Shown: piece by piece, positions 1 through 64,000 of the stretch
How the letters are laid out: every line of letters starts with the position of its first letter
Position numbering within the stretch: the first letter of the stretch is position 1
NCBI GenBank assembly: GCA_963841895.1
Contig: CAWJEO010000014.1
Span: 38,303-102,302, forward strand
DNA: 64,000 bases
Reading direction: 5' to 3'
DNA from: an uncultured Acidobacteriota bacterium
GTDB lineage: Bacteria > Acidobacteriota > Vicinamibacteria > Vicinamibacterales > UBA2999
Made by a program: the position numbers and the translations under genes
Notes under the pieces: generated by a model
Seen by the model: the letters and a program-made list of their open reading frames with translations, nothing else
What the model was told of the DNA's origin: nothing
Database searches by the model: none

Positions 1-103
1 CGCCCCACCACTCAATGCGGCCTTGGGGGTCATGTCCTTGACGTGAACCGCCGGCTTTCGCGGTTTTGCCGGTCTCAACTGTTTCGTCGCCATGGCTCTG
101 CTC
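1..103 (-). CDS. hypothetical protein, partial (runs off window start); N-terminus MATKQLRPAKPRKPAVHVKDM
   Basis: ATG at 101-103 on minus strand, open to window edge; basic N-terminus; no family recognised. Confidence 0.3.
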
Positions 104-332
104 CTCGCTGACTCTGCGGGCGTCGTTGCGGTCGTCATGATGTCGCTCGTCGTGGTGGCGGTTGTTCAGACGCCACGTCGTCACCAATTCCAAGAGCGAT
201 GCCAGCCGGCAGATCCGTCGCAAACCGTTGATATGTAAGGGGGAAACGTGGCGAGTGTGGAACCGGGGCTTCGTTTACGCGGAGCCAGCGGCCTCGAAAT
301 ACCGCCGGTGGACTTGTTTTCAGCTATCGCTC

Positions 333-396
333 GAACGAACGAAGAACTAAGAACGTCAGTTCCGTTCTTAGTTCTTCATTCTTCGTTCTTAGTTCT
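333..396. repeat. palindromic tandem-word element (GAACGAAGAACTAAGAACG / CGTTCTTAGTTCTTCG), terminator-like hairpin at 3' end of peptidase gene
   Basis: inverted repeat read directly; same word family recurs at 58256-58298. Confidence 0.6.
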
Positions 397-2002
397 GCTG
401 CTGCGGCTGCTGTGTCCCGGTCCGCACCGTCGGGTACTTGATGCCGAGCTGATCCAGGTAGGTCTTGAACTTCGTGGGATCGTAGTAGTACTTCCGCATC
501 TGCTCGCGATACTTCGCGAGGATCTCGGTGTTCAGGTGCGTGGCCGGCGGCGTGTCCTTCTTGATGAAGGGGATGTACTTCACGTCCTTGGTCTGGACAT
601 TGGTGAAGTAGTCCCACGCCCCCTTCACGACCTCCGGCTTGGACAGGAGGTCGAGGATCGTCATCGCCTGCACCTTTGCCCCGGCGACGACGCCCTTGTG
701 CGCGATCGGCGTGGCGCTGGCAATGGCGCTCGACCAGTTGTGACCGGGCAGCCCGGGAATGTTCGACGGGAAGCGCAGCGTCACCGTCGGCACGTTCCAA
801 GAGACGTCGCCGATGTCGTCGGAGCCGCCGCCGGTGTTGTTCTCGGGGTTGACCGGCTGTCCGAGCTCGCCGAGCTTGACGGCCAGGCCCTCCTGCCGCG
901 GGTTCCCGAGCTCCTTCTGCAGCGCCTTGGCCAGCGTCTGATCCTCTTCGCTCCAGGTCGGTAGGCCCACCGACTTGATGTTTTCGTACATCGTCTCCGC
1001 AATCACTTTGTTCATGTGCTGCGGGTAGGCGGTGCCGACGATGCGCGACGACCACTTCGTGTTCGTCATCAGCGCCGCGCCCTCTGCCATCTTGTCGCCG
1101 ATCTCCCACAGCTCCTTGATGTGCGGCTGATCGATCTCGCGGAAGTAGAACCAGATGCTGGCATTGCGCGGGACCACGTTCGGCTGGTCGCCGCCGTTGG
1201 TGATGACCGAGTGCGACCGATGCGAGAGGCGCAGATGCTCGCGGCGATAGTTCCACCCGACATTCATCAGCTCGACCGCGTCGAGCGCCGAACGTCCACG
1301 CCACGGCGCGCCGGCACTGTGCGCCGTTTCACCCTCGAAGGTGTACTGCACCGAGACCAGCCCGGTGCCGCCGCCGGCGCCCCATGACACGCCGAGATTG
1401 TTGCCCACGTGCGTGAACAGCACGGCGTCGACGTCCTTGAACACGCCGTCGCGAACGTACCACGCCTTGGTGGCGACGAGCTCCTCGGCGACGCCGGGCC
1501 ACAGCATGATCGTGCCCGGCAGCTTGTCGCGCTCCATGATCCTCTTCACCGCGACGGCGGCGAGGATGTTGAGGGGCATGCCGTTGTTGTGCCCTTCGCC
1601 ATGCCCCGGCGCGCCCTCGACGATCGGGTCGTGATACGCGACGCCGGGCTTCTGCGAGGCCTGCGGGATACCGTCGATGTCCGACCCCAGCGCAATCACC
1701 GGCTTGCCCGATCCCCACGTCGCGACCCACGCGGTTGGAATCCCCGCAACCCCTCGCTGCACCTTGAACCCGAACTTCTCCAGCTGCCCGGTCAGGTAGC
1801 GAGAGGTTTCGACCTCCTGAAATCCCAGCTCACCGAAGCTGAACACGGAGTCGACCATCTCCTGCGCCAGCTTCGCCATCTCGTCAACGCCCTTGACGGC
1901 GTCGGCCTTCTGCGCCGCGAGCTTCGCATCGGGTTGCGCCCAGGCCGCCTCCACCGATACCAGCATCGTCAGCGCCGTCATCACGGCAATGCTCCGAACC
2001 AT
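389..2002 (-). CDS. M20-family metallopeptidase/amidohydrolase (AbgB/hippurate hydrolase-like), secreted
   Basis: 551-aa ORF, M20 peptidase-like sequence (family recognised by overall similarity); signal peptide MVRSIAVMTALTMLVSVEAAWA suggests start at 2002 rather than 2044. Confidence 0.8.
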   Translation of the reverse strand: MVRSIAVMTALTMLVSVEAAWAQPDAKLAAQKADAVKGVDEMAKLAQEMVDSVFSFGELGFQEVETSRYLTGQLEKFGFKVQRGVAGIPTAWVATWGSGKPVIALGSDIDGIPQASQKPGVAYHDPIVEGAPGHGEGHNNGMPLNILAAVAVKRIMERDKLPGTIMLWPGVAEELVATKAWYVRDGVFKDVDAVLFTHVGNNLGVSWGAGGGTGLVSVQYTFEGETAHSAGAPWRGRSALDAVELMNVGWNYRREHLRLSHRSHSVITNGGDQPNVVPRNASIWFYFREIDQPHIKELWEIGDKMAEGAALMTNTKWSSRIVGTAYPQHMNKVIAETMYENIKSVGLPTWSEEDQTLAKALQKELGNPRQEGLAVKLGELGQPVNPENNTGGGSDDIGDVSWNVPTVTLRFPSNIPGLPGHNWSSAIASATPIAHKGVVAGAKVQAMTILDLLSKPEVVKGAWDYFTNVQTKDVKYIPFIKKDTPPATHLNTEILAKYREQMRKYYYDPTKFKTYLDQLGIKYPTVRTGTQQPQQQN

Positions 2003-2082
2003 CAGTGCGTCCTCCCGAAGTGATAAATTGTAAGAGTTCGTCAACGGCGATTCGTCGTCTTTCTTTGTATCCGATTCCGCTG

Positions 2083-3057
2083 ATGTTTGTGCCCAAGCCG
2101 TCCTGGGCCGGCGGCCACCGCATGACGTTGTACGCGTGGGCCCGTGCCCGGACGTTCCCCGAGCTCTCCGTCCCCGAAACCCGCTATTTCGACGTCGCGC
2201 CAGAGGCGCGGGTGCTCGCGCACTGTCACTGGCAGCCCGACCGGCGCGAGCACCTGACGATCGTGCTCCTGCACGGCCTCGAAGGCTCGAGCGACGCGCA
2301 CTACATGCGCGGACTGGCCGACAAGGCCTGGCGCCGCGGCTGCAACGTCATCCGGCTCAACCAGCGCAATTGCGGCGGCACCGAACACCTGTCGCGCGGC
2401 CTTTATCACTCCGGGCTGACGGCCGACCCGCGCTTTGTCCTGCACGAGCTGCACGAACGCGACGGCCTGCCTGCTTTCGCCATGGTGGGCTACTCGCTCG
2501 GCGGCAACCTGACGTTGAAGCTCGCCGGCGAGCTTGGCGCCGACGGGTTTCCCGCGCTCAAGGCCGTGGCGGGGGTTTCGCCGGTGATCGAGCTCGAGGC
2601 GTGCATGCGCGCCATCGAGCGCCGGCAGAATCGCATCTACGAGTGGAACTTCTGCCGCAATCTCCAGGGACGCATGCGGCGAAAGGCCCGGACGCTCCCC
2701 GAGCTCTTCGACATCTCAGGGCTGTGGAAGGTCTGGTCGATCCGGCAGTTCGACGATCGCTACACCGCGCCGCACCATGGCTTCGACGGGGCCTCCGACT
2801 ATTACCATCGCGCCAGCGCGATGCGGGTCATCGATCGCGTCGCTCGCCCCGCGCTCATCATCAGCGCTGCCGACGATCCGTTCGTGCCGTCTGAGATCTT
2901 CAGCGCGCCGGCAGTCGCCCAGAACCCGCACATCGTGACCAAGGTGACGTCGCACGGCGGACACTGCGGATTCGTCGCCGACGCAAACGGCTACGACGGT
3001 TACTGGGCGGAACACACCGCCATCGAGTTCCTGGTGAAACACGCCGCGCACATTTGA
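2083..3057 (+). CDS. alpha/beta-hydrolase (YheT/abhydrolase-type)
   Basis: HG..G..Y..L......VGYSLGGN nucleophile elbow; internal Met start chosen inside a longer GC-extended ORF. Confidence 0.7.
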   Translation: MFVPKPSWAGGHRMTLYAWARARTFPELSVPETRYFDVAPEARVLAHCHWQPDRREHLTIVLLHGLEGSSDAHYMRGLADKAWRRGCNVIRLNQRNCGGTEHLSRGLYHSGLTADPRFVLHELHERDGLPAFAMVGYSLGGNLTLKLAGELGADGFPALKAVAGVSPVIELEACMRAIERRQNRIYEWNFCRNLQGRMRRKARTLPELFDISGLWKVWSIRQFDDRYTAPHHGFDGASDYYHRASAMRVIDRVARPALIISAADDPFVPSEIFSAPAVAQNPHIVTKVTSHGGHCGFVADANGYDGYWAEHTAIEFLVKHAAHI

Positions 3058-3083
3058 TCAGCCGGGTTTACCCAATGAATCCA

Positions 3084-3118
3084 CGGCCGGTCTAACCAGC
3101 CCCAAGGAAGACCGGCCG
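3084..3118. terminator. GC-rich hairpin between convergent genes (CGGCCGGTC-loop-GACCGGCCG)
   Basis: 9-bp perfect stem read from sequence between hydrolase stop (3057) and MBL-gene stop (3132). Confidence 0.5.
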
Positions 3119-3131
3119 CTACAGGTACAGT

Positions 3132-4739
3132 TCAGCGGGCAGCCGGGCCCATTGCCTTGAGGAATTCATTCCAGGAGACGGGCTGGCCATGCACAGGTGC
3201 GATGGTCGCCACCTCCAGCTTCATCCGCTGCACCTGATTGAAGAAGCTGCGCATCGCTGGCGTCGGCGATGCGGGCGGCGGTTCGTGGGTGTCGAAGAGA
3301 TCGGCCTGGAACGCGATGCGCTCCGCTGGCAGATAGGCCATCAGCATCCCGGCAACGTGCGCGAGCGGCTGCACGTAGTACACGCGCAGGATGCGGCTGT
3401 TGTCGGTGATGACGAAGTTCTCGTTGATCGCCTCGAAGTTGTAGCCCTCCGAGAGCTCGGTCGGCGGCCACATGGCCACGATGTCGGGGGCGACGGTCCG
3501 CGGACGGTAGTTCAGCACGTCGCGATTCAGGAACTCGATCGCTTTCCGGTGCGCCACGATGGTCGACCCGATGTGGAGATAAGTCCGCAGGCCGCCGATG
3601 TGATCGAAGTGCGGGTGCGAGCTGACCAGCCACCGAATCGGCTTGTTGGGCACGAGCTTGACGACTTCCTCGATGACCGCCAGGCTGCGGGCTTCATTCA
3701 ACGGCGCCTCGAACACGGCGACGAAATCGCGGAACTCGATCAGGTAGCTGTTGTGGGTGGCGCCGCCGAGCCGGTAGACGCCGGCGGCCAGCTTGTCGAG
3801 CGGTCACGGCGGTCGGCCACGTCGCGCGCCGCACGTCGTCTGGCACCGGCACGGGATCGTCACAGACGTTGGGCTGCACCTTGGGGAATTTCCCCCCATA
3901 GGCGTTGTGGCCGGTGCTGGCATTGTCGAACTGCCAGTTGTCGTCCCACCCCTGATGCGAATGCCAGACGATCGGCCACTTGACGTTGCCAAACGTCATC
4001 TGCTCGGTCGATTCGTGCTCGATGTTGAAGTCACCCAACGCCGGCTCGCTGACCGTCGTCTTGATGCGCTGGATCTGATTCTGCGCGTTGATCGTCGCCT
4101 CGACGCGGTACTTCCCGAGCATGGTGATCGAGACCACGTGCATCTTCTCGGGCTTGACGACGTTGCCGTCGCGGCCCATTTCGATCTGTTCCCAGCGCCA
4201 GATCGCCTTGGGGTTGGCGCCTGGAAGACGGGCCGCCTTGAGAAAGCCCGGAGGGTTGAGCCAGAGATCCAGCTGATACCGCTCGGCGTCTTCAGTCGGC
4301 ACCGCGACCGGCGGACCGTCGCCGTCGATGTGCCAGGCGTACGGGCCATTGACGATGTGCGTCTGGCGCGGGTGCTTCTGCAGCGGGGTGCCGCCGCGCC
4401 ATCCCAGTCCGTACTTCCACGACGCGGGGGTCAATCCAGGCTTGCGATCGAAGGTCTCTTTACTGGTGCCCGTTTCCCAGTTGATGGTCCGCGTGTAGTT
4501 GGCCATCGCATCCGGGCGCGGCCAGTCGATGTTGACCGCGTACTCGGCGGTCTGGCCAACGGCGCCGTTGTAGCCGGCGCCGGAGAACGTGATGCAGCGC
4601 AGCCCGGCTTCGCCAATCTCACGCGACGCGGCGGCGAGAAGCGGCTGCGGATCGACGTAGCCTGGCGGGAACGACTGTGCACCAGGCTCGCCGCCAGCGA
4701 TTGCCAACGCCGCGAAACACCGCCACAGCTTCTTCATAG
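3132..4739 (-). CDS. secreted protein with N-terminal domain of unknown function fused to C-terminal MBL-fold metallo-hydrolase; frame break near 3800-3830
   Basis: signal peptide MKKLWRCFAALAIAGG at 4739; MBL motif LDKLAAGVYRLGGATHNSYLIEF...SSHPHFDHIGG continues upstream of the 3132-3716 ORF in its frame until a stop at 3804. Confidence 0.6.
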
Positions 4740-5577
4740 GCACCTGTCGCGGCCGGCCTCTTGAGGGCCGGCCGGCTGCCTGATGCGTGCAGTTTTTCCA
4801 ATAGCAACCGCCCGAAGTACGGTCCTTTGCCTTCGTCCTCGTGTTTGAAATACACGAAAACATCCTTGCACCGCGAGTGCCGAGATCCGCGACGGTGTCT
4901 GCCCAGCGCGCGATGTCGTCCTCGGTATAGCCCTCGTCGCGCAGTCTCAGGTAGGCGTAGTCGGCGGTCGACAGAATCGGGGTCGATCGTTTTTCGCTGT
5001 CGGCAATGCACAACGCCAGATTGCGATCGCGGAGCCGGGCGTAGACCTCTTCGTCGAGCCACGACTCATGACGAAACTCGAAGGCGCCGCAGACGCGCGG
5101 CGGCAGGTCGGCCAGAAACCCGTCGAGCGCGGCGAGGTCTTTCTTGAACGTCGGGGCGAGTTGGAAGAGCAGCGCCGCAAGCTTCGGCCCGAGCTCGGCC
5201 GCCGCCTCGCAGAACGCCGCCACAGGTTGCGCGACGTCACGAAGTTTGCGGTCGTGCGTGATGCGTCGGGGGGCCTTGAGCGTGAAGCGAAAGCCGTCGG
5301 GGACTTGCGCAGCCCAGCCGGCGACGAGCTTTGCCGTGGGCATGCGATAGAAGGTGTAGTTGATCTCGACCGTGGAGAAGCGTTCAGCGTAGAAGGGCAA
5401 CATCTTCGCCGCCGGTAAATCTGACGGATAGAAGTTACCCTTCCATTCCGGATAGTTGTAGCCGGACGTCCCGACGTGGATCACGAAAGGCGCGTCAGTT
5501 GCAGTTTCCAGTGAACAGTTCAAAGCAGCCCTCAGTGCCAATTCCAGCAACCGGCCAGTTTGAATGGCACTGGGCAC
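4619..5577 (-). CDS. DUF72 (YecE-like) family protein, frame-disrupted
   Basis: VIHVGTSGYNYPEWKGNFYPSDLP...RFSTVEINYTFY N-terminal signature; C-terminal KDVFVYFKHEDEGKGP found in a second frame (4619-5062). Confidence 0.6.
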
Positions 5578-5598
5578 TGGAAACTGACGAGCCGAGTG

Positions 5599-5928
5599 TT
5601 ACCAGCGCGGTTCGCGACGGCCGCCACCGCCGCCGTACCCACCTCGGCCGCCACCCCCGCCGCCGAAGTCGCCGCCCGACGGCTTCGGTCGCGCTTCGTT
5701 CACGACCAACGCCCGCCCATCCATCTGATACTGGTGGAACTCGCTGATGGCTTTCTGCGCATCGTCGTCCGACACCATCTCGACGAACGCAAAACCCCTC
5801 GCACGGCCAGTTGCCTGGTCGCGCATCACCCGAACGTTGTCGACTGCCCCAGCCCGACTGAAGAGCGACGTCAATTCTTCATCCGTGACTTTATACGGAA
5901 GGTTGCCCACGTACAATCTGCGGCCCAT
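5599..5928 (-). CDS. RRM-type RNA-binding protein with Gly-rich tail
   Basis: RNP2 LYVGNL and RNP1 RGFAFVEM motifs; GGGGRGGYGGGGGR tail; start at MGRRLYVGNL. Confidence 0.8.
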   Translation of the reverse strand: MGRRLYVGNLPYKVTDEELTSLFSRAGAVDNVRVMRDQATGRARGFAFVEMVSDDDAQKAISEFHQYQMDGRALVVNEARPKPSGGDFGGGGGGRGGYGGGGGRREPRW

Positions 5929-6129
5929 CGCTGCGCGACCCTTTTCGCGCGCTGGTCTCTGCCTTACGGAGCCACGACGGCGCGCGAGCGACGTGACACC
6001 GGGATTGCGCTCGCAACTGTCGGCCTTCGGGGACACATATGGGCACCGAAACGCGCTACAAGGCGGGCGTGTGACCCGGGAGTATATAGCAGAAATGTTG
6101 CCAAAACGGTCAGGACGGTCGAGGCGTCA

Positions 6130-7038
6130 ATGGCCGAGCTGAGCTGCGTGCTACATTCGCCGTATGCTCGCGGGCCGACAGTTCAGCCGGCAGTCAGACT
6201 CGTCGTGGCGGCCCTTTGCACAGCTTTTTCCAGCTGCGCCGGCCAGGCGCCGCGCCAGTACGAATTGCGTGGCCAGATCCTCGCGCTTCGCCCGGAAGCC
6301 AACGAAGTCCTCATCAAGCACGGCGACATCCAGAACTTCATGCCGGGCATGACGATGCCGTTCAAGGTCCGGGACGCCAGGCTGCTCGACGGCAAAGCCG
6401 GCGGCGACCTCGTCACCGCGCAGTTGATGGTCGGTGAGAACGAGGCCTGGCTCTCGGCGATCGAGAAGACCGGCTCGGCGCCGCTCGAGACGGTCGCCAC
6501 GATTCCCCCGGCGTCCTTCGTGACGCCGCTCGCACCCGGCGATCCCGCCCCCGACACCGAGCTCGCCAACCAGGACGGCAAGCCGGTCTCGCTCAAGGCG
6601 CTGAGGCCGCGGGCCGTCGCGATCACCTTTATCTATGTCCGCTGCCCGATGCCCGAGTTCTGCCCGCTGATGGATCGGCGCTTCGCCGACGTCCAGCGCC
6701 AGGTCGCGGCCGATGCGTCGCTCGGCGAGAGGGTCCACCTGCTGTCGGTCAGCTTCGATCCCGATCAGGACACGCCGGCCGCGCTGAAAGCGCACGCCGG
6801 CAAGCTCGTCGCCGACCCTGCGCGGTGGACGTTTGCGACGGCACCGCGCGAGACCATCGACCGCTTCGCGGCGGCGTTTGGGGTCAACGTCATCCGCGAG
6901 GCCGACCGTACCATCACCCACAACCTGCGCACGGCCGTCATCGGCCCGGACGGCAAGGTCGTCGCGATCTACAACGGCAGCGACTGGACCGCGGATCAGA
7001 TGGTCGGCGACCTGAAGCGCGCGCTCCAGGCCTCATGA
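6130..7038 (+). CDS. SCO1/SenC-family thioredoxin-fold copper chaperone with N-terminal Met-rich (MPGMTMPF) copper-binding domain; lipoprotein-like signal
   Basis: VRCPMPEFCP Cys motif in thioredoxin fold, ...SVSFDPDQDTP..., Met-rich N-domain; signal LVVAALCTAFSSC. Confidence 0.7.
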   Translation: MAELSCVLHSPYARGPTVQPAVRLVVAALCTAFSSCAGQAPRQYELRGQILALRPEANEVLIKHGDIQNFMPGMTMPFKVRDARLLDGKAGGDLVTAQLMVGENEAWLSAIEKTGSAPLETVATIPPASFVTPLAPGDPAPDTELANQDGKPVSLKALRPRAVAITFIYVRCPMPEFCPLMDRRFADVQRQVAADASLGERVHLLSVSFDPDQDTPAALKAHAGKLVADPARWTFATAPRETIDRFAAAFGVNVIREADRTITHNLRTAVIGPDGKVVAIYNGSDWTADQMVGDLKRALQAS

Positions 7039-7697
7039 TTCCGGCGCGCGAGGCCTTCACCCCGCGCGAGTGGGCCCTCATCCAGGCGCTCGACACGCCG
7101 CACAAGGTGCAGCGGTGGTTGAATGCGCTGCCCTACAACACCGAACGGACGCGCGAAACCCTCCGCGGATTCCGCGGCGTGATGCGCGCCGGCAAGGCGC
7201 ATTGCCTCGAAGCGGCGCTGACGGCGGCGGTCATTCTCGAGCAGCACGGTTATCCGCCGCTCGTCATGAGCATCGAATCCAAGGACTGGCTCGATCACGT
7301 CGTCTTTCTCTTCAAGGAGAACGGGCGATGGGGATCGATCGCGCGGTCGCGCGATCCGGGCTTGCACGGCCGCAAGCCGCGGTTCATGTCGCCGCGGGCG
7401 GTCGCAATCAGTTACGTCGAAGGCTACGTGGACTATACCGGCCGGGTCCGCGGCTACGGTGTCGCCAACCTCGACGAGGCGCTGCCGGACTACGACTGGC
7501 GCTTCTCGCTGAAGAACGTGTGGAAGGTCGAGCGGCTGCTGATTGACTGGCCGCACCGCAAGATCAAGACGTCAAACGCCCGCTTCCACGCCCTGCACGC
7601 GCGATACGTCGCATACCGCGAGCGCCACGGCCGGAAGCCGTGGCGTTACTACACCGGCCGGGACAAATGGGCGCCGTTGCCTGCGGAGTTCCTCTAG
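7035..7697 (+). CDS. conserved hypothetical protein, translationally coupled (ATGA overlap) to SCO gene
   Basis: ATG at 7035 overlaps SCO stop TGA 7036-7038; 220-aa ORF with coding-like composition; no family assigned. Confidence 0.55.
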   Translation: MIPAREAFTPREWALIQALDTPHKVQRWLNALPYNTERTRETLRGFRGVMRAGKAHCLEAALTAAVILEQHGYPPLVMSIESKDWLDHVVFLFKENGRWGSIARSRDPGLHGRKPRFMSPRAVAISYVEGYVDYTGRVRGYGVANLDEALPDYDWRFSLKNVWKVERLLIDWPHRKIKTSNARFHALHARYVAYRERHGRKPWRYYTGRDKWAPLPAEFL

Positions 7698-7710
7698 GCT
7701 CGCTTCGCTC

Positions 7711-7840
7711 GCTAGCGGAAGGTGCCTACGGTGCCAGGGTGCCTACAGTGCCAGGGTGCTGGTGCGTAGTGCTAGCATGTGCCAAGGTCCACCGGTCGCC
7801 TATCAGGTCACCAGCAGCTCTAGGCACCGTAGGCATCCGT
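7711..7840. repeat. tandem-word array with inverted partner (GGTGCCTACGGTGCCAGGGTGCC ... CTAGGCACCGTAGGCATCCGTAGC) between convergent genes
   Basis: read directly; lies between 7697 stop (+) and 7847 stop (-). Confidence 0.6.
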
Positions 7841-7846
7841 AGCCTG

Positions 7847-8770
7847 CTATTTGAGCTCCGCAAGAATCACTTCGATATTCGTCTTGAGCCGCGCCGCTTG
7901 CGGCGCCGCGTAGCCGGTGTACTTCGCCGGCATCGACCAGCCCGCGGCGATCTCGTCCGCTGACTTGCCCGCTTTCTTCCCGGCCTGCACGGCCGCGAGG
8001 AATTCGCGGTTGAACTCAGCGTACTCCGCGAGATCTTTCAGCGTCATCACCGTGCTGTGGCCGGTGATGATCGACTCGACGTTCTTGGCTGCGGCCGCCG
8101 CTTTCGCGAGGGTGTCGCCGATCGCGACGCCGCTGCCGCCGTTGTTGGCGTCGAGCAGCGGGAGATTCTTGCCGGAGAAAATGTCGCCCGCGTGCATCAC
8201 GCGCAACGCCGGGAACACGACCCACGCATCGCCGTTGGTGTGGCCACGGCCGAAGTAGTGGAGATCGATCTGGTCCGCGCCGCTCCCGATCGTCATCCGA
8301 TCGGTGAACGACCGCTTCGCCAGGCCCTTGCCCTTGCTCTCCTTGAACATGCCCAGGAACGTCTGCTGCTCCGCCGGGACGCCGGTCACGGCCTGCATCG
8401 CTTCCATGTTCGCCTTGGTGTTCTCGTGCACGACGATGTCGACGGTGGCCGGAAAATCAGGGTTGGTGCCGACGTGATCGAAATGCGTGTGGGTGTTGAT
8501 GATGGTCGTGATCGGCTTCGGCGTCAGTTCCTTGATCTTGGCCAGCAAGGTCGGGCCCCAGCCCGGGATCTTGGTGTCCACGACCACCACTCCGGCCGAT
8601 CCGACGAAGACGGCGGTATTGCCACCGCTGCCGGTGCCCCGCAGGACGAACAGGTTGTCCCGCAGTTTCTCGACTTCGAGCACACGGGCCGCGGGCTGCG
8701 GCGCCTGGGCGGCCACCATCGAGAGGGCGCCAACGACGACCAGACCAACGAGCACGACAACTCTTCGCAC
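7847..8770 (-). CDS. secreted MBL-fold metallo-hydrolase (paralog A)
   Basis: THTHFDHVG motif, signal peptide VLVGLVVVGALSMVAAQA; 307-aa intact ORF. Confidence 0.8.
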   Translation of the reverse strand: MRRVVVLVGLVVVGALSMVAAQAPQPAARVLEVEKLRDNLFVLRGTGSGGNTAVFVGSAGVVVVDTKIPGWGPTLLAKIKELTPKPITTIINTHTHFDHVGTNPDFPATVDIVVHENTKANMEAMQAVTGVPAEQQTFLGMFKESKGKGLAKRSFTDRMTIGSGADQIDLHYFGRGHTNGDAWVVFPALRVMHAGDIFSGKNLPLLDANNGGSGVAIGDTLAKAAAAAKNVESIITGHSTVMTLKDLAEYAEFNREFLAAVQAGKKAGKSADEIAAGWSMPAKYTGYAAPQAARLKTNIEVILAELK

Positions 8771-8794
8771 AGGGCAAGCTCCTTTCGAGGAAAA

Positions 8795-8866
8795 GGGATC
8801 AGGGATCGGGGATCGGGGATCAGGGCTGAGAACTCAGGAACTTAGGAACCTCGGAACTCAGGAACC
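8795..8866. repeat. two-part tandem-word element: (GGGATCR)x5 followed by (GGAACTYAGGAAC)-type words
   Basis: GGGATCAGGGATCGGGGATCGGGGATCAGGGCTGAGAACTCAGGAACTTAGGAACCTCGGAACTCAGGAACC; between MBL paralog A start and POP 3' end, and overlaps the last codons of POP (..FLSSEVPKFLSSQP). Confidence 0.7.
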
Positions 8867-10940
8867 ACCACCGGCCCGCCCTCAATTCGTGACGCACGAA
8901 AGCCAGCTGCGCCGCGGCCAGCTCCACGCGCTGTGAGAATGGCAACCCGTTGTTGGTGGCGTGTCCCGCTTTCTCGTGGTACCGAAGAATCACCGGCCGC
9001 CCGGATGTGCTCGCGGCCTGCAGCGCGGCGGTGAACTTGCGCGCCGCCAGCGGCGGCACTCGCGTATCGAGATCGCCCGACCAGATCATGACCGCCGGAT
9101 AGCGACTCGGACGGACGTTCTGGTACGGCGAGTACTTGCGGATTGCCGCAAACTGCTCGGGGACCGCCGCATCACCGTACTCGAGCAGCGCCGGCATGTT
9201 GTTGGCGCGCGTGTATTGATTGAAGCGGAGAATGTCGACGTCAGGGAACCCGCACAGCACCGCGCGATAGAGGTCGGGACGCTGCGTGAGGGCGGCGCCG
9301 ACCAGCAGGCCGCCGTTGCTCGTCCCCATGATGGCCAGCGAATCAGGCTGCGTGACCCGCTGCCGGATCAGGGCTTCGGCAGCGGCGATGAAATCGTCGA
9401 AGACGTTCTGCTTGTTGGTGAGCATTCCGCCGCGATGCCACGCTTCCCCGTATTCGTTGCCGCCTCTCAGGACAGCCATCGCGTAGACGCCGCCGCTTTC
9501 CACCCAGGCGGCAGCCATCGCGCTGAAGCGCGGCTTTTGCGACGCGACAAAGCCGCCGTAGCCGAACAGCAGCGTCGGCTGACGCCCGTCGCGCGGCCGG
9601 TCCTTCCGCCCGAACACGTAAATCGGCACACGCGTGCCGTCTTTCGAGGTGCCGCCGATCCGCTCGACCGCATATCGACTCGCATCCCACGTCAGCCACG
9701 GCGCGTCCTGAAGGGTGCGGCTGCCGGTCGCGAGATCGACGCGGTAGGTCGTCTCTGGCGAGGTGAACGACTCGAGCGACAGGATCGCCGCCTGGTCGCC
9801 GTCGCCGCGGATTGACGCGGTCGTGAACTCCGGCACGTCGATCTCGCCCGTCAGGCTGCCGGTGCGATCGAAGGTGAGGATGACGTTGCGCGTGTCGCGA
9901 AGGTAAGTCCCGTAGATCCGATCGCCGATCACGGTGAAGTCTTCGAGGACGTCGGCGCGCTCCGCGAGGACCGTACGCCATCTCGTGCGATCCGTCGGCG
10001 CCGCGAGGTCAATCGCCACGACGCGCCCCATCGGCGCGTCGTGATTGGTCCGCATCCACACTTCGTTCTTCACGAACCGCGGATAGAAATGCGCCGGCAC
10101 GTCAGTGACGACGGGCTGCGGGCGCCCGGCGCCGTCCTGGACGAAGACCTCGGATCGCGCCCAGCCGTGCTGCACCGTGAACAGGAACTGCTTCTGATCG
10201 TCGGTCGCGGCCATCGAGACAAACGCCGTCGGCGCGTAGCCGTCGCCGAAGATCACGTGGTCCTTCACCAGGGGCGCGCCCCAGTCGTGCGAGCGTACTC
10301 GCGCCCCGGTCTCCCGCGATCGCCGGACGTAATAGAAGCCTTTCCCGTCCACCCGAAGCGTCACGCTGTCGTAGAGCGCCGACGGGAACCGCTCCACATC
10401 CTTCATCGACTTCAGATCGCGGACGACGATCTCGCGTTCGTCCTGGCCGCCGTCGCGGATGCCGTAGATCAGGCGATCGCCCGGCGGCGTGACCGCGATG
10501 ACGTCCAGGCTCGAGGTCAACCCCGGACTGAGCGGCCGCGGATCGATCACCAGTTGGTACCGGCCTTCCGGATCGATGCGCTCGCCGGGCGTTGCCGGAA
10601 CGGGGCGCCGATAGATGGCGGCCTGCTCGTCGCCGCGCCGGCGGTGCGTGAAGTACTCGTAGCCGCCACCGCGGCGGCCCGGTCCGACGTCGGGACGATC
10701 CATCAGCCGTCGCAGCGTGGCCTCGAGCGCCGGCCGCTCCGGACTGCGGCTCAGCATCCGCTCGGCGTAGCCGTTCTGCGCCTCGATCCAGCGGCGCACG
10801 TCAGGCGACGACTGTTCCTCGAGCCAGCGATAGGGATCGACGAACGTCACGCCGTGAATCACGTCGGTCACCGGTCGGACGTCGGTCCGGGGCGGGGCGT
10901 CCGCGCGCGACAGAGTGAAACCGCGGCAAGCGGCGCCGCG
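8820..10940 (-). CDS. prolyl oligopeptidase family (S9A) serine peptidase, secreted; 1-nt frame break between signal peptide and mature domain
   Basis: POP N-terminal beta-propeller start VIHGVTFVDPYRWLEE and C-terminal catalytic-domain conservation; signal peptide [18 protein letters not shown] is in the +1 frame at 10940. Confidence 0.8.
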   Translation of the reverse strand, partial: RGAACRGFTLSRADAPPRTDVRPVTDVIHGVTFVDPYRWLEEQSSPDVRRWIEAQNGYAERMLSRSPERPALEATLRRLMDRPDVGPGRRGGGYEYFTHRRRGDEQAAIYRRPVPATPGERIDPEGRYQLVIDPRPLSPGLTSSLDVIAVTPPGDRLIYGIRDGGQDEREIVVRDLKSMKDVERFPSALYDSVTLRVDGKGFYYVRRSRETGARVRSHDWGAPLVKDHVIFGDGYAPTAFVSMAATDDQKQFLFTVQHGWARSEVFVQDGAGRPQPVVTDVPAHFYPRFVKNEVWMRTNHDAPMGRVVAIDLAAPTDRTRWRTVLAERADVLEDFTVIGDRIYGTYLRDTRNVILTFDRTGSLTGEIDVPEFTTASIRGDGDQAAILSLESFTSPETTYRVDLATGSRTLQDAPWLTWDASRYAVERIGGTSKDGTRVPIYVFGRKDRPRDGRQPTLLFGYGGFVASQKPRFSAMAAAWVESGGVYAMAVLRGGNEYGEAWHRGGMLTNKQNVFDDFIAAAEALIRQRVTQPDSLAIMGTSNGGLLVGAALTQRPDLYRAVLCGFPDVDILRFNQYTRANNMPALLEYGDAAVPEQFAAIRKYSPYQNVRPSRYPAVMIWSGDLDTRVPPLAARKFTAALQAASTSGRPVILRYHEKAGHATNNGLPFSQRVELAAAQLAFVRHELRAGRWWFLSSEVPKFLSSQP

Positions 10941-10962
10941 AGGAGGGCGATCGCACGACGGC

Positions 10963-11755
10963 TCATGGCGTCTCCTCATTGACACGACGCTCGAGGTCGC
11001 GCTGCAGCCGGCGCATTCCGCGCAGCCATCGGTCGTAGTCGGAGGCCTTGCGGCGGACGTACTCCGCGACGTCGGGGTGCGGAAGGATCAGAAATCGTTC
11101 GTCGGCCAACCCGGCGATGACCGCGTCAGCAACCGCGTCGGTCGAGATGGCGCTGTCGCCGAGCAGTTCGCGGATGGCGCCAGGGGCAGCATCGAGCATC
11201 GGCGTGCGCACGCCTTGCGGGCACAGACACGACACCGTGATTCCGCGATCGCCGTAGGTGATCGCGAGCCATTCGGCCAGCGCGACCGCCGCGTGTTTGG
11301 TGACCGAATACGGCGCCGAGCCGACCTGCGTGAGCAGCCCGGCGGCTGACGCGGTCTGCAAGAGGTAGCCGCGGCCGTTGCGCGAGCATCGACGGCAGCA
11401 CCGCCCGCGCGGCGTAGATGTGCGCCATCACGTTGACGTGCCAGATGCGTTGCCAGTCGGCATCGCTGGTGTCGAGGCTGCCGCTGCCGCCGCCGATGCC
11501 GGCGTTCGAACAGAACAGGTCGATGCGGCCGTACCGCTCGAGCGCGGACCGGACGACACCGACGACTTCGGCTTCGTCACCGACATCGGCGACCAGCCCA
11601 AGTCCGCCGACCGCCGCCGCGACCTCATGCGCGCGCGCGTCGCGATCGACCACGACGACGGCCCGCGCTCCTTCACGCGCGAACCGCTCCACCAGCGCCC
11701 GCCCGATCCCGCTCGCGCCGCCGGTGACGACGATGACGGCGTCATGGACGTTCAT
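10963..11755 (-). CDS. SDR-family short-chain dehydrogenase/reductase, one frame break near 11360-11400
   Basis: [15 protein letters not shown] Rossmann motif in 11126-11755 frame; catalytic YSVTK in 10963-11361 frame. Confidence 0.7.
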
Positions 11756-11789
11756 TCACGTCCGTTCCTCGTGCCGTGTTCACCGGACT

Positions 11790-11912
11790 CGCTACTCTGG
11801 TGCGCGTGCACCGCACCCGTGCACCCGTGCACCTGGCGCACTCCCGTGACCTAGTGCACCTGTGCCCCGCACCGCACCCAGTGCACCTGTCGCACCGGCG
11901 CACCCAGCGCAC
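11790..11912. repeat. tandem GTGCACC-word array (GTGCACCGCACCCGTGCACCCGTGCACCTGGCGCAC...)
   Basis: read directly between MBL paralog B stop (11916) and SDR start (11755). Confidence 0.6.
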
Positions 11913-11915
11913 CTG

Positions 11916-12828
11916 TTACTTGATCGCGTCGTAGATCGACTCGACGTTCGCCAGCAGCCGCGCCTCCGCCGGCGCCGCGTAGCCTGTGTACCTGGCCGGA
12001 ATCGCCCACGCCGCGACAATCTGACCGGGCGACTGCCCCGCCTTCTTGCCGCTCTGCACGAACGCCAGGAAGTCCTTGTTGAAGTCCGAATACTCCTTCA
12101 GATCCGCCATCGTCATCTGAACGCTGTGACCGGTGACGATCGTGTCGACGTTCTTCGACGCCGGCGTGCGCCTTGGCCAGCGTGTCGCCGATCTCGAGAC
12201 CGGTGCCGCCGTTGTTGCCGTCGAGGAGCGGCAAGTTCTTGCCGGAGAAGATGTCGCCGGCGTGCATGATCCGCAGCGCCGGGAACACGACCCACGTGTC
12301 ACCGTCGGTGTGACCGCGGCCGAAGTAATAGAGGTCGATCTGATCCGGGCCGCTCATCAGCGTGAGCTTGTCCTTGTAGGTGCGCTTCGGCAGCCCACGA
12401 CCCTGGTTGTTGTCGAAGATGTTGCCGTTGGTGCCCTTCATCCGCTTCATGCTCGCCGCCGCGTTCTCGTGCGCGACAACGTCAACCGTCGTCGGGAACT
12501 CCACGTTCCCGCTCACGTGATCGCCGTGGGTATGGGTGTTGATGATCATCGTCACCGGCTTGTCGGTCAGCTCTTTGATCTTGTCGAGGATCGGCTGCCC
12601 CCATCCCGGGTTCTTCGTATCGACGACCACGACGCCCTTGCTGGCCACGAAGACCGCGGTGTTGCCGCCACCGCCAGCGCCGCGCAGGACGAAGAAGTTG
12701 TCTTTCAACTTCTCGACTTCGACGACCTTTGGCTTGTCCGCCTGCGCCGCCGGCTGCTGACCACCAGCGACGACCGCCGTCGCCAGACCCACAAACACCA
12801 ACGCGCCCAATACTGTTGCTCGCTTCAC
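11916..12828 (-). CDS. secreted MBL-fold metallo-hydrolase (paralog B), one frame break near 12160-12180
   Basis: N-terminal 240 aa near-identical architecture to 7847-8770 (THTHGDHVSG); C-terminal KNVDTIVTGHS...YTGYAAPAEARL in second frame 11916-12302. Confidence 0.7.
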
Positions 12829-12848
12829 GACGTGACTCCTCGCTGTTC

Positions 12849-12916
12849 AAAGTTCCGAAGTTCCGGGTTCCTATGTTCCTAAGTTCCTGACACCTGACCC
12901 CTGATCCCTCGATCCC
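12849..12916. repeat. two-part tandem-word element (AAGTTCCGAAGTTCCGGGTTCCTATGTTCCTAAGTTCC + TGACACCTGACCCCTGATCCCTCGATCCC), same family as 8795-8866 in opposite orientation
   Basis: read directly; between beta-lactamase-family stop (12920) and MBL paralog B start (12828). Confidence 0.7.
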
Positions 12917-12919
12917 TTC

Positions 12920-14224
12920 TTAGTTCAGAACCGCTTGATACACCAGATTCCGCGACAGGCCCTGAATCTCGCCGGTCGTGCGGCCGTTCCAATGCTGGAT
13001 CATGCCGACGAACGTCACGTCCATCACCGGGTCGATCCAGAACCAGGTGCCGCCGATGCCGAACCAGTCGAACGATCCGTCCGAGACCGACTCGCCGGCG
13101 GCCGCGGCATCGATCACGACGCGCGGCCGAGGCCCCAGCCGGTGCCCGCCCGGACGGTCTTGAGCGCGTCGGCCTGGAGATGATTCGTGCGCAGCATCTG
13201 GACCGTGCGCGGCGAGAGGTACTGTTTGCCGCCGAACTCGCCGCCGTTGAGGAGCATCTGCGCGAACCGCAGATAGTCGTCCGGCGTCGAATAGAGTCCG
13301 CCGCCGCCGGACGGCCCGAGCGGAACCACCGTCGACTCGTCGGGATTGCCTCGGGCGGCGTCGACTTGCCGTCCGGCCCGTCGCGATGCAGGCGCGCGAG
13401 ACGGCCGAGCTTCTCCTTCGGCACGTAGAACGCCGTGTCCTTCATGCCGAGCGGATCGAACAGGCGCGTCTTGAGGAAATCGGCGAACGGCTGGCCCGAC
13501 ATCTTCTCGACGAGGTAGCCCTGCACGTCGACGCCGATGCTGTACTACCAACGCGTGCCCGGCTGCGCCAGCAGCGGCGTCTTCGCCAGCTTGTCGATCA
13601 TCGTCTGCAGCGGCGCGGCCGGGTTGAGCGTCTGCTTCCTTGATGATCTGCCGATCGACGGCATTGGCTGGATTGAGCACGTAGCCGAGGCCCGCCGAGT
13701 GCGTCAGCAGCTCGCGCATCGTCATGCTGCGGCGCGCGTCCTCGAGCTTCATCGTGCCGTCGGCGTTGTCGCCGGTGTGGACCTGCAGCTTGGCAAACTC
13801 CGGGATGTAGCGCGAGACGGGATCGTCGAGCCGCCACTTGCCTTCCTCGAACAGCATCATCATCGCGACGCCGGTGATCGGCTTGCTCATCGAGTAGATG
13901 CGGAAGATCGTGTCGCGCTGCAGCGGCTCCGGGGCGGCAGGTTCTTCGGCCGAAGGCGTTGGCGTTGACAATTTTGCCGTGCCGGGCGAGGAGCGACGTC
14001 ACGCCCGCAACGCGCCCTTCGTCGACGAAGCGCTTCAGGCCGGCATCGAGACGGCGCAGCCGTTCGGTCGAGACGCCGACCGACTCGGGCGTGGCCTTCG
14101 CGAGATCGCGAGCCGAGTCCGCGGTCCGAACGGCCGCGCCCGACGCCCGCGTCGCGGCGGTCTGTCCGTGCGGAGCGGCAACGAGCGTGAGTGCGACGAG
14201 CAGCGGCAGACACAAACGAATCAC
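12920..14224 (-). CDS. beta-lactamase-family serine hydrolase (class C/esterase-like), secreted; at least four frame breaks
   Basis: signal MIRLCLPLLVALTLVAAPHG; SxxK motif FRIYSMSKPITG; C-terminal GGGGLYSTPDDYLRFAQMLLNGG and FDWFGIGGTWFWIDP spread over four frames. Confidence 0.6.
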
Positions 14225-14276
14225 CGGCGTCCTCCTGAAGGGTCGTGCAGGTTGACGGCCCGGATTATACGCGGCG

Positions 14277-15929
14277 TCAGTCGTTGGTGGCCTTCAGCGC
14301 CCGCTGCGCCTCGACCACCGCCGGCGATCCCGGCGCGGCGCCTGGCATCGCGGCGAGCTCCTGAAACCGTGTCCGCGCCATCGCGGTGTCGCCCGCGGCC
14401 TGCGCGGCCCGCGCCAGGCCGAGCAGCGAGGGCGTCCGTTTCGGCGTGCGCAGCAACGATTGCTGGAACGCCTGCACCGCCTCTTTCGCTCTGCCGGCTT
14501 CGAGCAGCATCTCGCCGTACAACTCGAAGGCGGGCTTGATCGGATCGGGCGGGCCGGACGGCGCGTTGAGCGTCCGGCTTCGACGTCGGCAGCTTCCGGG
14601 CGAGTTGCAGCGCTTCGTCCTTTTGCCCCTTCGCCCAACGAATGACGGCGCCGAGCTCTTTCTCGCGGATGACGTGCGGCTTGGCGGCGTACGACGTCGG
14701 ACCCTCTGCGATTCGACCGGTCGCCGCTTTCAGTGCCGCCTCGGCCGCCTCGGCCGTCGCCAGGTCGCCCAGTTTTCGCGGCGCTGACGCCGACGATGTA
14801 GGCCCAGGTCGCGGAGCCGTCGTAGTCCGCCATGCCGCGGCATACCGGGCATGTTCGGCGTGGTCGCCGCCTGCCGCTGGCGCCGCCGGGGTCGCGAGCG
14901 AAAGCTTCTCCCACTGCGCGGTGTCGGAAATGTAGCCGCGCGCGCATGCCCAGGTAGCCGTCGCGCACGCCGCGGTTCTGCGGATTGCGATCCGCCGCCT
15001 GCTTCGCGAGTTCGATGTTCTTCTTCGCGTCGTCGAACTTGCCGAGCATGCGTTGGCGTAGGCGAGCCACGAGAGCGTGTGGAAGTCTTCGCGGCCTTCG
15101 GCGCAGCTTCATGCGCGTGTTGAGGTCGACGGCGGCCTTGTGCGACTGATGTTCGGACCGCTCGGCGTCCTGCCACATGCCGAGCTGAACGAAGATGTGC
15201 GACGGCATATGCGAGCGCATGCGCCGCCGACGGCGCAATCTTCGCGTAGGCTCGTGCCGCCGTCAGGCCGAGCGGCGCATGATCGGGATCATCGAAGGCG
15301 TGAATGACGAAGTGCGCCGCGCCAGGATGCTTCGGATTTTTCTGGAACACCGCTTGCGGCGATCGACGCGGCGAGCGCCTGGCGGCGGAATCCGGTGTCG
15401 CCGGGCCGTCACGCGTCCCGAGCAGCGACAGCGCATAGAACATCGCGATTTCGTGATCGTCAGGCCACTGCGCCGTACATCCGCGCCAGCGCGTCCGAGT
15501 ACGCCTGGTCGCGCGCGAGCTTGTCGCCCGGCGGCGAAGTACAGACTGATGAGCGCCTCGAAGTAACGCCTTCTCCTTGGGCAGCTTCGCTTTGCTCGAC
15601 TCGACCGGCGGGCGGTGGCGTCGAGCCGATCGAGCGCTTTCTTCGCCGCCTCGAGATCCTGCTGCGCCCACAGCGGATGGTTGTGGCTCATCGCCTCGCC
15701 CCAGTAGGCCATGGCAAACGGTGTTGTCGGCCTTCTGCGATTGCTGGAACGCTTCCGCGGCTTCGTCGAACTGGAAGTTGTGCAGCGCCTTGACGCCGAT
15801 GAGAAACGCGTCTTGCGCCGCGCCGGTCGCGGAGGTCGGAAAGGTGATGGTGCCGAACTCCTGCGAAGCGCGGGAGTCGCTCAGGAATAGCGCGATGCAC
15901 AAAGCCGCGAGTGCGGAGTGGCGGATCAT
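14277..15929 (-). CDS. TPR-repeat protein, secreted; multiple frame breaks
   Basis: signal MIRHSALAALCIALFLSDSRA; conserved blocks MAYWGEAMSHNHPLW, HMPSHIFVQLGMWQD, TPR-like C-terminus across four frames. Confidence 0.5.
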
Positions 15930-16009
15930 GGTTGGAGCCCCCTGCGTGGCGTGTTCCGTCCCGCGAGCATACATCGCCCGACACTTCGGCTGGCGCGATC
16001 CCAGGCAGC

Positions 16010-18684
16010 TCAGCGATCGAGCGCCGTTTGCCAGTTGAGAACGACCGAGATGGGATCAGGGACAGCCGCCGCAACCGGGAGCAACACCAGGAACCGTTGA
16101 CCGTCCGACATGACGTCCCAATTCGTCACGGTCAGCGGCAGCGCAAACAGTTGCCGTGGCAGTGCCGTTCGGACGACGTCGCCGTCAACGGACACGTCAG
16201 CGGCCATCATTGCTCCGTCCGGACTACGGTAGAAGAGCTCCTTGCCATCTCCTCTCCATCGCGGGCCGATGCCGCCGGCGTTCGACACCTGCCACTTGGC
16301 GCCGAGTGACGTCGTGCCGTCAGCCCGCACGAGAAACGGCCTGAGATAGACCTCTTGCTGACCGGATTCGTTCGACACGTAGGCGACGAAGCGTCCGTCA
16401 GGCGAGAACTTGCCGGATCCTTCATTGAAGGGCGTTTCGAGCAGCGTCACCTCCCCGCCGGTCGAATCGAGGCGAAGCGCCGCGATGTCCTGGCCGTTCT
16501 GGACGCTGCTGCGGACGAACAGCAGGAATCGTGCGTCGCGCGACCAGTCGGTCGGCGTCTCCGGAATCGGCGTGCGAAGCAGCGTCTTCTCCTCGGTCGC
16601 GCCGCTGGCGTCCTTCACGTACATGTCGCCGTTGCTGTCACGGTTCGAGCGAAATGCGATGCGTGCACCGTCCGGCGACCAGATGGGATTGGCATCCGGG
16701 GCCTGGTGAAACGTGAACCGCGTGAAGATGGCGCGAGAAAACTCGACCGACCACAAATCTGGTGCGGGTAGCGGCGCGATACCAAACATTGCGCGCGAGC
16801 CGTCCGGCGAAATCGCGAGCATCCCCGCTCCTGTGGCGTACGGACGGGCGTCACCAATCGTTCCGGTCGTCTGACCTTTCCGGTCTATCCATGTCAGCTG
16901 TTGGAGGTTGGTCGACGTGGCGGCGCCGCCGCGGTAGACGAGCAGGTCGGCACCTGCCGCTCCGAAATACGCAAACGACCCAACGCTGCCCACCCCCTCG
17001 GCAAGCCGCTGCGCCTCGCCCGACACCGTGAGGCGATCGAAATCAAACGGCTGGGCGACCAGCGTGGCATCTCGCATGTAGAGGAGGCGGCCGCCCGCGG
17101 GCGTCGCTCACCGCCGGCACGGGTCCGAGCGGCGCGTGAACGATGCGCGTACTCGACTGGTCAGCAGGCGGCACATCGATGGACCCGGCGTAGATCCCCT
17201 GCTGCGCCGCGTCGGCCGATTGCCGGACGTAGAGGAATCGTCGGCCATCGGGCAGGAACGTCGGAAACGAATGGAACCCGGATCGGGGATCGTAGGCGGT
17301 CACCGCAGCCGGGTCACCGCCGGCAGCGGAGACGCGCCAAATGGAGCCGGCGCCGCGCGTCCCATAGAGGATCGTGCCTTCCTGATTCCAGGTGCCGATG
17401 CCCACGAGGGCCGGCGATTGGCACACGGTCTGCGGCAGGCCGCCCGCCGGATCGATCTTCTTGAGCAGCCGCTCGTCGGCAAATGCGATCAGCCGGCTGT
17501 CCGGCGACCAGAACGGACTCCAGGCGCCCTCCGTTCCGGGTAGGACGCGGGCGTCGAGCGAATCGAGATCCCGTACCCAGAGACGCACGATGCCTTTGTT
17601 GTCTCGCGCAGTAAAAGCGAGACGCCGCCCGTTGGGCGCGACCGCTACGTAAATGTCGAACGTCTGGTCCGCCGGCGGCTGAAGCTGAAAGCGCGCCATC
17701 TCGCGCGGCAGCGCTGGCTCCGTGAAATGCACGAAGGCCAGAACGGCAGTCGTCAGCGCCAGCGCCGCAGCCGCGATCCACCCCATCCACCAACGCTGTC
17801 GGTGGACCACCGTTGCGGCCGGCGCAGTGTCGATCAGATCCCACGCATCGGCGATATCGTGCAGCCGCCTGCGGGGATCGCGCTCGAGGCATTTCTTCAG
17901 CAGCCGCTCGATCGACGCCGGCACGACGCTCCACTCGACCTCGGCCCTGAGCACCGAGGCGAGCGTGTCCGACACGTCATCTCCCTGGAACGCCCGACGG
18001 CCGCTCACCATTTCGTAGAGCACGCACCCGAACGCCCAGATATCGGCCCGCTTGTCGACGGGTTTACCCTTTGCCTGTTCGGGCGCCATGTAAGCGGCCG
18101 TGCCGAGGATCATCCCGTGCATGGTCATCGCCGGCGTCGTAATCGTGGGCGAGTTGAGCACCGCGTCGGCCTGCGAGCCGCTTCCGCCGGTCGAACCGGT
18201 GGACTCCAATGCCTTTGCGAGACCAAAGTCGAGCACCTTCACGGTGCCATCGTCGCGGACCTTGATGTTCGCGGGCTTGAGATCGCGGTGCACGATGCCC
18301 TGCTCGTGCGCGGCCGCGAGCGCATCGGCAATCTGGCGCGCGATCGCCAGCGCATCGTCCAGCGGAATCGGTCCGCGCTTGAGGCGCTTCGCAAGGTCCT
18401 CGCCCTCGACGAGCTCCATCACGAGCGCCCGCACTGGCACCCGAGTCCTCGACGCCGAGCAGCTGGGCGATGTGCGGATGGTTGAGCGCGGCAAGCGTCC
18501 GGGCCTCGCGGTCGAACCGCGCGAGGCGCTCGGCGTCGGCCACGAACTCCGCCGGCAGGATCTTCAGTGCGACGTCGCGCCCGAGCCGCATATCGCGCGC
18601 ACGATAGACCTCGCCCATGCCGCCGGCTCCGAGCGAGCCGGTCACTTCGAACGGGCCGATGCGCGAACCTGGCGAAAGCGTCAC
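16010..18684 (-). CDS. Hanks-type Ser/Thr protein kinase with transmembrane segment and C-terminal TolB/PD40-like beta-propeller; at least two frame breaks
   Basis: [31 protein letters not shown] motifs; TM WWMGWIAAAALALTTAVLAFV; PD40-like repeats (SPDGSRAMF, SPDGRFVAY). Confidence 0.75.
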
Positions 18685-18779
18685 GAGGGCTGGGCGGATT
18701 ATGGCCGAGATAAGTGGGCCAGGAGAAGAATGTCGCGCCCATTGCAGCCGTCCGGCGCATGCGGGAGACTACGCGCATC

Positions 18780-20659
18780 ATGGCGACCCGATCTCTCGCG
18801 CTGCTCGTCGTTCTGACTCTCGCCACCACCGTCTCCCCTGTCTCGACGCAGCAAGGCCCGCGGGGCGAGGGCGGGGAGCGGCGCGCGCCGGTGCTGAGGC
18901 CGGCGGTGATGGGCCCGACGGGCGGCGTCTCGACCGGGCATCCGCTGACGACCGCGGCCGCGTTCGAGATCCTCCTCAAGGGCGGCAACGCCTTCGACGC
19001 CGGGGTCACGTCGCTCATCGTCGGCGGCGTGCTCGAACAGGATCTCTATAGCCTCGGCGGCGAAGCGCTCGTCCTCGTCTATCCGAAGAAAGAGGGCAAG
19101 GTCACCTCGATCGTCGGCCAGGGCTGGGCGCCGAAGGCGGTTGACGTCGACTGGTATGTCTCGCGCAACAAGACGCTGGACGGCGCCGGGCTCGACCCGG
19201 CGGTCGTGCCCGGCGCGCTGCACGCCGCGCTGACCGTGCTCGAGAAGTGGGGGACGATGAGCTTCGCCGAGGTGTCGGCGCGCGCGATTCAATACGCCGA
19301 GCACGGCTTCCCGATTCGCCACAGCACGGCGCGCGGCGTCGAGCAGCAGCTCGACTTCTTCAAGGCGTGGCCCGACAACCAGAAGTACTGGCTGAAGCCG
19401 GACGGCACGACCTACAAGCCCGGCGAGACGATCAAGCTGCCGACGCTCGCGCGCACGCTGAAGCGCATGGTCGAAGCCGAACGCGGCGCTCGACGGCAAA
19501 GGACGGAACGCCGGGCATCGCCGCCGCCCGCGATCGCTTCTACAAGGGCGACGATCGCCAAGGAGATGGTGGCGTTCCTGCAGAAGCACGGCGCGCCATT
19601 CGATCTCAGCGACTTCGCCGACTACATCGCGCGGATCGAGGAGCCGGCGCAGACGACCTATCGCGGCTACACCGTCTACAAGCACTCGTTCACGAGCCAG
19701 GGACCGGTGCTGCTGCAGGCGCTGAACATCCTGGAGAATTTCGATCTCCGCGGCATGCGCCACGACAGCGCCGACTACATCCACACCGTCATCGAAGCGC
19801 TCAAGCTCGCCTACGCCGACCGCGACACCTATTACGCGGACACCGCGTTCGTCGCAGGTGCCCGGCGAGGGGCTGCTCTCGAAGGCGTACGCCAAGGAGC
19901 GCGCCGCGCTGATCGATCCGAAGACGGCGTCGAAGGCGTTCATCGCCGGCGATCCGCTCAAGTTCGATTCAAAGGTGAAGACGTGGCCGTTCTCCCGCTA
20001 CAACATCCCCGACGGCACGCGGCTGCCGACCACCTCCGGCGTGCCTCGACCCGCTCGGGCAAGCGATTCCGCCGGCGTCGTCAAGGACACGACGCACATG
20101 GCGGTCATCGACAAGGACGGCAACATCTTCGACGTGACGCCGAGCGGCGGCTGGATTCCGGGCGCGGTGATCCTCGGCGACACCGGCATCGGCATGAGCG
20201 TTCGCGGCGAGCAGTTCTGGCTCGACAAGACGATGGCCAACCAGATCCGCCCGCGCGCCCGCCCACGCTATACGCTGACGCCGAGCATGGTCTTCAAAGG
20301 CGACACGCCGCTCATGGCGCTCGGCACGCCCGGCGGCGACAACCAGGATCAGACCATCATCCAGGCGTTCCTCAACATCGTCGAATTCTGGGACGACTGG
20401 TATCCCAACCTTCATTCGGCGCTCGAGTGGCCGCGCTTCCAGACGCTGCACTTCCACGGGTCGTTCTGGCCGCACTCGGCGGGCTTCAACAAACTGAATC
20501 TCGAGGCCGACATTCCCGATGCGGTGTTCAACGAGCTGAAGGCCCGCGGTCACGACGTCAGCCGGATCCGCTCGTATCGGAATGTCCGGCTGCGCGACGA
20601 CGGTGATGATCGATCCGGCGACGCAGAACCGGTTCGCCGCCGGCGATCCGCGGCGCGAC
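18780..20659 (+). CDS. ggt: gamma-glutamyltransferase, secreted; at least four frame breaks
   Basis: GGT N-terminal region and the catalytic-subunit block TTHMAVIDKDGNIFDVTPSGGW, C-terminal SGCATTVMIDPATQNRFAAGDPRRDCYALAH found in three frames. Confidence 0.8.
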
Positions 20660-20663
20660 TGCT

Positions 20664-20768
20664 ATGCGTTGGCGCACTGAGGCAGGGATCAGGGATCAGG
20701 GATCAGGGATCAGGGACGGTCGAGACGTTACGGCGAACTCAGGAACTTAGGAACTCAGGAACCTCGAC
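20664..20768. repeat. two-part tandem-word element: (GGGATCA)x5 + spacer + CAGGAACTTAGGAACTCAGGAACC
   Basis: read directly between convergent ggt (stop 20659) and psuG; psuG reads into it (C-terminal ..SSRFLSS, stop at 20747-20749). Confidence 0.7.
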
Positions 20769-21681
20769 GAGAGCGCAACCGCCAACTGCGCCCCGACGCG
20801 AGCATTATTCTTCAAGAGCGCGACGTTCGCGCGCACGCTGGCGCCGCCGGTGAGTGCGCGCATGCGGTCGAGGAGAAACGGCGTCACCTCGCGCCCGATG
20901 AGGCGCTGGCTGTTCGGCTTCGGCTAGCGCCGTCGTCAGCGACGCGCTCGTAGAGGTCGCGATCGAGCTCGTTCTCGGCTTCAATCGGGTTCGCGACGAG
21001 CACGCCGGACCCCCACCCCAATGCCCCGTGTGCCTCGATCGCCGCTGCGAGCTCGCCGATCGACTCACAGCGCGCGTCGACCCGCAAGCCGCTCGATCGC
21101 CGATAGAACGCCGGGAACTCGTCGGTCTGATAGCCGAGGATTGGCACGCCCAGCGTTTCGAGCATTTCGATTGTCCGCGGCAGGTCGAGAATCGCCTTGG
21201 CTCCGGCCGAGACGACGGCCACGGGCACGCGCGACAGCGTGAGCAGGTCGCTCGACACGTCGCCGGTTTCGGTCACACCACGATGCACGCCGCCGATCCC
21301 GCCGGTGACGAACACTCGAATCCCGTTGGCGTGCGCCGCAATCATCGTCGCCGCGACGGTTGTCGATCCGGCTCGTCGCGACGCCAGCACCGCGCCGAAG
21401 TTGCTGATGTTCGTCTTGACGACGTCAGGGGCCGTGGCCAACCGGTCGAGCTCGCTCTCGCCGAGCCCGACGATCACGGCGCCATCGAGAATGCCGATCG
21501 TCGCTGGGATGGCGCCGTGTTGACGCACTTCGGCTTCGAGCGCGCGCGCGACCTGCAGTCCCTCCGGGTACGGCAGCCCGTGCGTGACGACCGTCGTCTC
21601 CAGCGCGACGACCGGCCGGCCGGCGGCGAGCGCCTCGGCGACCTCAGGGCGGCAGATGTAGGGCGCGCTCACGACGGCGAG
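20747..21681 (-). CDS. psuG: pseudouridine-5'-phosphate glycosidase (IndA/PsuG family); two frame breaks near 20890-20960; same ORF as upstream BtpA gene
   Basis: PVVALETTVVTHGLPYP, NISNFGA, FVTGGIGGVHRG, VSAGAKAILD, TDEFPAFY, ..VTPFLLDRMRALTGGASVRANVALLKNNA. Confidence 0.7.
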
Positions 21682-21687
21682 TCGAAT

Positions 21688-22443
21688 CGGCCCGAGACGC
21701 GCAAACGCCGAGGCGACGGCCTCCACGTTCGCGCGGTCGAGCGGCTGATCCCAGCGGCCACCCTGCTTCACCGACGAACCGACGATGTAGCCAGCGGCGG
21801 CGGCAAACTGCGGGAGGTTGCGGGCCGTGAGCCCCGAGCCGACCAGCACCGGGACATGCACTTGTCGGGCGACGGCGTCAACCTCCTCCGGCGAGGCCGG
21901 CACACCCGTCGACGCGCCGGTGACGATGACGCCGTCCGCCTGGAAGAACGCGGCGGCCTCGGCCGTCTCGACAATCGACACGTCGGCGGTGATCGCGTGC
22001 GCGCTGTGCTTCTTCTTGATGTCGGCAAAGACGAGCACGCGATCCGCGCCGATCTGCCGGCGATAGCGCAGCAGATCGCCGGCACAGGACTGGATCACGC
22101 CCTCGTCGGCGACGTGCGCAAAGACGAAGCCCTCGACGCGGACGAAGTCAGCGCCGCTCGCATGGGCGACCGCGATCGCCTCGCGGTTGGCGCCGGCCAG
22201 GACCTGCACGCCAAGCGGCAGATCGACGTCACGCTTGATCGCGCAGGCAACCGCGGTCATCGCCGCGACGATCTCCGGACCGACGCCGCCGCGCAGATAC
22301 GGCCGATCGTGCATGTTCTCGATCGCCAGGGCCGTGAACCCGCCGTCACGATAGACCGCCGCCTCGGTCACGGCCTGCTCGAGAATCTGATCGATCGAGC
22401 GGACCGCCGACGGCGTGCCCGGCAACGCGCCGACATGAATCAC
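21688..22443 (-). CDS. BtpA/SgcQ-family TIM-barrel protein (no stop before psuG: fusion or lost stop)
   Basis: MIHVGALPGTP start, ..FADIKKKHSAHAIT..VTGASTG..PVLVGSGLTARNL..GYIVGSSVK typical of PF03437. Confidence 0.65.
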
Positions 22444-22496
22444 GCCGATCAGTGCCCGCGGCGAGCCAAGGCGCTTCTGAAACGTCGAGCGGGGCG

Positions 22497-24096
22497 TCAG
22501 AACAACCTCCTGTAGTCCTCATAGCAAACCGGGACGCCGACGACAAGGCTGCGGCGGCTGGCGATCGCCCGGCTCACGGCCTCGGCCAGCTCACCCGGAT
22601 CCGCCGTGCGCAGCCCCTCGACGCCGCACGCCTCCGCGATGCGCACCGAATCGATCGGCCCGAAGTCCATGCGATACGGCGGCAGCTTGCGCCCCTCCTG
22701 TGCGAGTTTGATCAGCGAATAGCTGCCATCCTCGAGGACGATCGTGACAAAGGGCGCGCCGACCCGCTCGGCCGTTTCGAGCTCCTGCGCATTCATCGAG
22801 AAGCCTCCGTCGCCGACCGCAGCAATCACCGGCGCGTCGGGACGCGCCAGCTTCGCACCGATGGCCGCACTCAGGCCGTAGGCCATCGCCGACAGGCCGT
22901 TCGACATCCAGAAGGTCGACGGCTGACGGCTCGGCCAGAACTGCCCGAACAGATACTTGTGCGAGCCGACGTCGGTCGTGACAATCGTCTCGGGCGGCGC
23001 GACCGACGCCAGCGCGCGAATGATATCGCCGGGCCACATCGTGTCAGCGGCACCGGCGTCTCCGTGCAACAGATCGCGCCGCTTCTCCTGGAAGTCCGCG
23101 AACGGCGCATGCCCACGACGCCGGCGGCGGTGTCGCCGCGAGGGCCTCGAGCAGTGCGGCGTGGTTCACGAGGCTCGTGCCGGCCGGCACGACGCCGCAC
23201 GACATTCGGCGATTCCAGCACCCACGTGATCGGCAGCTCGGCGTGCCAGGTCTTGTCGATCTCGACGGGATCCAATCCGAAGCCGATGCGCGCATCCGAC
23301 GCCGCCAGCGCATCGCACATCAGCCCGTCCGCGGCCATGCCGCCGACGACGCCGACAAAGCGGTCGCTGGTCTCGTCAACGATGCCTTTGACCTTCGGGG
23401 TCACGGCAAACGGCAGATTCCAGGCGTCCAGCCAACGGCGAAGCGGCGCGGCGATCGCATCGTCAGCACCGAGACCGATCAGCACGAGGGGACGCGTCGC
23501 GGTCTTCAGCGTCATCGTCAGATCGCGGGCAACGGCGGCTGCGGTCGCGGGCTCCGATGGCGTGCGACGGGACGCGGCGCGACCGGCGCTCGGCCGCGCC
23601 GGCTTCAACGCCTCACGCGCCGACAATGGTGAGATACGACACTCCGAGCGGACGCTCCATCGCCGCCGCGATCGCGCGCGGGACGGCGTCATGGACGGTC
23701 TCCGTCGTGATCGCCGCAACGTACCTGGCCATCGGGCGATAGACGTCGTGGAGCGGGAGCAGCTGATGGGTGTGGCTCGCCGGGAACTCGGATCGGAATC
23801 TGCGCTGAGATCGCGACCAGCGGCTCCTGATCGAGATAGGCGTTGGCGATCGGCAGCATCAGATTTGCGGCGCCGGGCCCGAGCGTCGCGAGCACGACGC
23901 CGGGTTGCCGGCGGAGCTTGCCGTAGACCGCGGCCGCGATGCCGGCGTTCGCCTCGTGCCTCATCAGAACGAAATCCACGCCTGCCTGGCGCAGCTCGTC
24001 GATCAGCACCAGCACTTCACCGCCAGGGAGCCCGAAGACGCGCTCGATCCCTGCGTCGGCGATCAGTCGGGCCGTAGCGGCCGCCGTCGTCGTCAT
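22497..24096 (-). CDS. thiamine-pyrophosphate-dependent enzyme (acetolactate-synthase large-subunit-like); at least two frame breaks
   Basis: N-terminal TPP domain (FGLPGGEVL..), central domain, C-terminal TPP-binding GDGGFSMN..LEDGSYSLI across three frames. Confidence 0.7.
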
Positions 24097-24171
24097 GCCG
24101 AATCCCCTCTCGCCCGCTGGCTTCCGGTCCTGCCCGCGGGCCGCGCGTCATAGTATGTCGGCACGCCGGAC

Positions 24172-25470
24172 GTGGGGCGGCCATCCATCATGTCGAACGA
24201 CCACGCTCGGCCGGTCCCGCCGCCCGTCTCGAGTGTCTTCACCCAGATCGGCCCCGGGTTGCTCGTGGCCGCTGCCGGGATTGGCGCCGGCGACATCGTG
24301 TCAGCGACGATGGCAGCAGCGAATCATGGCCTCGCGCTGTTGTGGGTCGTCGCGCTCGCGGCGTTTCTCAAAGGCGTGCTCAACGAGGGCATCGTGCGGT
24401 GGCAGCTCGGGACCAGGACCACCGCCATCGAGGGCTGGTGCCTGCACCTTCCGTCGTGGGTGCGGTGGTACTTCGCGTTGTATCTCGTGCTGTGGACCGT
24501 GTCGGTGAGCGCGGCGCTGACCAGCGCGTGCGGGCTCGGGCTCGCCACGATCACCGGCGGTCTCGTGCCGCGACCGTGGGGCGCCGTCGCCCACGGCCTG
24601 CTCGGCGGCACGCTCGTCGCAATCGGCGGCTTCGCGGGCTTCGAGCGGATTATGAAAGTGCTGATCGGCACGATGTTCTTTGCGATTCTCGCCTGTGCCG
24701 CGTTGACGTTGCCGGCGCCGGCGGATGCCGCACGCGGGTTGCTGGTCCCGGCGATCCCGGGCGGCGGGGTCACATCGTTTCTGTCAGTGCTCGGCGGCAT
24801 TGGCGGCTCAATCGCGATGCTCGCCTACAACTACTGGTTGCGCGAAGAGCGGAAGGTCGGGCCCGAATGGCTCACGTTCGTCCGCGGCGATATCGTGGTG
24901 GCGTACGTGTTCACCGCGATCTTCGGCATGGCGATCATGATCGTGGCGACGCAGGCCTTCCATGTCCCGGGCATCGCCATCAGCAACGCGCAAGCGGTGA
25001 CGCGCATGGCCGAGACGCTCGGCGCGACGATTGGGCCGGTGGGCTTCTACGCGTATGCCGTCGGATTCTGGGCCGCGGTCTTCGCCTCACTGCTGGGCGT
25101 CTGGCAGAGCCTGCCGTATCTCTTTGCGGATTACTACGGATTGCTGCGCGGTCTCCCGCATGACGTTCGCGCACGGCTGACCAGCGTGACGAGCCGTCCC
25201 TATCGGCTCGCGCTCCTGTTCATCACCCTCGTGCCGATTCCGTTCGCCTTCGTCGACCAGCCGCTGTTCATGATCCGCGCCTTCACGATCGTGGGCAGCC
25301 TGTTCATCCCGTTCCTCGCCGCGACGCTGCTCTATCTGAACAATGCCGTCCTTCCCGTGGAGAGCGGCGTGCCGCGCAACTCGTGGGCGACGAACCTGGT
25401 GCTCGTGCTGGCGATGCTGGTCTTTGCGGCCGTGGGCGCCTCAGAGGCGGGACTGCTGCGGTTCTCGTGA
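24172..25470 (+). CDS. mntH: Nramp-family divalent metal (Mn2+/Fe2+) transporter
   Basis: GPGLLVAAAGIGAGDIVSATMAAANHG Nramp signature; roughly 11 TM helices; intact 432-aa ORF. Confidence 0.85.
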   Translation: MGRPSIMSNDHARPVPPPVSSVFTQIGPGLLVAAAGIGAGDIVSATMAAANHGLALLWVVALAAFLKGVLNEGIVRWQLGTRTTAIEGWCLHLPSWVRWYFALYLVLWTVSVSAALTSACGLGLATITGGLVPRPWGAVAHGLLGGTLVAIGGFAGFERIMKVLIGTMFFAILACAALTLPAPADAARGLLVPAIPGGGVTSFLSVLGGIGGSIAMLAYNYWLREERKVGPEWLTFVRGDIVVAYVFTAIFGMAIMIVATQAFHVPGIAISNAQAVTRMAETLGATIGPVGFYAYAVGFWAAVFASLLGVWQSLPYLFADYYGLLRGLPHDVRARLTSVTSRPYRLALLFITLVPIPFAFVDQPLFMIRAFTIVGSLFIPFLAATLLYLNNAVLPVESGVPRNSWATNLVLVLAMLVFAAVGASEAGLLRFS

Positions 25471-25493
25471 CGCGTGCCAGCCCGGCGAGTTTT

Positions 25494-25594
25494 GGGGATA
25501 GGGGTGGGGGGCAAGGGTCAGGTCGTGAATCGTGAACGGAGGCCGGCGCTCCGTTCACGATTCACGACCTGACCCTTACCCCTCCCCCCTATCG
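25494..25594. terminator. roughly 100-nt near-perfect palindrome between convergent mntH and amidinotransferase-like gene (bidirectional terminator / repeat element)
   Basis: GGGGATAGGGGTGGGGGGCAAGGGTCAGGTCGTGAATCGTGAACGGAG / CTCCGTTCACGATTCACGACCTGACCCTTACCCCTCCCCCCTATC; shares exact 21-mer CAGGTCGTGAATCGTGAACGG with 33590-33610. Confidence 0.65.
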
Positions 25595-26360
25595 CGGCAA
25601 GCCCAGCCGCTCGAGCGGGCGCGTCAGGCAGGTCGGACCGCCTCCGCCCTTGACGCTGATCTCCGACCCGTCGTAGGTCAGACCTCGGCGCCCGCCGCTT
25701 CGAGCCGCGCGCGGGTGACCGGGTTCCCTTCGAGCATCAGCGCACGGCGCGGAGCCGACCGCCAGGACGTTCGCGCCCATCGACTCGAACTCTTCGTCTG
25801 GCACTTCGACGAGCGCGATTCCCCGCTCGAGCAGCCAGCAGCGGAACGGCACCGGCATCAGCGGCGAATACACCACCGCCAGGTCGCGATCGATCGGGCT
25901 CAGGATCGACATCAGGTGAAAGACGTCGGACGGGCCGCGGTAGTGCGGCAGCGCCGACGACTTCGACGTGCACGTCGTCGCCCGAGCGCATCGCCGGAGC
26001 TGAGCGATCCCCGCGTCATTGGTTCGATAGCCACGGCCGACCGCGACCGTGCGCTCGTCGAACCAGACGACGATCGCCGCCTTCGAGCTGGCCGGGCGCT
26101 TCGATCGCGCCGAGCACCGGGACGCCCACGCGTCGAACGCCCGCTGCTGCGCCGCGGGCTCGGTCTGCCGCGAGCCGGCTTGCCCATCCGCGCCAGGACG
26201 ACGCCGCGCGGCGTCACGATCGACGCGTCGCGCACGTAGATGGCGTCGAGGGTCACGTCGGGAGCGGCGGGACACTCGTCGATCCGCGCGCCCGCAGCGG
26301 CGAGCAGCGCCGCGAACGCGTCGTACTCGGTCGACGGCGCGCCCGCGATCGGGCGGCGCG
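25589..26360 (-). CDS. amidinotransferase-superfamily protein (arginine deiminase / DDAH-like); frame-disrupted
   Basis: C-terminal block HLMSILSPIDRDLAVV..LLERGIALVEVPDEEFESMGANVLAV..EISVKGGGGPTCLTRPL (GGGGxxCxT active-site Cys region). Confidence 0.5.
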
Positions 26361-26367
26361 GTGAAGT

Positions 26368-27799
26368 TCAGCGCGCTGCCACTCGCGTGCGATCCGTTCG
26401 TCGCTGCCGAACGCGGCGCGCGCGTGCAGGAGCGATCACGCGCGACAACGGGCCGTATTCGTTCGTGCAGGTCATTCGCCGCCTCGCGCGCCGCATCCAG
26501 ACATAGACCGGCAGCCCGCCAAGCAGCAGCAGGAAGCCATAGAAGACGGTCTCCGCGCCGGCGCCGTAGATCGCGAACATCGCGTAGACGAATGCCAGCA
26601 CGCTGACGACCGCCGCCGCTCCACCGGGCGCGGCTGCTGTGGCATCAGCCAGACCGCGAGCGCAGCAGAACACGTACGGCACCAGCGTGCTCAGCGTGCA
26701 CAGCAGGATGATGAACGTGAAGAGCGCGACCAGGCCGCGCGAGTAGTTCATCGCCACCAGCACCGAGCGCCAGCACGCCGGCGATGATCATCCCGCGCGC
26801 CGGCGTGCCACGACGCGAGAGCTGGCGCGAAGACGCGCGGAAAGAGTCCGTCGGACGCCGCGGCCATCGGCAGTTGCCCGGCGATCAGGACCCACCCGTT
26901 GAGCGCGCCCGCACACGACACGGCCGCGCCAAGGGCGACGAGCTGCGCCGCACGCGTCGCCGATCAGCTGGCGCGCGCCGTCGGCAAACGGCGCCGTCGA
27001 CGAGGCCAGCGCGTCAGGCGCGACGAGGCTCATGACGCCGATCGTCGAGACGATGTAGATGGCCGCGGTCAGCGTCGTGCCGACGATCGTCGCCAGCGGA
27101 ATCGTCCGCGTCGGGATTGCGCACGCTCCCGGCCGGAATCGTCGCGCACTCGAGGCCGAGAAACGCCCATAGCGTCAGCGTGACGACCGTCACGATCTGC
27201 GCCGCCGCCGGGGTCTGGTCCGTCGGCGGCATGGCAAACGCGTCGGGCCGGAAGAAGAACACGCCGCCGATCGCCGACGACGACGAGCGGGATGCAGCTT
27301 GAGTGCGGTCGTCACGATCTGGACGCGTCCGGCGAGCCCGACGCCGGCGACGTTGATGCCGACGAAGATCCAGATGACGACGATCGCCAGCGCCGCCGCG
27401 GAACCCGGCGCGCGCACGATCCCGGGAATGAACGGATCGAGGTAGCCCACCAACGCCACCGCCAGCGCGCCCAGCGTGCCGACCGTCGACAGCCAGTAGC
27501 CCCACGCGACGAGGAAGCCGGCGAGATCGCCAAAGGCCGCGCGCGTGTAGGCGTACATCCCGCCGGTCGCCGGCAGTTGCCGCGCCAGCCGCGCGAACAC
27601 GAGCGCCAGCATCACCGAGCCGCCGGCCGAGACACCAGCCAGCCCACCAGGCTCAGCCCTCGATAGGCCGCCAGCGACGCCGGCAGCAGAAACACGCCGG
27701 AGCCGATCATGTTGCCCATGACGATCGGCGACGGCGGCCCAGAAGCCGAGCACGCGAGGCGGTGGGGCGTTGGCGGGCTGGCGAACGCGACTCGTCCAT
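26368..27799 (-). CDS. APC-superfamily amino-acid permease; at least three frame breaks
   Basis: IVMGNMIGSGVFLLPASLAAY, LPATGGMYAYTRAAFG, WGYWLS N-terminal signatures; hydrophobic C-terminus 26368-26763. Confidence 0.65.
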
Positions 27800-27896
27800 A
27801 GTGCCGCGATTATATGGGCGCCAGGACCGGCCTGCCGCGGGCACGCCGCGGCTGAACCGGATCGCCTCATCTACAATCAGAGGGAGTGACGGACAT

Positions 27897-30171
27897 AGCC
27901 ACGTGCGACACATCGGCCGCTATCAGGTGACCAAGCTGCTCGGCCAGGGCGGCATGGGCGTCGTCTATGCCGCACACGACGATCGGCTCGATCGCCCGGT
28001 CGCCATCAAGGTCGATCCGCGCCGAAGCGCTCGCCGATCGAAGCGCGCGCGAGCGGTTTCGACGCGAGGCGCGTGCCGCCGCGCGCGTCAGCCATCCGCA
28101 CATCTGTCCGCTGTACGAGTTCGACGAGGCCGACGGACAGCCCTTTCTCGTCATGGAGCTGCTCGACGGCGAACCGCTGTCGGCTCGGCTTGACGCGCGG
28201 GGCGATTCCGGCCGCCGAGGCGCTACCTCATGGCCGACGCGATGCTCGACGCGCTGGCGGCGCTCCATCGTCGCGGCGTCGTCCATCGCGATCTCAAGCC
28301 GGCCAACGTCTTCCTCACGCCGCACGGCGTCAAGCTGCTCGACTTCGGTCTGGCGCAGCCGCTCTCCGGCGACGAGCACACGCGCGAGCGGCTCACCGGG
28401 CCGGGCCTGATCGCCGGCACGCCGCAGTACATGGCGCCCGAGCAGCTGCTCGAAGGGCGGACCGACGAGCGCGCCGACGTGTTCGCGGCCGGCGGCCGTG
28501 ATCTACGAGATGCTGGCCGGCCGGCCGGCGTTCTCCGGCGCCACGCTGGCGGCGATCATCGAGCTGTCGGCTACACGGAGCCGGCGCCGCTCGTCGAGCC
28601 GCCGGACGTGCGGCGTGTGCCGACGCCGTTCTGCGCGAGGCGCTGGCCAAGGACCCGGCCGCGCGGATCGCGCGGGCCGACGTGCTCGCCGCGCGCGCTG
28701 CGCGAGGCCCGGCGCAACGCCGTCGTCGCAGGCGGTTCCGATCCGCCGGGAGCGCGCAAGGTGCACGCGGTTCGTCGCGCTGCCGCTTCGCGTGCTGCGG
28801 CCGGATCCGGACACCGACTTCCTCGCGTTCAGCGTGCCCGACGCGGTGTCGATCGCGCTCGCCGGCGCTGGAGTCGGTCATCGTGCGCTCGGCGCAGCGC
28901 GGGCCGGCCGCCGTGAGCCGACGTCCGGGCGATCGGGCGCGATCTCGGCGTCGACGTGGTGCTGACCGGAACGATCCTGCGCGCCGGGCAGCATGTGCGC
29001 GTCAGCGCGCAGCTGGCCGATGCCGACGCCGGCACGCTGATCTGGTCGGACGTCGCGCAGGCGCCGATCGCCGATCTGTTTCAGCTGCAGGACACGCTGA
29101 CCTCGCACATCGTGTCGTCGCTGTCGCTGCCGCTGAGCGCCGCCGATCGGCATTCGCTCGATCGGCAGGCGCCGGCCAACGCCGAGGCCTACGAGCTGTA
29201 TCTGCGCGGCAACGAGCTGCTGACCACGCCGACGCGGTGGAGCGAGGCGCGCGATCTGTACGAACGGGCGCTCGCGCGATCGATCCCAAGTACGCGCCGG
29301 CGTGGGCGCGCCTCGGTCGCACGCGGCGGCTGCTCGCCAAATGGGGCGGCCACGGCGGTGCCGGGCTTCTGCCGCAGGCCGAAGCGGCGTTCCGGCGCGC
29401 GCTCGAGCTCGATCCCGATCTGTCGATCGCGCACGATCTCGCCGCGTACGTCGACGCCGAGCTCGGCCGCGCGCCGGAAGCGATGGAGCGGCTGCTGCAT
29501 CCGCGCCAGCCGGCGGCCGATCCGATCCGGGCCTGCTTGCCGGACTGGTCACGACGTGCCGGTATGCGGGCCTGCTCGACGCGTCGCGCGCGGCGCATCG
29601 CCGCGCCGTCGCGCATCGATCCGAAGCAGGTCACCAGCATCGCGCTGGACGCACTTCATGCATGGGCGAGTACGCGATGGCCATCGAGGCCGACAAGGGG
29701 ACGCCGGCCTACTGCGCGCTGCTGTCGCGGCTGCTCATCGGCGAGCTCGATCCGGACGGCATGCGCCGCGGCGAGGAGCGAGACGCCGCATGCCGCGGCG
29801 ACGGATGGCGATCGGGGCCTACCGTCTCGCGTTCGAAGGCAAGGTCGCGGAGACGCTGGCGCAGCTGGAGGCGTTGCGCGCCACGGGCTTCGACGATCCC
29901 GAAGGCTGGTATCTGTAGGCGTTCTGCCTGGCGCGACAGTCCGACGCCGGAGAGCGCGCTCGATGCTGCTGACGCGGGCAGTTGACGGCGGCTACGCGTG
30001 CCACGAGGCGCTGACGACGCGACCCGAGTGGCTGGCCTTCCGCGGCCGGCCGCGTTCGATGAGCTCGTCGATCGCACCGCGCTCATGATCGCGCGAGCCC
30101 GAGAACGCTTCGCCGCCCACGACGGCAGCAGCATCCTCGCGCCGATCGCCCCGCCCTCGTCGCGAGGCTGA
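27897..30171 (+). CDS. Hanks-type Ser/Thr protein kinase with C-terminal TolB-N/CadC-like sensor domain and TPR repeats; at least six frame breaks
   Basis: [42 protein letters not shown]; sensor block [40 protein letters not shown]; TPR; pieces in three frames. Confidence 0.55.
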
Positions 30172-30180
30172 ACGCGCGTA

Positions 30181-30280
30181 TCTGGTGATGCTGATGATCT
30201 GGCGATCTGGTGATCTGACCCGCTGATCCGATCGCTCAGTTCACGAGATCACCAGATCAGCAGATCAGCGATCTCTGCGA
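30181..30280. repeat. palindromic tandem-word element (GGTGATCTG family): TCTGGTGATGCTGATGATCTGGCGATCTGGTGATCTG ... GAGATCACCAGATCAGCAGATCAGCGATC
   Basis: read directly between convergent kinase (stop 30171) and zinc-ribbon gene (stop 30281). Confidence 0.7.
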
Positions 30281-30583
30281 TCAGTCGAGATCAAAGCCGC
30301 GCAGCGGCTTCGTGACCGGTTCCTTCTTCGCTTCTCGAAGCGCTTCCTCGAACCGCTTCGACAACGCGTCGCCGCGCGTCTTCTCGTCCTGGACCGACTG
30401 CTCGAAGAGCGCTTCGCGCCGCGCCGCCTGCTCGGCGAGGATGCGCTGCGCTTCGGACAGCTCCGGCCGATTCGGGTTGGGCGGCTCGCGATGCTCGATC
30501 ACGCGGCCGAGGTTGGTGTCGACGACCAGTACCGCCTGACAGCACGGGCACGTCAGTTCGAGTTCGCTCTTCAACCGTGCCAT
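30281..30583 (-). CDS. small zinc-ribbon-like protein (CPCC...), hypothetical
   Basis: [22 protein letters not shown] then charged helical tail; roughly 100 aa. Confidence 0.5.
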
Positions 30584-30611
30584 AACGCGGATGGGTACAC
30601 TGACTCCGGCA

Positions 30612-31358
30612 ATGGCGCAGGGCGAGGAGTCACTCAAGCGGAAGCTGAGGGTCGTCACCTACAACATCCACCGCTGCCGCGGGCTCGACGGCCGGACGCG
30701 GCCCGAGCGCATCGCCGCCGTGCTGGCGTCGATCGACGCCGACATCATCGCGCTCCAGGAAGTCATCGGCGCCAGCCCGCTCAAGCCCGGACAAGCGGCC
30801 GAGATTGGCGCCGCGCTCGGCATGGGCTGGGTGATGGCGCCGACGCGGCATCTGCGCAACGCGCTCTTCGGCAACGTCGTCCTCAGCCACTTTCCGGTCA
30901 AGCACCATCAGCAGTACGACCTGAGCTGGAAGACCTGCGAGCCGCGCCTGGCGCAGCGCGTCGATCTGCACATCGGCGAGGAAGACGTCCTGCACTTCTA
31001 CAACGTCCACCTCGGCACCGCGCTCCTCGAGCGGCGCGAGCAGGCGAAGCGGCTCGCCAGCATCGTGCACGACCGCCGCGTGGCCGGCCCGAAGATCGTG
31101 CTGGGCGACTTCAACGAGTGGGCGCGCGGGCTGGCCAGCGACGTCCTGGCCGAGAAGCTCCACAGCATCGATCTCACGCAAGCACCTCAGCCGCCGGCGC
31201 ACCTACCCGGGTTCTTTCCGCTGGTCCACCTCGATCACATCTATTACGAGGGCGCCCGGGTCGAAGTCGACAGGGTCTGGCTGCCCAAGGACCGGCTCGC
31301 GCTGATGGCCTCGGATCACCTGCCGCTGGTTGCCGACCTCGCTCCGATTCGCGCCTGA
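30612..31358 (+). CDS. endonuclease/exonuclease/phosphatase (EEP) family protein
   Basis: [34 protein letters not shown] catalytic motifs; intact. Confidence 0.75.
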
Positions 31359-31435
31359 CCGAACCACGGCCGCCTCGCTTGACACGTAGATACCATAGTG
31401 ATATCACTTCGGTATCATCAAGGAGGATGTCGTCC

Positions 31436-32313
31436 ATGGTCCGCGAACGCGAATACAACGGCCTGCCCGGGCATTCCGATTCTGGTCGTCGCTGTTGTCG
31501 GTCGATCGCCGGGCTGATCTGGGCGCTGGCCATGACGATCCAGGGCCGGAACCCGGTCGCGCATCGTCGCTGCGTCACGGTCGCGCTCGCGTTCGTCGCC
31601 TTCCTGATGTTCGGGCTGTTCATGGTCAACCCGAATCAGGGCAAGGTGCTGCAGCTCTTCGGCGAGTATCGCGGGACGGCGAAGCTGCAGGGACTGCGCT
31701 GGGCGAATCCGCTCCTGATGAAGAAGCGCGTGTCGCTGCGCGTCCGCAACTTCGAGAGCTCGCGCCTCAAGGTCAACGACAACGAAGGCAACCCGATCGA
31801 GATCGCCGCGGTCGTCGTGTGGAAGGTCGTGGAAACCGCGGAGGCGATCTTCGAGGTGGACGACTACGAGAACTACGTGCACGTCCAGAGCGAATCAGCG
31901 CTGCGCAATCTGGCGACGAGCTATCCCTACGACGCGCACGACGAGCAGATGATCTCGCTGCGCGGCCACACGTCGGCGGTCGCCGATCATCTGCAAGCGC
32001 GAGATTCAGGAGCGGCTGGCGAAGGCCGGCGTGGAAGTCATCGAGGCGCGCATCAGCCACCTCGCCTACGCTCCGGAGATTGCCGCCGCGATGCTGCAGC
32101 GCCAGCAGGCCGGCGCGATCATCGCCGCCCGCCAGCGCATCGTCGAAGGCGCCGTGGGCATGGTCGAGATGGCGCTCGGCATGCTGTCGCAGAAGTCGAT
32201 CGTCGAGCTCGACGAAGAGCGCAAGGCGTCGATGGTCAGCAACCTGCTCGTGGTGCTCTGCGGCGAGCGCGGCGCGCAGCCGATCATCAACACGGGCACG
32301 ATTTATCAGTAGT
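31436..32313 (+). CDS. SPFH/band-7 domain membrane protein; one frame break near 31990-32030
   Basis: TM segment [23 protein letters not shown] core [22 protein letters not shown]..; C-terminal part in 32031-32312 frame. Confidence 0.7.
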
Positions 32314-32388
32314 GACAGGTATCCGAGTTCACGTTCAGCAGCGCGGTGACGCTCGCCGAAACTGTCGAACTGGAATCCTGTTGAATTC

Positions 32389-32566
32389 GATGACTCAGCG
32401 CAAGGCATTTCTCCTCCGCATCGACCCGAAGCTGCTCGAAGCGGTGCAGCGCTGGGCGGACGACGACCTGCGCAGCCTCAACGCGCAGATCGAATTCCTG
32501 CTGCGCCGCACGCTTCGGGAGGCGGGCCGGCTGAAGGAGCCTGGAGCGCCCAAGAAGCAGGAGTGA
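32389..32566 (+). CDS. small hypothetical protein (58 aa), possibly ribbon-helix-helix-like
   Basis: ATG at 32389, charged helical composition; weak. Confidence 0.3.
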
Positions 32567-32890
32567 CCGCGTCTCCGGCGCCCGTACGTGACGAAGGCCG
32601 GCGCTGAGCCGGCCTTCTGGTCTTGCTGATCCTGAGTTCCTGATCTAGCCTTCTTCTTCGAACTCGCCGTCGATCATCGGCCCGAGCCGCGTCGACGGAC
32701 GAAGCGCTTCGCGGTAGTCGTAGAGCGGCAGATCGTGACGTGCAGCGGATTGATGCATCCGGGCGCGTGCTGTCGACGACGACGGTGACAGGGCTGCCGT
32801 GCGTGGTGCCCTCACGAAACGCGAGACGGCAACCGCAGGCGAGACGCGCGTGTTCGAAAGCCTTTCAGCATGGGCTGAAAGGATCATACT

Positions 32891-33530
32891 ACAGCAGCGC
32901 CTTGATCTCCCTTTCGAAGACGGCCTTTGGCGCGATGCCCAGGTGCTTCTTGCAGACCTTGCCGTCGCGGCTGATGATGAACGACGCCGGGATGCCCCAG
33001 ATCGGTCCATACGCGTCCTGCACATCTTCGCGCCCTTCGCCGAGCAGAATCGGATAGTTCATCTTGTACTCGGTCGGCGAACGCCTCGCGCCTTCGGCGC
33101 TTCGTCATCGACCGAGTAGCCGACGACGACGAGGTCGTTCTTGTACTTGCTCTGCAGTTCGACGAAGCCCGGAATCTCCGCCTTGCACGGACCGCACCAC
33201 GTCGCCCAGAAATTGAGCAGGATGACCTTGCCCTTGTACGACGTCAGCGACACGTCCTTGCCGTCGAGATCCTTGATGGTGAAGTCGAGCTTCGCGGGCT
33301 TCGCGTTGGCCATGCACGCGCCGCTCGCTGTTCCTGCTCGCTCGTCGAGCACGCCGGCGCCGCGTCGGGCGCATGCGACGCGACCGGCGCCATCATCCCG
33401 ACCGAGCCGGCTCGGCTTCGAGATCGTGCTGCCACACGAACGGCACGCTGATCGCGAGCAGCGCGATGAAGGTGGCGATCATGGCCGCCAGGCGCAGTTT
33501 CGTGCTTGGCTGGTCCATAGGGGTATTGTG
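32891..33530 (-). CDS. TlpA/ResA-family membrane-anchored thiol:disulfide oxidoreductase; at least three frame breaks
   Basis: N-terminal anchor MDQPSTKLRLAAMIATFIALLAISV; WATWCGPC active site; C-terminal YKMNYPILLGEG..GIPASFIISRDGKVCKKHLG in other frame. Confidence 0.7.
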
Positions 33531-33588
33531 CCTCATCCTCGTTCCCGTAGGGAGAGCTACGGCGGGGACGGCCGCGGTAGGTCGGTGT

Positions 33589-33635
33589 ACAGGTCGTGAA
33601 TCGTGAACGGCGGTCCGTCGCGATCACGACCTGAC
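33589..33635. repeat. hairpin AGGTCGTGAATCGTGAACGG...TCACGACCT sharing a 21-mer with the 25494-25594 palindrome
   Basis: read directly; located between anti-sigma gene 3' end and tlpA start. Confidence 0.55.
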
Positions 33636-34430
33636 CATCACGGCGCCATCCGTACGCGTCGGCGCGCCGATGCCGTCGCCCGCTCGAAATAGGCGGCGAT
33701 GCGTATCGAGCTCGGCAGCCGAGAACGCCGCGGGCGACGAGCGCATAGGCATTGCCGTCGGCGGACCAGATGCGCTCGACGTGACCGAGCACGCGCAGCT
33801 GCTCGGCGCGGACGCGCTTCGCCGGGCGTCACGTAGAGCGACATGTCGTGGCCGCCGCTGCGATACGCAGGTGCGCGTGATCGCCGAGCCAGAACGGGCA
33901 GCGCCGCGCGCCGACCAGCGTGAGATCCGATGTCGGCGCTGGAGTCGGGCACCGGCACCCTCCAGCCGTAGCGTTCGCGCGATACTCCTGCTGACATCGC
34001 CGCGGCGTCGGCGCCGTCGAGCGTGCCCAACGCGAGCACGAAACAGCGCACGTGATCGATCGCGAGCTGCGCCGCGAACAGGACGTCGAGCGCGGCGACA
34101 CGAACTCGAGCGCGGTGACGAGCGCGACCAGGAGCACCGCCGCGGCGCCGAAGCGGTGAGGCGGCCGCCCCACCCGAGCGACGGTACCGGCGTCGGCGCG
34201 GAGGCGGCGCCGCGATGCGGGTCGCGCAGTCCGGGCGGCGCCGGCGTCCGGTCAGCTCGCGCCGCCCGCGCGCGCAGGACCGTTCGCAGCCGTCCGCTGC
34301 GCCTGCGACCGGCGCGCGCAGGCGTCGCACGATGGCGAGGTGGGCCTCGACCTGGGCGGCGGCGCTCGGCGAGCGCCTCGCCGTCCACGTACGGTGGCAG
34401 CAGCGACTCGATCTGGCGACACTCGGTCAT
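33624..34430 (-). CDS. anti-sigma factor (zinc-finger type), frame-disrupted, 3' end uncertain
   Basis: N-terminal MTECRQIESLLPPYVDGEA anti-sigma zinc-finger motif directly after ECF sigma gene; remainder is GC-biased/garbled. Confidence 0.45.
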   Translation of the reverse strand: MTECRQIESLLPPYVDGEALAERRRPGRGPPRHRATPARAGRRRSGRLRTVLRARAARADRTPAPPGLRDPHRGAASAPTPVPSLGWGGRLTASAPRRCSWSRSSPRSSSCRRARRPVRGAARDRSRALFRARVGHARRRRRRGDVSRSIARTLRLEGAGARLQRRHRISRWSARGAARSGSAITRTCVSQRRPRHVALRDARRSASAPSSCACSVTSSASGPPTAMPMRSSPAAFSAAELDTHRRLFRAGDGIGAPTRTDGAVMVRS

Positions 34431-34459
34431 TCGATGCGTCTCGGCGGGTCACCTGGCAG

Positions 34460-35082
34460 TTACGTCAGCTTGCGACGCTGTCCGATCATCTCGAACGCGC
34501 TGCACGCTCGTCGTCGGGTCCCTGCACGCAGCAGGTCGTGCAGCTGCCGTCGGCCTCGCGAAATGCGCGACATCACCGTGCCGATCGGAATCGCCAGGGC
34601 CTCGGCGATCTCCTGGTACGAGAGACTCTTCGACGTCGCGCAGCCAGACCGCGTCGCGGAACTCTTCGGGCAGCGCATCCAGCGCCGCCTGCAGTTCCGC
34701 GCCGAAGCTGGCCCGCAGCAGCAGGGCTTCCGGGCTCTGCGGGCTGACGCCGCTGTCCAGCGCGGCGCGCTCATCGGCGTCGCTCGACCGCGTCGGAGTC
34801 GAACTCCACCCGGGAGCGAGCCTGATCGCGGCGCCGGTTGCGCCAGGTGTTATGCAGGATCGTGAACAGCCAGGCCTTCAGGTTGGTCCCGGCGGCAAAG
34901 CGGTCGCGCGCCCGAAAGGCCTTCAAGTACGTGTCCTGCACCAGGTCCTGGGCCCGGTCGGCATCACGCGTAAGCCTCAGGGCGGTCCCATACAAACTGT
35001 CGAGCAGCGCCAGCGCCTCCGACGTGAACGCGTCGCGTTCGTGCTCCGAAGCGGGATCCGGGCGGCGTCGGCCAAAAAACAT
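34460..35082 (-). CDS. ECF (sigma-70 family) RNA polymerase sigma factor; about two frame breaks
   Basis: region 2 DLVQDTYLKAFRARDRF..AWLFTILHNTWRNRRR and region 4 LSYQEIAEALAIPIGTVMSRISRGRRQL in two frames. Confidence 0.7.
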
Positions 35083-35454
35083 CGCGGTGCGGCGCCGTCC
35101 TTCTTCACAAACCCCGGCGGGCGCCAATATTCCAGGATCGGTTGCCGAGGTGCCAGGGCCGGTGGAGAGCTGAGGTCCGCCTGCCCGCCCCCGGCAGTCC
35201 GTCCTCGCCGTCCAGAGTATAGGACAAAGCGGGGTCTGAAATTTGCTGGCCGATGTCGGACAGGGCCCTCGACTACCCCGGCTTCGACCTGCACCTGCAC
35301 CGCTGCATGGCCGAGACTGGGTCTCCGTGCGCCTGGTGGCGGCGGGGGCGTCAGCGCAGCGGTTCGCCGGCGACGTTGGTGCGGAGGGGTGCCGGACCCG
35401 AAGTAAGATGCCAGCCAGGCCCTCGACTGAGCTCAGGGCAAGGGGAGTAGGTCC

Positions 35455-38400
35455 ATGAACAATTGCACGCCGGGCCGGTCGGTTCTGCCGCGGCCGCTGA
35501 TCGTCCTCGTCGCGGCGCTCGCCGTGCTGGGCGGCGCGCGAGAGGCGACGGCGCAGACCGAGTTCGTGCCGTACTTCGGCAAGAACCAGATCCGCTACGA
35601 CAACTTCAAGTGGCAGATCTACACGACCGACCACTTCGAGATCTACTACTACCCGGAGATCGAGCCGCACCTCGAGAAGATCGCCGGCTACGCCGAGAGC
35701 GCGTATCAGCACGTGAGCTCCGAGCTGAAACACGACCTCGCCTTCAAGGTTCCGCTGATCCTCTTCTCGACGAGCAGCGAGTTCTGGCAGCAGAACGTCA
35801 TCCCGGGCGCGGCCCAGGAAGGCGTCGGCGCGTTCGCCGAGCCGAGCCGGTATCGCATCGTCATGCCGATGGACGAGCCGTCCGACCTGCTCTACCGGCT
35901 CACCGTCCACGAGCTCACCCACCAGTTCCAGTACGACATCATCCCGACCTCGCTGGTCCGCCAGAACATGCCGCTGTGGGTGTTCGAGGGCATGTCGGAC
36001 TACATGACCGGCATCTGGCGCTCGATCGACCTGATGTACGTGCGCGACGCCGCAGTCGCCGACATCATCCCGAAGATGTCGGAGCTCCAGGGCTACGGCA
36101 GCTTCACCAACGCCCGCGTCGATCTACAACCTCGGGCACGCCGCCTTCGAGTTCATCGAAGCGCGCTGGGGCAAGGAGGGCGTCCGCCAGTTCGTGTTCT
36201 CGCTGCGCAAGAGCGTCATCGGCGGCGGCGACAACGCGTTCAAGGAAGCGTTCGACATGGACGCCGACGAATGGGATCAGCAGTTCGATCGCTACCTCAA
36301 GGAGCGCTTCAAGCCGTTCCGCGACAAGGAACGGCCGGCCGACTACGGCCGCGACCTCGCGCCGAACCCGGAGAAGACCCGCTACAGCAACGTGCTGTCG
36401 GTCGAGCCGTCGCCCTCGGGCGATCTGATCGCGGCGATGAGCGGCAACAGCCGCGACCGCGAGCTCGACATCGTCCTGCTCTCGGCCAAGGACGGCTAGG
36501 TCGTTCGCAACCTGACCAGCGGCTTCGATCAGAACCTCGGCTTCGAATCGATTCCGGTTCCCGGCATGCGCTGGTCAACCGTGCCGTGGATGTCGTGGTC
36601 GCCGCAGGGCGATCGGCTCGCCTACTTCGTCCGCACCGAAAAGGATCGCTCGCTCCTCCTCCAGAACGTCATCTCGCGCAAGGTCGAAGTGCGGATCCCG
36701 ATGATCACGGTCGACTCGCCGGAGTCGCCGGACATCTCGCCTGACGGCAAGCTGGTGGCGTTCTCGGCCGCGCAGGGCATCATCAACGACATCTACACCG
36801 TCAATCTCGACACCAAGGAAATCGTCAACCTCACGAAGGACGAGTTCGCCGACTACGCGCCGACCTGGGCGCCGGACGGCAAGTCGATCGTCTATCTCAA
36901 GCGGGTGAGCGGCAACGAGAAGCTGTTCCGGCTCGATCTCGCGTCGGGCAAGTCGACGCAGCTCACCTTCGGCACGCACGACGAAGGCGGCGCGCAGTTC
37001 CTCGACGCCAACACGCTGGTCTTCACGTCGACGGCGACCGATCCGGCGAAGCCGATCGATCCCGACGTCGCGAAGAACGGCGCCATTCACAACGTCTGGA
37101 CGCTCGACCTGCGGAACGGCGAGCTGCAGCAGTTCACCGACGCGCTCGCCGGCAACTTCAACCCGGTCGTCCTCCACGGCGGACGCGGCGACCGCCGCGG
37201 GTCGGCGTTCGTCACCTACTACAAGGGCGAGTACGGCCTGCACACGCTCGACAAGCAAGGAACCGGTCGCCAAGGCCGCCACCGCCGACTTCGGCGCGCC
37301 CGGGCCCGGTCATCGACTTCCAGGCGCCGATGACCCACACCGCTCGTCGCCGAGAACAAGAAGAAGAAGGGCAAGTTCGAGAAGATGTTCCTCGACGGCC
37401 GCCCGCCGGTGGCCCTCGGCGTGACGAGCGGCGGCGACTTCTTCGGCGGCACGCAGATCTCGTTCACCGACGTGCTCGGCGATCAGCAGTTCAACCTGTT
37501 CGCCGCGTCGGTCTCGCAGTACCGCACGATGTCGCTCAGCTATCTGAACCTCGAGCGGCGGCATGCAGTGGGCGCTGCAGGGCTACTCGCAGACGCAGTT
37601 CTTCTACGGCCAGCTCGAAGGCCTCTTCTACGACCCGGCGTTCAGCGGCCTGATCGATCGCGATCTCGCCGTGGCGACGCGCACGATGCCGCGGCGGCAC
37701 GGCGTTCGCCATCTACCCGTTCAACCGCTACCGCCGCGTCGAGATGTACGGCGGCGTGGTCGACTATCGCGAGCAGTTCGACGACCCGGGCCTCGAGGCC
37801 TACTCGCAGCAGTATCAGCAGGAGAAGTTCGGGCAGGTGCTCTTCAACAACGGCACGATGGTGCCGCTCGGCGTCACGTTCATCCAGGAGACGACGGTCT
37901 TCCGCGAGTTCGGACCGCTCGCCGGCAGCACGATGCGCGTCAACTACGAGAACGCGCCGAAGATCGGCGGCACGCTCTCGCGCCAGACCATCGACGTCGA
38001 CGCGCGCAAGTACTTCCGGCTCGGCGGCAGCGGCCTGTTCGCGGTGCGCGCGCGAAGGCTTCAAGAGCTGGGGCACCAACCCGGGCTTCCTCTACTTCGG
38101 CGGCAACTCGGAGATGCGCGGCTACGACTACCTGTCGTTCGTCGGACAGGACGCGTTCTACCTGAACGCCGAGCTCCGCTTCCCGCTCATCGACGCGATG
38201 GCGACGCCGATCGGCATTCTCGGCGGCATCCGCGGCACCTTGTTCGCCAACATCGGCGGCGCGCAACTTCGACGACGAGTCGTTCAAGGTCTGGACGAAC
38301 AACACGACGGTCGAGACGCCGATCATCGGCTACCGTCAGGTAGGCCAGGAGCTCGTGCCGATCTACGGCGCCGCCGCGTGTCGATCGACGGCTTCCGGCT

Positions 38401-38589
38401 GCGTCGACGCCCGCGCCTCATACGGCGTCAGCCTCCAGACCTTCGCGCTCGGCTTCCCGGTCCACTTCGACTGGTCGTGGAAGACGCTCTTCAACAAGCG
38501 ACTGGGAAGACGTCGTCTTCGCGCAGGCCGGCGGCAGCTCGGAGTTCCGCAAGGCGAAGTTCACGATGTGGATCGGCTACGACTTTTAG
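35455..38589 (+). CDS. large outer-membrane multidomain protein: N-terminal HExxH peptidase-like domain + TolB/PD40 beta-propeller + C-terminal Omp85/D15-like beta-barrel; at least eight frame breaks
   Basis: signal LIVLVAALAVLGGAREATAQ; TVHELTHQF; PD40 repeats (SPDGKLVAFSA, APTWAPDGKSIVY); C-terminal barrel GYDYLSFVGQDAFYLNAELRFPL..KFTMWIGYDF-stop (terminal aromatic). Confidence 0.55.
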
Positions 38590-38620
38590 GCGCTCGACGC
38601 TTCGCTGACTCGCGCCTCAC

Positions 38621-38692
38621 GAAGGGCACGAAGAAGAACGAAGACACGAAGAAGACGGATCAGGGATCAGCGACTCGAAAGGTCGCTGGTCT
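38621..38692. terminator. tandem-word tract (CGAAGAAGAACGAAGACACGAAGAAGAC, GGATCAGGGATCAG) plus 7-bp stem-loop CAGCGAC-TCGAAAG-GTCGCTG downstream of the large OMP gene
   Basis: read directly. Confidence 0.5.
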
Positions 38693-38773
38693 CTGATTCA
38701 CGTACGGCGCTAATCGGCGGGTGACTCAGCACTCCAAGCGTGGCATGACTCTGCAACAGAAACCGCGCAGGTC

Positions 38774-39198
38774 GTGCTGCCGAACGACTCCAATCCGCTC
38801 GGCTACATCCTCGGCGGCACGGTGATGCACATGATCGACATCACCGGCGCGATCGCCTGCCATCGCCATACCAACGCGCTCGCGTTGACGGCTGGCGTCG
38901 ACAGCCTCGAGTTCCTGCACCCGATCAAGGTCGGCGACATCATCATCCTGAAGTCGCGCGTGACCTGCACGTTCCAGACGTCGCTGGAAGTGGAAGTCGA
39001 AGTCTATTCAGAGGGATCGACGACGGGAGAGCGCCGGCTGACGAGTCACGCCTATCTGACTTCGTGTCGCTCGACGCAGCACGGCCAGCCGAAGCGGTCC
39101 CTCCGCTGGCGATCGGAGAGGACCGGAGGACGAAGAGCGATGCCGTGAGGCGCAAGCAGCGCCGGGCCGAGCGGCCTCGCCGCAAGACGCGCACGTAA
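38774..39198 (+). CDS. hotdog-fold acyl-CoA thioesterase; one frame break near 39060
   Basis: VLPNDSNPLGYILGGTVMHMID...EVEVEVYSE; C-terminal in +1 frame ending TAA 39196-39198; GTG start. Confidence 0.65.
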
Positions 39199-39211
39199 CC
39201 CGGCACCGCAC

Positions 39212-39240
39212 GGGAACCTGGAACGTAGGAACCTGGAACG
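39212..39240. repeat. GGAAC-word element (GGGAACCTGGAACGTAGGAACCTGGAACG) between convergent genes
   Basis: read directly. Confidence 0.55.
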
Positions 39241-39244
39241 GCGC

Positions 39245-40790
39245 TAGTTCCCCGCCTTCACCATCCGCATCTCGCTGCGCTCGCAGATCCACCGACACGC
39301 GGTACGGGCTCAGGAACTTGTGTCCGACGATGCCGCCGACCTCGAAGCCGAGGAGCACGCTCGGCGCACGAAGGTTGAGCACGACAACCGAGAAGTTGTT
39401 GTAGGCGATGTCGTTGAACTTCAGGTTGATGCCCGGCAGCAGGAACGCCTCGCGATCCCAGCCCGACGTGCCGTAGACCTTCAGCGCAATCTTGCGCGTC
39501 GGCGTCGCATTGAGCGCCTGCGCGGTGGCCGTGCTGATCGAGATGACCTCGCCGCCGGTGTCGACGACGAAGTAGGCCGGGTGGTTGCCGTTGATGAGGC
39601 CGCGCACCATCGACAGGCGGTGATGCCGCATCGCCCAGGCGGAACTCGCTGCGTCTCTTCGGGCAGCGAGCTTGCCGATGGTGAGCTTGTTCGCGCGTAG
39701 TCGATGGTCATCGACAAGCCGAGCGCCATCGGCGAGAAGCTCTCGGTTTCCTTCTTCGGCAGGCCGCGCAGGGGCGGCGCCTTGATCAGCACCGGCACGT
39801 TGTCGAGCCTGAGCGTGCCGATCTCGAACGAGTCGAGCCGCCCGAGCTGCAGTCCGCGCAGGCCCACTTCGCCGACGCCGGCGCTGAGCGTGTAGGTGAT
39901 CGGGCGAACGTTGGCGTTCGAGGCCGTCGAGCGCGAGATGGTCGTCTGCTCGGAGCCCGGTGTCGAGGACGAAGTCCTGCAGCCGGCCGCCGTTGACCTT
40001 GACCTGGACGATCACCTTGTCGTCCACGAGGCGGAAGTCCACGGTGTGCAGGCGCGTCGGCGCTCACGTCGTCGATGGAGATCGGCTCGCGCTCGCCGAA
40101 CGACTTGCAGGAAGCGCACCTGCGACCGCGACCACGCCGCCTTGTCGCTGCGATCCTTGTTCGGCAGCAGGTTGATGTAGTTCGTGTAGGCCGCGGCCGC
40201 CTGTTCGTAGCGGTGCATGCCGCTCGTAGATCGAGCCGACGGTGTGATGCAGCTCGCCGTCGCGCGGCGAGAGCTTGAGCGCGGCCTGCGCTTCGTTCGA
40301 GCGCGTCGTCGAGCTTCGACTGCGAGGCGAGCGCCCGCGCCAGCCCGTGACGGGCGCGCGACGATTCCGGCGCGAGGGCCAGCGCGTCGCGCCAGCTGCC
40401 TTCGGCCTCGTCGAAGAGTCCGGCCGACCAGATGCGCGTCGGCGTAGGCCGACAGCGCCTCGGGGTTCCGCGGCGCCAGGTCTTCAGCGAAGCGGCTTCG
40501 CGCTGCGCTTCCTGGAACTGTCCGATCCGCAGGGCGGTGCGAACGAAGCCGATGCGCGCGCGCACGCGACATGCCGCTGTCGTTCGGCGTCGTCGCCTTG
40601 CGATAGGCCTCGAGCGCCTCGGCGTACCGCGTCTCGTCGAAGAGCAGTTCGGCGAGCTGGAGCTGCACTTGCGCGTCGTCGACGTCAGACGCCGCTCGTG
40701 GGGCTGCGAGCGCGGCAGCTGCGACGAAGAGCCGCCGCGGTGCACAGGCGCCGGAAGGTAAGCATAGGGACCTCTCTCTACCACCGAAGG
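39245..40790 (-). CDS. secreted TPR-repeat protein with two tandem retropepsin-like (clan AA) aspartic protease domains; frame breaks at N-terminus and elsewhere
   Basis: two D-T-G active-site contexts (RLQDFVLDTGL; AYFVVDTGGEVISIS); TPR-like N-half; signal-like LCTAAALFVAAAALAAPRAAS. Confidence 0.55.
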
Positions 40791-40946
40791 CAGGGGCGCA
40801 GCCTGCCGGAGCAAGAAGGCAAATGTGCCGGCAGCCGCCCCGCAAGGTAGCTGCCGTGTCCCGGATTCTACCCCCACAGTTCACCCAGGTGGACGATCGA
40901 TATGCTCGCGACCCCCGAGGACCCGGTGCAGAGAGCCGCGAGGTCG

Positions 40947-41207
<261 letters not shown>

Positions 41208-41255
41208 TAAAATCGCTCCAGAAAGCCCCGCGCGAGCCGGGCAAGAACACTGCCA

Positions 41256-41309
41256 CTAGCGAAGCGGAGCCGACGGCTCTTATTCCGGACGGTTCCGCAG
41301 CTTCGCTAG
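41256..41309. terminator. hairpin CTAGCGAAGC ... GCTTCGCTAG at IclR 3' end
   Basis: 10-bp perfect stem read directly, overlaps IclR stop. Confidence 0.45.
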
Positions 41310-42038
41310 TCAACTTGCGGTTTCCAGGGTCGCTGGCGGGACATGCCCCAGCCGGATCGAAATGCGGCGCGCCATGTCCCACGCGCCCTTTGTGGTGCTC
41401 CGTCACAATCGGGCCGATCGTCGGCGCCGTGGCCGAAGACGCCGACCCGCGCCACCTCGCGACCGGTGTAGTCGTGGACCGGCGCGCAGGTGCAGAACAG
41501 CCGCTGCATGGCGTCGGGCTCGACCGGCGGCGGCCCGAGCCGCACCATCGTCGCTTCCGCGTTCGCGACATGCTCGCGGGTGACCAGCCGCAGGCAGCTC
41601 AGTCGCCGCGTCGCCTGTCGCGGCGAGAAATACAGCGCGCAGTGTCCCGGCATGTCCTTGCCGTAGACCGTGTGCATCGCGACCTCGTCGGGGCCCGCGC
41701 TCCAGAGGTACGTCACCTCGCCCGCCGACAGGAATGGCGATGAACCCGCGATGCGGCGGTGCGCAGCACGTAACCGCGCATGACCGGATAGGCATGGAGG
41801 CGAACTTCCGACCGACCGAGCGAGCGGAAGCTCAGATCGAGCATCTTGAGCGTCAGCGCCGTAGCGCTGCGTCTCGTCGTCCTGACGGACGTAGCCGCGG
41901 CGCTTCAGCAGCGCCAGCAGCCGGTGCATGGTCGGCGGCGGCTGGCGCAGCGTTCGCGCGAGCTCCGACAACGCTCATCCCGCGCGGACTGCCGCTCAGG
42001 ACCTCGCAGACCTCGAGCGCCTTGTCGACCGAGGTCAT
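41306..42038 (-). CDS. IclR-family transcriptional regulator; at least three frame breaks
   Basis: HTH block SELARTLRQPPPTMHRLLALLKRRGYVRQDDETQRYG; N-terminal MTSVDKALEVCEVLSGSPRGMSV in other frame. Confidence 0.65.
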
Positions 42039-42236
42039 GGCTCGAGCTTCCGACGAGTCGGTTTGAGCATACTTTCGTTCCACAGATATGGAATATAGTT
42101 TCGAGATTCTGACTGTATCGACCGGTCGCCGGCCCTGTCAAGGCAACCAGCCGGGTTGACTCAGCTCGAGACGAACCGTAGGATCGGCGCTCACCCCCGT
42201 CGGTCGAACAACGCTCCGCTTTCGTAACGGACGATC

Positions 42237-44395
<2,159 letters not shown>

Positions 44396-44401
<6 letters not shown>

Positions 44402-44493
44402 TCTGGCGATGTCGTGATCTGGCGATCTGATGATCTAAAGCCCTGATCCGATCTCCTGGCTCCTCAGATCACCAGATCACCACATCACCACAT
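44396..44493. repeat. palindromic tandem-word element (GGTGATCTG family): GATCTGGCGATGTCGTGATCTGGCGATCTGATGATC ... CAGATCACCAGATCACCACATCACCACATC
   Basis: read directly between convergent kinase and DUF4097 gene. Confidence 0.7.
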
Positions 44494-44503
44494 CGCAAGA
44501 TTC

Positions 44504-45246
44504 TTATTTGCTTCTAATCTCGATCTTCCCTGTGACGACGTCGATCGAGATCACGGGTTCGCCCTTGCCGAGCGTCGCTTCGCTCCAGCGCGGGCCCCAT
44601 GACTCCTTACGGTTCAGCGGAATATCCGAGGCGATCGTGCCGTTGAGCGCGAGCGCCAGGATGCGCGCGTCGGTCGGGCGCGCCGCGAGCGTCAAGAGCA
44701 CATCGCCGTTGAACGCGCGCAAGCGCAGGAGCCCGCCGGCCGTCAGCCGCGTGCGATCGCCGTGACGTTGCCGATACCGGTCTCGAGGCGGACCGTCCCG
44801 CCGACATCGACCGCGTCGATCGGCCCTCGGCGGACGTCGGCCGTCACCGAACCATTCAACGCCTGACAGCGTCAGCTTCCCCTCGACGATCCGGATCGCG
44901 TTGAGGACGCGCAGCCTGCGGGACTCTCAGGGTGACGTCGGTGCGCAGGTTCGCGTCGGTGCCGCCCTCAGGCTGGACGCCTCGAATGCGAATCTGCTTC
45001 TCTTCCTCGACAATGTCGATCGGGATCCGCGCCAGCGCCTCGGCGGTCGGCGCCTGGCGCACGACCTCGATGACGGCATCGCTGCGATCGGAGCCTTCGA
45101 TGCGGACGTGGCCGATCGTGATCTCGAGCACTGAGGACGCGGTCGGCGGGAAGCGGGACGGTACGCGACTGCGTGTCGGTCGCCGCGCGCTGCGGCGGCG
45201 CCAGTGCGAGCAACGCCAGCGCACCAAGCACGAGGTGGAGCAGCAC
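44504..45246 (-). CDS. DUF4097-family beta-strand-repeat protein (putative adhesin/LiaG-like), secreted; frame-disrupted
   Basis: signal MLLHLVLGALALLALAPPQRA; repeated V.I.G.V.I blocks (LEITIGHVRIEGSDRSDAVIEVV; LLTLAARPTDARILALALNGTIASD). Confidence 0.55.
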
Positions 45247-45337
45247 GGTCAGGAAGTCCGAGCATATACTTTCTGGACACAGGCGTCATGGCTCGAGTCC
45301 TCGTGTCCGGTGTGATCCTCAACGCGGGATCGTCCCC

Positions 45338-46565
45338 GCGTTGCGGCGTCGTGCGCGCTGGCGCGGGCTGCTGCTGATACTGTCGCTCGTGGCCAGTCCG
45401 GCTCTCGCCGTCGCGCAGATGCCGACCGAGCCAGTCAGCCTGGGCGACGGCCGCGTCGTCCTTGGCGCGGACGTGACCGTCACCTTCGCCAGCGACGATC
45501 CCGGCTTCTTCAACTACACCGACTACGAATACAGCGCGCTGCGCAACTTCCGCGTCGGCCTCACTGCCGAGTTCCGCGCCAGCTGCGCGGCTGCAGTTCC
45601 TCGGCGAGCTGCGCATGGATCACGGCGATCGGCTGCAGCCGTTCGCGTTGTTTGCCCGGATCCGGCCGTGGCCGGCGCGCCGCTTCGACATCCAGGTCGG
45701 ACGCATCCCGCCCACCTTCGGCGCCTTCGGCCGCAGCGCCTACGGGACGGCGAACATGCTGATCGGGACGCCGCTCGCGTATCAGTACCTCACCTCGCTC
45801 CGGCCTGACGCGCTGCCGGCGCACGACCGACGATCTCATCCGGATGCGCGGGCGCGGGTGGCTGGCGATCTACCCGATTGGCAATCAGACGCCAGGACCG
45901 CGGGTTGCCGTTCGTGAACAGCGTGCGCTGGGACACCGGCGTGCAGGTGCACGGCGTCAACGGCATGATCGAATGGACCGGCGCGGTCACGACCGGATCG
46001 CTGTCGAATCCGCGTGTCGGCGACGACAACGATGGCCGCCAGGTCGCCGGCCGGGTCGTGCTCCGGCCCGCGCCGGCAATTGCGCTGGGCGCGTCGGCGG
46101 CCCGCGGCGCGTATCTGAGCAAGAGTCTCGAATCGGCGCTCGGCGAAGGCCGCAGCGTCGAGGACGGCGTGCAGCAGGCCTTCGGCGTTGACGCGGAGTA
46201 TGCCATCGGCCGCTTTCTCGCGCGCGGCGGAAGTGATCTGGTCGCGTGGACGCTGCCGGTCGGATTGACGCTCGGCCGAGAATGAACGGCTCGATGCGAC
46301 GTCGGTGCTGGTCGAAGGCCGCTATCGCATCCTGCCCGGACTGCAGCTCGCGGCGCGCGTCGAGCGGCTGGGGTTCGCCGAGTTGCCGACGGCGGCTGGC
46401 CCGATGACATGGGATGCGCCGGTGCGCCGGCTCGAGATCGGCGATCGGCTACTCCATCATCCGCAACGTCACGCTCAAGGCGTCCTGGCAGCGCAACCTG
46501 CGCGACGGCGGCCGCGTGCGCCGAGACTCGCTGTGGGCGCGGCCAGGTCGTGTACTGGTTCTGAG
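45338..46565 (+). CDS. putative outer-membrane beta-barrel protein (C-terminal ..VVYWF-stop), frame-disrupted
   Basis: signal RRRARWRGLLLILSLVASPALAVAQ (TTG start); alternating beta-strand pattern; terminal aromatic; pieces in four frames. Confidence 0.5.
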
Positions 46566-46599
46566 TGTGCAGGCTGCTGGCTGCAGGGCCTGGCGCGGT

Positions 46600-47261
46600 A
46601 TGGTCGCGGTCGCTCTGTTGACCGCGTCGACCACCGGGTCGGTCTGCGGCCGACGCTCGGCGCAGACGCTCGGCGCGATTCGCGGCCGTCTCGACATTCG
46701 CCGCATGGCCCGGCCGACCGAGCGGCGGCCTGAAGTGGCGGAGCCCGGCAGCGCCGGGTCGCGCGACTGCCACGACCTGCGCCGCGGCGTCGTCTATCTC
46801 GAGACCGCGCCGCGCGGCGCGTTCGAGGAGCGCGAAGCCGGGCGCGCCGTCATGGACCAGCGCAACGAGACGTTCGTGCCGCACGTCCTGGCGGTCACGG
46901 TCGGCACCGTCGTCGACTTCCCCAACAGCGACAAGACGTTTCACAACGTCTTCTCGCTCTCCAAGGCCGAAGCGCTTCGACCTCGGCCGCTACGCGGTCG
47001 GGCGGTCGAAGTCGGTGCGATTCGATCGGCCGGGCGTCGTGCGCGTGTTCTGCGACATCCACTCGCACATGAACGCGTTCATCCTGGTCTTCAGCCATCC
47101 GTTCTTCGACGTCACGGACCCGGACGGCCGCTTCCGTCTCGACAACGTTCCGCCCGGCACCTACACCGTCGTCGGCTGGTACGAGGGCGAGGCGCGCACG
47201 TCGCGGGCCGTGACCGTGCACGGCGGGCGGCGTCGTCGATCTCGAGCTCGTGGTTCCAGTA
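46600..47261 (+). CDS. cupredoxin-like domain protein (type-1-copper-like C-x2-H-x2-M: FCDIHSHM) with C-terminal CarboxypepD_reg-like segment; start uncertain
   Basis: TFHNVFS...VRVFCDIHSHMNAF ligand spacing like amicyanin; DPDGRFRLDNVPPGTYTVVGWYEG; stop TAA overlaps ATG of kinase (TAATG). Confidence 0.55.
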
Positions 47262-49058
47262 ATGGCGATGCTGTCGTCGCTGACCAATCGGATCTTCCTC
47301 GCGAGCACGCTCCTGGCCACCGTGTCGATCGGCTTTGCGGTGTACTTCGTCAGCAGCCAGCTGCGCAGCGAGGCCGAGGCCGAACTGCAGCGCGACCTCC
47401 GCGAAGCGGTGACGCTGGTCGAACAGCAGCGGACGAGCCTGTTCGAGACCTTCACGCGAACCGCGCGCCTGATCGCCGACCTGCCCAAGTTCAAGGCCGC
47501 GGTCGAGACGCGCGACGCGCCGACGGTCGAGCCGATCGCGCGCGACTATCAGCAGCAGGCGGGGTCGGATCTGTTTCTGGTCACGGATCCCGACGGCCAC
47601 GTGCTGGCCGCGCTCGGCGGCCTGCCGGTCGCGGTCAGCCGGGCTCTCGACGCGCCGGGCATCGCGCGGGCGCGCGGCGGCACGCCGGCGACGCGTTCTG
47701 GCCGCACCCGAACGGCGTGCTGCAGGTCGTCAGCGTGCCGGTGACGATCGGCCTCGAGCGGCCTGAACTGCTCGGCACGCTCACGATCGGCTACCTGCTC
47801 GACAACGACCGCGCCGCGTCGTTCAAGGCGCTGACCGGCGCCGACGTCGCGTTCGCCATCGACGGCCAGGTGCGCGCGTCGACGCTCGGCCCGGACGCGC
47901 ACGCGCGGCTGGCCGGCGCTGCTCGGCTCCGAGCTGGTCCCGCGCACGATGATCGGCGGCAGCGAGTACGCCGCGCTCGTTCGCGCCCTGCACGCGCCGC
48001 ACGACGAGGCCTCGACCGGCGCCGACCGTGCCGATCGCCATCGTCCTGCGATCGCGCACCGAGCGGATGCGCACGCTCTCGGCGATTCAGACCGGGCTCG
48101 GCCTGGTCGACGCTCGCGACGATCGCTGCTGGCCGCCGCCATCAGCTACGGCGTGGCGCGCACGGTGACGCGGCCGCTCGCGACGATCACCAATCACATG
48201 CGGGACATCGCCTCGACCGGCGACCTGACGCGCAAGCTGCGGCTGAGCGATTCCGTCGAGCTGGCACGACGAAGATACGCGGCTGCTCGCCACGACCTTC
48301 AACACGCTCACCGACTCGGTCGCGCGGTTCCAGCGCGAGGCCGCGCAGCGCGAGCGGCTGTCGTCGCTCGGCCGGATGTCGACGATCGTCGCGCACGAGA
48401 TTCGCAATCCGCTGATGATCGTCAAGGGCGCGCTGCGGCAGCTCACGCGCGACGGCGCGACCGCCGACGACATCCGCGAAGCGGCGGCCGACATCGACGG
48501 CGAGACCGATCGCCTCAATCGCGTGGTCAACGAAGTGCTCGACTTCGCCCGGCCGATTCGCTTCGAGCGCTCGCCGACCGACATCAACGCGCTGTGCCGG
48601 GATGCGGTCAGCGCCGTCGCGGCGGCCGCCGGATCCGACCCGCCGGTCAGCGACCGAGCTCGACCCGACCGTCCCTCCGCTCGAAACCGACAGCGAGAAG
48701 CTGCGCACGGCGCTGGTCAACCTGCTCACCAACGCGCGCCAGGCGGTCGCTGGCGCGAACGTCTGCCGACGGCGCGGAACCGGACGCGCCGGTCACGCTT
48801 GACGACCGGCCGGCTGACCGATCGACCGGGTGGCGATCTCGATCCGCGATCGCGGCGTCGGCATCGGCGCCGACGATCTGCCGCGCATCTTCGATCCATA
48901 CTTCACGACCCGGCGCGCCGGCACCGGCCTCGGCCTGCCGATCGCCAAGAACATCATCGATGCGCTCGGCGGCACTCTCACCGTCGCCAGCACGCCCAGG
49001 CGCCGGCACCCGGATCCGGATCGAGCTGGGCGACGCGCCGGCGGGACGAGCCTCATGA
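47262..49058 (+). CDS. sensor histidine kinase (periplasmic sensor, HAMP, HisKA, HATPase_c); several frame breaks
   Basis: TM1 IFLASTLLATVSIGFAVYFV, H-box MSTIVAHEIRNPL, N-box LVNLLTNARQA, G-boxes IRDRGVGIGADDLPRIFDPYFTT..GTGLGL; stop TGA 49056-49058. Confidence 0.75.
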
Positions 49059-50427
49059 CACCAGGCGGCAGCATTCTTCTCGCCGACGACGAAGAGAAGA
49101 TTCTCAAGACGCTGAGCCGTGCCCTGCGCGAGGACGGGCACGAAGTCGTCACCACGCCGAGCGCGCTGCAGGCGCAGAAGCTGCTCGTCGATCGGTCCTT
49201 CGACCTGCTCGTCATCGATTACCTCATGCCCGAGCGCACCGGGCTCGAAGTGATCCGCGAGCTTGCCGCCACCACGCCGGAAGGCGAGCGGCCGGCGATC
49301 GTCATGATGACGGCGCACGGCACCGTCGAGAGCGCGGTCGAGGCGATGAAGCTCGGCGCCCGCGACTACCTGCAGAAGCCGTTCGAGGTCGAAGAGCTCC
49401 TGGTCACGGTACGGCGGCTGCTCGAAGAGCAGCGGACGCGAACCGGGCTTCGCTATCTGCTCAGCGAGCGCGACGCCGAGTTCAATCACTACGGCCTGGT
49501 CGGGCCGAAGCCGCGCGGTCATGGACGTGATCAAGCGCGCCGAGCTGGTCGCCGAGTCGCGCAGCACGGTCCTGGTGACCGGGCGAAACCGGCACGGGAA
49601 AGGAGCTCGTCGCGCGCGCGATTCACGCCCGCAGCGCGCAGCGCGACATGCCGCTCATCAAGGTGAACTGCGCGGCGATTCCGGAGACGCTGCTCGAGTC
49701 CGAGCTGTTCGGCCACGTGCGCGGCGCCTTCACCGGCGCGTCGTTCACCAAGAAGGGGCGCTTCGCGCTGGCCGACGGCGGGACGATCTTCCTCGACGAA
49801 ATCGGCACCGTCAGCATCACCGTCCAGGCCAAGCTGCTGCGCGTCCTGCAGGATCGCGAGTTCGAGCCGCTCGGCGTCGGAGCGCACGCAGAAGGTGGAC
49901 GTCCGCGTCATCGCCGCGACCAATCGCGATCTGCGGGCCGATGGTGAGCTGCGAGCAAGTTTCAGGAGGATCTCTACTACCGCCTCAACGTCATTCCGAT
50001 CGCCATTCCCCCGCTTCGCGAGCGGCGCGAGGACATTCCGATGCTGGTCGAGCATTTCCTCCGCCGCTTCGCGCGCGACAGCGGCAAGCGAATCGACAGC
50101 GTCGAGCAAGGCGTGATGGAGGAGCTCTCCCGCTACGACTGGCCCGGCAACGTCCGCGAGCTCGAGAACACGATCGAGCGCGCCGTCGTCCTCGCCACCG
50201 ATGCGCGCCTCACCCGCGAGACGGTCTGGCTGATGGGCGCGGTCTCGCCGCCGGTGTCGGGACTGCCGTCGCAGCGGCTGCACGCGAACCTCGAGTGGGC
50301 GGAGCGCGAGACGATTCGCCGCGCGCTCGAACAATCGGGCGGGGTCAAGAAGGACGCCGCCGAGTTGATGGGCATCAGTCAGCGTGCCCTGAGCCACTAC
50401 CTGCAGAAGTACCGGATCGACAACTGA
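49054..50427 (+). CDS. sigma-54-dependent Fis-family response regulator (NtrC-type: REC + AAA+ sigma-54 activator + HTH); one frame break near 49880-49960
   Basis: REC (LLADDE..D; DYLMPE), Walker [15 protein letters not shown] sigma-54 contact motif, ESELFGH, C-terminal [20 protein letters not shown]; ATG overlaps kinase stop (ATGA). Confidence 0.85.
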
Positions 50428-50515
50428 CCATCTGCGAATGCATCGCGTGAATCGCGCCACGTGGTGGATACGACGCCGGCCTCAACGGCGTCGCCGCGAC
50501 CATCGCGCCCGCGAC

Positions 50516-50549
50516 TTACGGCTGCCGTAAACGATTACAGCAGCCGTAA
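50516..50549. promoter_or_regulatory. two tandem 15-bp palindromes TTACGGCTGCCGTAA and TTACAGCAGCCGTAA (candidate enhancer/UAS for the sigma-54 activator)
   Basis: read directly; 65-100 nt upstream of the candidate -24/-12 element. Confidence 0.5.
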
Positions 50550-50614
50550 CCTCGAGTGGACAGCGTGCGGACGCACGATCGTGGTTTTCGCGGGGCATCC
50601 GCGTTTTCGCCTCG

Positions 50615-50630
50615 CGGCATCAGCCTTGCT
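50615..50630 (+). promoter_or_regulatory. candidate sigma-54 (-24/-12) promoter CGGCATCAGCCTTGCT
   Basis: GG and GC dinucleotides with canonical 10-nt spacing (GG-N10-GC); about 28 nt upstream of the CuA-cupredoxin ATG (50658). Confidence 0.5.
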
Positions 50631-50657
50631 CCATGAGCGGCAACGCCGAAGGTGTGT

Positions 50658-51056
50658 ATGAAACGAAACGTGTGTGAAGCGGTAGCCGTGGTGGGGACGG
50701 CGCTCCTGCTGGGGAGCATCGTCGTGGCTGCCCGGCAGGACCCCGCCACGGCCTCCGCGCCTCGTGAGATCGAAGTGGTCGCCAAGCGGTTCGCGTTCGA
50801 GCCGGCGCGCATCGAGGTGACCGAAGGCGAACGGATTCGACTGCTCGTTCGCTCGGCTGATGGTGTGCACGGGTTCGAGATCAAGCGCCACAGAGTGAAC
50901 AAGGTGATTCCGCGTGGCGCGAAACCGGTGGTGATTGACTTCGTTGCCGCCGCCCCGGGCAGCTACGAGATTCTCTGCTCCGAAGAATGCGGTGATGGCC
51001 ACGAGACGATGAAAGGGACACTCGTCGTGCAGGCCAGGCCGAAAACGCCACAATGA
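50658..51056 (+). CDS. CuA-type cupredoxin domain protein (C-x3-C-x3-H-x2-M), secreted
   Basis: YEILCSEECGDGHETMKG matches the binuclear CuA motif of COX2/N2OR; signal VAVVGTALLLGSIVVAA. Confidence 0.7.
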   Translation: MKRNVCEAVAVVGTALLLGSIVVAARQDPATASAPREIEVVAKRFAFEPARIEVTEGERIRLLVRSADGVHGFEIKRHRVNKVIPRGAKPVVIDFVAAAPGSYEILCSEECGDGHETMKGTLVVQARPKTPQ

Positions 51057-51107
51057 GCGCCGACTGTCGTTGGTCGTCGCCCTTCTTCCTCTTCAGGACA
51101 TGCGCCA

Positions 51108-51553
51108 ATGAGACGTGCAGGTTATGGGTTCGCGGCAGTCATGATGCTGGTCATGACGCTTGGCTGCGATGAATCGCTCAGGGAGTTCGCTGGTCCTACC
51201 CCCGACCTCGAGCCGACGTTTTCCGCCATTCAACGCGACATCTTCAACGCTCCCGACTCGGCGGGCCGGCTGGCGTGCACGGGCTGTCACAATCCGACCG
51301 GCGCGCGCGTCAACGGCATGAACCTGACCGGCGCCACGGCGTACGCGACGACTCGTCAACGCCGCCAGCGTGGGCAAGCCGGGGGCTATCCGGGTGGTGC
51401 CGGGCGATCCCGACGCAAGCTATCTGGTGCAGAAGATCGAAGGCGCGCCGGGCATCGTCGGCGATGCGGATGCCGCTGACGCCGCCTTACCTGACGCCCG
51501 GACAGATCGCGGTGATTCGGCGCTGGATCGAGCTTGGCGCGGCCAATAATTGA
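51108..51553 (+). CDS. cytochrome-c-like domain lipoprotein (CxxCH); one frame break near 51350
   Basis: lipobox MMLVMTLGC; haem motif ACTGCHNP; C-terminal VVPGDPDASYLVQKIEG..RMPLTPPYLTPGQIAVIRRWIELGAANN in +1 frame. Confidence 0.6.
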
Positions 51554-51575
51554 AGTGCCTTTCAAAGGATTCGTT

Positions 51576-52460
51576 GTGACCTCGAGATCACCGCTGCTCG
51601 TTGCGCTTCTGCTCGCCGCCCTCGTTCTTCCCGGCATCCGCGCTCGCGCCAGACACCGGCCGGCGATCCGGCCGGCGCCGCCGCCGGCGGCCCAGCCCGA
51701 GGACGATCCGGATCGCGACATCAACTTCGCACAGCCCGACTTCACCCTGGCGGCGCTCCCGACGACGCTGCGCGTGCCGCCGCTACAAGAGCGCGTTTCG
51801 CGTGACGCACCGGTTCGGCCGCCCGCTCGGCTCCGGCGACTTCGGCGATCTTGCTCGAGGATCTGTTCGGCCTCGACTGCGGCGCCGTCATCGGCCTCGA
51901 GTACCGCTTCGGACTCTTCCGCGGCGCCCAGATCGGAATCCACCGCACATCGATCGACAAGACGATCCAGTTCTTCGGACAGTACAACGTCAAGCAGCAG
52001 CGCGACGGCTTCCCGATTCGGCGTGGCCGTGATGGGCAAGCATCGAAGGCACGAACAACTTCACGAGGACAGCTACTCGCCCGGGCATCGGCGTCGCTGC
52101 TGTCGCGCGAGATTGGCCAGCACGGCGGCGGTCTACATCGAGCCGTTCTGGGTCAACAACACGAACCCGCTGCCCGAGGAGCTCGTCGACGACAACGACA
52201 CGGTCATCATCGGCGCTCGGCGCGCGCCTGCGGGTCCGGCCGACCGTGTACTGCGTCTTCGAAGCCGCGCCGCGGGTCGGCGGCTACGATCCCGGCGTCG
52301 ACGCATGTCAGTTTCGGTATCGAGAAGCGCGCCGGCGGCCACCTGTTCCAGCTCAACTTCTCGAACGGCTTCGGCACGACGCTCGCCCAGATCGCGCGCG
52401 GCGGCTTCAACAACGACGACTGGTATCTCGGCTTCAACATCTCGAGGAAGTTTTTCTGAT
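51576..52460 (+). CDS. putative beta-barrel outer-membrane protein (C-terminal ..LGFNISRKFF-stop); at least three frame breaks
   Basis: signal SPLLVALLLAALVLPGIRARA; alternating strand pattern; terminal Phe. Confidence 0.45.
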
Positions 52461-52495
52461 CACCACGAGGACCGGGCCGACGAGGCAGGGCGCGA

Positions 52496-52922
52496 TTGGC
52501 AGTGGGGCTCCTGCTGCTGGCGGCGGCCGGCCGGCTGCAGCGGCGGCGTCGCCGACGTCGGCCACGCCGCCGGCGCCGACTCCGCCACCACGTCTCGCCC
52601 ACGCCGCCCGCGGGCCCGGCGCCGCCCGGGCTGACGCGCGACGATCACGATTACCGCGAACAATACGTTCGTGCCGTCAGAAGTGACGATCGCGGTCGGC
52701 GGCCGGGTGACGTTCATCAACCAGAACAATCGCGCGCACGACATCACGTCGGATCCGCTGCACCTGCACACCGACTGTCCGCCGGTGATCGAGGTCGGCT
52801 TCATCCAGCCCGGTCAGACCAAGCAGACCGGGCGCGCTGACCGTCGCGCGCGACGTGCGGCTTTCACGATCACATGCAGGAAACACAATCCGGACCTGCA
52901 CGGCCGCATCATCGTCCAGTGA
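52496..52922 (+). CDS. small cupredoxin-like lipoprotein, copy 1 (C-x2-H-x2-M: TCGFHDHM); frame breaks near C-terminus; start uncertain
   Basis: VTIAVGGRVTFINQNNRAHDITSDPLHLHTDCPPV..GFIQPGQTKQTG ... NPDLHGRIIVQ; paralog of 52937-53345. Confidence 0.5.
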
Positions 52923-52936
52923 AGGCGAGGCATCTC

Positions 52937-53345
52937 ATGAAGGTTCGCTACGGCATTCTTCTTTCGCTCCTGCTGGCCGCGGCCTGCGGCGGGCAGCAAC
53001 GACAGCAGCGGCGGCGGCACCCCGACGACGCCCCGACGCCGCCGACCACGCCGCCGGTCGCAGACGACGACGATCACCATCACGGCGGCGGGCATCAATC
53101 CGCAGCGCATCACCGTGTCGCCGGGCACGCGGGTCACCTTCGTCAACAACGACACTCGCACCCACGAGATGAACTCGGATCCGCATCCGACCCACGGCGA
53201 CTGCCCGCCGATCGACGATGTCGGATTCCTCTCGCCGGGACAGTCGAAGCAGACCGGCAACCTCACGACCGCGCGGACGTGCGGCTTTCACGATCACAAC
53301 CAGCCGGATACCGCGTCGCTGCGGGGACAGATCATCGTGCAGTAA
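52937..53345 (+). CDS. small cupredoxin-like lipoprotein, copy 2 (TCGFHDHNQ); one frame break after lipobox
   Basis: MKVRYGILLSLLLAAACGG lipobox; ITVSPGTRVTFVNNDTRTHEMNSDPHPTHGDCPPIDDVGFLSPGQSKQTG..TCGFHDHNQPDTASLRGQIIVQ. Confidence 0.55.
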
Positions 53346-53465
53346 GGCCGCGGCCGGTGCGGCCGTCGGGAGCGGCGCGGCAGGCTCCAGCGAGGCCGAC
53401 TCAGTCCGCCGTAGCCTGGGCGGAGGCGGACGGCCAAGCGGCGCCCGGGCGATGAGCGCCGGCCT

Positions 53466-54268
53466 TCAGGCGCCGCGGAAGACGGGTTTCCGCTTCTCGA
53501 GATTGGCGGCGATGCCTTCGCGCGCGTCGTCGCTCTCGAACAGCCGCTGCTGCAGCTCGCGCTCGAGTGCCAGGCCTTCCGAAAAGCCCATTTCCAGTCC
53601 TGACTGCACGGCCCGCTTGATGTGGCCGACGGCCTTGCTGGCGCGGTGCGGCGGCGTGAACTGCGCGGCGTAGTCGAGCACGGCGTCGCGGAACGACTTG
53701 CCCCTTCAGCTCGTCCTCGCCCCACACGTGGGTCACCAGGCCGAGTCCCTTCGCGTCTTCGAAAGACAGCAGCGCGCCGAGCGTCATCAGCTCGATCGCC
53801 TTGGCCTTGCCGACGATCCGGGCCAGCCGCTGGGTGCCGCCGGTGCCGGGCAGCACGCCCAGAGCGACCTCGGGGAGGCCGATCTTGCCGCCGCCCTGTC
53901 GCGCGATCCGGAGATCCGCGGCCATCGCCACCTCGAGCCCGCCGCCGACGGTGTGCCCGTTGAGGGCCGGCGATCACGAGCTTCGGCGTCTGCTCGAGAC
54001 GGTTCATCGTCTCGTTGGCGTGCAGGCAGAAGTAGTACTTGAACGACGGATCGGCGTCCTTGAGCATGCCGATGTTGGCGCCGGCGCAGAAGAACTTCTC
54101 GCCCGCTCCGGTGATGACGATGACGTGCACGGCTGCGTCCATCCGCGCCTCGAGCACGGCACGGTCGATCTCCTGCATCATCTCGTAGGAGTAGGTATTG
54201 GCCGGCGGATCGTTCAGCTCGATGAGGGCAATGCCGTTGCTGGCGGTGTAGGTGATGCGTGTAGGCAT
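53466..54268 (-). CDS. enoyl-CoA hydratase/isomerase (crotonase) family protein; at least two frame breaks
   Basis: IVITGAGEKFFCAGANI oxyanion-hole region; GGGLEVAMAADLRIA; C-terminal ..LEKRKPVFRGA. Confidence 0.7.
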
Positions 54269-54403
54269 ATCGCGATTCTTGGAGTGCGCGGATTCGTGAT
54301 CTGCGAACGCGACGACGCGCATCGTGCACGTCACAACGAGCGGAACGCTCTGCGACGAATCGGCGCAATCCGAGATCTGCGTATCTGCGGTATCTCTGCG
54401 TAC

Positions 54404-55828
54404 TCACGCGTCCGTCCGCACGTACTCGAAGTCGATCGGCAACCGATTGATCCCACGCGGCGGCGGCGCGATGTAGTTGGCGAACTGGCCCGGCTTGTAG
54501 ACCGGGATCGACTGGATGCTGCGCAGGTAGTCCTTGTCCGCCGTCGTCGGCAGCCATTCGCTCTTCCGGCGCTCCCATTCGTCCGCGCTCATTGGCTGTC
54601 CCGCCGGATCGAAGTGGCGGCCGGCGAACACGCCGATCTGGCGATTGAACTTGCGCGACGGCAGGTAGATCCGATCGGTCATGCCGTTCGCTTCGAGCAC
54701 GCGCTTGTTCCAGCGATCGACGCCGGCCTGGCAGTCGCCGACATACCAGTCGCGCAGCACCTCGTTGAGGGCGTTGCGCATCGGGATCTCCTGACGATCC
54801 GGCGCGCCCTGCTCGGTCATGAGGTCGAGCAGATACACGCTGTCCTCGAGCACGTGGTCGTCGTCGTACTTGTCTTCCTCGGCGCGGCCCTTGAGACCGT
54901 TGGAGAAGTAGTTGGCGGCGTTGCTCGACACTTCGCTGCCGTGCAGGTCGAGGCTCTGGCTGAACCAGAAGTTGACGAACTTCTGGATGAGCGGGATGTC
55001 GATACCGCCGACCTTGCGGACGTCCTCGGAGAAGCCGGCTTCCTTCATCAACTGGCAGGTGCGCTCGAGGATGCGGGCGATGCCGCTCTCGCCGACGAAC
55101 ATGTGGTGCGCCTCTTCGGTCAGCATGAAGCGGGTCGTCCGCGACAGCGGATCGAGCGAGCTCTCCGACAACGAGAGGAGCTGCGACTTGCCGTCGCGAT
55201 CGGTGAACATCGTGAAGGCGAAGAAGTCGAGCCAGGTGTCGATCGGCTCGTTGAACGCCTCGAGCATGCGCGGCGAATCGGTGCCGCTGCGGCGCTCGAG
55301 CAGCGCCTCCGCTTCTTCGCGGCCATCACGCCCGAAGTACGAGTGCAGCAGGTAGACCATCGCCCAGAGGTGGCGGCCTTCCTCGACGTTGACCTGGAAG
55401 AGGTTGCGCAGGTCGTACAGGCTCGGGCAATGCGCGCCGAGCATGCGCTGCTGCTCGACGCTCGCGGGTTCGGTGTCGCCCTGGAGGACGATCAGCCGGC
55501 GAAGGGGATTGCGGAATTCGCCGGGCACTTCCTGCCACACCGGCTGGCCCTTGAAGTCGCCAAAGCCGATGCGTCGATCGGCGGTCGGCTCGGCCAGGAA
55601 AATGCCCCAGCGATAGTCGGGCAGCTTGACGTAGTCGAAGTGCGCCCAGCCCGCCGAATCGACGCTCACCGCCGTCCGCAGGTAAACCTGATGCTGATCC
55701 TGGAACCCCTGCGGTCCCATGTCGCGCCACCAGTCGAGATAGGCCGGCTGCCAGTGCTCGAGCGCGCGCAGAAGGCGCTTGTTCCCCGAGAGGCCGACGT
55801 TGTTGGGAATGCGTTCGTTGAGCTGCAT
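54404..55828 (-). CDS. boxB: benzoyl-CoA 2,3-epoxidase (benzoyl-CoA oxygenase) component B, di-iron
   Basis: 474-aa intact ORF with BoxB-characteristic N-terminus MQLNERIPNNVGLSGNKRLLRALEHWQPAYLDWW and di-iron EExH contexts. Confidence 0.85.
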   Translation of the reverse strand: MQLNERIPNNVGLSGNKRLLRALEHWQPAYLDWWRDMGPQGFQDQHQVYLRTAVSVDSAGWAHFDYVKLPDYRWGIFLAEPTADRRIGFGDFKGQPVWQEVPGEFRNPLRRLIVLQGDTEPASVEQQRMLGAHCPSLYDLRNLFQVNVEEGRHLWAMVYLLHSYFGRDGREEAEALLERRSGTDSPRMLEAFNEPIDTWLDFFAFTMFTDRDGKSQLLSLSESSLDPLSRTTRFMLTEEAHHMFVGESGIARILERTCQLMKEAGFSEDVRKVGGIDIPLIQKFVNFWFSQSLDLHGSEVSSNAANYFSNGLKGRAEEDKYDDDHVLEDSVYLLDLMTEQGAPDRQEIPMRNALNEVLRDWYVGDCQAGVDRWNKRVLEANGMTDRIYLPSRKFNRQIGVFAGRHFDPAGQPMSADEWERRKSEWLPTTADKDYLRSIQSIPVYKPGQFANYIAPPPRGINRLPIDFEYVRTDA

Positions 55829-55843
55829 GAGGCTGAATCCTTG

Positions 55844-55940
55844 TCAGTTACAAGTTGCAAGTTCACAAGTTCAAAGTTAGAGTTCGGCGGACAGCGTTCG
55901 ACCGCTCCAACTTTGAACTTGGAACTTGGAACTTGTAACT
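55844..55940. repeat. roughly 36-bp-stem hairpin built from CAAGTTC words (GTCAGTTACAAGTTGCAAGTTCACAAGTTCAAAGTT ... AACTTTGAACTTGGAACTTGGAACTTGTAACTGTC) between boxC stop and boxB RBS
   Basis: read directly; boxB SD AAGGA lies just downstream. Confidence 0.65.
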
Positions 55941-55942
55941 GT

Positions 55943-57609
55943 CTAGGTTCTTTTCCAGTCGAACGTCGGCCTTCCCTCACGGCCGTAGACCGTGAGCGCG
56001 CCGCGCTCGCCGACGGCGTTGGGACGCTGGAAGATCCAGTTCTGCCACGCGGTGAGGCGGCCGAAGATCTTCGTCTCCATCGTCTCGGGGCCGGCGAAGC
56101 GGAGGTTGGCTTCCATTCCGGTCAACGCGTCGGGCGAGAATGCCGTGCGCTCTTCGATGGCGAGGCGGACTTCGTCCTCCCAGTCGATGTCGTCCGGCGC
56201 GAACGACACGAGGCCGGCGGCGAGCGCTTCCTCCGCGTCGAACGGCCCGTCGTGCGCGAGGACCTCGTCGACGTGACCTGGCTCTCCGAGGAAGCGCGTC
56301 TGCAGCCGGGTGAGGCCGGTGCTCATCGGGTACGACCCGCCGTTCATCACCGACAACTGGATCGTATTCGCTTCGTCCGGGTGCGCGAGCATGTACGAGC
56401 GATCCGCGGCGAGCGCGAGCTCGAACAGCGTCCCGGCGAAGGCGTTGCCGGGCTCGATCAGCGCGAAGAGGCTGCGGGCGGTGAGGTCGAGCCGCTTCAG
56501 CGTCCGCCGGATGTGGCCGATGATCTCGCGCACCAGCCAGTGATCGCGATGCGCGTCGAGCGTTCGATCGACATCGAGGACGGCCTGCGGATCGCCGGTT
56601 GCGCGCAGCAGAATCGTGCCGATCTCGGGCTCGTTCAGCCGCAACCGGAGGAGCGCATCGTCGAACTCGCGAAACGCCCGCAGGGCCCACGACTGATCGC
56701 CGGCCTGCTGGAACGCGTCCGGCGAGTCGGGCTGCGGACTGTCGGGGGCGCTGATCGTGAGCTCGCAGACCCGCTTCGCGCGATCGATCGAGCCGCGCAC
56801 GTATCGATACTGAATGGTGTCGCCGTCAATGGCCGGATTGAGCGGTGCCAGCGAAATCCCGGGACCGGTTGCGGGCCGATCGGATTCGGCCGCCATCGCA
56901 GTGCGCGCGTTCGGTCACGGCGCTCCTGAAACTGACGGCTCGGCACGACTTTGTCGACAAGCCGCCATTCGACGGCTCGCTTGCCCCGCACGCCTTCAGT
57001 CAGCGTGCTGAACGCATCGGCGAGATCGCGGCGCACCTTGCGCTTGTCGACGACGCGCGTGAGACCGCCGGTTCCCGGCAGCACGCCGAGGAGCGGCGTT
57101 TCCGGCAGTGCCACCGAGGCATTGCCATCGTCCACCAGGTAGATCTCATCGCAGGCGAGCGCGAGCTCGTAGCCACCGCCGGCGCAGATGCCGTTGAGCG
57201 CGGCCAGGAACTTGACGCCGCTCGATCGGCTCATGTCTTCCATCCCGATCCGCGTCTCGTTGGTGAACTTGCAGAAGTTCACCTTGAAGCCGTGGCTGGA
57301 CGAGCCGAGCATGAAGATGTTGGCGCCGGCGCAGAAGATGCGCGGCTTCAAGCTGGTGACGACGACGGCGTGGACCTCGGGATGCTCGAAGCGCAGCCGC
57401 TGCAGCGCGTCGGCAAGCTCGATGTCGACGCCGAGATCGTACGAGTTGAGCTTCAGCTTGTAGTCGGCGGGACGGAGGCCGGCATCCTCCTTGACGTCCA
57501 TGGCCAGCGTCGCCACCGCGCCGTCCACCGAGAGTTTCCAGTGCTTGTAGCGATCCGGCGAGGTTTCGAAGGACAACGAGGGCGCGGGCGTCTGGAGAGT
57601 GTGCTCCAC
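55943..57609 (-). CDS. boxC: benzoyl-CoA-dihydrodiol lyase (2,3-epoxybenzoyl-CoA dihydrolase); one frame break near 56890-56920
   Basis: N-terminal crotonase-like domain (VTSLKPRIFCAGANIFML; LNGICAGGGYELALACD) in 56635-57609 frame; C-terminal BoxC domain in 55943-56896 frame. Confidence 0.8.
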
Positions 57610-57626
57610 GCCGCGAGTCTACACCA

Positions 57627-57645
57627 GTTTAAACGAGCGTTCAAA
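57627..57645. promoter_or_regulatory. candidate TetR operator: inverted repeat TTTAAACG-AG-CGTTCAAA in the boxC/tetR divergent intergenic region
   Basis: 8-bp arms with one mismatch; TATAAA box at 57653-57658. Confidence 0.45.
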
Positions 57646-57666
57646 TCCGTGGTATAAACGCACGAG

Positions 57667-58278
57667 GTGGCAAAACCCGCAAACGGCGCCGATCGCCGCA
57701 TCGAGATTCTCAAGAGCGCTGCCGCCGCGTTCCGCCGCCGCGGCTATCACGGCGCGAGCGTCGACGAGATCGCCTCGGCGCTCGAGATGACGAAGGGGAA
57801 TCTCTATTACTACTTCGAGAACAAGGAAGAGATCCTCTACGCCTGCCACGATTACTCGCTCGACGTGCTGCTGGCGCTGATGGCGGAAGTGCAATCCGAA
57901 CCCTCGACGCCGCCGGACGAGAAGCTGCGCAAGCTGATTCTTGCGTTCATCCACACGATGCTGGACGAACTGCAGGGCACCGCGCTGACGCTCGACCTGC
58001 AGGCGCTGTCGCCGGCGCTCCTCAAGCGGATCATCGCCAAGCGCGATCGCTTCGACCGCGGCCTGCGCGAGATCATCCAGCAGGGCATCGATCAACAGCT
58101 GTTCCGCGCCGGCGACCCCAAGATGATTGGCTTTGCGATGATGGGCGCGGTCAACTGGATCACGAAGTGGTTCGATCCCGCTGGACCGATGTCGTCAGAA
58201 CAGATTGGCCAGCGGTTCGCCGATTACCTCGTCGGAGGACTGTTGAAGAGTTCTGCAGAACTAAGAACGAAGAACTAA
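57667..58278 (+). CDS. TetR/AcrR-family transcriptional regulator
   Basis: HTH GYHGASVDEIASALEMTKGNLYYYFENKEEIL; 203 aa intact; divergent from boxC. Confidence 0.85.
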   Translation: MAKPANGADRRIEILKSAAAAFRRRGYHGASVDEIASALEMTKGNLYYYFENKEEILYACHDYSLDVLLALMAEVQSEPSTPPDEKLRKLILAFIHTMLDELQGTALTLDLQALSPALLKRIIAKRDRFDRGLREIIQQGIDQQLFRAGDPKMIGFAMMGAVNWITKWFDPAGPMSSEQIGQRFADYLVGGLLKSSAELRTKN

Positions 58279-58298
58279 GGTCTTAGTTCTTGTTCGTC
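58256..58298. terminator. hairpin GAACTAAGAACGAAGAACTAAG-G-TCTTAGTTCTTGTTCG (same word family as 333-396), bidirectional between tetR and MBL hydrolase
   Basis: read directly; encodes the last codons of TetR (..AELRTKN-stop). Confidence 0.6.
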
Positions 58299-58305
58299 GC
58301 GATCG

Positions 58306-58997
58306 TCACTCCGCCGTCTCCCCGGGTTTCAGCTCCAGCACCTGAATGCCACTACCGTCGAGCGCGGACTTCAGCGCCTCGGGGGTGCCCGTCAGCAGCG
58401 GGAACGTGCCCCAGTGCATCGGCACGACCTGCTTGACGCCGAGCCAGCGCGCGGCCATCGCCGCCGTGTCTGGGCCCATCGTGAAACGATCGCCGATCGG
58501 CAGGAACGCGATGTCGGGCTTGTAGATCTCGCCCAGCAGCTTCATGTCGCCGAAGAGCGACGTGTCGCCCGCGAAGTACAGCGTCTGGCCGTTCTCGAGG
58601 CGGACGATGAAGCCCGCCGGCTCGCCCAGATAGACGATGCCGTTGTCGTCGAAGCTGCTGCTGTGGCAGGCGTCGGTCATCGTGATGCGCAGCCCCTTGG
58701 CGTCGATCGTCCCGCCTTTGTTCATCGGCTCGACATGCTGCACGCCCTTGGTGCCGAGCCACGACGTCACTTCCCAGATGCCGACGACGGTGGCATTGGT
58801 GGCCTTGGCCATCGCCGCGGCGTCGGTGATGTGGTCGCTGTGACCGTGCGAGACGAGGATCAGATCGGCGCGCGTCGGTCGTTTCGCCTCGGGAAAACTC
58901 GGATTTCCCGTGTACCACGGATCGAACAGGATCACCTTCCCGCCGGGGGTCACGAGGAAAAGGAAGAGTGGCCGAGCCAGGTAATCGAGAGAGACAT
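58306..58997 (-). CDS. MBL-fold metal-dependent hydrolase (UPF0173-like); one frame break near 58960
   Basis: LVSHGHSDHI motif; FDPWYTGNP; C-terminal GDRFTMGP; N-terminal MSLSITWLGHSSF in other frame. Confidence 0.7.
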
Positions 58998-59026
58998 TGG
59001 GGCAGTATAGCGACGGCGGACGGAGG

Positions 59027-59083
59027 AATCTGGTGATCGTGGCTGAGTCTGGTGATCTGGTGATCTGGTGATCGAGTGACGTC
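59027..59083. repeat. GGTGATCTG-family tandem-word array (AATCTGGTGATCGTGGCTGAGTCTGGTGATCTGGTGATCTGGTGATCGAG)
   Basis: read directly; left boundary of a 530-nt apparently non-coding region. Confidence 0.6.
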
Positions 59084-59610
59084 GTTGCCGTTCGTCTTCG
59101 CGGTGCTGTCGCCTGCGCGGCGGTGCGGTACGCACGCGGCAAAGATGCGCGGAGCTGCTGGGCTTCGTCGTAAAGACGCAGCCGACTGCGGCGACTGTCA
59201 CAGGCCGGCGCCGCGGATGTGCTCGAACCAGAAGACGGTCTCGTCTGCTTCCTCGTTGACCACGCCGATCTTGGCGAGCGAACTCTTCGAGTGAGCGGCC
59301 TCGCGCCGAGGCCCGATAGTTTGCCGCCGCCGCACTCGAAGATCGCTGTAGTTGATCGGCCGCCTTGCGCCGCCTGGTTTCCGCCGCAGGACACGCACAA
59401 TCGGAAGGCCTCGCTCGCAAAGCGCGCGGTGCGCTGCTCCAATTCGGGTCGATTCACAACCGGCATGGAGTGCACGTCTCGGATCCAGCGCAAAACCATC
59501 CGAGTTTCGACCGGAGCCGCCGCCAGGTACGCAATTGTCACGACTTGTCGCCGCAACGCGGTCCGCAGTTTTTGCGGCCTAGAGGGGAACATCCCGGCGA
59601 TCAGACTCGC

Positions 59611-59676
59611 GAGATCACCAGCATCGCCAGAACCAACATCACCACATCGCAACATCTCCACATCGCGACATCTCAG
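59611..59676. repeat. inverted partner array (GAGATCACCAGCATCGCCAGAACCAACATCACCACATCGCAACATCTCCACATCGCGACATC)
   Basis: read directly; right boundary of the non-coding region, just upstream of lipA. Confidence 0.55.
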
Positions 59677-59693
59677 GGTAGACTGCAAAGAGA

Positions 59694-60597
59694 GTGATCG
59701 AATCGCCTTTGACGTTCGTGCGGCCCCGGGAGCCGAAGCCCGAGTGGCTGAAGGTCCGCGCGCCGGGATCCGAGAACTATCTCCGGCTCCGCGGCATCAT
59801 GCGCGGGCTGAAGCTGAACACGGTCTGCGAGGACGCGCACTGCCCCAACATCGGCGAGTGCTGGCATCACGGGACCGCGACGTTCATGATCCTCGGCGAC
59901 ATCTGCACGCGCGCCTGCTCCTACTGCGCAGTCGCGCACGGACGGCCGACCGAGCTCGATCTCGACGAGCCGCGGCGCGTCGCCGAAGCGGTCAAGGCCA
60001 TGGGCCTGAAGTACGCCGTCGTCACATCGGTCGATCGCGACGATCAGGCCGACGGCGGCGCCGGAATCTTCGCCCAGACGATTCACGAGATTCGCGCGGT
60101 CATGCCGGACACGCGCGTCGAGGTGCTGATCCCCGATTTCAAGGGCGAGGCCGGGCCGCTGCAGACGGTCCTCGACGCGCGGCCGGATGTGCTCAACCAC
60201 AACACCGAGACGGTGCCGCGGCTGTATCGGATGGCGCGATCGGGCGGCAAGTACGCGCGGACGCTCGAACTGCTCGATCGGGCCAGGACCTACGCGCCGG
60301 CGATTCCGACCAAGACCGGCCTGATGGTCGGCCTCGGCGAGGAGCACGACGAGCTCGTGCAGGTGTTCCGCGATCTCCGCGGCGTTGGCGTCTCGATCCT
60401 GACCATCGGCCAGTACCTGCGCCCGTCGCCGGATCACGCGCCGATGACCCGCTATTACCACCCCGACGAGTTCGCGCGCGCTCAAGCGCGCGGCGATGGA
60501 CCTGGGCTTCGTGCACGTCGAGGCCGGCCCGCTCGTCCGCAGCTCCTACCACGCGCACGAACAGGCTGACGCCTACGACCTCGCACACGGCCGGTGA
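59694..60597 (+). CDS. lipA: lipoyl synthase; one frame break near 60480
   Basis: CEDAHCPNIGEC and CTRACSYCAV cluster motifs; C-terminal DLGFVHVEAGPLVRSSYHA in +1 frame, stop 60595-60597. Confidence 0.85.
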
Positions 60598-60648
60598 GAC
60601 GCGGTAGCGCCTCATCAGCCGCGGAGCGACCAATCGTCCTGGACACCC

Positions 60649-61975
<1,327 letters not shown>

Positions 61976-61992
<17 letters not shown>

Positions 61993-62437
61993 ACGTTCGT
62001 GCTATCGACGGCGGATTCAGTATCGCGACACCGATGCGTCGGGCATCGCGCACTTCACCATCTTCTTCCTGCTGTGCCGAGGAAGCCGAGCACGCGATGT
62101 GGCGCGAGCACGGTCTGAGCGTCGAGCCGCGCGAGACCGACATCGGCTGGCCGCGGCGTGTCGGCGTCGTTCGAGTTCCTGCGCCCGCTCAGGTTCGAAG
62201 ACGAAGTCGAGGTGCAGTTGCGCCTGATCGGGCGAACGTCCAAAACCCTGCCGCTATCAGGCCGTCATCGTCCACGACGGCAAAGTCGCGGCCGCAGGGA
62301 CGATGACAACGATCTGCGTCGAGAAGCGTCCGGGCCGGCCGCTCCGCGCGATTGCCATCCCGGCAGAAATCGCCGGACCGCTTCACAGTCGTCGCGCCGA
62401 TCGAGGTTCCCGGCCTCAGAGGGTCTCGATCCCCTGA
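61976..62437 (+). CDS. 4HBT/YbgC-type hotdog acyl-CoA thioesterase; heavily frame-disrupted
   Basis: RIQYRDTDASGIAHFTIFF ... SFEFLRPLRFEDEVEVQLRLIGRT ... AVIVHDGKVAAAGTMTTICV in three frames. Confidence 0.5.
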
Positions 62438-62466
62438 CCCCCGATCCCTGATCCCTGACCCCTACG
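62427..62466. repeat. GATCCC-word element (GATCCCCTGACCCCCGATCCCTGATCCCTGACCCC) between convergent genes
   Basis: read directly. Confidence 0.55.
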
Positions 62467-63778
62467 TGTAACGCAGGTTCGTGTGCGCGGGGAGGAAGAA
62501 GCGCGGGAGCAGCGAGTCGACCCGCAGCAGGCCCTCGCGGCTGAGCGACACCAGCTCGCGCGTCGCGGTCAGCAGGCGCTCGGCGGTCAGGCTGTCGAGC
62601 GGCGCGCGGAAGCGATCGAGCACGTCGACGCCGTACTTCTGCTCGAAATACTGCGGCCGGATCGCCCCGAGCTTCAACTGCAGGACGAACTCGCGGATCA
62701 GCCGCTCCTCGCTGGTCGGCTTGAGTCCCCGCGCCAGCGGCAGCACGCCCCGTGAAATGCTCTCGAGGTAGGGCCCGAACTGATCGAGGTTCTGCATGTG
62801 CACGCCGCTCATATGGCCGAACGACGCGACGCCGAGGCCGACCATGTCGGCGCCCTGCCACAGCCGATCGCGATAGACGAACTTCGTGCTCGGGTTCTTG
62901 ACGACAGCATACGCAGAGGCAACGGTGTAGCCGGCGCGCTCGAACGCCGCGAACGCCTCGTCGACCCAGCGGCGCTTGGTCGTCCAGTTCGCGACGTCGC
63001 CGCCCGAGACGGCTTCGCCCGATCGGAGCGACTTGCTGATCGTCGTGTTGAACGGCAGCTCCATCTGGTAGATGGTCACGCTGTCGGGCGCGAGCGCAAT
63101 CGTCTTCTCGACGGCCATCCGCCAGTTGTCGTCGGTCTCGCCCAGCATGCCGGCGATCAGGTCGATGTTGATCTGCGGGAAATTCAGCGACTCGGCAAAC
63201 GCGTAGGCGCGGCCGATTTCGGCCGAGCGATGGGCGCGGCCGTTGATCTCGAGAATGCGATCGTCGAAGTGCTCGACGCCAAGACTGAGGCGGGTGACGC
63301 CGATCTCACGGATCGCCGTCAGCTTCGCTTCGGTGAGCGTACCGGGCTCGCATTCGAACGTAATCTCCTCGGCATGCCGCCACGGGCTGACCGCATCCAT
63401 GCGCGACACGAGGCTTTGCAGCTGCCGCGTCGAGAGAAACGATGGCGTGCCGCCGCCGAAGTAGACGAAGTTGAGCGGCCGCCCGGCAACGGCCCGCTGC
63501 TCGTTGTACAGCTCCCACTCGCGTGCGAGCGTGTCGAGATACCCCTGCACCTCGGCCGCGTTCTTGTCGGTATAGACGCGGAAATAACAGAAGTGACACC
63601 GCTTCCGGCAGAACGGAATGTGCAGGTACAGGCCGAGCGGCACATCGGTCGGCGGCGCCGCCAATGCCGGCCGGACGTCGCGGTCCACGGCTTCCTGCGT
63701 CCACGTCGAGAACGGCGGATAGTTGGCGATGAAGTAGCTGCCGACCTCGGTGCGATCGTCGGCGGCACGAACTGGCAT
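62462..63778 (-). CDS. HemN/HemW-family radical-SAM protein (oxygen-independent coproporphyrinogen-III oxidase-like)
   Basis: CRKRCHFCYF radical-SAM CxxxCxxC; GGGTPS; 438 aa intact. Confidence 0.85.
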   Translation of the reverse strand: MPVRAADDRTEVGSYFIANYPPFSTWTQEAVDRDVRPALAAPPTDVPLGLYLHIPFCRKRCHFCYFRVYTDKNAAEVQGYLDTLAREWELYNEQRAVAGRPLNFVYFGGGTPSFLSTRQLQSLVSRMDAVSPWRHAEEITFECEPGTLTEAKLTAIREIGVTRLSLGVEHFDDRILEINGRAHRSAEIGRAYAFAESLNFPQINIDLIAGMLGETDDNWRMAVEKTIALAPDSVTIYQMELPFNTTISKSLRSGEAVSGGDVANWTTKRRWVDEAFAAFERAGYTVASAYAVVKNPSTKFVYRDRLWQGADMVGLGVASFGHMSGVHMQNLDQFGPYLESISRGVLPLARGLKPTSEERLIREFVLQLKLGAIRPQYFEQKYGVDVLDRFRAPLDSLTAERLLTATRELVSLSREGLLRVDSLLPRFFLPAHTNLRYT

Positions 63779-63804
63779 GCGGTCTGGTCTCCGGCGCTCC
63801 GTGC

Positions 63805-64000
63805 TATCGCGCGTCGGTGCGCGTGGGGTCAGCGAGCAGCCGCTTGATCAGCGGCTCGAGCGCCTCTCTTGTCATCTTACCCGGGTTGTAGAGCCGCACG
63901 CGGCCGGCGCGATCGAGCAGGACGAGGGTCGGCGTCGTGCTCACGCCGTAGCGGACGTGATTGGCCTCGCTGATCGGGATCGGCTGGCCGGCGAACTCCG
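63805..64000 (-). CDS. thioredoxin-fold (redoxin/TlpA-like) protein, C-terminal part only (runs off window end)
   Basis: ..EFAGQPIPISEANHVRYGVSTTPTLVLLDRAGRVRLYNPGKMTREALEPLIKRLL. Confidence 0.4.

Follow-up and report, generated by a model that had tools for sequence, protein, structure and literature searches.

The reading frames of this acidobacterial locus are very probably (about 93%) disrupted by consensus errors of the deposited long-read assembly, which would be mostly spurious single-nucleotide insertions with few deletions. The window, meaning the whole stretch of 64,000 nt that was analysed, is a piece of a 367,566 bp contig from a Vicinamibacterales (Acidobacteriota) MAG obtained from soil and deposited in NCBI and ENA; the GC content of the genome is 67%. 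Comparison with close relatives, in which the extra bases are missing, shows underlying genes that, judged from their sequence, are ordinary, intact and under purifying selection. The density of errors varies in kilobase-scale patches. Because the broken frames would represent spurious insertions and not decayed genes, the gene calls are untrustworthy and the biology is ordinary; the disruptions themselves would have no biological significance. In other respects the locus is unremarkable for Vicinamibacterales, comprising kinases, regulators and hydrolases along with a conserved aerobic benzoyl-CoA (box) cluster.

Extent of the frame disruption

Frames were tracked along the window by Viterbi segmentation on codon usage, which gave 108 same-strand frame changes. 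Frameshifts per gene were counted by frameshift-aware protein-to-DNA alignment against intact orthologues, which required 114 of them across 33-61 kb and more elsewhere. In Pfam searches of the frame-restored proteins, applied as a junction-spanning check, single domains crossed the junctions (adh_short, Beta-lactamase over five, G_glu_transpept over three, Pkinase, AA_permease over five). Over the 28,985 nt that were evaluated in nucleotide alignments, 130 events disrupted the frame (4.5 per kb); with the same pipeline 15 short-read MAG loci gave 0-0.65 events per kb, which puts the signal at about ten times the method noise. In the whole window the frame-disrupting indels number about 180-200, with up to 17 within a single gene. 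The original prediction of dense frame disruption was borne out, at a density even higher than supposed: many genes are affected as it had stated, but its count of more than 25 was too low (about 37 of about 53), and its range of one to eight indels per gene is exceeded by the 17 of one TPR gene. Each of the places it had named carries a Viterbi switch (3799/3800, 10917-10970, 11378/9, 12154/5 and 19487-19550).

Two relatives are referred to repeatedly below: L166, a short-read (Illumina) scaffold of a different strain with 92.8% DNA identity to the window across 19566-26997, and L167, a long-read contig ('contig_8197') 96% identical to the window. From the left end, on the minus strand, a secreted metallo-beta-lactamase-fold protein (3132..4840) has one probable frame change near 3800, placed without a close orthologue from the Viterbi switch and from a Lactamase_B match beginning 13 aa past the junction. 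The body of the prolyl oligopeptidase (S9; 8820..11050) is intact with Pfam S9_N and S9 domains; its signal peptide, as had been claimed, lies in another frame than the mature enzyme, with the break near 10930-10950 when the three-frame translation is compared with L083. A short-chain dehydrogenase (10971..11753) and an MBL-fold hydrolase (11917..12805) have one frame change each, near 11378 and 12154, and their adh_short (aa 6-186) and Lactamase_B (aa 45-225) matches cross the junctions at aa 124 and aa 216, respectively. At least five frame changes are found in a gene of the serine beta-lactamase/esterase family (12921..14224), where the Beta-lactamase match (aa 22-360, profile 5-312 of 329) extends over five junctions and alignment with L167 adds a further frameshift at 13939. 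The densest case is the TPR-repeat protein (14280..15929) with 17 frameshifts and no in-frame stop, to which the 546-aa orthologue of L167 aligns over its full length with 91% aa identity. It is followed, still on the minus strand, by a Ser/Thr (Hanks) kinase with a PD40 beta-propeller (16013..18684; frameshifts at 17108, 17606 and 18435).

The gamma-glutamyltranspeptidase (19275..20700, plus strand) contains five to six single-base insertions, located against L166 and L167 at 19497, 19513, 19550, 19854, 20578 and 20679, and its G_glu_transpept match crosses three junctions. On the minus strand, the IndA-like and BtpA genes (20750..22443; insertions at 20912, 20943 and 21685) appear as one falsely fused ORF of 519 aa; they are separate in L166 and L167 (273/257-aa and 307-aa genes), and after a single correction the aa sequence of BtpA equals that of L167 (100% identity). 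The TPP-dependent enzyme (22500..24096, minus strand) has four single-base insertions (23111, 23202, 23628, 23793) relative to an intact 532-aa L166 protein with 96% identity. Nramp/MntH (24172..25470, plus strand) serves as an internal clean control, with no indel, 0 gaps against both L166 and L167 and 98-99% aa identity. Further on the minus strand stand an amidinotransferase (ADI/DDAH; 25592..26432) with 9-11 indels within 840 nt, and an amino-acid permease (26492..27723) with about five frame changes and an AA_permease_2 match (aa 1-354) over five junctions.

Orthologous L167 proteins of 221 and 209 aa (91% and 94% identity) revealed 10 frameshifts within the 667 nt of the TPR region downstream of the second kinase (29316..29982, plus strand) and four in a redoxin/thioredoxin-fold protein (32892..33518, minus strand). 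The 1050-aa PD40-repeat protein (35443..38586, plus strand) has 12-14 indels, eleven of them within the final 1.4 kb, and a true in-frame TAG at 36497. The minus strand then carries a TPR/aspartyl-protease-domain protein (39250..40797; 11-12 frameshifts) and an IclR-type regulator (41346..42368; 8-9). On the plus strand follow a Ser/Thr kinase with TPR (42237..44395; 11-13 frameshifts), four consecutive genes for a 399-aa protein, a CarboxypepD_reg protein, a HisKA sensor kinase and a sigma-54 activator (45402..50421; about 33 single-base insertions altogether) and a DUF5777 protein (51417..52456; 13-15 indels within 1 kb). In the box region, on the minus strand, the enoyl-CoA hydratase (crotonase; 53472..54256) has 2-4 frameshifts (53699, 53970), BoxB (54404..55828) is a second clean control, intact with 474 aa and full length against homologues with a top identity of 94%, and BoxC (55943..57615) has one frame change near 56900 (Viterbi 56911/2), the 559-aa BoxC of L056 matching in two frames by tblastn. 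Lipoyl synthase LipA (59682..60591, plus strand) has one insertion, at 60476, close to its 3' end; the halogenase-like flavoprotein (60649-61992, plus strand) and the HemN-like radical-SAM gene (62462-63778, minus strand) are intact. All six genes described earlier as undamaged (mntH, boxB, HemN-like, tetR, ferredoxin and halogenase-like) proved clean.

Spectrum and patchiness of the indels

When events were scored as window-specific against 3-29 relatives per gene, 79 one-nt insertions, 6 two-nt insertions and 10 one-nt deletions were counted, which gives about eight one-nt insertions for each deletion. In 48877-50427, compared with 10 relatives, all six window-specific events were one-nt insertions. 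The sites of inserted bases include 14577, 15050, 21685, 23111, 23793, 49502, 49581 and 52035. The inserted bases (34 G, 21 C, 15 A and 9 T) are near the genome composition and show no preference for codon phase (31/22/26). Counted with the inserted base, runs measured 1 nt in 52 events, 2 in 17, 3 in 9 and 4 in one, which is the background distribution; no concentration in homopolymer runs of 4-6 nt or longer was found, and an inserted base is unlike both adjacent bases in 66% of cases (null 62%), in agreement with the claim that the breaks lie away from homopolymers.

The events are unevenly spread (overdispersion index 2.0, p=2e-5), neighbouring 500-nt bins are autocorrelated in density, and the density shifts on the kilobase scale also within genes. 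In the gene at 35443-38586 only one of 12 one-nt insertions falls in the first 56% of the length (binomial P about 0.001). Such patches may reflect uneven local read depth or quality, possibly with a contribution of strain mixture, so that some stretches (1-10 kb, mntH and 54-64 kb) would have been polished well and others not.

It is possible, yet on the whole unlikely, that strain mixture is the main source of the extra bases, the consensus of co-assembled divergent strains adding a base at or beside polymorphic sites and leaving conserved genes, with their few polymorphisms, clean. High microdiversity in soils was noted by the authors of the Microflora Danica (MFD) project, and the clean stretches match highly conserved genes (boxB, mntH), though the patches are equally well explained by low local depth. 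A modest enrichment of insertions is seen at 3 nt or less from a mismatch between the window and L167 (34% vs 24%, p=0.017), and the insertions of L167 itself are likewise found near mismatches (41% vs 23%, p=0.003); nevertheless, an enrichment so small could be yielded by the gap/mismatch trade-off in alignments alone, two thirds of the insertions have no mismatch within 3 nt, and third-codon positions, where polymorphism concentrates, show no excess.

Relatives, selection and the question of gene decay

Every disrupted gene is whole in close relatives assembled from short reads. In the 93%-identical L166 all eight genes across 19566-26997 are intact, and relative to it the window has 25 extra single nucleotides and lacks 9. 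In the three-way alignment, unique insertions of 1-2 nt numbered 20 in the window, 5 in L167 and one, intergenic, in the Illumina scaffold L166. Restored proteins are 91-100% identical in aa to their orthologues despite up to 17 frameshifts. The dN/dS ratio is 0.09-0.19 in disrupted genes with 4-11 lesions (0.09 in the TPP-dependent enzyme, 0.19 in ADI) against 0.07 in the intact mntH.

Genuine widespread pseudogenisation, in which a lineage in reductive evolution loses its genes through real frameshift mutations, is on these data highly improbable. In its favour, damage is patchy, with untouched genes beside neighbours carrying 10-17 lesions, and the nonsynonymous share on the window branch is higher in ADI and g104; the likeness is to the pseudogene-rich reductive genomes of Mycobacterium leprae and recent obligate symbionts, where many multiply frameshifted genes stand among some intact neighbours. 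In bacterial pseudogenes deletions are known to prevail and indel sizes to vary widely, whereas in the window insertions predominate by about 8:1 and nearly all are of 1 nt. The single true nonsense codon, at 36497, could be taken as a trace of decay, but it is the only clean one beside at least 130 indels; set against the 95 scored events of 1-2 nt, it indicates that the damage consists of small indels in an otherwise functional coding signal. The branch leading to the window carries 54 synonymous, 32 nonsynonymous and 1 stop substitution beside about 26 indels, a ratio of indels to substitutions of about 0.3 with synonymous changes still prevailing, and dN/dS in the damaged genes does not approach 1. 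It is also difficult to reconcile with decay that the gene with 17 frameshifts keeps 91% identity to an intact orthologue, that lesion density changes inside genes, and that the lesions were not inherited by the 96%-identical L167, with which the window cleanly shares one insertion only; this extra base, at 20578, may be a real variant. The same signature moreover recurs independently in MAGs of other species produced by one sequencing project and in none of the 15 short-read MAG loci. The earlier opinion that assembly error is far likelier than pseudogenes agrees with every test run on the assembled sequences. Real mass +1 insertion mutagenesis is likewise highly improbable.

Programmed ribosomal frameshifting, transcriptional slippage or other recoding that would restore the frames in vivo has nothing in its favour beyond the good proteins encoded by the restored frames, and its probability is negligible: it is refuted because the shift positions are conserved in none of the 3-29 orthologues per gene and no slippery or other flanking motif above 0.13 bits per position was found at 78 insertion sites, and as many as 17 sites would be needed in one gene whose like, as with the other proteins concerned, is single-frame in close relatives. 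Both recoding and genuine pseudogenisation are effectively excluded.

The signature in other assemblies and its consequences

Assembly error, then, should leave its mark according to the way in which genomes were produced, and the MFD MAGs, which are Nanopore-only, assembled with Flye and polished in one Medaka round, show an insertion-dominated, non-homopolymer signature in several loci (insertions to deletions 58:3 in L050, 16:1 in L062 and 23:12 in L012); the clean MFD locus L001 and the Illumina locus L049 lack it. Frameshift rates above 1 per kb were noted in 5 of 17 long-contig MAG loci (mostly MFD Nanopore) and in none of the 15 short-read loci. In the phylogeny, affected MAGs are scattered among clean ones, and occurrence follows the type of sequencing and assembly, not phylogeny.

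The contig of the window was probably sequenced on the Nanopore platform as well: it shares this signature with the MFD MAGs, is deposited in NCBI and ENA like them, and most resembles MAGs made from Nanopore R10.4.1 data with Flye and Medaka. The context-random insertions, their excess over deletions and their genome-like base composition would also fit uncorrected single-molecule noise (low-depth PacBio CLR or unpolished long-read consensus). Nanopore consensus indels that truncate proteins (IDEEL-type; PMC9262707, PMC12313526) are the nearer comparison: a long-read-only MAG, frameshifted calls, fragmented annotation, aggravation in complex soil or at low coverage and presence in MAGs of the same project and clade are common features, and ONT soil assemblies have been reported with more frameshift errors than HiFi. 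The published mode, however, concerns indels in long homopolymers, mostly of low-GC genomes (Sereika et al. 2022, PMC9262707; Sereika et al. 2025, PMC12313526), and this 67%-GC genome gained single nucleotides of any base at non-repetitive sites, about 8:1 over deletions and in kilobase patches. The mismatch counts against classical homopolymer errors as the technical cause.

The odds appear roughly even that an error mode new to description is involved, in which Nanopore-only Flye/Medaka-type soil assemblies gain random non-homopolymer single bases in kilobase patches, at densities that reach 10 or more per kb in high-GC Acidobacteriota, and that its products have passed into public catalogues of MAGs, GTDB species representatives and protein databases, missed by the coding-density and homopolymer checks applied. 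Since patchy non-homopolymer single-base insertions differ from what the catalogue authors screened for, it would be useful to alert MAG producers to the signature. The defect is shared by several genomes that represent GTDB species of the clade (L050, L012, L062, L055 and L064), and any completeness, pangenome, pseudogene or dN/dS analysis that draws on this contig or its relatives would be corrupted. For about 70% of the genes here, annotation would yield fragments, false fusions or 'pseudogenes'. The annotation damage foreseen in the original prediction has already occurred: at least two faulty products, among them the truncated and falsely fused ORFs P0303 (135 aa) and P0148 (519 aa), are held in public protein collections.

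Extent of the frame disruptions

The window has a GC content of 67%, and seven of its intact proteins occur as exact copies on one 367,566-bp contig in NCBI and ENA. A coding-like GC3 pattern is found in only about 35 stop-to-stop ORFs, with large gaps between them. Ten clean ORFs served to train a codon-usage Viterbi path, which placed 108 same-strand frame changes in all. Long uninterrupted genes were retained at 390-2065, 8893-10917, 20924-22510, 24233-25462, 54405-55835, 60665-61921 and 62463-63807; at 12.9-15.9, 25.7-27.7, 37.3-38.6, 39.3-40.7 and 45.4-52.5 kb the best frame switches every 50-300 nt on the same strand. All break coordinates of the original prediction coincide with Viterbi frame changes, and the signal peptide and mature enzyme of prolyl oligopeptidase (POP) do lie in different frames.

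Relatives for comparison were obtained with BoxB (54404-55828, minus strand), whose best homologues come from soil Vicinamibacterales/Acidobacteriota MAGs (top identity 94%). A genome scan with this query fetched 80 loci, syntenic with window 43.6-64 kb at 70-82% nucleotide identity and including many Nanopore MAGs of the Microflora Danica (MFD) catalogue as well as many short-read MAGs. Closer relatives are a short-read ENA scaffold (L166), 92.8% identical over 19566-26997, and a long-read contig (L167, 'contig_8197' of ENA assembly ERZ25039504, 629 kb), 93-95% identical over 13673-34207. A metagenome scan with the POP protein found no syntenic relatives for window 1-13 kb; frame changes in that stretch were called from codon statistics and Pfam hits only. 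Where the window lacks close relatives, Pfam domains (adh_short, Beta-lactamase, G_glu_transpept, Pkinase and AA_permease) extend across the junctions in the frame-restored proteins. At the default threshold, the 551-aa ORF at 389-2044 (minus strand) matches the M20 dimerisation domain only and gives no hit to catalytic Peptidase_M20.

A simple tblastn search with orthologues as queries was misleading, its HSPs extending through wrong frames at 30-50% identity, and because tblastn is unreliable in this base composition a protein-to-DNA dynamic-programming aligner allowing frameshifts was purpose-written. With it, full-length alignment of intact orthologues from short-read MAGs required 114 frameshifts in 33-61 kb. 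Along 14280-15929 the intact TPR protein of L167 (546 aa) can be aligned at 91% identity with 17 frameshifts, and no stop interrupts the match. At 29316-29982 a 221-aa L167 protein, likewise 91% identical, needs 10 frameshifts, and BtpA is 100% identical with one frameshift. Nucleotide alignments of the window gave 130 frame-disrupting events in 28,985 nt (4.5 per kb), whereas 15 short-read MAG loci run through the same pipeline as a noise control showed 0-0.65 apparent frameshifts per kb, chiefly at ORF ends. The dense disruptions claimed from the sequence alone are thus real, and the whole window is estimated to carry 180-200 events affecting about 37 of about 53 genes.

Across dozens of acidobacterial MAGs (loci L001-L066) the order of the genes at 53472-63778 is kept: HemN-like, halogenase-like flavoprotein, lipA, MBL-fold, tetR, boxC, boxB and crotonase. 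This conserved order shows that an aerobic benzoyl-CoA (box) cluster occurs widely among Vicinamibacterales. One relative, L162, carries an IS481-family transposase (5457-6635 of that locus) in the position beside the box cluster that lipA and the halogenase-like gene occupy in the window and in most relatives. Seven loci syntenic with the box locus (L004, L034, L040, L049, L025 and L026, together with L074) have BoxB identities of 84-87% (64% in L074) and belong to records titled 'uncultured Bifidobacteriaceae', 'cyanobacterium/Cyanobacteriota' or 'Enterobacteriaceae'; these taxonomic labels are evidently wrong.

Character and distribution of the events

Window-specific indels were isolated by multiple alignment of each window gene with 3-29 relatives. 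They comprise 79 1-nt insertions, six 2-nt insertions, ten 1-nt deletions and a handful of indels that are multiples of three or larger. At 48877-50427 all six events are single added bases missing in all ten relatives. The inserted bases (G 34, C 21, A 15, T 9) follow genome composition and fall into the three codon phases 31/22/26 times. It had been stated that the breaks are not at homopolymers, and this was correct: 66% of the inserted bases have two different flanking bases against 62% expected for a random base, and runs of 3-4 hold just 10 of the 79. No flanking motif was found at the insertions (at most 0.13 bits per position), and explanations by a methylation motif or a slippery site were rejected.

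Two other indel sites may be mentioned. In ggt (gamma-glutamyltranspeptidase), three separate 1-nt deletions lie within 17 nt at 20040-20056 (net -3) relative to both L166 and L167, leaving a short out-of-frame stretch after which the frame is regained. A 23-nt insertion relative to L166, GCCCGGCGAGTTTTGGGGATAGG, is located at 25480-25502, where the intergenic sequence downstream of mntH is G-rich and aligns poorly.

The events are patchy along the window. The numbers in 500-nt bins show overdispersion (variance/mean 2.0, p=2e-5) and are autocorrelated from one bin to the next (rho 0.30), clean and dirty stretches being several kb long and crossing gene borders. Of the twelve 1-nt insertions in the 3.1-kb gene at 35443-38586, just one is found in the first 56% of the gene (binomial P about 0.001, calculated by hand). 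The patches have about the dimensions of reads, which is compatible with local variation in depth or read quality and is not what gene-wise selection predicts. GC was rejected as its cause, since event counts correlate with GC only weakly (Spearman rho 0.36) and 12-14 kb is a counter-example.

Inheritance, selection and competing explanations

In the three-way alignment of the window, L167 and L166, which spans 19566-26997, the window has 20 unique 1-2 nt insertions and 8 unique deletions, L167 five and none, and the Illumina scaffold L166 a single unique insertion, which is intergenic. Despite an identity of 96.4% in this alignment, the window and L167 have only one clean extra base in common, a C near the 3' end of ggt (20578 in the window, about 13.3 kb in L167). 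This base is missing from L166 and represents either a systematic error or a real variant specific to the lineage. After it, the ggt call of L167 continues 180 nt into the IndA-like gene. L167 has broken genes of its own, with the TPP enzyme in three pieces and truncated ADI (amidinotransferase) and permease genes; its ggt and TPR genes are intact. In a 2,289-nt Logan short-read contig (SRR29483051) Nramp is 98% identical and the neighbouring gene is uninterrupted over at least 287 aa where the window shows frame switches; a protein search did not retrieve this neighbour. The lesions are not inherited.

Low depth or a mixture of strains may be responsible for the insertions, strain mixture having weak backing. 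The 'allele duplication' idea, by which each insertion would copy the other allele of a neighbouring SNP, mostly at a third codon position, is not supported: the codon phase of the insertions is uniform, and the excess of nearby mismatches is weak.

Measured in restored frames against L166, dN/dS is 0.09 for the TPP enzyme (4 insertions), 0.12 for the 3' part of ggt, 0.15 for BtpA, 0.17 for g104, 0.18 for IndA and 0.19 for ADI (9 insertions), next to 0.07 for the untouched Nramp. On the window's own branch, polarised with L167, these genes have 54 synonymous and 32 nonsynonymous substitutions and one stop substitution against about 26 indels. An indel-to-substitution ratio of about 0.3 with synonymous changes still dominant argues, from what is generally known of bacterial mutation spectra, against neutral decay. 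Among all aligned genes the lone clean in-frame nonsense codon is a TAG at 36497-36499, inside a 1050-aa PD40-repeat gene, where six relatives have CAG, GAG, TCG, AGC or AAT; a real variant or an erroneous substitution could account for it. The remaining apparent stops fall either between two neighbouring insertions or in ORF overhangs.

Sequencing technology and consequences for annotation

The same signature is met in other species. Among 32 loci, more than one frameshift per kb was found in 5 of 17 long-contig MAGs and in 0 of 15 short-read MAGs. MFD Nanopore loci have 58 1-nt insertions and 3 1-nt deletions (L050), 23 and 12 (L012), or 16 and 1 (L062, a 'complete' chromosome of 5.35 Mb, OY970174.1); the clean MFD locus L001 has one insertion and the Illumina locus L049 none. 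In the affected MFD loci, too, most insertions lie outside homopolymers and their distribution is patchy. The MFD long-read catalogue was built from Nanopore data only, with Flye as assembler and a single round of Medaka polishing. Its authors did screen for low coding density, which they tied to low coverage, low GC and long homopolymers (PMC12313526). Homopolymer indels are described in earlier work as well (PMC9262707), and ONT soil assemblies are reported to contain more frameshift errors than HiFi ones (PMC13087279). The window signature differs from this textbook Nanopore pattern because the published mode is homopolymer indels and the events of the window lie mostly elsewhere. Nevertheless, with intact relatives, low dN/dS, unshared insertions and the same signature in MFD MAGs, the preference of the original prediction for an indel-rich assembly over a pseudogene-rich organism is supported: the window is an insertion-rich assembly and not a biological feature.

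L050, L012 and L062, together with two further loci (L055, L064), belong to GTDB r232 species representatives in which this artefact is likewise dense and patchy, with 1.2-4.2 frameshifts per kb. The damage foreseen for automated annotation is already visible in public protein collections. BtpA and the IndA-like gene (20884-22443, minus strand), owing to insertions at 21685, 20943 and 20912, are read there as one false 519-aa fusion (P0148), and the TPP enzyme is represented by a 135-aa fragment (P0303, 23689-24096).

Follow-up and report, generated by a model that had tools for sequence, protein, structure and literature searches.

The palindrome of approximately 100 nt that lies between mntH and a convergent amidinotransferase-like gene in a 64,000-nt stretch of DNA from an uncultured Acidobacteriota bacterium (hereafter the window) is, with good confidence, a head-to-head doublet of the 24-nt word GGGGTCAGGYCRTGAATCGTGAAT, the flanking repeat of RayT/TIRYT Y1 genes (subclass 2.1 TnpA_REP), and as such a REPIN-like, non-autonomous element. 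The doublet reads as a "TIRtron" reduced to its two ends, the gene being absent. The word belongs to a dispersed, extragenic, orientation-biased, and sharp-edged family that is associated with a transposase gene, and its presence at this very site is polymorphic among relatives. A preliminary description of the locus had proposed a mobile or protein-bound repeat element, a view supported by about 60 dispersed sites, by the bracketing of transposase genes, and by an empty/singlet/doublet polymorphism; the 21-mer that it had singled out as a recurring element is a real repeat. The repeating unit is the 24-nt word and not the 100-nt palindrome.

Architecture of the palindrome and its flanking genes

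An inverted-repeat search returned two arms of 45 nt each (25497 to 25541 and 25549 to 25593), which are 93% complementary and separated by 7 nt, in line with the earlier account of a near-perfect palindrome of about 100 nt between convergent genes. The inner 29 bp contain no mismatch, and all three mismatches fall in the outer part formed by a G-run and a C-run. Folding of the palindrome as RNA yielded −103.5 kcal/mol (z = −10.8; 0 of 200 shuffles equal), and folding as DNA yielded −53 kcal/mol (z = −11.0; no shuffle equal). The core of each arm is one copy of the sharp-edged 24-nt word, and the heptamer TCGTGAA occurs twice in each arm. The 21-mer CAGGTCGTGAATCGTGAACGG, previously noted to be shared exactly with positions 33590 to 33610, indeed has three exact sites in the window, at 25519 (plus strand), 25551 (minus strand), and 33590 (plus strand), with none expected from shuffled sequences. 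The parts of the two word sites and their neighbors are as follows.

24190 to 25470, plus strand: mntH (Pfam Nramp; 426-aa product), the convergent upstream gene, with its stop 26 nt before the left arm
25476 to 25538, plus strand: 63-nt segment (the 18 nt GCCAGCCCGGCGAGTTTT plus the left arm), missing in the related contigs L087 to L090; BLAST and global alignments break at 25475/25539
25494 to 25513, plus strand: outer G-run extension of the left arm, GGGGATAGGGGTGGGGGGCA, recognized in the sequence and pairing with 25577 to 25594 with three mismatches
25497 to 25541, plus strand: left arm, 45 nt, from the inverted-repeat search; pairs with 25549 to 25593 in the RNA and DNA folds
25514 to 25537, plus strand: 24-nt word copy AGGGTCAGGTCGTGAATCGTGAAC, GGGG end outward, fitting the family consensus GGGGTCAGGYCRTGAATCGTGAAT
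25538 to 25552, no strand: 15-nt spacer GGAGGCCGGCGCTCC between the word copies, with the unpaired loop at 25542 to 25548
25549 to 25593, plus strand: right arm, 45 nt, from the inverted-repeat search; the sole arm at the orthologous site of L087 to L090
25553 to 25576, minus strand: inverted 24-nt word copy, orthologous to the single copy of L087 to L090
25577 to 25594, plus strand: outer C-run extension of the right arm, holding the stop of the DDAH-like gene (CTA, i.e., TAG on the minus strand, 25589 to 25591)
25589 to 26475, minus strand: DDAH/amidinotransferase-like gene, frameshifted in this assembly, whose C terminus GGGGPTCLTRPLERLGLPR and stop end inside the outer palindrome
33587 to 33610, plus strand: second-site word copy without the GGGGT start, GTACAGGTCGTGAATCGTGAACGG, from the sequence and the 21-mer search
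33620 to 33636, minus strand: truncated inverted word copy GGTCAGGTCGTGATCGC with one heptamer missing, overlapping the stop of the minus-strand ORF 33624 to 34430

The intact orthologue of the DDAH-like gene in L087 encodes 292 aa and matches PF19420 (DDAH_eukar) and PF02274 (ADI). In the window, the TAG stop codon of this gene (25591 to 25589), together with part of the preceding codon, lies in the outermost 5 bp of the right arm, and the palindrome would thereby supply the present stop codon. The previously claimed overlap with the last codons of the gene holds for the stop and part of the codon before it, but the 24-nt word lies outside the ORF. Frameshifts break both the DDAH-like gene (25589 to 26475) and a tlpA-like gene (AhpC/TSA, redoxin) at approximately 32645 to 33538, and alignment of the window with L087 required 30 gaps in 1.7 kb. 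The two broken genes are probably the result of long-read consensus error rather than pseudogenes. Since the assembly of the window is rich in indels, the lengths of the G-runs in the outer arms are not trustworthy.

On inspection, the outer left arm (25494 to 25513) shows heptad-spaced GGGG repeats resembling a G-quadruplex-type motif. The stretch from 25494 to 25517, GGGGATAGGGGTGGGGGGCAAGGG, has four G tracts with short loops, and such a motif would compete with the hairpin; the same stretch can equally be viewed as degenerate versions of the word's GGGG start at heptad spacing. No T/U tract follows the stem on either strand, and a terminator scan made no call there, which agrees with the earlier judgment that this is not an ordinary terminator; lacking a U tract, the palindrome is not a canonical intrinsic terminator. 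Rfam at gathering thresholds gave no match in the whole window. BLAST searches of plasmids and phages with the palindrome and a pattern scan of IMG/VR likewise returned no match, so nothing points to an origin from a plasmid or phage. The scans of the window, of reference genomes, and of metagenomes revealed no further copy of the doublet as it stands at this site.

The window contains two sites of the word. At the second, located at 33587 to 33636, the hairpin previously reported at 33589 to 33635 is present but much weaker, with a perfect stem of only 10 bp and a fold z score of −3.8.

A dispersed family of extragenic words

The exact 21-mer was found in the reference-genome collection in one other Acidobacteriota MAG, whose intergenic regions each contain several copies of a somewhat longer word, and in a lone Sphingobium match, which we take to be due to chance. 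As an exact string the 21-mer is thus rare, and it is too strict a pattern for counting the word family. Metagenomes were scanned with the query GGTCAGGTCRTGAATCGTGAA, and copies with up to three mismatches were counted. The scan produced 70 stretches with 174 copies of the word. In the sequence logo of these 174 copies, the positions from GGGG to GAAT were near-invariant and the flanks carried no information; two leading G's, located outside the search pattern, were 96 to 98% conserved. The copies form about 60 distinct extragenic sites and occur as singlets, tandem arrays, and doublets in contigs of 34% to 73% GC. Perfect or near-perfect copies with AT-rich flanks are present in contigs of 34 to 52% GC (L005:419-442, L014:4256-4279, and L030:6219-6242, and also L038, L052, and L057), and the family is therefore not confined to high-GC Acidobacteriota. 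A literature search for the 24-nt word found it in none of the papers covered.

Neighboring copies show a pronounced orientation bias: in the metagenome stretches, 47 doublets were of the +− type, with the GGGG ends outward, versus 2 of the −+ type. The other arrangements comprised 21 ++ and 7 −− tandem neighbors as well as 21 isolated copies. Spacers range from −2 to 73 nt, and tandem arrays have a period of 26 or approximately 42 nt. The word has no internal complementarity; instead, it contains a direct heptamer repeat, with one to three GTGAATC heptamers per word, and it has no GTAG/CGTC end. In many other doublets the palindrome also extends 2 to 6 nt past the word, and those positions are unconserved in the family. 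Resemblances to parS, LexA boxes, Fur boxes, and attC sites were dropped, the word being nonpalindromic, located at 3′ ends, and multi-copy.

The position relative to genes was evaluated for 44 distinct clusters on high-GC contigs, for which crude gene calls based on ORF length and GC3 could be made. Only 7% of these clusters were inside a predicted ORF, versus 73% of random positions, and 75% faced the 3′ end of a gene within 150 nt, versus 21% at random. One doublet subfamily of 81 nt has an arm asymmetry (GTT versus CGT) and a 33-nt spacer that are constant at at least nine sites with unrelated flanks, from which it follows that at least this doublet spreads as a unit. Its sites are found in L013, L017, L028/L047, L036, L053, L056, L066, L071, and L073, and within the 33-nt spacer lies a further small, terminator-like hairpin, GTCCTC-N4-GAGGAC with TTTT behind it. 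At the flanks of doublets, neither a target-site duplication nor a target motif recurred consistently.

Association with Y1/HUH transposase genes

In six independent contigs (L034, L041, L042, L084, L085, and L086) the word brackets a Y1/HUH transposase gene, in all six with + copies upstream and − copies downstream, i.e., with the GGGG ends outward. In L034, two copies are located directly upstream of an ORF of 282 aa, and one inverted copy lies 9 nt past its stop. This ORF (6176 to 7024) matches Pfam Y1_Tnp above the cutoff (E = 5.6e-12) and reaches 74.7 bits with the NCBIfam model REP_Tyr_transpos, just under the cutoff of 80. Its homologues in L041 and L042 are 39 to 43% identical to the L034 protein and are bracketed likewise by word clusters. 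In the L034, L041, and L042 proteins, the HUH motif (NHYH) and the Tyr motif are invariant, and the C-terminal 60 to 70 residues correspond to a helix-turn-helix (HTH); HTH_23 and HTH_28 exceed the cutoff for the L042 protein and score lower for the remaining two. A database search with a threshold of E ≤ 1e-20 gave 1236 homologues, many of which carry the JGI annotation "REP element-mobilizing transposase RayT." Three homologues on long contigs (L084, L085, and L086) are 93%, 64%, and 66% identical to the L041 protein; a doublet precedes the start of each gene by 140 to 220 nt, one to three inverted copies closely follow its stop, and L084 contains five word sites in 21 kb. The six bracketed transposases are 39 to 93% identical to one another, and because these proteins have diverged to as little as 39% identity, it is unlikely that the six associations represent one recently transferred locus.

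The start of the word, GGGGTCAG, fits the consensus published for the flanking repeats of this branch, GGGGWSAS or GGGG[AT][CG]A[CG] (PMC3733652, PMC6006769), and the window's own copies read AGGGTCAG and GGGTCAG. No Y1 transposase gene was detected in the 64-kb window by tblastn or by profile searches of six-frame fragments. This speaks against the preferred interpretation, in that the cognate enzyme in this genome is putative; in addition, since the word, unlike classical REPs, is neither palindromic nor tagged with GTAG/CGTC, the biochemistry of RAYT-REP systems may not transfer to it. The presence of just two sites in 64 kb and the lack of a consistent target-site duplication or target motif count against this interpretation as well.

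Empty, singlet, and doublet states of the locus in relatives

The MntH homologues of the window are from Vicinamibacterales, and their contigs revealed three states of the orthologous site. In L082, whose MntH is 89% identical, the site is empty: the stop codons of mntH and of the DDAH-like gene overlap (TCATGA) without any spacer, and the DDAH-like protein ends in PLERVAS, versus PLERLGLPR in the window. The singlet state is represented by four Illumina contigs from four samples (L087 to L090), which fall into the 90%-identity MntH cluster of the window and whose flanks are 95 to 96% (left) and 90 to 92% (right) identical to it. Their spacer of 49 nt contains the window's loop sequence, one inverted word copy, a shorter C-run, and the same TAG stop; the sequence GAGGCCGGCGCTC from the window's inter-word spacer also adjoins the singlet. 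The C-run extension is 8 nt shorter than in the right outer arm of the window with the stop identical, and the singlet differs from the right arm of the window at three positions. The doublet state, found in the window, has 63 extra nt (25476 to 25538), which comprise 18 unrelated bases and the left arm. More distant MntH homologues (approximately 80% identity) have another downstream neighbor, and their orthologous site is uninformative.

Given that the outgroup L082 is empty, the word was acquired by an ancestor shared by the window and L087 to L090. As to the step between singlet and doublet, these taxa would fit either a gain of the left arm by the window or its loss by L087 to L090. The palindrome runs into the flank carrying the DDAH stop, which is already present in the singlets; the insertion of a second, unrelated copy is therefore less likely than inverted copying of the resident arm or homogenization of the arms.

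Further features of this region were recorded. An imperfect direct repeat, GCCAGCCCGGC/GCAAGCCCAGC (9 of 11 positions identical), at 25478 to 25488 and 25597 to 25607 flanks the window's excess over the empty site of L082; it is absent from L082, and only its right copy is present in L087 to L090. The contig of a relative with 85% identical MntH (L074:3982-3995) ends 14 nt past the mntH stop in TCAGGAACCAGGAA, which resembles the beginning of a further element made of heptamer repeats, and a contig with 98% identity (P0001) ends 54 nt past the stop. Short-read assemblies appear to break at such elements.

Proposed mechanism and alternative explanations

In the proposed mechanism, a cognate transposase encoded elsewhere in the genome would bind the word and would spread and cluster it. 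Binding could proceed via the HTH domain on duplex DNA or via the HUH domain on a hairpin extruded in single-stranded DNA; we infer the action of the enzyme on the word from the literature on IS200/IS605 and RAYT. At the mntH locus, the right arm already in place, together with a few bases next to it, would then have been copied in inverted form to give the left arm, or the relatives would have lost the left arm. REP elements in E. coli form RNA hairpins that protect the 3′ ends of upstream mRNAs. By analogy, the hairpin of about −100 kcal/mol might act as a 3′-end barrier or stabilizer for both convergent transcripts, stopping 3′ exonucleases or polymerase.

The most serious competitor of this transposase-based interpretation, although the less probable one, is that template switching or fold-back synthesis turned a resident singlet into the doublet on the spot, or hairpin-stimulated deletion reduced the doublet to the singlet, with no transposase involved at that step and the original arrival of the word as the sole mobility event. 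Such an origin is suggested by the relatives, which share the window's inner flank and stop codon but have the right arm only, and by the extension of the palindrome past the word into the flank (GATAG/CTATC and the G/C runs), an extension of 2 to 6 nt into unconserved positions being common in other doublets as well. Moreover, the inner 29 bp pair without a mismatch, even though three positions distinguish the right arm of the window from the singlet of the relatives. Because the palindrome extends 18 nt past the word and includes the host stop codon, a local inverted duplication fits better than insertion of a ready-made doublet. What an origin in place leaves unexplained is the 18-nt sequence GCCAGCCCGGCGAGTTTT in the extra segment, which is not an inverted copy of anything nearby, and one doublet subfamily has clearly spread as units. 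A different concern is whether the left arm exists at all, since it could be an inverted duplication introduced by the long-read assembler into an error-rich contig. The many indels that separate the window from the Illumina contigs of its close relatives (30 gaps in 1.7 kb), the frameshifts in several genes, and the presence of the right arm alone in four Illumina contigs would agree with such an artifact, which we nevertheless regard as quite improbable: in short-read contigs the family takes exactly this doublet form more often than any other (47 cases), 18 of the 63 additional nt are nonpalindromic, the arms differ in their outer parts, and an inverted insertion of 63 nt is not typical of consensus error. 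Furthermore, the right arm itself differs from that of the relatives by 8 nt, and these are about 5% diverged and not the same strain.

The exact position of the palindrome between convergent genes, its very stable RNA hairpin, the enrichment of the family beside gene 3′ ends, and the small hairpin followed by TTTT inside one subfamily would all suit a primarily host-selected bidirectional terminator or mRNA 3′ stabilizer that evolved at this site, the similarity among sites reflecting a common structural solution. This is unlikely, as there is no U tract on either strand, the terminator scan was silent, and one relative (L082) manages with overlapping stops and without a hairpin; structure alone does not explain a word that is conserved to the base in contigs of 34 to 73% GC and that brackets transposase genes. 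Termination or stabilization may be a secondary role of the palindrome. An operator array for a host DNA-binding regulator could be imagined from the direct and inverted heptad layout (TCGTGAA twice per arm), which is reminiscent of a Fur/MntR box and lies close to a metal transporter gene; yet the palindrome is at the 3′ end and not at a promoter, the word adjoins unrelated genes at about 60 sites and also occurs in arrays, and orthologous mntH loci are devoid of it, so that we give this idea hardly any weight. An equally faint prospect is a MITE of a DDE transposon with GGGG-starting terminal inverted repeats of the Tn3 type, unrelated to Y1 transposases. Ends of the Tn3 family start with GGGG, and the outward GGGG ends and the TIR-spacer-TIR layout would correspond to this. 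However, the only gene repeatedly found between inverted word copies is the Y1/HUH gene (six contigs), there is no consistent target-site duplication, tandem arrays with periods of 26 and approximately 42 nt are not MITE-like, and the word, at 24 nt, has no Tn3-type inner motif.

Other hairpin-forming repeats in the window

Besides the 24-nt word, the window contains further hairpin-forming repeats. A second family, with arms made of tandem octamers GATCTGG[CT], is found at 30180 to 30290, 44400 to 44494, and 59030 to 59075; two full copies share the loop CTGATCCGATC, and the third site is a one-armed run. The family lacks a GGGGWSAS start, and no partner gene is known for it. A third family, with heptamers GAACGAA/GAACTAA in inverted arms, is located beside gene 3′ ends at 337 to 395 and 58255 to 58295 and also occurs in a related metagenomic contig (L062:3917-3956). 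In addition, a hairpin of about 100 nt with arms of CAAGTTNN octamer repeats lies between two minus-strand genes at 55846 to 55945 and occurs once in the window. The lineage seems to be rich in extragenic hairpins built of short tandem words of lower GC content than the genome.

DISCUSSION

The assignment proposed here explains an odd 100-nt palindrome as an element of a known but little-studied kind and links a defined 24-nt DNA word with a branch of RayT proteins that is poorly characterized (TIRYT/subclass 2.1); the word is a ready-made oligonucleotide for testing subclass 2.1 enzymes. The three states at one orthologous site provide direct comparative evidence that such repeats come and go and reshape gene ends. 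Hairpins of this type appear to break short-read assemblies and may serve as transcript 3′ barriers in Acidobacteriota. A more far-reaching and doubtful hypothesis would be that subclass 2.1 RayT/TIRYT systems maintain active REPIN-like populations in soil Acidobacteriota (Vicinamibacterales), with a 24-nt word near-constant across hosts of 34% to 73% GC while the proteins are approximately 40% identical, and with doublets made in place by arm copying, thereby rewriting gene 3′ ends (here with a new stop codon and a C-terminal tail). If true, the locus would offer a natural empty-singlet-doublet series for an element class without demonstrated mobility.

Comparison with known systems

Like MITEs such as the Correia elements of Neisseria, the word doublets are short and noncoding, have terminal inverted repeats, lie beside genes, and are able to alter gene ends; MITEs, however, need DDE transposases and make target-site duplications, neither of which was seen for the word. 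The resemblance to E. coli REP/BIME elements consists in the extragenic location, often at 3′ ends and between convergent genes, and in clusters of alternating or tandem orientation. In contrast, the sequence is different, REP units are self-complementary, and binding of IHF, gyrase, and Pol I is a feature of REP elements.

Closer parallels exist with REPIN/RAYT systems (Bertels & Rainey 2011, PMC3116915; PMC5581495), in which two inverted units with a short spacer form one hairpin of approximately 60 to 100 nt. As in these systems, the word is extragenic and flanks a RayT-type gene, singlets occur beside doublets, and one doublet subfamily (81 nt) is copied as a unit, although the window's own doublet was found just once. 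On the other hand, the word lacks both the palindromic form of a REP unit and its GTAG tag, its partner protein has an HTH domain in addition, and REPINs are high-copy, whereas here two sites were found in 64 kb and five in 21 kb of L084.

The "TIRtrons" described by Di Nocera et al. (2013, PMC3733652) consist of a RayT-like gene (TIRYT) with inverted repeats, and not REP hairpins, on its two sides. GGGGWSAS is common to many of these repeats, which are also found singly, as dimers, and in groups; an Acidobacteria-specific group of TIRYT proteins was reported. Quentin et al. (2018, PMC6006769) equated TIRYT with subclass 2.1 TnpA_REP, whose defining feature is a C-terminal HTH (Bac_DnaA_C, HTH_23, or HTH_28), and gave the flank consensus as GGGG[AT][CG]A[CG]. 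Experimental transposition of a TIRYT-type element is reported in neither PMC3733652 nor PMC6006769, and the same applies to the substrate, activity, or mobility of the TIRYT/subclass 2.1 branch. The system described here differs from TIRtrons in that this 24-nt word is conserved in contigs from 34% to 73% GC, that tandem arrays and variation in heptamer copy number are prominent, that an empty/singlet/doublet series at one locus is documented, and that the window itself contains no TIRYT gene. It shares with them, at word sites outside the window, a Y1/HUH gene of approximately 280 to 290 aa with a C-terminal HTH that is bracketed by inverted repeats, as well as a word that starts with GGGG[AT][CG]A[CG] and is scattered as extragenic singles, dimers, and groups.

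What the first reader, a model, noticed from the sequence alone, without database searches (positions are those of the whole stretch)
35455..38589. About 1040-aa outer-membrane protein combining an HExxH peptidase-like domain, a PD40 beta-propeller and an Omp85/D15-type C-terminal barrel
The domain order (signal, TVHELTHQF zincin-like module, TolB-like repeats, then a BamA-like barrel ending ..WIGYDF) is unusual. Omp85-family barrels normally follow POTRA domains, not a protease plus propeller. It could be a surface-exposed protease/scavenger anchored by its own barrel. The gene is also the most frame-broken in the window (at least eight shifts), so the fusion needs confirmation.
Basis: partly seen in the sequence, partly recalled or inferred. 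Interest (0 to 1): 0.55.

Follow-up and report, generated by a model that had tools for sequence, protein, structure and literature searches.

The report
Peptidase–propeller Omp85 outer-membrane protein gene
This is one real gene for a 1039-residue outer-membrane protein that joins a zinc peptidase and a TolB-like propeller to a BamA-type barrel; the architecture belongs to an Omp85 subfamily catalogued in 2014 but never studied experimentally, and the frame breaks are sequencing noise.

Summary
Window 35455-38589 (+) encodes one 1039-codon gene. It is interrupted by 12-15 single-base indels and one in-frame TAG. The same indel density occurs in every neighbouring gene, so the breaks are assembly noise, not decay or a false fusion.

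Thousands of relatives carry the same protein as a single uninterrupted ORF of about 1020-1060 aa. At least 402 of them are species-representative genomes, almost all Vicinamibacterales.

Domain calls are supported:
- Peptidase: the HExxH...E...Y gluzincin set is invariant across relatives down to 27% identity.

Pfam's Omp85 and Peptidase_MA_2 models miss this clade. They do pass threshold on full-length relatives.

The architecture is not new. Heinz & Lithgow (2014) listed a "WD40-like Omp85" subfamily with TolB-like and aminopeptidase-like N-terminal parts. No function has been tested.

Barrel topology places the peptidase and propeller in the periplasm, where BamA carries POTRA domains. That orientation is inferred, not shown.

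The parts
35441..35447 (+). Shine-Dalgarno-like AGGGGAG, 7 nt before the start codon
   Evidence: Read directly from the sequence.
35455..38589 (+). Whole coding sequence: 1039 codons plus stop after removing 12-15 single-base indels. WD40-like Omp85 family protein.
   Evidence: Frameshift-aware alignment to P0001 and P0006. Full-length single-ORF homologues.
35455..35553 (+). Sec-type signal peptide, residues 1-33 (MNNCTPGRSVLPRPLIVLVAALAVLGGAREATA|QTE). Not a lipoprotein signal.
   Evidence: Read from the sequence. The N-terminus has pLDDT below 50 and is helical. No signal-peptide predictor was available.
35572..36355 (+). Gluzincin (MA-clan, Peptidase_MA_2 / M1-like) domain, residues ~40-300. 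Contains the frameshift at 36121.
   Evidence: Peptidase_MA_2 scores 17.3 bits here, below the 32.4 cut-off. Relatives pass it: P0151, P0224, P0270 at 32.6-57.8 bits. The N-domain profile hits M1 aminopeptidase 3CIA at E 3.8e-4. The beta-sheet plus two-helix zincin layout appears in the model.
35908..35922 (+). HELTH (H152-E153-x-x-H156): two zinc ligands and the catalytic base
   Evidence: Invariant in 49 close relatives and 42 distant relatives.
35986..35988 (+). E178, in the motif PLWVFEG: predicted third zinc ligand, 22 residues after H156
   Evidence: Invariant. Aligns with the WLNEG glutamate of M1 aminopeptidase 3CIA.
36125..36127 (+). Y224: predicted transition-state-stabilising tyrosine
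   Evidence: Invariant in A3. Aligns with the PYVKG tyrosine of 3CIA.
36383..37277 (+). Six-bladed TolB-like PD40 beta-propeller, residues ~310-606
36497..36499 (+). In-frame TAG at codon 348, a variable site within the propeller
   Evidence: Relatives use CAG, TCG, GCG, GAG or ACG here. TAG is one substitution from CAG, TCG or GAG.
37278..37408 (+). Linker, residues 607-649, including the Lys-rich ENKKKKGKFEK (37355-37387). No POTRA-sized unit.
   Evidence: Model secondary structure and pLDDT. Alignment view.
37409..38586 (+). 16-stranded Omp85-type beta-barrel, residues 650-1039
38099..38125 (+). GGNSEMRGY (residues 879-887): Omp85 loop-6 (V/I)RG(F/Y) motif
   Evidence: G879 and R885 are invariant. 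RG(Y/F) is present in most of the 42 distant relatives.
38243..38263 (+). FANIGGA (residues 927-933) on strand 13: the position of the Omp85 (F/G)xDxG motif, with Asn in place of Asp
   Evidence: The family consensus is FxDxG. The Vicinamibacterales clade has N or other residues.
38560..38586 (+). C-terminal strand 16, FTMWIGYDF: beta-signal-like end with terminal Phe
   Evidence: FWIGxxF with a terminal aromatic is conserved across the family.

Best explanation
The region holds a single functional gene for a member of the 'WD40-like Omp85' subfamily. Its frame breaks are sequencing or assembly errors.

Proposed working:
1. A Sec signal peptide takes the precursor to the periplasm.
2. The C-terminal 390 residues end in an aromatic beta-signal. 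They are inserted into the outer membrane as a 16-stranded Omp85 barrel.
3. Strand 1 of that barrel starts at the periplasmic face. The N-terminal 600 residues therefore hang into the periplasm on a 43-residue linker, in the place where BamA and TamA carry POTRA domains.
4. That module is a zinc metallopeptidase. The predicted ligands are H152, H156 and E178, the base is E153, and Y224 acts as the transition-state tyrosine.
5. A six-bladed TolB-like propeller is packed against the peptidase. As in other propeller-peptidases, it probably restricts access to unfolded chains or peptides, or docks a partner.

Net function proposed: an outer-membrane-tethered, propeller-gated periplasmic peptidase acting in envelope protein or peptide turnover.

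Shown here: one gene; the three domains; conservation of the catalytic set and the barrel motifs; absence of POTRA.
Inferred: metal binding and activity, periplasmic orientation, gating, and physiological substrate.
For: One gene, noise-broken:
- 1039 codons align without amino-acid gaps to P0001 at 92% identity.
- Indel density is the same in 13 neighbouring genes.
- Intact 1016-1061-aa homologues are abundant.
- Relatives occur in at least 402 species genomes.
- Synteny with intact loci is conserved.

Peptidase:
- H152, E153, H156, E178 and Y224 are invariant in 42 relatives at 27-58% identity.
- Peptidase_MA_2 passes gathering in relatives.
- The N-domain profile hits M1 aminopeptidase 3CIA, aligning HExxH, the EG glutamate and the tyrosine.

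Propeller:

Barrel:
- 16 strands, with the L6 RGY motif between strands 11 and 12.
- BamA, TamA and Sam50 are the structural matches to the barrel; the overall top hits are TolB and other six-bladed propellers.
- Pfam Omp85, and sub-cut-off but significant NCBIfam BamA matches (E down to 1e-11), in relatives.

Model quality: pLDDT 84.7, pTM 0.84.

High conservation, 76% mean column identity across an order, argues for a selected function.
Against: - No coordinates of the model could be inspected, so the side of the barrel on which the N-terminal module sits is inferred from strand parity, not observed.
- No biochemical data exist for any family member.
- The window protein itself does not reach Pfam thresholds for Peptidase_MA_2 or Omp85. 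Its barrel profile finds nothing in PDB sequences.
- The strand-13 Asp of the Omp85 FxDxG motif is Asn in this clade.
- No conserved partner gene outside Vicinamibacterales points to a pathway.
- The TAG at 36497 could be a genuine nonsense mutation.
Confidence: 0.6

Rival explanations
1. Surface-exposed protease or scavenger. The N-terminal peptidase-propeller would be exported through or alongside its own Omp85 barrel, as in type Vd (PlpD) or two-partner secretion. It would then digest extracellular proteins for nutrition.
For: PlpD shows that an Omp85-type barrel can deliver an N-terminal enzyme to the surface (Heinz & Lithgow text). The 43-residue linker is long enough in principle to span a barrel. 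Vicinamibacteria are soil heterotrophs (own knowledge).
Against: There is no POTRA domain between passenger and barrel, unlike PlpD and TpsB. The L6 RGY lid motif is intact. Residues 621-649 of the linker are confidently modelled with a short strand rather than a lumen helix. A folded six-bladed propeller plus zincin is unlike known type V passengers (own knowledge).
Confidence: 0.15
2. Primarily an outer-membrane protein insertase or translocase. The barrel would be the working part, acting BamA/TamA-like through a lateral gate. The propeller would replace POTRA and BamB as a substrate or partner scaffold. This is the 'BamA-BamB fusion' idea of Heinz & Lithgow. The peptidase would be accessory, in a BepA-like quality-control role.
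For: The barrel keeps the Omp85 hallmarks: L6 RGY, the conserved strand-12 NxExRFP motif, and short strands 1 and 16 at the seam (650-654 and 1030-1035). The suggestion is in the literature. BepA is a zinc protease that works at BAM (own knowledge).
Against: The propeller is six-bladed and TolB-like, not the eight-bladed BamB type. The catalytic residues are the most conserved positions in the whole protein, which argues that proteolysis is central. The strand-13 Asp is lost in this clade. No Bam or Tam partner genes are nearby.
Confidence: 0.12
3. Pseudogene. The gene is genuinely inactivated in this organism by the TAG at codon 348, the frameshifts, or both.
For: There is an in-frame TAG and 12-15 indels.
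Against: Thirteen of the 14 neighbouring genes tested, including an ECF sigma factor and a thioredoxin-like gene, carry indels at a similar density; the short ferredoxin gene has none. A genome broken like this throughout would not be viable. Between breaks the sequence is 92% identical to intact homologues with no amino-acid gaps. TAG is one miscall from the common codons at that site.
Confidence: 0.05
4. Two or three adjacent genes misread as a fusion.
For: None beyond the frame breaks.
Against: All listed homologues and 83 loci show one continuous ORF or match spanning residues ~1-1039. Distant relatives at 27-46% identity keep the same three-part order.
Confidence: 0.01

Closest known systems
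'WD40-like Omp85' subfamily (Heinz & Lithgow 2014, Front Microbiol 5:370, PMC4104836)
   Same: It has the same three-part order. Their Table S3 lists best barrel hits BamA 4K3B / TamA 4C00, best WD40 hits TolB 2W8B / 2IVZ, and a 'best aminopeptidase hit' column (1Z5H, 4KXD, 4FGM, 3QNF). As here, about 40 of their 62 members lacked a PF01103 hit. Function is untested.
   Different: Their members came from other phyla, named from memory (for example Caldithrix, Rhodothermus, myxobacteria). The window protein belongs to a Vicinamibacterales clade that was not sampled then. I could not fetch their sequences to place this clade in their network. This clade has Asn for the strand-13 Asp.
BamA / TamA (canonical Omp85 insertases)
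   Different: No POTRA domains. Sequence scores are far below equivalog cut-offs. The N-terminal module is an enzyme plus a propeller.
TolB (Tol-Pal system)
   Different: TIGR02800 scores 67.6 bits against a cut-off of 343. Only the propeller aligns. There is no tol-pal neighbourhood.
M1 aminopeptidases / Peptidase_MA_2 (clan MA gluzincins), e.g. cold-active aminopeptidase 3CIA and tricorn-interacting factor F3
   Same: HExxH, a glutamate about 20 residues downstream in an xEG helix, and a downstream catalytic tyrosine.
   Different: There is no GxMEN exopeptidase motif. The preceding strand reads GAFAEP with invariant E129. The domain is much smaller, about 260 aa. Whether it is an exo- or endopeptidase is unknown.
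BepA (M48 zinc protease with TPR that acts at the BAM complex). Functional analogue only.
   Same: A periplasmic HExxH protease positioned at an Omp85 barrel. This comparison rests on my own knowledge.
   Different: BepA belongs to a different peptidase family, has a TPR instead of a propeller, and is a separate soluble protein rather than fused to a barrel. No homology is claimed.
PlpD / type Vd secretion
   Same: An enzyme domain lies N-terminal to an Omp85-type barrel.
   Different: PlpD has a patatin passenger and a POTRA domain. Neither is present here.

Membership tests
Omp85 superfamily | C-terminal 16-stranded beta-barrel of the BamA/TamA fold | tested here: met
Omp85 superfamily | Sequence match to Omp85 barrel models (Pfam PF01103) | tested here: inconclusive
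   The direct test is not met: no PF01103 hit for the window protein or 10 clade members. Only weak NCBIfam Omp85_fam hits appear, E 1e-4 to 9e-4. By transitive homology it is met. Full-length relatives P0123, P0164, P0224 and P0270 have phmmer E 1e-277 to 6.5e-80 to P0001. They score 35-53 bits against a cut-off of 24. BamA TIGR03303 reaches E down to 1e-11.
Omp85 superfamily | Loop-6 (V/I)RG(F/Y) motif between strands 11 and 12 | tested here: met
   GGNSEMRGY at 879-887. G879 and R885 are invariant in 42 relatives.
Omp85 superfamily | Strand-13 (F/G)xDxG motif | tested here: inconclusive
   The family consensus is FxDxG. The window protein and its clade read FANIG / FANLG, with Asp replaced by Asn.
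BamA / TamA orthologues | One or more POTRA domains N-terminal to the barrel | tested here: not met
   No POTRA Pfam hit. The 43-residue linker has no beta-alpha-alpha-beta-beta unit. Equivalog scores are far below cut-off.
WD40-like Omp85 subfamily (Heinz & Lithgow 2014) | TolB-like PD40/WD40 propeller directly N-terminal to the Omp85 barrel | tested here: met
WD40-like Omp85 subfamily (Heinz & Lithgow 2014) | Aminopeptidase-like (zincin) region N-terminal to the propeller (their Table S3) | tested here: met
.
WD40-like Omp85 subfamily (Heinz & Lithgow 2014) | Clusters with their listed UniProt members in a sequence-similarity network | not tested
   Their sequences could not be fetched with these tools. 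The link rests on shared architecture and on relatives with PF01103 plus PF07676.
Clan MA gluzincin metallopeptidases (Peptidase_MA_2 / M1-like) | HExxH plus a glutamate ligand about 18-25 residues downstream | tested here: met
   H152, E153, H156 and E178 (22 residues after H156) are invariant. They align to 3CIA.
Clan MA gluzincin metallopeptidases (Peptidase_MA_2 / M1-like) | Pfam PF13485 above gathering | tested here: inconclusive
   The window protein scores 17.3 bits against 32.4. Relatives P0151, P0224 and P0270 score 32.6-57.8 bits.
Clan MA gluzincin metallopeptidases (Peptidase_MA_2 / M1-like) | Zinc binding and peptidase activity | not testable with these tools
   Needs biochemistry.
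M1 aminopeptidase family proper | GxMEN exopeptidase motif upstream of HExxH, and the multi-domain M1 body | tested here: not met
   The upstream strand reads GAFAEP. The 3CIA alignment covers only the catalytic helices. The domain is about 260 aa.
TolB orthologues | Full-length match to TolB (N-terminal alpha/beta domain plus propeller) above the equivalog cut-off | tested here: not met
   TIGR02800 scores 67.6 bits against 343, over the propeller part only.
Type Vd (PlpD-like) autotransporters | Patatin passenger plus POTRA plus Omp85-type barrel | tested here: not met
   No patatin or POTRA hits.

The most novel reading that the evidence does not exclude
The barrel is not a passive anchor. 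This could be a self-contained outer-membrane quality-control or processing machine. An Omp85 lateral gate or lumen would capture unfolded polypeptides, such as stalled outer-membrane proteins or imported peptides. It would then hand them to a propeller-gated zinc peptidase fused in place of the POTRA arm. That would be a proteolytic counterpart of BamA, combining BAM-like and BepA-like roles in one chain. It would be conserved as a core envelope protein of Vicinamibacteria and scattered across other phyla.
Probability: 0.15. Interest if true: 0.65.

Novelty: new member of a known kind. Interest (0 to 1): 0.3.

Why it matters
The practical result is a corrected annotation. The region holds one gene. 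The frame breaks are artefacts affecting the whole window, so any gene call here needs polishing first.

Biologically, the WD40-like Omp85 proteins are one of the Omp85 subfamilies with no experimental data. This work adds four points:
- The zinc-peptidase catalytic set is the most conserved feature across the family.
- The propeller is six-bladed and TolB-like.
- No POTRA domain is present.
- The protein is a highly conserved, near-universal single-copy (occasionally two-copy) gene in Vicinamibacterales.

Together these make a testable case that some Omp85 barrels tether a protease at the inner face of the outer membrane. The finding does not reveal a new kind of system.

Tried and rejected
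1. Direct Pfam scan of the stitched protein and of the barrel alone. No Omp85 hit was found, and Peptidase_MA_2 was sub-threshold.
2. Barrel profile against PDB sequences. It returned only a chance ribosomal hit.
3. First AF2 run, with a narrow alignment of 70-90% identical sequences. It was poor (pLDDT 58.6). It was replaced by a run with 42 diverse relatives.
4. The search for related loci with the diverse alignment.
5. The afdb50 fold library was unavailable.
6. Search for an ECF-type promoter ([GT]GAAC-N14-19-CGT[CTA]) upstream in 79 loci. There was no consistent site, only a TGAACC...CGTC motif near -109 in five or six loci. The divergent ECF sigma gene is therefore not shown to regulate this gene.
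7. Gene neighbourhood as a functional clue. It is conserved within Vicinamibacterales. It is unrelated in a Poribacteria relative, in an unassigned metagenome relative, and in a paralogous copy. It was rejected as evidence of a pathway.
8. Literature searches for any functional study of this subfamily. None was found.
9. tRNA and Rfam scans of the window. Nothing was found.
Full report
**Observation**

No single ORF spans 35455-38589; the region appears as a chain of fragments in all three forward frames. A draft stitched by eye found more than 3300 homologues. The best 120 were listed. Nearly all are single proteins of 1016-1061 aa covering 97-100% of the query at 71-91% identity.

I aligned the closest one to the DNA with a frameshift-aware dynamic programme. 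This homologue is P0001 (1039 aa). The result was 1039 matched codons, no amino-acid insertions or deletions, and 92% identity. The interruptions are 14 one-base insertions, one one-base deletion and one in-frame TAG at 36497. The start codon is ATG at 35455, preceded by AGGGGAG. The stop is at 38587-38589.

**Are the breaks real?**

I took the genes called on a syntenic intact contig (L001) and aligned each to the window in the same way. Thirteen neighbouring genes between 30.6 and 47.3 kb carry single-base indels. Most have 2.3-8.3 per kb, and insertions outnumber deletions. The target has 3.8 per kb on the same reference. Only the 258-nt ferredoxin gene is clean.

A genome broken like this throughout would not be viable, so this is read or assembly noise, not decay of this gene. 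The TAG lies at a variable codon where relatives use CAG, TCG, GCG, GAG or ACG. It is one substitution from three of these.

**Is the fusion real?**

Yes, on three lines of evidence:
- Intact loci encode one ORF.
- A scan of one genome per species found at least 402 genomes with a continuous match over residues ~1-1039. Almost all are labelled Vicinamibacterales, Vicinamibacteria or Acidobacteriota.
- A search of 1.84 billion representatives found 1329 clusters at E<=1e-30. These include many 930-1140-aa proteins at 27-46% identity that align from about residue 15 to about 1009.

**Domains**

_Direct annotation is weak in this clade._
- Only PD40 passes its threshold. Peptidase_MA_2 scores 17.3 bits against a cut-off of 32.4. 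No Omp85 hit appears.
- The barrel alone finds nothing in Pfam or in PDB sequences.
- NCBIfam gives only sub-threshold TolB, flagellinolysin-HExxH and Omp85_fam matches.
- The precomputed Pfam labels on homologues are Tricorn_N, Tricorn_2nd and PD40, which are all propeller models.

_The distant full-length relatives settle the domain calls._
- P0123, P0164, P0224 and P0270 pass Pfam Omp85 at 35-53 bits (cut-off 24), with matches running to the C-terminus.
- P0151, P0224 and P0270 pass Peptidase_MA_2.
- They also match the BamA barrel model at E down to 1e-11.

_Invariant positions._ Across 42 relatives at 27-58% identity, the invariant columns include:
- H152, E153, H156, E178 and Y224 in the N-domain;
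- G879 and R885 of GGxxxxRG(Y/F);
- E903, R905 and P907 in the barrel.

A profile of the N-domain hits the M1 cold-active aminopeptidase 3CIA at E 3.8e-4. The alignment pairs HExxH, the EG glutamate and the catalytic tyrosine.

**Structure**

An AF2 run on a narrow alignment was poor. A run on the diverse alignment gave pLDDT 84.7 and pTM 0.84. The model shows:
- A zincin-like N-domain at 40-300. The active-site helix spans 143-162 and the glutamate helix 174-185.
- Six four-stranded blades at 310-606.
- A 43-residue linker with no POTRA-like unit.
- Sixteen barrel strands at 650-1035. There is a helix in L4, a long L6 between strands 11 and 12 carrying the RGY motif, a long L7, and a helix in L8.

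**What is known**

- Heinz & Lithgow (2014) divided the Omp85/TpsB superfamily into ten subfamilies. One is 'WD40-Omp85'.
- Their Table S2 lists 62 members. About 40 have only PD40 Pfam hits.
- Their Table S3 gives BamA or TamA as best barrel hit and TolB as best WD40 hit. It also has a 'best aminopeptidase hit' column listing 1Z5H, 4KXD, 4FGM and 3QNF.
- I found no experimental study of any member.
- Sources name these proteins 'hypothetical protein', 'WD40 repeat protein' or 'Tol biopolymer transport system component'. One fragment of a Poribacteria relative is named 'BamA/TamA family'.

**Mechanism**

The following is shown:
- a signal-peptide-like N-terminus;
- an intact and invariant gluzincin catalytic set;
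- a TolB-type propeller;
- an Omp85 barrel with the L6 motif and an aromatic C-terminus;
- no POTRA domain.

The rest is inferred. In Omp85 barrels L6 is an extracellular loop. Since it joins strands 11 and 12, odd strands run outward and strand 1 begins in the periplasm. The N-terminal 600 residues then occupy the position of the POTRA arm.

I therefore favour an outer-membrane-tethered periplasmic peptidase. Its propeller would gate access or dock a partner, as in other propeller-peptidases. My rough confidences for each step are:

| Claim | Confidence |
|---|---|
| Architecture | 0.95 |
| Breaks are artefacts | 0.9 |
| Catalytic competence | 0.75 |
| Periplasmic orientation | 0.65 |
| A specific quality-control role | 0.3 |

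The surface-scavenger reading needs a type V-like export for which the usual POTRA is missing. The insertase reading ('BamA-BamB fusion') does not explain why the catalytic residues are the best-conserved positions. It also conflicts with the propeller being six-bladed, not BamB-like.

**Context**

In Vicinamibacterales the gene is flanked as follows, out of 83 loci:
- Upstream and divergent: a thioredoxin-like AhpC/TSA gene (70 loci), an ECF sigma factor (55) and a zf-HC2 anti-sigma factor (52).
- Downstream: a TPR plus retropepsin-like gene (65) and a ferredoxin gene (68).

No consistent ECF-type promoter lies upstream. Relatives outside the order, and second copies within it, sit in unrelated neighbourhoods. 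I therefore treat this synteny as shared ancestry, not functional linkage.

**Verdict**

The novelty claim is weakened: this is a new, divergent member of a catalogued but uncharacterised Omp85 subfamily. Interest is modest.

Noticed in passing
window 30612-47258: Thirteen of the 14 neighbouring genes compared with an intact syntenic contig, and the target gene itself, carry single-base indels. Most have 2-8 per kb, and insertions outnumber deletions about 3:1. Most are not in long homopolymers. The whole window looks like unpolished error-prone assembly.
   Followed up: yes
window 32892-35082 (-) and 38720-42038: Conserved neighbourhood in Vicinamibacterales. Upstream and divergent lie AhpC/TSA thioredoxin-like, zf-HC2 anti-sigma and ECF sigma genes. 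Downstream lie a 4HBT thioesterase, a TPR plus double Asp_protease_2 (retropepsin-like) protein, a ferredoxin and an IclR regulator. These are present in 52-70 of 83 loci, but not outside the order.
   Followed up: partly
L001 2476-7150 versus window ~32310-32890: The closest NCBI contig has a MacB-type efflux cluster (membrane-fusion protein, ABC ATPase, two MacB/FtsX permeases) between the Band_7 and AhpC/TSA genes. The window and L002 lack it, which suggests an insertion or deletion between close relatives.
   Followed up: no
window 16010-18494 (-): A Ser/Thr protein kinase fused to a TolB-like PD40 propeller, split by a frameshift near 17043-17077. Its propeller gave the only other tblastn hit of the target in the window (29% identity over 78 aa).
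   Followed up: partly
L018/L023 (JAUXWO01) and L009/L055 (JBFMCA01): Some genomes carry two copies of the family, each about 70% identical to the reference homologue P0001. The second copy sits in an unrelated housekeeping neighbourhood (VTT/DUF547, MFS/TLC transporter, PEP-utilising enzyme).
   Followed up: partly
L031, L033, L038, L042, L063, about 108-114 nt upstream of the start codon: A shared TGAACC-N18-CGTC element resembles an ECF-type promoter. It is found only in this subset of loci, not in the window.
   Followed up: partly
window 38243-38263 (residues 927-933): The Vicinamibacterales clade replaces the Asp of the Omp85 strand-13 FxDxG motif with Asn (FANIG). More distant family members keep FxDxG. 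The same clade escapes Pfam's Omp85 model.
   Followed up: partly
window 37355-37387 (residues 632-642): A Lys-rich stretch, ENKKKKGKFEK, lies in the linker just before barrel strand 1. It is conserved in the clade and basic in many distant relatives. It is modelled with high confidence. It may contact the inner leaflet or the barrel rim.
   Followed up: no
L013, L014, L019, L024, L032, L048, L053: Contigs carrying this gene at about 68-72% identity are titled Bifidobacteriaceae, Acidimicrobiia or Cyanobacteriota. These are probably mislabelled metagenome bins, since the gene and its neighbours are otherwise Vicinamibacterales-specific.
   Followed up: no
window 35824-35841 (residues 124-129): The strand before the HExxH helix reads GAFAEP, with E129 nearly invariant. 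It sits where M1 aminopeptidases have the GxMEN exopeptidase motif. This hints at recognition of a free N-terminus, but no alignment supports it.
   Followed up: no

Follow-up and report, generated by a model that had tools for sequence, protein, structure and literature searches.

A conserved, undescribed gene set linking a sigma-54 two-component system to an outer-membrane barrel and small copper and haem proteins in Vicinamibacterales

Why would a bacterium place an outer-membrane barrel and a few small copper and haem proteins under a sensor switch of their own? The question is raised by nine plus-strand genes, A to I, which occupy about 45.3-53.4 kb of the window, the 64-kb stretch of DNA analysed here. 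The first-pass annotation had counted eight genes, although its own list holds nine. All features that it listed were found on the plus strand, with corrections to gene count, reading frames and Pfam calls, and the locus is confirmed as real. The genes are best explained as two transcription units, a sensor unit 1 (A-B-C-D) and an output unit 2 (E-F-G-H-I), with regulatory DNA between D and E.

A, 45288-46564, plus strand: putative outer-membrane beta-barrel protein; about 7 frameshifts here, 423 aa in an intact homologue.
B, 46598-47261, plus strand: periplasmic type-1-like cupredoxin fused to a CarboxypepD_reg beta-sandwich; HNVFS ... FCDIHSHM.
C, 47262-49058, plus strand: sensor histidine kinase; TM, dCache_3, TM, HAMP, HisKA, HATPase_c; about 10 frameshifts here.
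D, 49055-50427, plus strand: NtrC-type sigma-54 enhancer-binding response regulator; REC, AAA+ with GAFTGA, HTH_8.
50516-50530 (TTACGGCTGCCGTAA) and 50535-50549 (TTACAGCAGCCGTAA), plus strand: two tandem TTAC-N7-GTAA palindromes, putative enhancer.
50615-50630 (CGGCATCAGCCTTGCT), plus strand: sigma-54-type -24/-12 promoter element, about 28 nt upstream of the E start codon.
E, 50658-51056, plus strand: secreted CuA-type cupredoxin; His in GVHGFEI, then CSEECGDGHETM; no frameshift.
F, 51108-51553, plus strand: single-haem c-type cytochrome lipoprotein; lipobox ..LGC-DE, CTGCH, distal RMP Met.
G, 51576-52459, plus strand: DUF5777 outer-membrane 12-stranded beta-barrel; about 8 frameshifts here, Pfam DUF5777 94 bits.
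H, 52470-52922 (start approximate), plus strand: small cupredoxin-fold lipoprotein; RAHD ... DPLHLHTDCP ... TCGFHDHM.
I, 52937-53345, plus strand: paralogous cupredoxin-fold lipoprotein; lipobox LAAAC-GG; RTHEM ... DPHPTHGDCP ... TCGFHDHNQ.

E (50658-51056) is the sole intact open reading frame of the locus. The other eight genes are frame-broken, and the roughly 35 frame changes across 45.3-53.4 kb could be taken as signs of a decaying pseudogene cluster. Frameshifts, however, run through the window at about 1 per 200-250 bp, also affecting a kinase gene upstream of the locus and an enoyl-CoA hydratase gene downstream, and every fragment of the locus genes keeps its third-position GC and amino-acid conservation. 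A metagenome contig with 90.5% DNA identity and the same gene order (L001) carries A-G and I uninterrupted, with H broken near its start, while a second relative (L084, 94.7% identity) is broken at other places than the window and has D and F intact. The frameshifts are therefore assembly errors rather than gene decay. Chance adjacency fares no better, as gene order and conserved regulatory DNA recur in about 160 loci; we regard either reading as very improbable and, for practical purposes, refuted. Frame-broken genes were located by tblastn with the L001 proteins, and domains by Pfam, NCBIfam and PDB sequence searches. The motifs given at first pass are present but readable only once the frames are corrected, as in H, where ATCGFHDHMQET is a frame-2 reading of an off-frame stretch between two indels.

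Unit 1 encodes the switch. C has the Pfam domains of a periplasmic-sensor histidine kinase (dCache_3, HAMP, HisKA, HATPase_c), and D the full architecture of an NtrC-type regulator with GAFTGA (Sigma54_activat 229 bits, plus Response_reg and HTH_8), both in accordance with the first-pass calls. Among NCBIfam models, AtoS and ZraS come closest to C, with scores far under the cut-offs, and AtoC and ZraR to D, also under cut-off. The stop-start overlaps reported for B/C and C/D are clean in L001 (5034-5699 / 5699-7486 / 7483-8850), the latter spanning 4 nt, and B is translationally coupled to the kinase. B matches CarboxypepD_reg (33.8 bits) and, weakly, Copper-bind in Pfam; its weak PDB matches are the cupredoxin domains of the copper nitrite reductases 9cck and 6hbe. 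Conservation of the ligand set His / Cys-x2-His-x2-Met reaches at least 95% among 51 homologue sequences, which upholds the cupredoxin assignment made from FCDIHSHM. For A, the L001 protein matches 45311-46561 in three frames by tblastn. It has a signal-like N-terminal segment and the C-terminus GQVVYWF but no family match in Pfam, NCBIfam or PDB sequence searches, and we call it a putative barrel from its sequence pattern and C-terminal YWF only. It is an accessory, found in about half of the related loci.

The claimed sigma-54 wiring is supported by the DNA upstream of E, where both the -24/-12 promoter and the enhancer-like palindrome are conserved. The element GGCA[CT]-N5-TTGC occurs at the equivalent position in 109 of 113 related D-to-E/F gaps. 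TTAC-N7-GTAA is found twice in the window, both times in the D-to-E gap, and in 98 of the 113 D-to-E/F intergenic regions of related loci, compared with 9 matches in the remaining 1.57 Mb of those loci. The palindromes at 50516-50549 are putative binding sites for D, which would bind the two and activate the sigma-54 promoter of unit 2 at 50616-50629. ZraPSR and AtoSC likewise pair a periplasm-sensing kinase with an NtrC-type activator on an adjacent sigma-54 promoter, and ZraP, like B, is a small periplasmic accessory encoded beside the kinase. The locus differs from both in scoring far below the equivalog cut-offs, in its dCache_3 sensor and in an accessory made of a cupredoxin and a beta-sandwich.

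The output unit opens with E, which matches Pfam Cupredoxin_1 (49 bits) and COX2 (19.6 bits) and, among NCBIfam models, the CuA parts of NosZ and CoxB. All ligands align with the Thermus ba3 CuA domain (PDB match, E=1e-13), and their conservation across 48 sequences is at least 95%. The claim of a CuA-type cupredoxin thus stands, and E would be expected to load a CuA cofactor. Like the CuA domains of ba3 oxidase subunit II (Thermus thermophilus, 2cua) and NosZ, it carries the full H...C-x-E-x-C-G-x2-H-x2-M ligand pattern in a cupredoxin domain. Unlike them, it has no transmembrane hairpin, subunit I partner or NosZ propeller, and is either secreted as a separate protein of about 130 aa or part of a fusion with an outer-membrane barrel. 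Fusions of the CuA domain to a DUF5777 barrel occur in other lineages (the independent proteins P0248, P0250, P0255, P0281 and P0303, with P0250 exceeding the Pfam COX2 cut-off) and in loci L087, L089, L092 and L097. In relatives of the locus the fused redox domain lies N-terminal to the barrel. These fusions argue for a physical link between CuA domain and DUF5777 barrel.

F, noted at first pass as a CxxCH lipoprotein, has a genuine cytochrome-c-type domain. Pfam PSCyt1 is matched below cut-off (19 bits). The sole PDB relative is the iron oxidase FoxE (5mab; single-sequence E=4e-5), and a profile of F matches both FoxE haem domains (E=1.9e-9). FoxE works in the periplasm as a cytochrome that accepts electrons from Fe(II) (PMC10654088). 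Conserved in 63 sequences of F are C-D-E, CxxCH, PGDP..SY, RMP and RWI..GA, with CxxCH and the RMP Met invariant; CxxCH, PGDP, the Met of RMP and WI..GA are shared with FoxE of Rhodobacter ferrooxidans SW2 (foxEYZ). F is one copy of the repeated FoxE haem domain and would bind its haem covalently. The likeness does not go beyond the domain: F is a lipoprotein with a single domain and a single haem where FoxE has two, it is missing from many otherwise complete loci, and the conserved module lacks FoxY (a PQQ protein) and FoxZ. Because of Asp at +2, F is possibly anchored in the inner membrane.

G, the second proposed outer-membrane barrel, is modeled with 12 strands at moderate confidence (pLDDT 68). 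A 12-stranded barrel leaves too little room inside for a redox domain, in contrast to the barrel proposed for Cyc2.

H contains indels in its signal region and around the ligand loop and is traced by tblastn at 52671-52919. H and I match Pfam Cupredoxin_1 weakly, and the 1281 homologues of I carry the JGI name 'plastocyanin'. In Foldseek, the AlphaFold2 model of I (mean pLDDT 85) matches plastocyanins best (TM 0.75), as well as amicyanin and AcoP of Acidithiobacillus ferrooxidans, and His, Cys and His align with plastocyanin and amicyanin ligands. Of the Greek-key cupredoxin with Cys, His and Met ligands that had been expected, the plastocyanin fold and His/Cys/His in I hold; a conserved axial Met is absent from the H/I family alignment. 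Further invariant residues of H/I are a second Cys (DCP), HPxH and HDH, in a loop that belongs to the low-confidence part of the model of I; a metal-binding site or a disulfide would be an equally possible role for them. Some loci carry, in place of H/I, a lipoprotein with a Tat signal and many HxH motifs, by its appearance a metal-binding protein.

Linkage is preserved in relatives. About 160 independent loci repeat the order C-D-(E)-(F)-G-(H/I), a clustering far beyond chance; it is kept by nearly all of the 80 loci taken from species-representative genomes and by most metagenome loci whose flanks are long enough. The genomes concerned are nearly all titled Acidobacteriota or Vicinamibacterales, and the system is found mainly in Vicinamibacterales (Acidobacteriota). 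Neighbourhood clustering (1870 ORFs, 163 loci) shows G as the constant core of the module (163), with E in 89, D in 87, C in 77, each time upstream of D, F in 75 and H/I in 56. Among 139 evaluable loci, 71 hold E, F and G, 28 E and G, 23 F and G, 5 a fusion and 12 G with neither E nor F. Accessory genes differ by locus: some have A/B, others encode an unknown protein of about 185 aa. A literature search found no paper describing the system, in line with the first-pass remark that it is not a named one; the gene set is conserved and undescribed. The distant SCO chaperone that had also been noted is a CusF_Ec and SCO1/SenC fusion at 6256-7027 of the window.

The first-pass interpretation, a copper-handling or extracellular electron-transfer module, is supported, and the evidence leans towards electron transfer. 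Loci lacking the CuA protein and loci lacking the cytochrome both exist, which points to electron transfer over copper carriage, and a haem protein and a copper protein that swap beside the same barrel have electron transfer as their common property. Copper trafficking or homeostasis is unlikely, though the most probable of the alternatives. Here G would be an outer-membrane copper channel with a role like PcoB/CopB or OprC; binding copper and handing it over would fall to E, H, I and the His-rich lipoproteins, for uptake in scarcity or sequestration or export in excess, and B would be a copper-sensing accessory of the kinase, as ZraP is for ZraS. It draws on the four of nine proteins with a cupredoxin fold and Cys, His and Met residues, on the extra invariant His/Cys of H/I and their HxH-rich replacement, on metal-responsive ZraS/ZraR among the nearest named two-component relatives and on the CusF-SCO1 chaperone in the same window. 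Yet CuA and haem c serve as cofactors of electron transfer and not as carriers of copper, and F stands in for E beside G in the 23 loci counted above. PcoB ranks far below KdgM-type porins in comparisons with G, which lacks a Met/His-rich N-terminal region and has no sequence relationship to PcoB/CopB-type proteins. Unlike PcoB/CopB and CopC systems, the locus has CuA and haem c centres and no CopA multicopper oxidase or CopD, and in the clustering no multicopper oxidase, P-type ATPase, RND pump, CopC/CopD or CusF recurs beside the module. The copper two-component systems CusRS and CopRS have OmpR-type regulators, as do PcoB/CopB-type systems, whereas D is of the sigma-54 type.

Less probable still is envelope redox or stress defence, in which the carriers would feed periplasmic oxidant detoxification or envelope repair without energy conservation, and the barrel would be a mere anchor or the entry pore of the stressor. 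Envelope stress responses are known to be under sigma-54 two-component systems that include a periplasmic accessory protein, ZraPSR among them, and ZraS and ZraR models are among the nearest here; the varying accessory genes and the lack of a respiratory partner encoded nearby would also suit this explanation. The conserved products, however, are barrel and electron carriers only, and the clustering shows no recurrent peroxidase, reductase, Msr-type or other catalytic enzyme in the locus.

We tentatively favor, at somewhat below an even chance, one conserved system in which unit 2 forms an outer-membrane-attached chain of one-electron carriers. G would be its fixed outer-membrane component, with E (CuA), F (haem c) and H/I as small, partly interchangeable carriers docking to it. 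Our best guess is that the chain oxidizes reduced metal reaching or crossing the outer membrane, with Fe(II) as first choice and Cu(I) or Mn(II) as alternatives, and that electrons pass from the metal to the respiratory chain. In unit 1, B would act as periplasmic cupredoxin accessory in sensing, with C as kinase and D as activator, alongside the barrel-like A. Against this reading, the chain has no start or end encoded in the neighbourhood, where clustering found no recurrent oxidase, bc1, quinone-reducing or multihaem gene, and 12 loci hold G without E and F. The narrowness of a 12-stranded barrel, the moderate confidence of the G model, the missing axial Met and extra invariant residues of H/I, their HxH-rich replacement and the domain-level limit of the FoxE likeness also count against it.

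The proposed path would parallel that from Cyc2 over rusticyanin to the CuA of aa3 oxidase, and periplasmic FoxE. The A. ferrooxidans chain comprises the porin-cytochrome Cyc2, rusticyanin and Cup cupredoxins, and CoxB (summarised in PMC10654088). Like this rus operon chain, which also includes Cyc1, the locus brings together periplasmic cupredoxins, CuA and an outer-membrane barrel linked to a one-electron redox domain, and in Cyc2, too, the redox domain is N-terminal to the barrel. It differs from Cyc2 in lacking sequence similarity, in its 12-stranded DUF5777 barrel and in a fused CuA cupredoxin instead of a haem domain, and from the rus chain in its sigma-54 two-component control and in having no CoxA or other oxidase. 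The host, unlike A. ferrooxidans, is a neutrophilic soil acidobacterium. In such an organism, the barrel and the small copper and haem proteins under this dedicated sensor switch most likely serve as a wire that moves electrons at the cell surface.

Frame correction confirmed the plus-strand locus proposed in the first-pass annotation, which spoke of eight genes although its own list counts nine. Once the frames were corrected, all of the motifs it had reported were recovered, including TCGFHDHM of H, which sits between two indels and is read in a different frame. The gene products, named A to I in order, are as follows.

Products of the nine genes, with lengths in the homologous metagenome contig L001
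A, 423 aa: barrel-like protein
B, 221 aa: cupredoxin with a beta-sandwich domain
C, 595 aa: histidine kinase
D, 455 aa: sigma-54 activator
E, 132 aa: CuA-type cupredoxin
F, 147 aa: single-haem cytochrome c lipoprotein
G, 297 aa: DUF5777 barrel
H, 135 aa: plastocyanin-fold lipoprotein
I, 135 aa: plastocyanin-fold lipoprotein

A plain ORF listing yields only fragments between 45 and 54 kb of the window, whose G+C content is 63-73%. A third-position GC plot combined with a codon-usage stitch revealed continuous plus-strand coding in which the frame switches every 200-250 bp. Throughout the window, single-base indels interrupt the coding sequence about once every 200-250 bp (for example in 42306-44860, 45288-53345 and 53472-54262), and genes flanking the locus are hit as well. 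We repaired the frames with a codon-usage dynamic-programming stitch and then did all protein work on L001, an intact homologue reached via a DUF5777 fragment. L001 shares 90.5% DNA identity with the window over 11.2 kb and has an identical gene order with every gene uninterrupted except H. The flanks match too: in both, the locus is preceded by a Ser/Thr kinase gene and followed by those for enoyl-CoA hydratase and BoxB. A closer contig, L084 (94.7% DNA identity), keeps D, E and F intact and breaks at sites other than those of the window. Since L084 breaks elsewhere and nearly all genes of L001 are intact, the frameshifts derive from the assembly, and on the same observations we rejected a reading of the locus as pseudogenes. 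The window resembles an unpolished long-read assembly, so every gene call in it requires frame correction. Rfam returned 0 matches in the window.

The sensor genes A to D form one unit, as evidenced by the B/C and C/D overlaps. A has no sequence relative in Pfam, NCBIfam or the PDB; the only hints of an outer-membrane barrel are its signal segment, an alternating sequence pattern and a C-terminal YWF. In B, a CarboxypepD_reg beta-sandwich (Pfam) comes after a cupredoxin domain. B carries a type-1 ligand set, HNVFS ... FCDIHSHM (His ... Cys-x2-His-x2-Met), conserved to 95% or more in 51 homologues, and scores 17 bits with Pfam Copper-bind, below the cut-off of 21; NCBIfam yielded no specific match for B or G. 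The kinase C combines dCache_3, HAMP, HisKA and HATPase_c domains (Pfam). D belongs to the NtrC family, with REC (89 bits), Sigma54_activat (229 bits) and HTH_8 (33 bits) matches in Pfam and the GAFTGA motif. The nearest named relatives of the pair are AtoSC and ZraSR, with NCBIfam scores far under the equivalog cut-offs for both C (AtoS 204 vs 646 bits, ZraS 168 vs 479) and D (AtoC 450 vs 714 bits, ZraR 400 vs 760). The regulatory half acts like ZraPSR or AtoSC but is a member of neither. Where A and B are missing, an unannotated secreted protein of ~185 aa, unrelated to either, can lie directly upstream of the kinase (L016 5213-5773, L094 942-1502, L114 5183-5626), which indicates that the sensor's accessory partner varies between loci. 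Between the Ser/Thr kinase and A, a minus-strand gene at 44504-45227 diverges from A; it is conserved in 13 loci, and its product starts like MLFHLALG...TDTQTRTV in relatives.

The predicted control elements of the output genes E to I lie in the 230 nt that separate D from E.

50615-50630, plus strand: sigma-54 -24/-12 element, CGGCATCAGCCTTGCT
~70-100 nt upstream of this element: two TTAC-N7-GTAA palindromes, TTACGGCTGCCGTAA and TTACAGCAGCCGTAA

We defined a sigma-54 promoter as GG and GC dinucleotides spaced as in TGGCAC-N5-TTGC, placed upstream of the regulated gene and kept in relatives. The window element that fits this pattern spans 50616-50629. GGCA[CT]-N5-TTGC was found at the same place, the gap between D and E or F, in 109 of 113 loci. 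Across the window the motif has 5 matches vs 2.1 expected, which is not significant alone, so the promoter call relies on the comparative test and not on single-window statistics. The palindrome TTAC-N7-GTAA occurs in 98 of the 113 gaps, 30 of which hold two copies, and has only 9 matches in the remaining 1.57 Mb of those loci. Its sole copies within the 64-kb window are the two before E. Palindromes and promoter together represent a predicted enhancer plus sigma-54 layout of the classical kind, and we infer that D binds the palindromes. E to I are spaced by 14-51 nt and the following gene is convergent; a scan for sigma-70 promoters and terminators gave nothing useful. The convergent genes directly downstream (53472-56896, minus strand) encode an enoyl-CoA hydratase, a 474-aa BoxB-like benzoyl-CoA oxygenase component, which is the one long intact ORF of the area, and a BoxC-like protein. 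Their synteny extends to the closest relatives only, and they have no relation to the module.

E carries the CuA ligand set GVHGF ... CSEECGDGHETM (His ... Cys-x-Glu-x-Cys-x3-His-x2-Met) on a cupredoxin domain; the assembled binuclear centre is putative. Against the soluble CuA domain of the Thermus ba3 oxidase (E=1e-13) every ligand aligns residue for residue, and 48 homologues conserve the set to 95% or more. E also matches the CuA parts of the NosZ and CoxB models (NCBIfam). The window copy scores 49 bits with Pfam Cupredoxin_1 and 19.6 bits with COX2 (cut-off 22), and a fused relative, P0250, rises above the latter cut-off with 23.5 bits. With ~132 aa, a single signal-like segment and no N-terminal transmembrane hairpin, E is not a cytochrome c oxidase subunit II. 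Nor is it CoxB, for which it scores 36 bits vs a cut-off of 148 (NCBIfam), and no oxidase gene recurs in 163 related loci. The distant SCO chaperone of the first-pass annotation proved to be a lipoprotein at 6256-7027 (plus strand), in which a CusF-like copper-binding domain is fused to an SCO1/SenC thioredoxin-like domain. We found it by reading the stitched translation and confirmed it with Pfam. Its Cys motif is CPMPEFCP (C-x5-C), not CxxxC. A role in the maturation of CuA sites is plausible, but the gene is not linked to the locus.

G is a DUF5777 protein (PF19089, 94 bits, above the Pfam threshold) with a beta-barrel fold. AlphaFold2 (pLDDT 68) models it as a barrel of 12 strands, whose nearest matches are KdgM and NanC porins, FapF, COG4313 channels and autotransporter barrels, with PcoB ranking lower. 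Near its N-terminus G has a conserved segment, PDFTL..LPTTLRLP. We rejected a PcoB/CopB copper-resistance barrel, as neither homology nor a copABCD/pco gene context was found. We likewise rejected Cyc2, as fused relatives carry CuA and not haem, G is a 12-stranded barrel of the DUF5777 family, and there is no Cyc2 family match. The barrel gene is duplicated in tandem in L009 (10001-10756 and 10759-11619) and L114 (9959-10786 and 10783-11625), and one genome has a second DUF5777 copy on the opposite strand (L013 8840-9760, minus strand). Several genomes contain a second F-G or E-F-G locus devoid of two-component genes (L034, L036, L039, L044, L054).

An exhaustive profile search identified the ~130-aa N-terminal extension of some DUF5777 representatives as an E-like CuA domain, joined to the barrel by a Pro/Ala-rich linker. 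Counting same-frame, stop-free cases only, such fusions also occur in loci L087, L089, L092 and L097; several apparent metagenome fusions, e.g. in L147, are over-extended ORFs in another frame. The fusion of a CuA domain to the DUF5777 barrel suggests that E and G work together physically and is the most original feature of the locus.

Relatives were searched by scanning one genome per species with the DUF5777 alignment, which yielded 252 hits. The best 80 of the 252 are nearly all titled Acidobacteriota or Vicinamibacterales, and nearly all of these 80 display the order C-D-(E)-(F)-G-(H/I) in tblastn, with A-B in about half. A metagenome scan contributed 80 further loci with the same pattern. 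On clustering the ORFs of 163 loci, the only recurring families are these, apart from local housekeeping synteny, and no oxidase, bc1, multihaem or copper-resistance gene recurs.

Partner of the barrel G in 139 evaluable loci
E and F: 71 loci
E only: 28 loci
F only: 23 loci
Neither E nor F: 12 loci
E fused to G: 5 loci

F is a lipoprotein with one domain and one CxxCH. Its sole PDB relative is FoxE, the Fe(II) oxidoreductase of Rhodobacter ferrooxidans (E=4e-5 with a single sequence, 1.9e-9 with a 16-sequence profile), both domains of which align over the whole domain, including CxxCH and the distal Met. The invariant residues of F comprise the haem-binding Cys and His, the Met of RMP and other motifs; its Pfam PSCyt1 score is 19.3 bits, below the cut-off of 22. 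In contrast to F, FoxE has two haems in two domains and is accompanied by foxY and foxZ, and no FoxY- or FoxZ-like family recurs among the 163 clustered loci. PQQ-dependent-dehydrogenase-like ORFs lie near two paralogous barrel loci (L039 4712-7122; L076 171-1100 and 11925-13529), one of them with a putative cytochrome c-like tail, judged by appearance. They recall FoxY, the PQQ protein of the foxEYZ operon, and do not recur across the clustered loci.

The lipoboxes of the output proteins differ. In F the lipobox is followed by an invariant Asp-Glu (C-D-E; window 51108-51170), while H and I read C-G-G (for I, window 52937-53000), placing Gly at +2. In E. coli, Asp at +2 keeps lipoproteins in the inner membrane. 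If this rule applies in this phylum, F would be located on the inner and H/I on the outer membrane, an arrangement that would suit a relay across the periplasm.

H and I adopt a cupredoxin fold. The model of I (pLDDT 85) displays a plastocyanin fold, with plastocyanins as best Foldseek matches (TM 0.75, probability 1.0), and the His, Cys and His of both proteins align with the ligands of plastocyanin and amicyanin. Across the family the Cys and the C-terminal His are invariant, as are a second Cys (DCP) and the motifs HPxH and HDH. The N-terminal His is present in 74 of 78 sequences. The position of the amicyanin Met varies, being Met in H, Asn in I and Asp, Leu or Glu elsewhere. Judged by these residues, H and I are unusual cupredoxins with a candidate metal site. 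In loci without F, the gene after the barrel often encodes a ~135-aa Tat-signal lipoprotein that takes the place of the H/I cupredoxins.

Examples of the Tat-signal lipoprotein
L088, 8014-8382
L147, 11235-11687
L090, 4675-5070
L161, 1183-2010

This protein has no Pfam match but three conserved His motifs, NHxH, DHxH and HxHTVTFN, and looks like a metal-binding protein.

We rate the locus as a regulated redox-metalloprotein module of the outer membrane and periplasm. The features that define a cytochrome oxidase subunit II, Cyc2 or a Pco/Cop system were tested and are absent. The initial interpretation as either copper handling or extracellular electron transfer is supported, and the evidence leans towards the latter. 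As mechanism we favour a sigma-54-switched chain for electron transfer at the outer membrane, with Fe(II) as the preferred, unproven substrate, a reading whose chances we place just short of even. The A. ferrooxidans chain leads from Cyc2 via rusticyanin/Cup and Cyc1 to the CuA of aa3, and FoxE is periplasmic (PMC10654088). The composition of the locus mirrors this Cyc2 chain together with periplasmic FoxE. The output half works like these porin-linked redox modules (Cyc2/rus, FoxE), but the haem domain of FoxE and cupredoxin folds of a generic kind are all that it has in common with them. The copper protein E and the haem protein F replace each other, which points to one-electron transfer as their common property.

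On the other hand, the locus encodes no donor or acceptor enzyme, the G barrel is narrow, H and I contain additional Cys and His, and an HxH Tat-signal lipoprotein substitutes for them in some loci. These points against electron transfer make copper handling or trafficking a serious rival, even if we consider it unlikely. Within the electron-transfer reading, DUF5777 and CuA may constitute a new outer-membrane electron conduit, a 'cupredoxin-porin' as the copper counterpart of the Cyc2 cytochrome-porin. In combination with a FoxE-like cytochrome and the unusual Cys2-His-rich cupredoxins, this conduit would allow the abundant soil Vicinamibacterales to trade electrons with Fe(II) outside the cell or with other redox-active material, under a dedicated sigma-54 switch. 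This full scheme is possible but doubtful.

Vicinamibacterales (Acidobacteria subdivision 6) occur commonly in soil, and there are cultured relatives such as Luteitalea and Vicinamibacter. DUF5777 has thousands of members, and the literature searched contained no description of the system nor mention of the family. The module, built from copper and haem proteins, is widely conserved and under tight regulation. Even if it handles copper, the CuA-barrel fusion, the H/I family with its invariant second Cys and HPxH/HDH, and the clean regulatory unit of palindromes and sigma-54 promoter are new. As an electron conduit, the locus would provide a copper-based route beside the haem-based Cyc2, MtoAB/PioAB and FoxE, and would point to an unrecognised metal-redox activity in soil that current iron-gene annotation would probably miss.

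Follow-up and report, generated by a model that had tools for sequence, protein, structure and literature searches.

A predicted sigma-54 promoter with tandem dyad activator sites ahead of a copper and haem protein operon in an uncultured Acidobacteriota bacterium

Acidobacteriota are among the most abundant phyla in soil and, because few members have been cultured, regulation in this phylum is almost unstudied. In better known bacteria, NtrC is the paradigm of the two-component enhancer-binding proteins that act at sigma-54 promoters, and ZraSR, an envelope system that responds to metals, has a divergent sigma-54 promoter.

A system with a cupredoxin among its targets is CorSR of Myxococcus xanthus. 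CorSR consists of a histidine kinase and a sigma-54-dependent response regulator that are encoded beside their targets (PMC3707914). The first CorSR-regulated gene, MXAN_3421, encodes a Cupredoxin_1 (PF13473) protein, a c-type cytochrome is present in the cluster, putative -24/-12 promoters were predicted there in silico, and induction by copper was shown (PMC3707914). The passages searched of that paper report no binding site of CorR. Our literature search found no work beyond CorSR that links sigma-54 with cupredoxins, and no paper that mentions DUF5777 or the binding motif described below. Acidobacteria are not mentioned by Francke et al. (2011).

Here we describe a locus of an uncultured bacterium of the Vicinamibacterales, contained in a stretch of 64,000 nucleotides (64 kb), which is called the window throughout. 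A first-pass annotation of this stretch had proposed a regulatory model that leads from a response regulator through upstream activator sites and a sigma-54 promoter to a cupredoxin operon. We compared the locus with related genomes and metagenome contigs, and found that all the predictions of this model that can be tested at the sequence level (conservation, co-occurrence, spacing and the GAFTGA motif) agree with the data.

Organization of the regulator genes, the intergenic region and the operon

The intergenic region is preceded by a conserved sensor gene set on the forward strand. It begins with two conserved genes at 45311-47262 for a protein of 423 aa and for a pseudoazurin-like protein that contains a CarboxypepD_reg domain; the two genes were recognized through tblastn, profile matches and synteny. 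They are followed by a sensor histidine kinase gene (47262-49058) and by the gene of an NtrC-type response regulator, or sigma-54 enhancer-binding protein (49055-50427). The same gene order was found in the related contigs L002, L004, L005 and L007 and in many metagenome contigs.

The kinase gene is split over several frames; HAMP, HisKA and HATPase_c domains were found by Pfam searches on the ORF fragments, and tblastn with the intact 595-aa ortholog of L002 covered 47262-49055 in three frames. The regulator gene is also distributed over three frames, with matches to Response_reg, Sigma54_activat, AAA_lid_14 and HTH_8. It therefore combines a receiver domain (REC), an AAA+ domain with GAFTGA, an AAA lid and a Fis-type HTH, which is the NtrC-type (group I) architecture. 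In the window copy, the Walker A motif is located at 49582 and GAFTGA at 49723. Intact orthologs of the regulator have 455 aa and contain the REC domain with its Asp in an LLVID motif, the Walker motif and HTH_8. Among solved structures, the nearest are those of NtrC-family proteins and of ZraR. Among the NCBIfam models, the regulator scored 450 bits with AtoC and 400 bits with ZraR, for which the equivalog cut-offs are 714 and 760, and the best matches of the kinase were AtoS and ZraS. Because the scores of the regulator with NtrC, AtoC and ZraR were all far under the curated cut-offs, it is not an ortholog of any of these named families. No RpoN box was found in the six-frame translation of the 64-kb window; for the presence of rpoN in the genome, a regulator that carries GAFTGA gives indirect support only.

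In this part of the window almost all genes extend over several frames. The window regulator gene is 98% identical to that of the related contig L001 and carries five single-base insertions relative to it. In the near-identical relatives L001 and L003 the breaks fall elsewhere, and no gene of L002 is broken. Since the positions of the frameshifts differ among such close relatives, they are most likely, as far as a single assembly can show, indel errors of a long-read assembly. If they were real mutations, the regulator switch would be dead in this organism.

The regulator gene ends at 50427, 89 nt upstream of the first of two predicted activator sites. The distal site (site 1; TTACGGCTGCCGTAA, 50516-50530) is a perfect 7-1-7 palindrome, whose centre is located 93 bp upstream of the -24 GG and at about -118 from the predicted transcription start. 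The proximal site (site 2; TTACAGCAGCCGTAA, 50535-50549) has one mismatch to palindromic symmetry, is identical to site 1 at 13 of 15 positions and is separated from it by a 4-nt gap. The two site centres are separated by 19 bp, and the proximal one lies 74 bp from the GG and at about -99 from the predicted start. Both assignments rest on the sequence itself, on the chance count and on the comparison with relatives, in which TTACG and CGTAA form invariant columns. Within each site the half-site centres are 10 bp apart, and a spacing of 10 bp is expected for the Fis-type HTH dimers of the NtrC family. Enhancers of this kind mostly comprise at least two dyad-symmetric sites, placed about 70-150 bp ahead of the -24 element. 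The placement of a dyad-symmetric pair with centres 74 and 93 bp ahead of the GG suits an NtrC-family enhancer, as the first-pass annotation had argued.

The predicted sigma-54 (-24/-12) promoter, cGGCATcagccTTGCt, also given as CGGCATCAGCCTTGCT, is located at 50615-50630 on the forward strand and was assigned from sequence and conservation. Its GG (50616-50617) and GC (50628-50629) are arranged as GG-N10-GC, the canonical spacing, in the context GGCAT-cagcc-TTGCT; the earlier reading of this element was correct in both position and sequence. Compared with the textbook TGGCACG it shows three departures, namely C for T at -26, T for C at -21 and C for G at -20. The geometry of sigma-54 promoters is fixed, with the C of the GC at -12, and taking the C of this GC as -12 places the predicted transcription start at 50639-50643 of the forward strand, probably near 50641. 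A ribosome-binding site, GAAGG (50648-50652, forward strand), precedes the ATG of the cupredoxin gene by 5 nt, and relatives carry GAGG at the same place. The distance from promoter to start codon, which had been given as about 28 nt, is roughly right: we measured 27 nt from the end of the -24/-12 motif to the ATG, which we place at 50658.

Downstream of the promoter is an operon of five genes on the forward strand, which encode secreted copper and haem proteins. The first gene (50658-51056) encodes a secreted CuA-type cupredoxin of 132 aa, which matches Cupredoxin_1 (6.9e-13) and weakly COX2, and which resembles, again weakly, the CuA domains of NosZ and CoxB. In an alignment with its homologs, of which 1219 were found, the ligands H71, C107, C111, H115 and M118 are invariant. 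The second gene (51108-51553), frameshifted in the assembly, encodes a lipoprotein monohaem c-type cytochrome with a CxxCH motif, as judged from the ORF translation, an intact ortholog and tblastn. The third (51576-52459), also frameshifted in the assembly, encodes a membrane-bound beta-barrel protein of the DUF5777 family (Pfam PF19089, 1.6e-18; tblastn). The fourth (52671-52922), located through the translated L002 ortholog and tblastn, encodes a small cupredoxin-like protein with an H...C..H..M motif, which has 82 aa in relatives. The last gene of the operon (52938-53345; tblastn and synteny across L001-L009) encodes a protein of 135 aa, the C-terminal half of which is paralogous to the 82-aa protein, and the next gene is a convergent enoyl-CoA hydratase gene.

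Chance expectation, conservation and helical spacing

In the whole window TTAC-N7-GTAA occurs exactly twice, where 0.01 occurrences are expected from shuffled sequences, and the two occurrences are the two sites. When TTACG-N5-CGTAA was searched with up to one mismatch, still only these two sites were found in the window. The promoter core GGCA-N6-TTGC has five matches against 2.07 expected on both strands (128 kb), and by arithmetic from this both-strand count roughly 0.002 matches would be expected in the approximately 110 nt between the sites and the ATG. The other four matches, at 39662 and 54227 on the forward strand and at 40842 and 41241 on the reverse strand, overlap long ORFs and have no dyad sites near them. 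A search of the window for TGGCACG-N4-TTGCW with up to three mismatches gave 65 matches against 98 expected and did not discriminate; in this G+C-rich DNA a plain count of mismatches to the consensus is useless as a test. Taken by itself the match to the promoter core is modest evidence for a promoter, and together with the comparative data it is decisive.

In the region 50200-50900, a scan for the classical sigma-70 consensus revealed no sigma-70-like promoter, and a terminator scan revealed no canonical terminator. No Rfam family reached its gathering score. Inspection by eye found no convincing IHF site between the activator sites and the promoter.

Related loci were collected in two ways. 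Exact protein look-ups gave 10 syntenic contigs, and a genome scan gave 38 species-level loci from Acidobacteriota/Vicinamibacterales, with cupredoxins 47-75% identical. A complete genome with the locus is OY970174.1 (locus L011). The 38 related loci, the window and its near-relative L002 make up a set of 40, which share ancestry, so that counts and p-values overstate their independence. In all 40 loci, exactly one GG[CT]A-N6-[TC]TGC was found within 390 nt upstream of the cupredoxin gene, with 0.027 expected per region; the background elsewhere in the same loci is 7e-5 per nt. Aligned on the GG, the loci give the consensus ccGGCA(t)C..cCTTGCT.a, with flanks that hold no information; the consensus of the family can be written ccGGCA(t/c)(C/G)-N4-cTTGCT. 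The promoter positions left free by the search pattern also match the sigma-54 consensus, and many relatives contain the exact GGCACG.

The dyad sites show a similar distribution. TTAC-N7-GTAA is present at the corresponding position in most of the 38 loci and almost nowhere else in the approximately 14 kb of each. In the clade of the window, site 1 reads TTACG-N5-CGTAA and site 2 reads TTAC(T/A)-N5-CGTAA, usually followed by CC, with centres 19 bp apart. A second clade has a degenerate right half of site 2, and a third has a single TTACC-N5-GGTAA site. The first-pass annotation had described two near-identical 15-bp palindromes 4 nt apart. Their positions, their 13/15 identity and the gap between them were reproduced, and it is TTACG-N5-CGTAA, with a free centre, that is conserved instead of the full palindrome: the centres vary between species, and the left half of the recognition element is weaker in site 2. 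The repeated GTTTTCGC is restricted to the closest relatives.

Nine divergent intergenic regions (cupredoxins 56-90% identical) were aligned with MAFFT without guidance, and the only invariant columns were TTACG, CGTAA, TTAC, CGTAAC, GGCA and CTTGCT. No blocks other than the -24/-12 element and the dyad sites are conserved in the otherwise diverged intergenic regions. The order of regulator gene, sites and promoter is kept in most of the related genome loci. In the recognition helix of the regulators, ALS(H/Y)YL, sites of the TTACC type occur only with Tyr regulators; Tyr regulators are also found beside TTACG sites, and the metagenome sample described next was selected for TTACG.

This sample was obtained by scanning metagenomes with the pattern TTACG-N5-CGTAA-N4-TTAC-N6-CGTAA, which matched at least 120 contigs. 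In at least 53 contigs a regulator homolog adjoins the sites and reads towards them, and the -24/-12 motif lies on the far side in 53 of the 53 such contigs listed. Another 28 of the contigs listed carry the site pair and the sigma-54 motif but contain no regulator gene. Some of them end at the sites, and others (L071, L162, L117) include several kb of upstream sequence. The downstream genes in the latter encode GSDH-type dehydrogenase-like, CHRD, plastocyanin-like or DUF5777 proteins, and they look like further members of the regulon. Most of the other matches listed are repeats within low-G+C contigs from unrelated organisms.

Measured between the proximal site centre and the GG, the distances fall into the ranges 49-50, 58-63, 68-76 and 80-86, followed by 91 and 98, with empty gaps between them. 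Rayleigh R was 0.56-0.59 at a period of 10.5-11, with p-values that are nominal, the loci sharing ancestry. The genome set showed the same tendency, though weaker. The window, with its spacing of 74, belongs to the commonest class together with many relatives. Spacing classes about 10.5-11 bp apart, at about 50, 61, 71 and 82, indicate a face-of-the-helix constraint, as DNA looping predicts.

Proposed mechanism and alternative explanations

From these comparisons we consider it very probable that the sigma-54 promoter GGCAT-N6-TTGCT drives the five-gene copper/haem operon and that it is activated by the upstream NtrC-type regulator through the two TTACG-N5-CGTAA sites. We infer that the adjoining regulator, and not another protein, binds the sites, and we favour it because of its adjacency, the geometry of the sites and the phase-locked spacing. 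In the proposed mechanism, the partner kinase would phosphorylate the response regulator, and phosphorylated dimers would bind to the two TTACG-N5-CGTAA sites, whose centres lie 74 and 93 bp ahead of the -24 element, and would assemble there into an active AAA+ ring. The ring would reach the closed complex of sigma-54 RNA polymerase by DNA looping on a fixed helical face, and ATP hydrolysis together with the GAFTGA loops would open the promoter. The inducing signal might be copper or the periplasmic redox state, which is a guess from the gene content and the likeness to CorSR.

If the promoter is real, the dyad sites could still bind some other protein, either a repressor or a different activator, or the promoter could respond to another enhancer-binding protein, the regulator being a mere neighbour. 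We regard this as unlikely. The 28 listed contigs with sites and promoter motif and without a regulator gene indicate that the sites need no such gene next door, and the His/Tyr variation of the recognition helix does not track the TTACG and TTACC variants cleanly. The former, however, are simply explained as added members of the regulon, while the order of regulator, sites and promoter is kept in every one of the regulator-bearing contigs among those listed (53/53) and in most genome loci. The geometry of the sites suits a Fis-type HTH dimer; phase-locked spacing is what an enhancer-binding protein needs, and for a repressor one would expect sites that overlap the promoter; and the window contains one enhancer-binding protein gene only, a search for a second having found none.

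Less likely still is that the two 15-mers form an RNA or DNA hairpin, with a 15-bp stem and a 4-nt loop, that acts as terminator or stabilizer of the activator transcript. The arms in the window are indeed 93% complementary across the 4-nt loop, the hairpin is present in the minimum-free-energy fold of the intergenic RNA, the folding of the region being a little better than that of shuffled sequences (z = -2.3), and the element lies 89 nt past the stop codon of the activator gene. But the stem lacks a T-run after it, and nothing came out of the terminator scan. In relatives the centres of the sites are not mutually complementary: on average 3.7 of the 7 positions match, including one that must pair by construction, and high complementarity is seen only in the window with its closest relatives (6 and 5 of 7) and in L009 (5 of 7). 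The outer TTACG/CGTAA bases are invariant and show no co-variation, the deeper clades keep only one site or one and a half, and a phase-locked distance to the promoter would be meaningless for an RNA hairpin. We rejected the hairpin or terminator for its missing T-run, the absence of conserved complementarity between the sites and the absence of co-variation. The lowest probability of all is given to chance matches in G+C-rich DNA, with the operon read from a sigma-70 or ECF promoter that went unrecognized, or by transcription that reads through from the activator gene. Five occurrences of GGCA-N6-TTGC in the window mean that the core is not unique, counting mismatches to the full consensus gives no excess over chance, and promoter types of Acidobacteriota are poorly known, our scan covering the classical sigma-70 consensus only. 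Against this, the motif is kept in 40 of 40 loci where 0.027 is expected, the invariant columns are confined to the two elements, and the metagenome contigs, an independent sample, show the motif in all 53 regulator-bearing contigs among those listed. Chance as the sole explanation is refuted by these three results. Read-through may add to the expression of the operon, but it cannot explain the conservation.

The predicted regulon and its comparison with known systems

Beyond the adjoining operon, the data point, with slightly better than even confidence, to a regulon that may be widespread in soil Acidobacteriota (Vicinamibacterales and their relatives) and undescribed so far. One pair of kinase and sigma-54 activator would act in it through phase-locked tandem TTACG-N5-CGTAA sites on the adjoining operon and on unlinked genes for secreted redox proteins, forming an inducible module for extracytoplasmic electron transfer or copper handling. 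The unlinked targets in this wider reading are PQQ-type glucose/sorbosone dehydrogenase-like, CHRD and plastocyanin-like proteins and further DUF5777 proteins.

The analysis yields a comparatively validated cis-regulatory code, consisting of a binding motif, a promoter consensus and a spacing rule, with a probably cognate regulator and target genes for secreted copper and haem proteins. It provides a solid regulatory model for an uncultured lineage and makes regulon prediction possible straight from metagenome-assembled genomes. It also opens the way to the kinase signal and to what the DUF5777/cupredoxin module does, for example with reporter constructs in a sigma-54 host.

Compared with NtrC (NRI) and the glnAp2 enhancer of enteric bacteria, both regulators contain REC, AAA+ (GAFTGA) and Fis-type HTH domains, and both systems have tandem dyad sites about 100-120 bp upstream of the start, a GG-N10-GC promoter and an expected activation by looping. 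The NtrC site, TGCACC-N5-GGTGCA with centres about 32 bp apart, differs from TTACG-N5-CGTAA with centres 19 bp apart, and the target of NtrC is nitrogen assimilation instead of a copper/haem protein operon. ZraSR and AtoSC of E. coli are the best-scoring named families for the kinase and the regulator; their gene neighbourhoods and binding sites differ from those found here. The CbrB sites of Pseudomonas, presumably TGTTAC-N14-GTAACA, have the same TTAC/GTAA half-site core and belong to an NtrC-family protein with a Fis-type HTH, and we consider this a resemblance only. Their half-sites are 14 nt apart against 7 nt here, so that the geometry of the dimer differs, and the regulon differs too; a literature search on CbrB-type sites found nothing.

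With CorSR and the curA operon the locus shares a regulated gene for a Cupredoxin_1 protein and a sigma-54-dependent response regulator with its partner kinase. The curA operon also includes genes for a multicopper oxidase and for a P1B copper ATPase (PMC3707914), neither of which is present in the window operon, and its regulator genes lie inside the operon, whereas those of the window are upstream of the target operon.

To our knowledge, the window site is unlike the sites of NtrC, NifA, NorR, TyrR and CbrB. The binding motif is undescribed in the literature searched. The mechanism follows the textbook, so the locus adds a member to the sigma-54 activator systems and not a new principle.

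Assembly quality and the region between regulator and cupredoxin genes

Almost all genes at 45300-53400, and in other parts of the window, were divided over two to four reading frames. In the regulator gene (NtrC-type response regulator, 49055-50427, plus strand), five single-base insertions were found with a contig of 98% identity as the reference. Relatives from the same sample series (contig_NNNN names, ENA ERZ250395xx assemblies; 'MFD' MAGs) showed breaks at different positions. The split genes are probably errors of long-read assembly, and therefore any reading based on ORFs in the window needs care.

A G+C-rich hairpin, GACGCCGGCCTCAACGGCGTC, is located at 50471-50491, 44 nt past the regulator stop codon. 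No T-run follows it, and its role may be that of a weak terminator, or of an RNA end protector, for the sensor operon. Between the two predicted activator sites (the site pair, TTACG-N5-CGTAA, at 50516-50530 and 50535-50549) and the predicted sigma-54 promoter (50615-50630), the stretches 50584-50610 and 50591-50627 hold a repeat of GTTTTCGC, its copies 19 nt apart, and a -24-like half element, GGGGCATC, at 50592-50599, 22 nt upstream of the real -24 and with no GC at its -12 position. Both the repeat and the half element are limited to the closest relatives of the window; local duplication may account for them, as may an intrinsic bend.

Loci with altered or missing sites

In the clade with a single TTACC-N5-GGTAA site (L034, L036, L037, L042-L044 and L046-L048), a second short block, GTTTCG-N5-7-CGT, is kept just after the regulator stop codon, about 20 nt upstream of that site. 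This block could represent a second site in degenerate form, or something different. Three other loci (L033, L035 and L038) retained the sigma-54 motif GGCA(C/T)C.GCCTTGCTCA at the cupredoxin gene, and upstream of this gene they contained neither the regulator gene nor an exact match to TTAC-N7-GTAA, the core of the sites. Their cupredoxin upstream region is AT-richer and conserved across all three.

Other matches to the promoter and site patterns

Besides the predicted promoter, the pattern GGCA-N6-TTGC was matched in the window at 39662(+), 40842(-), 41241(-), which reads TGGCAGTGTTCTTGCC, and 54227(+). All four matches overlap long ORFs, and a dyad site was found near none of them. Among the related loci, a palindromic match to the promoter pattern, GGCAA...TTGCC on both strands, is repeatedly present downstream of the cupredoxin gene, some 3.6-5.7 kb from its start (11952/11966 in L011, 12709/12723 in L012, 12244/12258 in L015, 11679/11693 in L017, 10650/10664 in L021, and others). 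Judged by the gene layout of the syntenic contigs L002 and L005, it probably sits in a conserved minus-strand gene cluster, and its recurrence most likely reflects coding constraint.

Among the metagenome matches listed, the site-pair pattern was also matched in low-G+C contigs by two unrelated families of repeats (L088, L090, L093, L105, L119, L140, L167, L181 and L187, with G+C 0.22-0.35; L091, L094, L106, L109, L126, L132, L154, L160, L163, L173, L174 and L185). One family is composed of TTACGTT(T/C)AACGTAA units in arrays; the other reads TTACGCC(A/G)GGCGTAAACGTTTACGCC(T/G)GGCGTAA, often with the contig end about 70 nt away. No sigma-54 motif was found near either family in the listed low-G+C contigs.

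Candidate regulon members

Also among the matches listed, the same site pair and sigma-54 motif, with phase-locked spacing, were found upstream of other secreted-protein genes in contigs without the regulator gene. The downstream genes are GSDH-like (L069-L071, L082, L144 and L162), DUF5777-like (L095, L108 and L143), plastocyanin-like (L125) or CHRD (L101), with a secreted protein downstream in L117, L183 and L096. In related organisms, these genes are likely to belong to the regulon as well.
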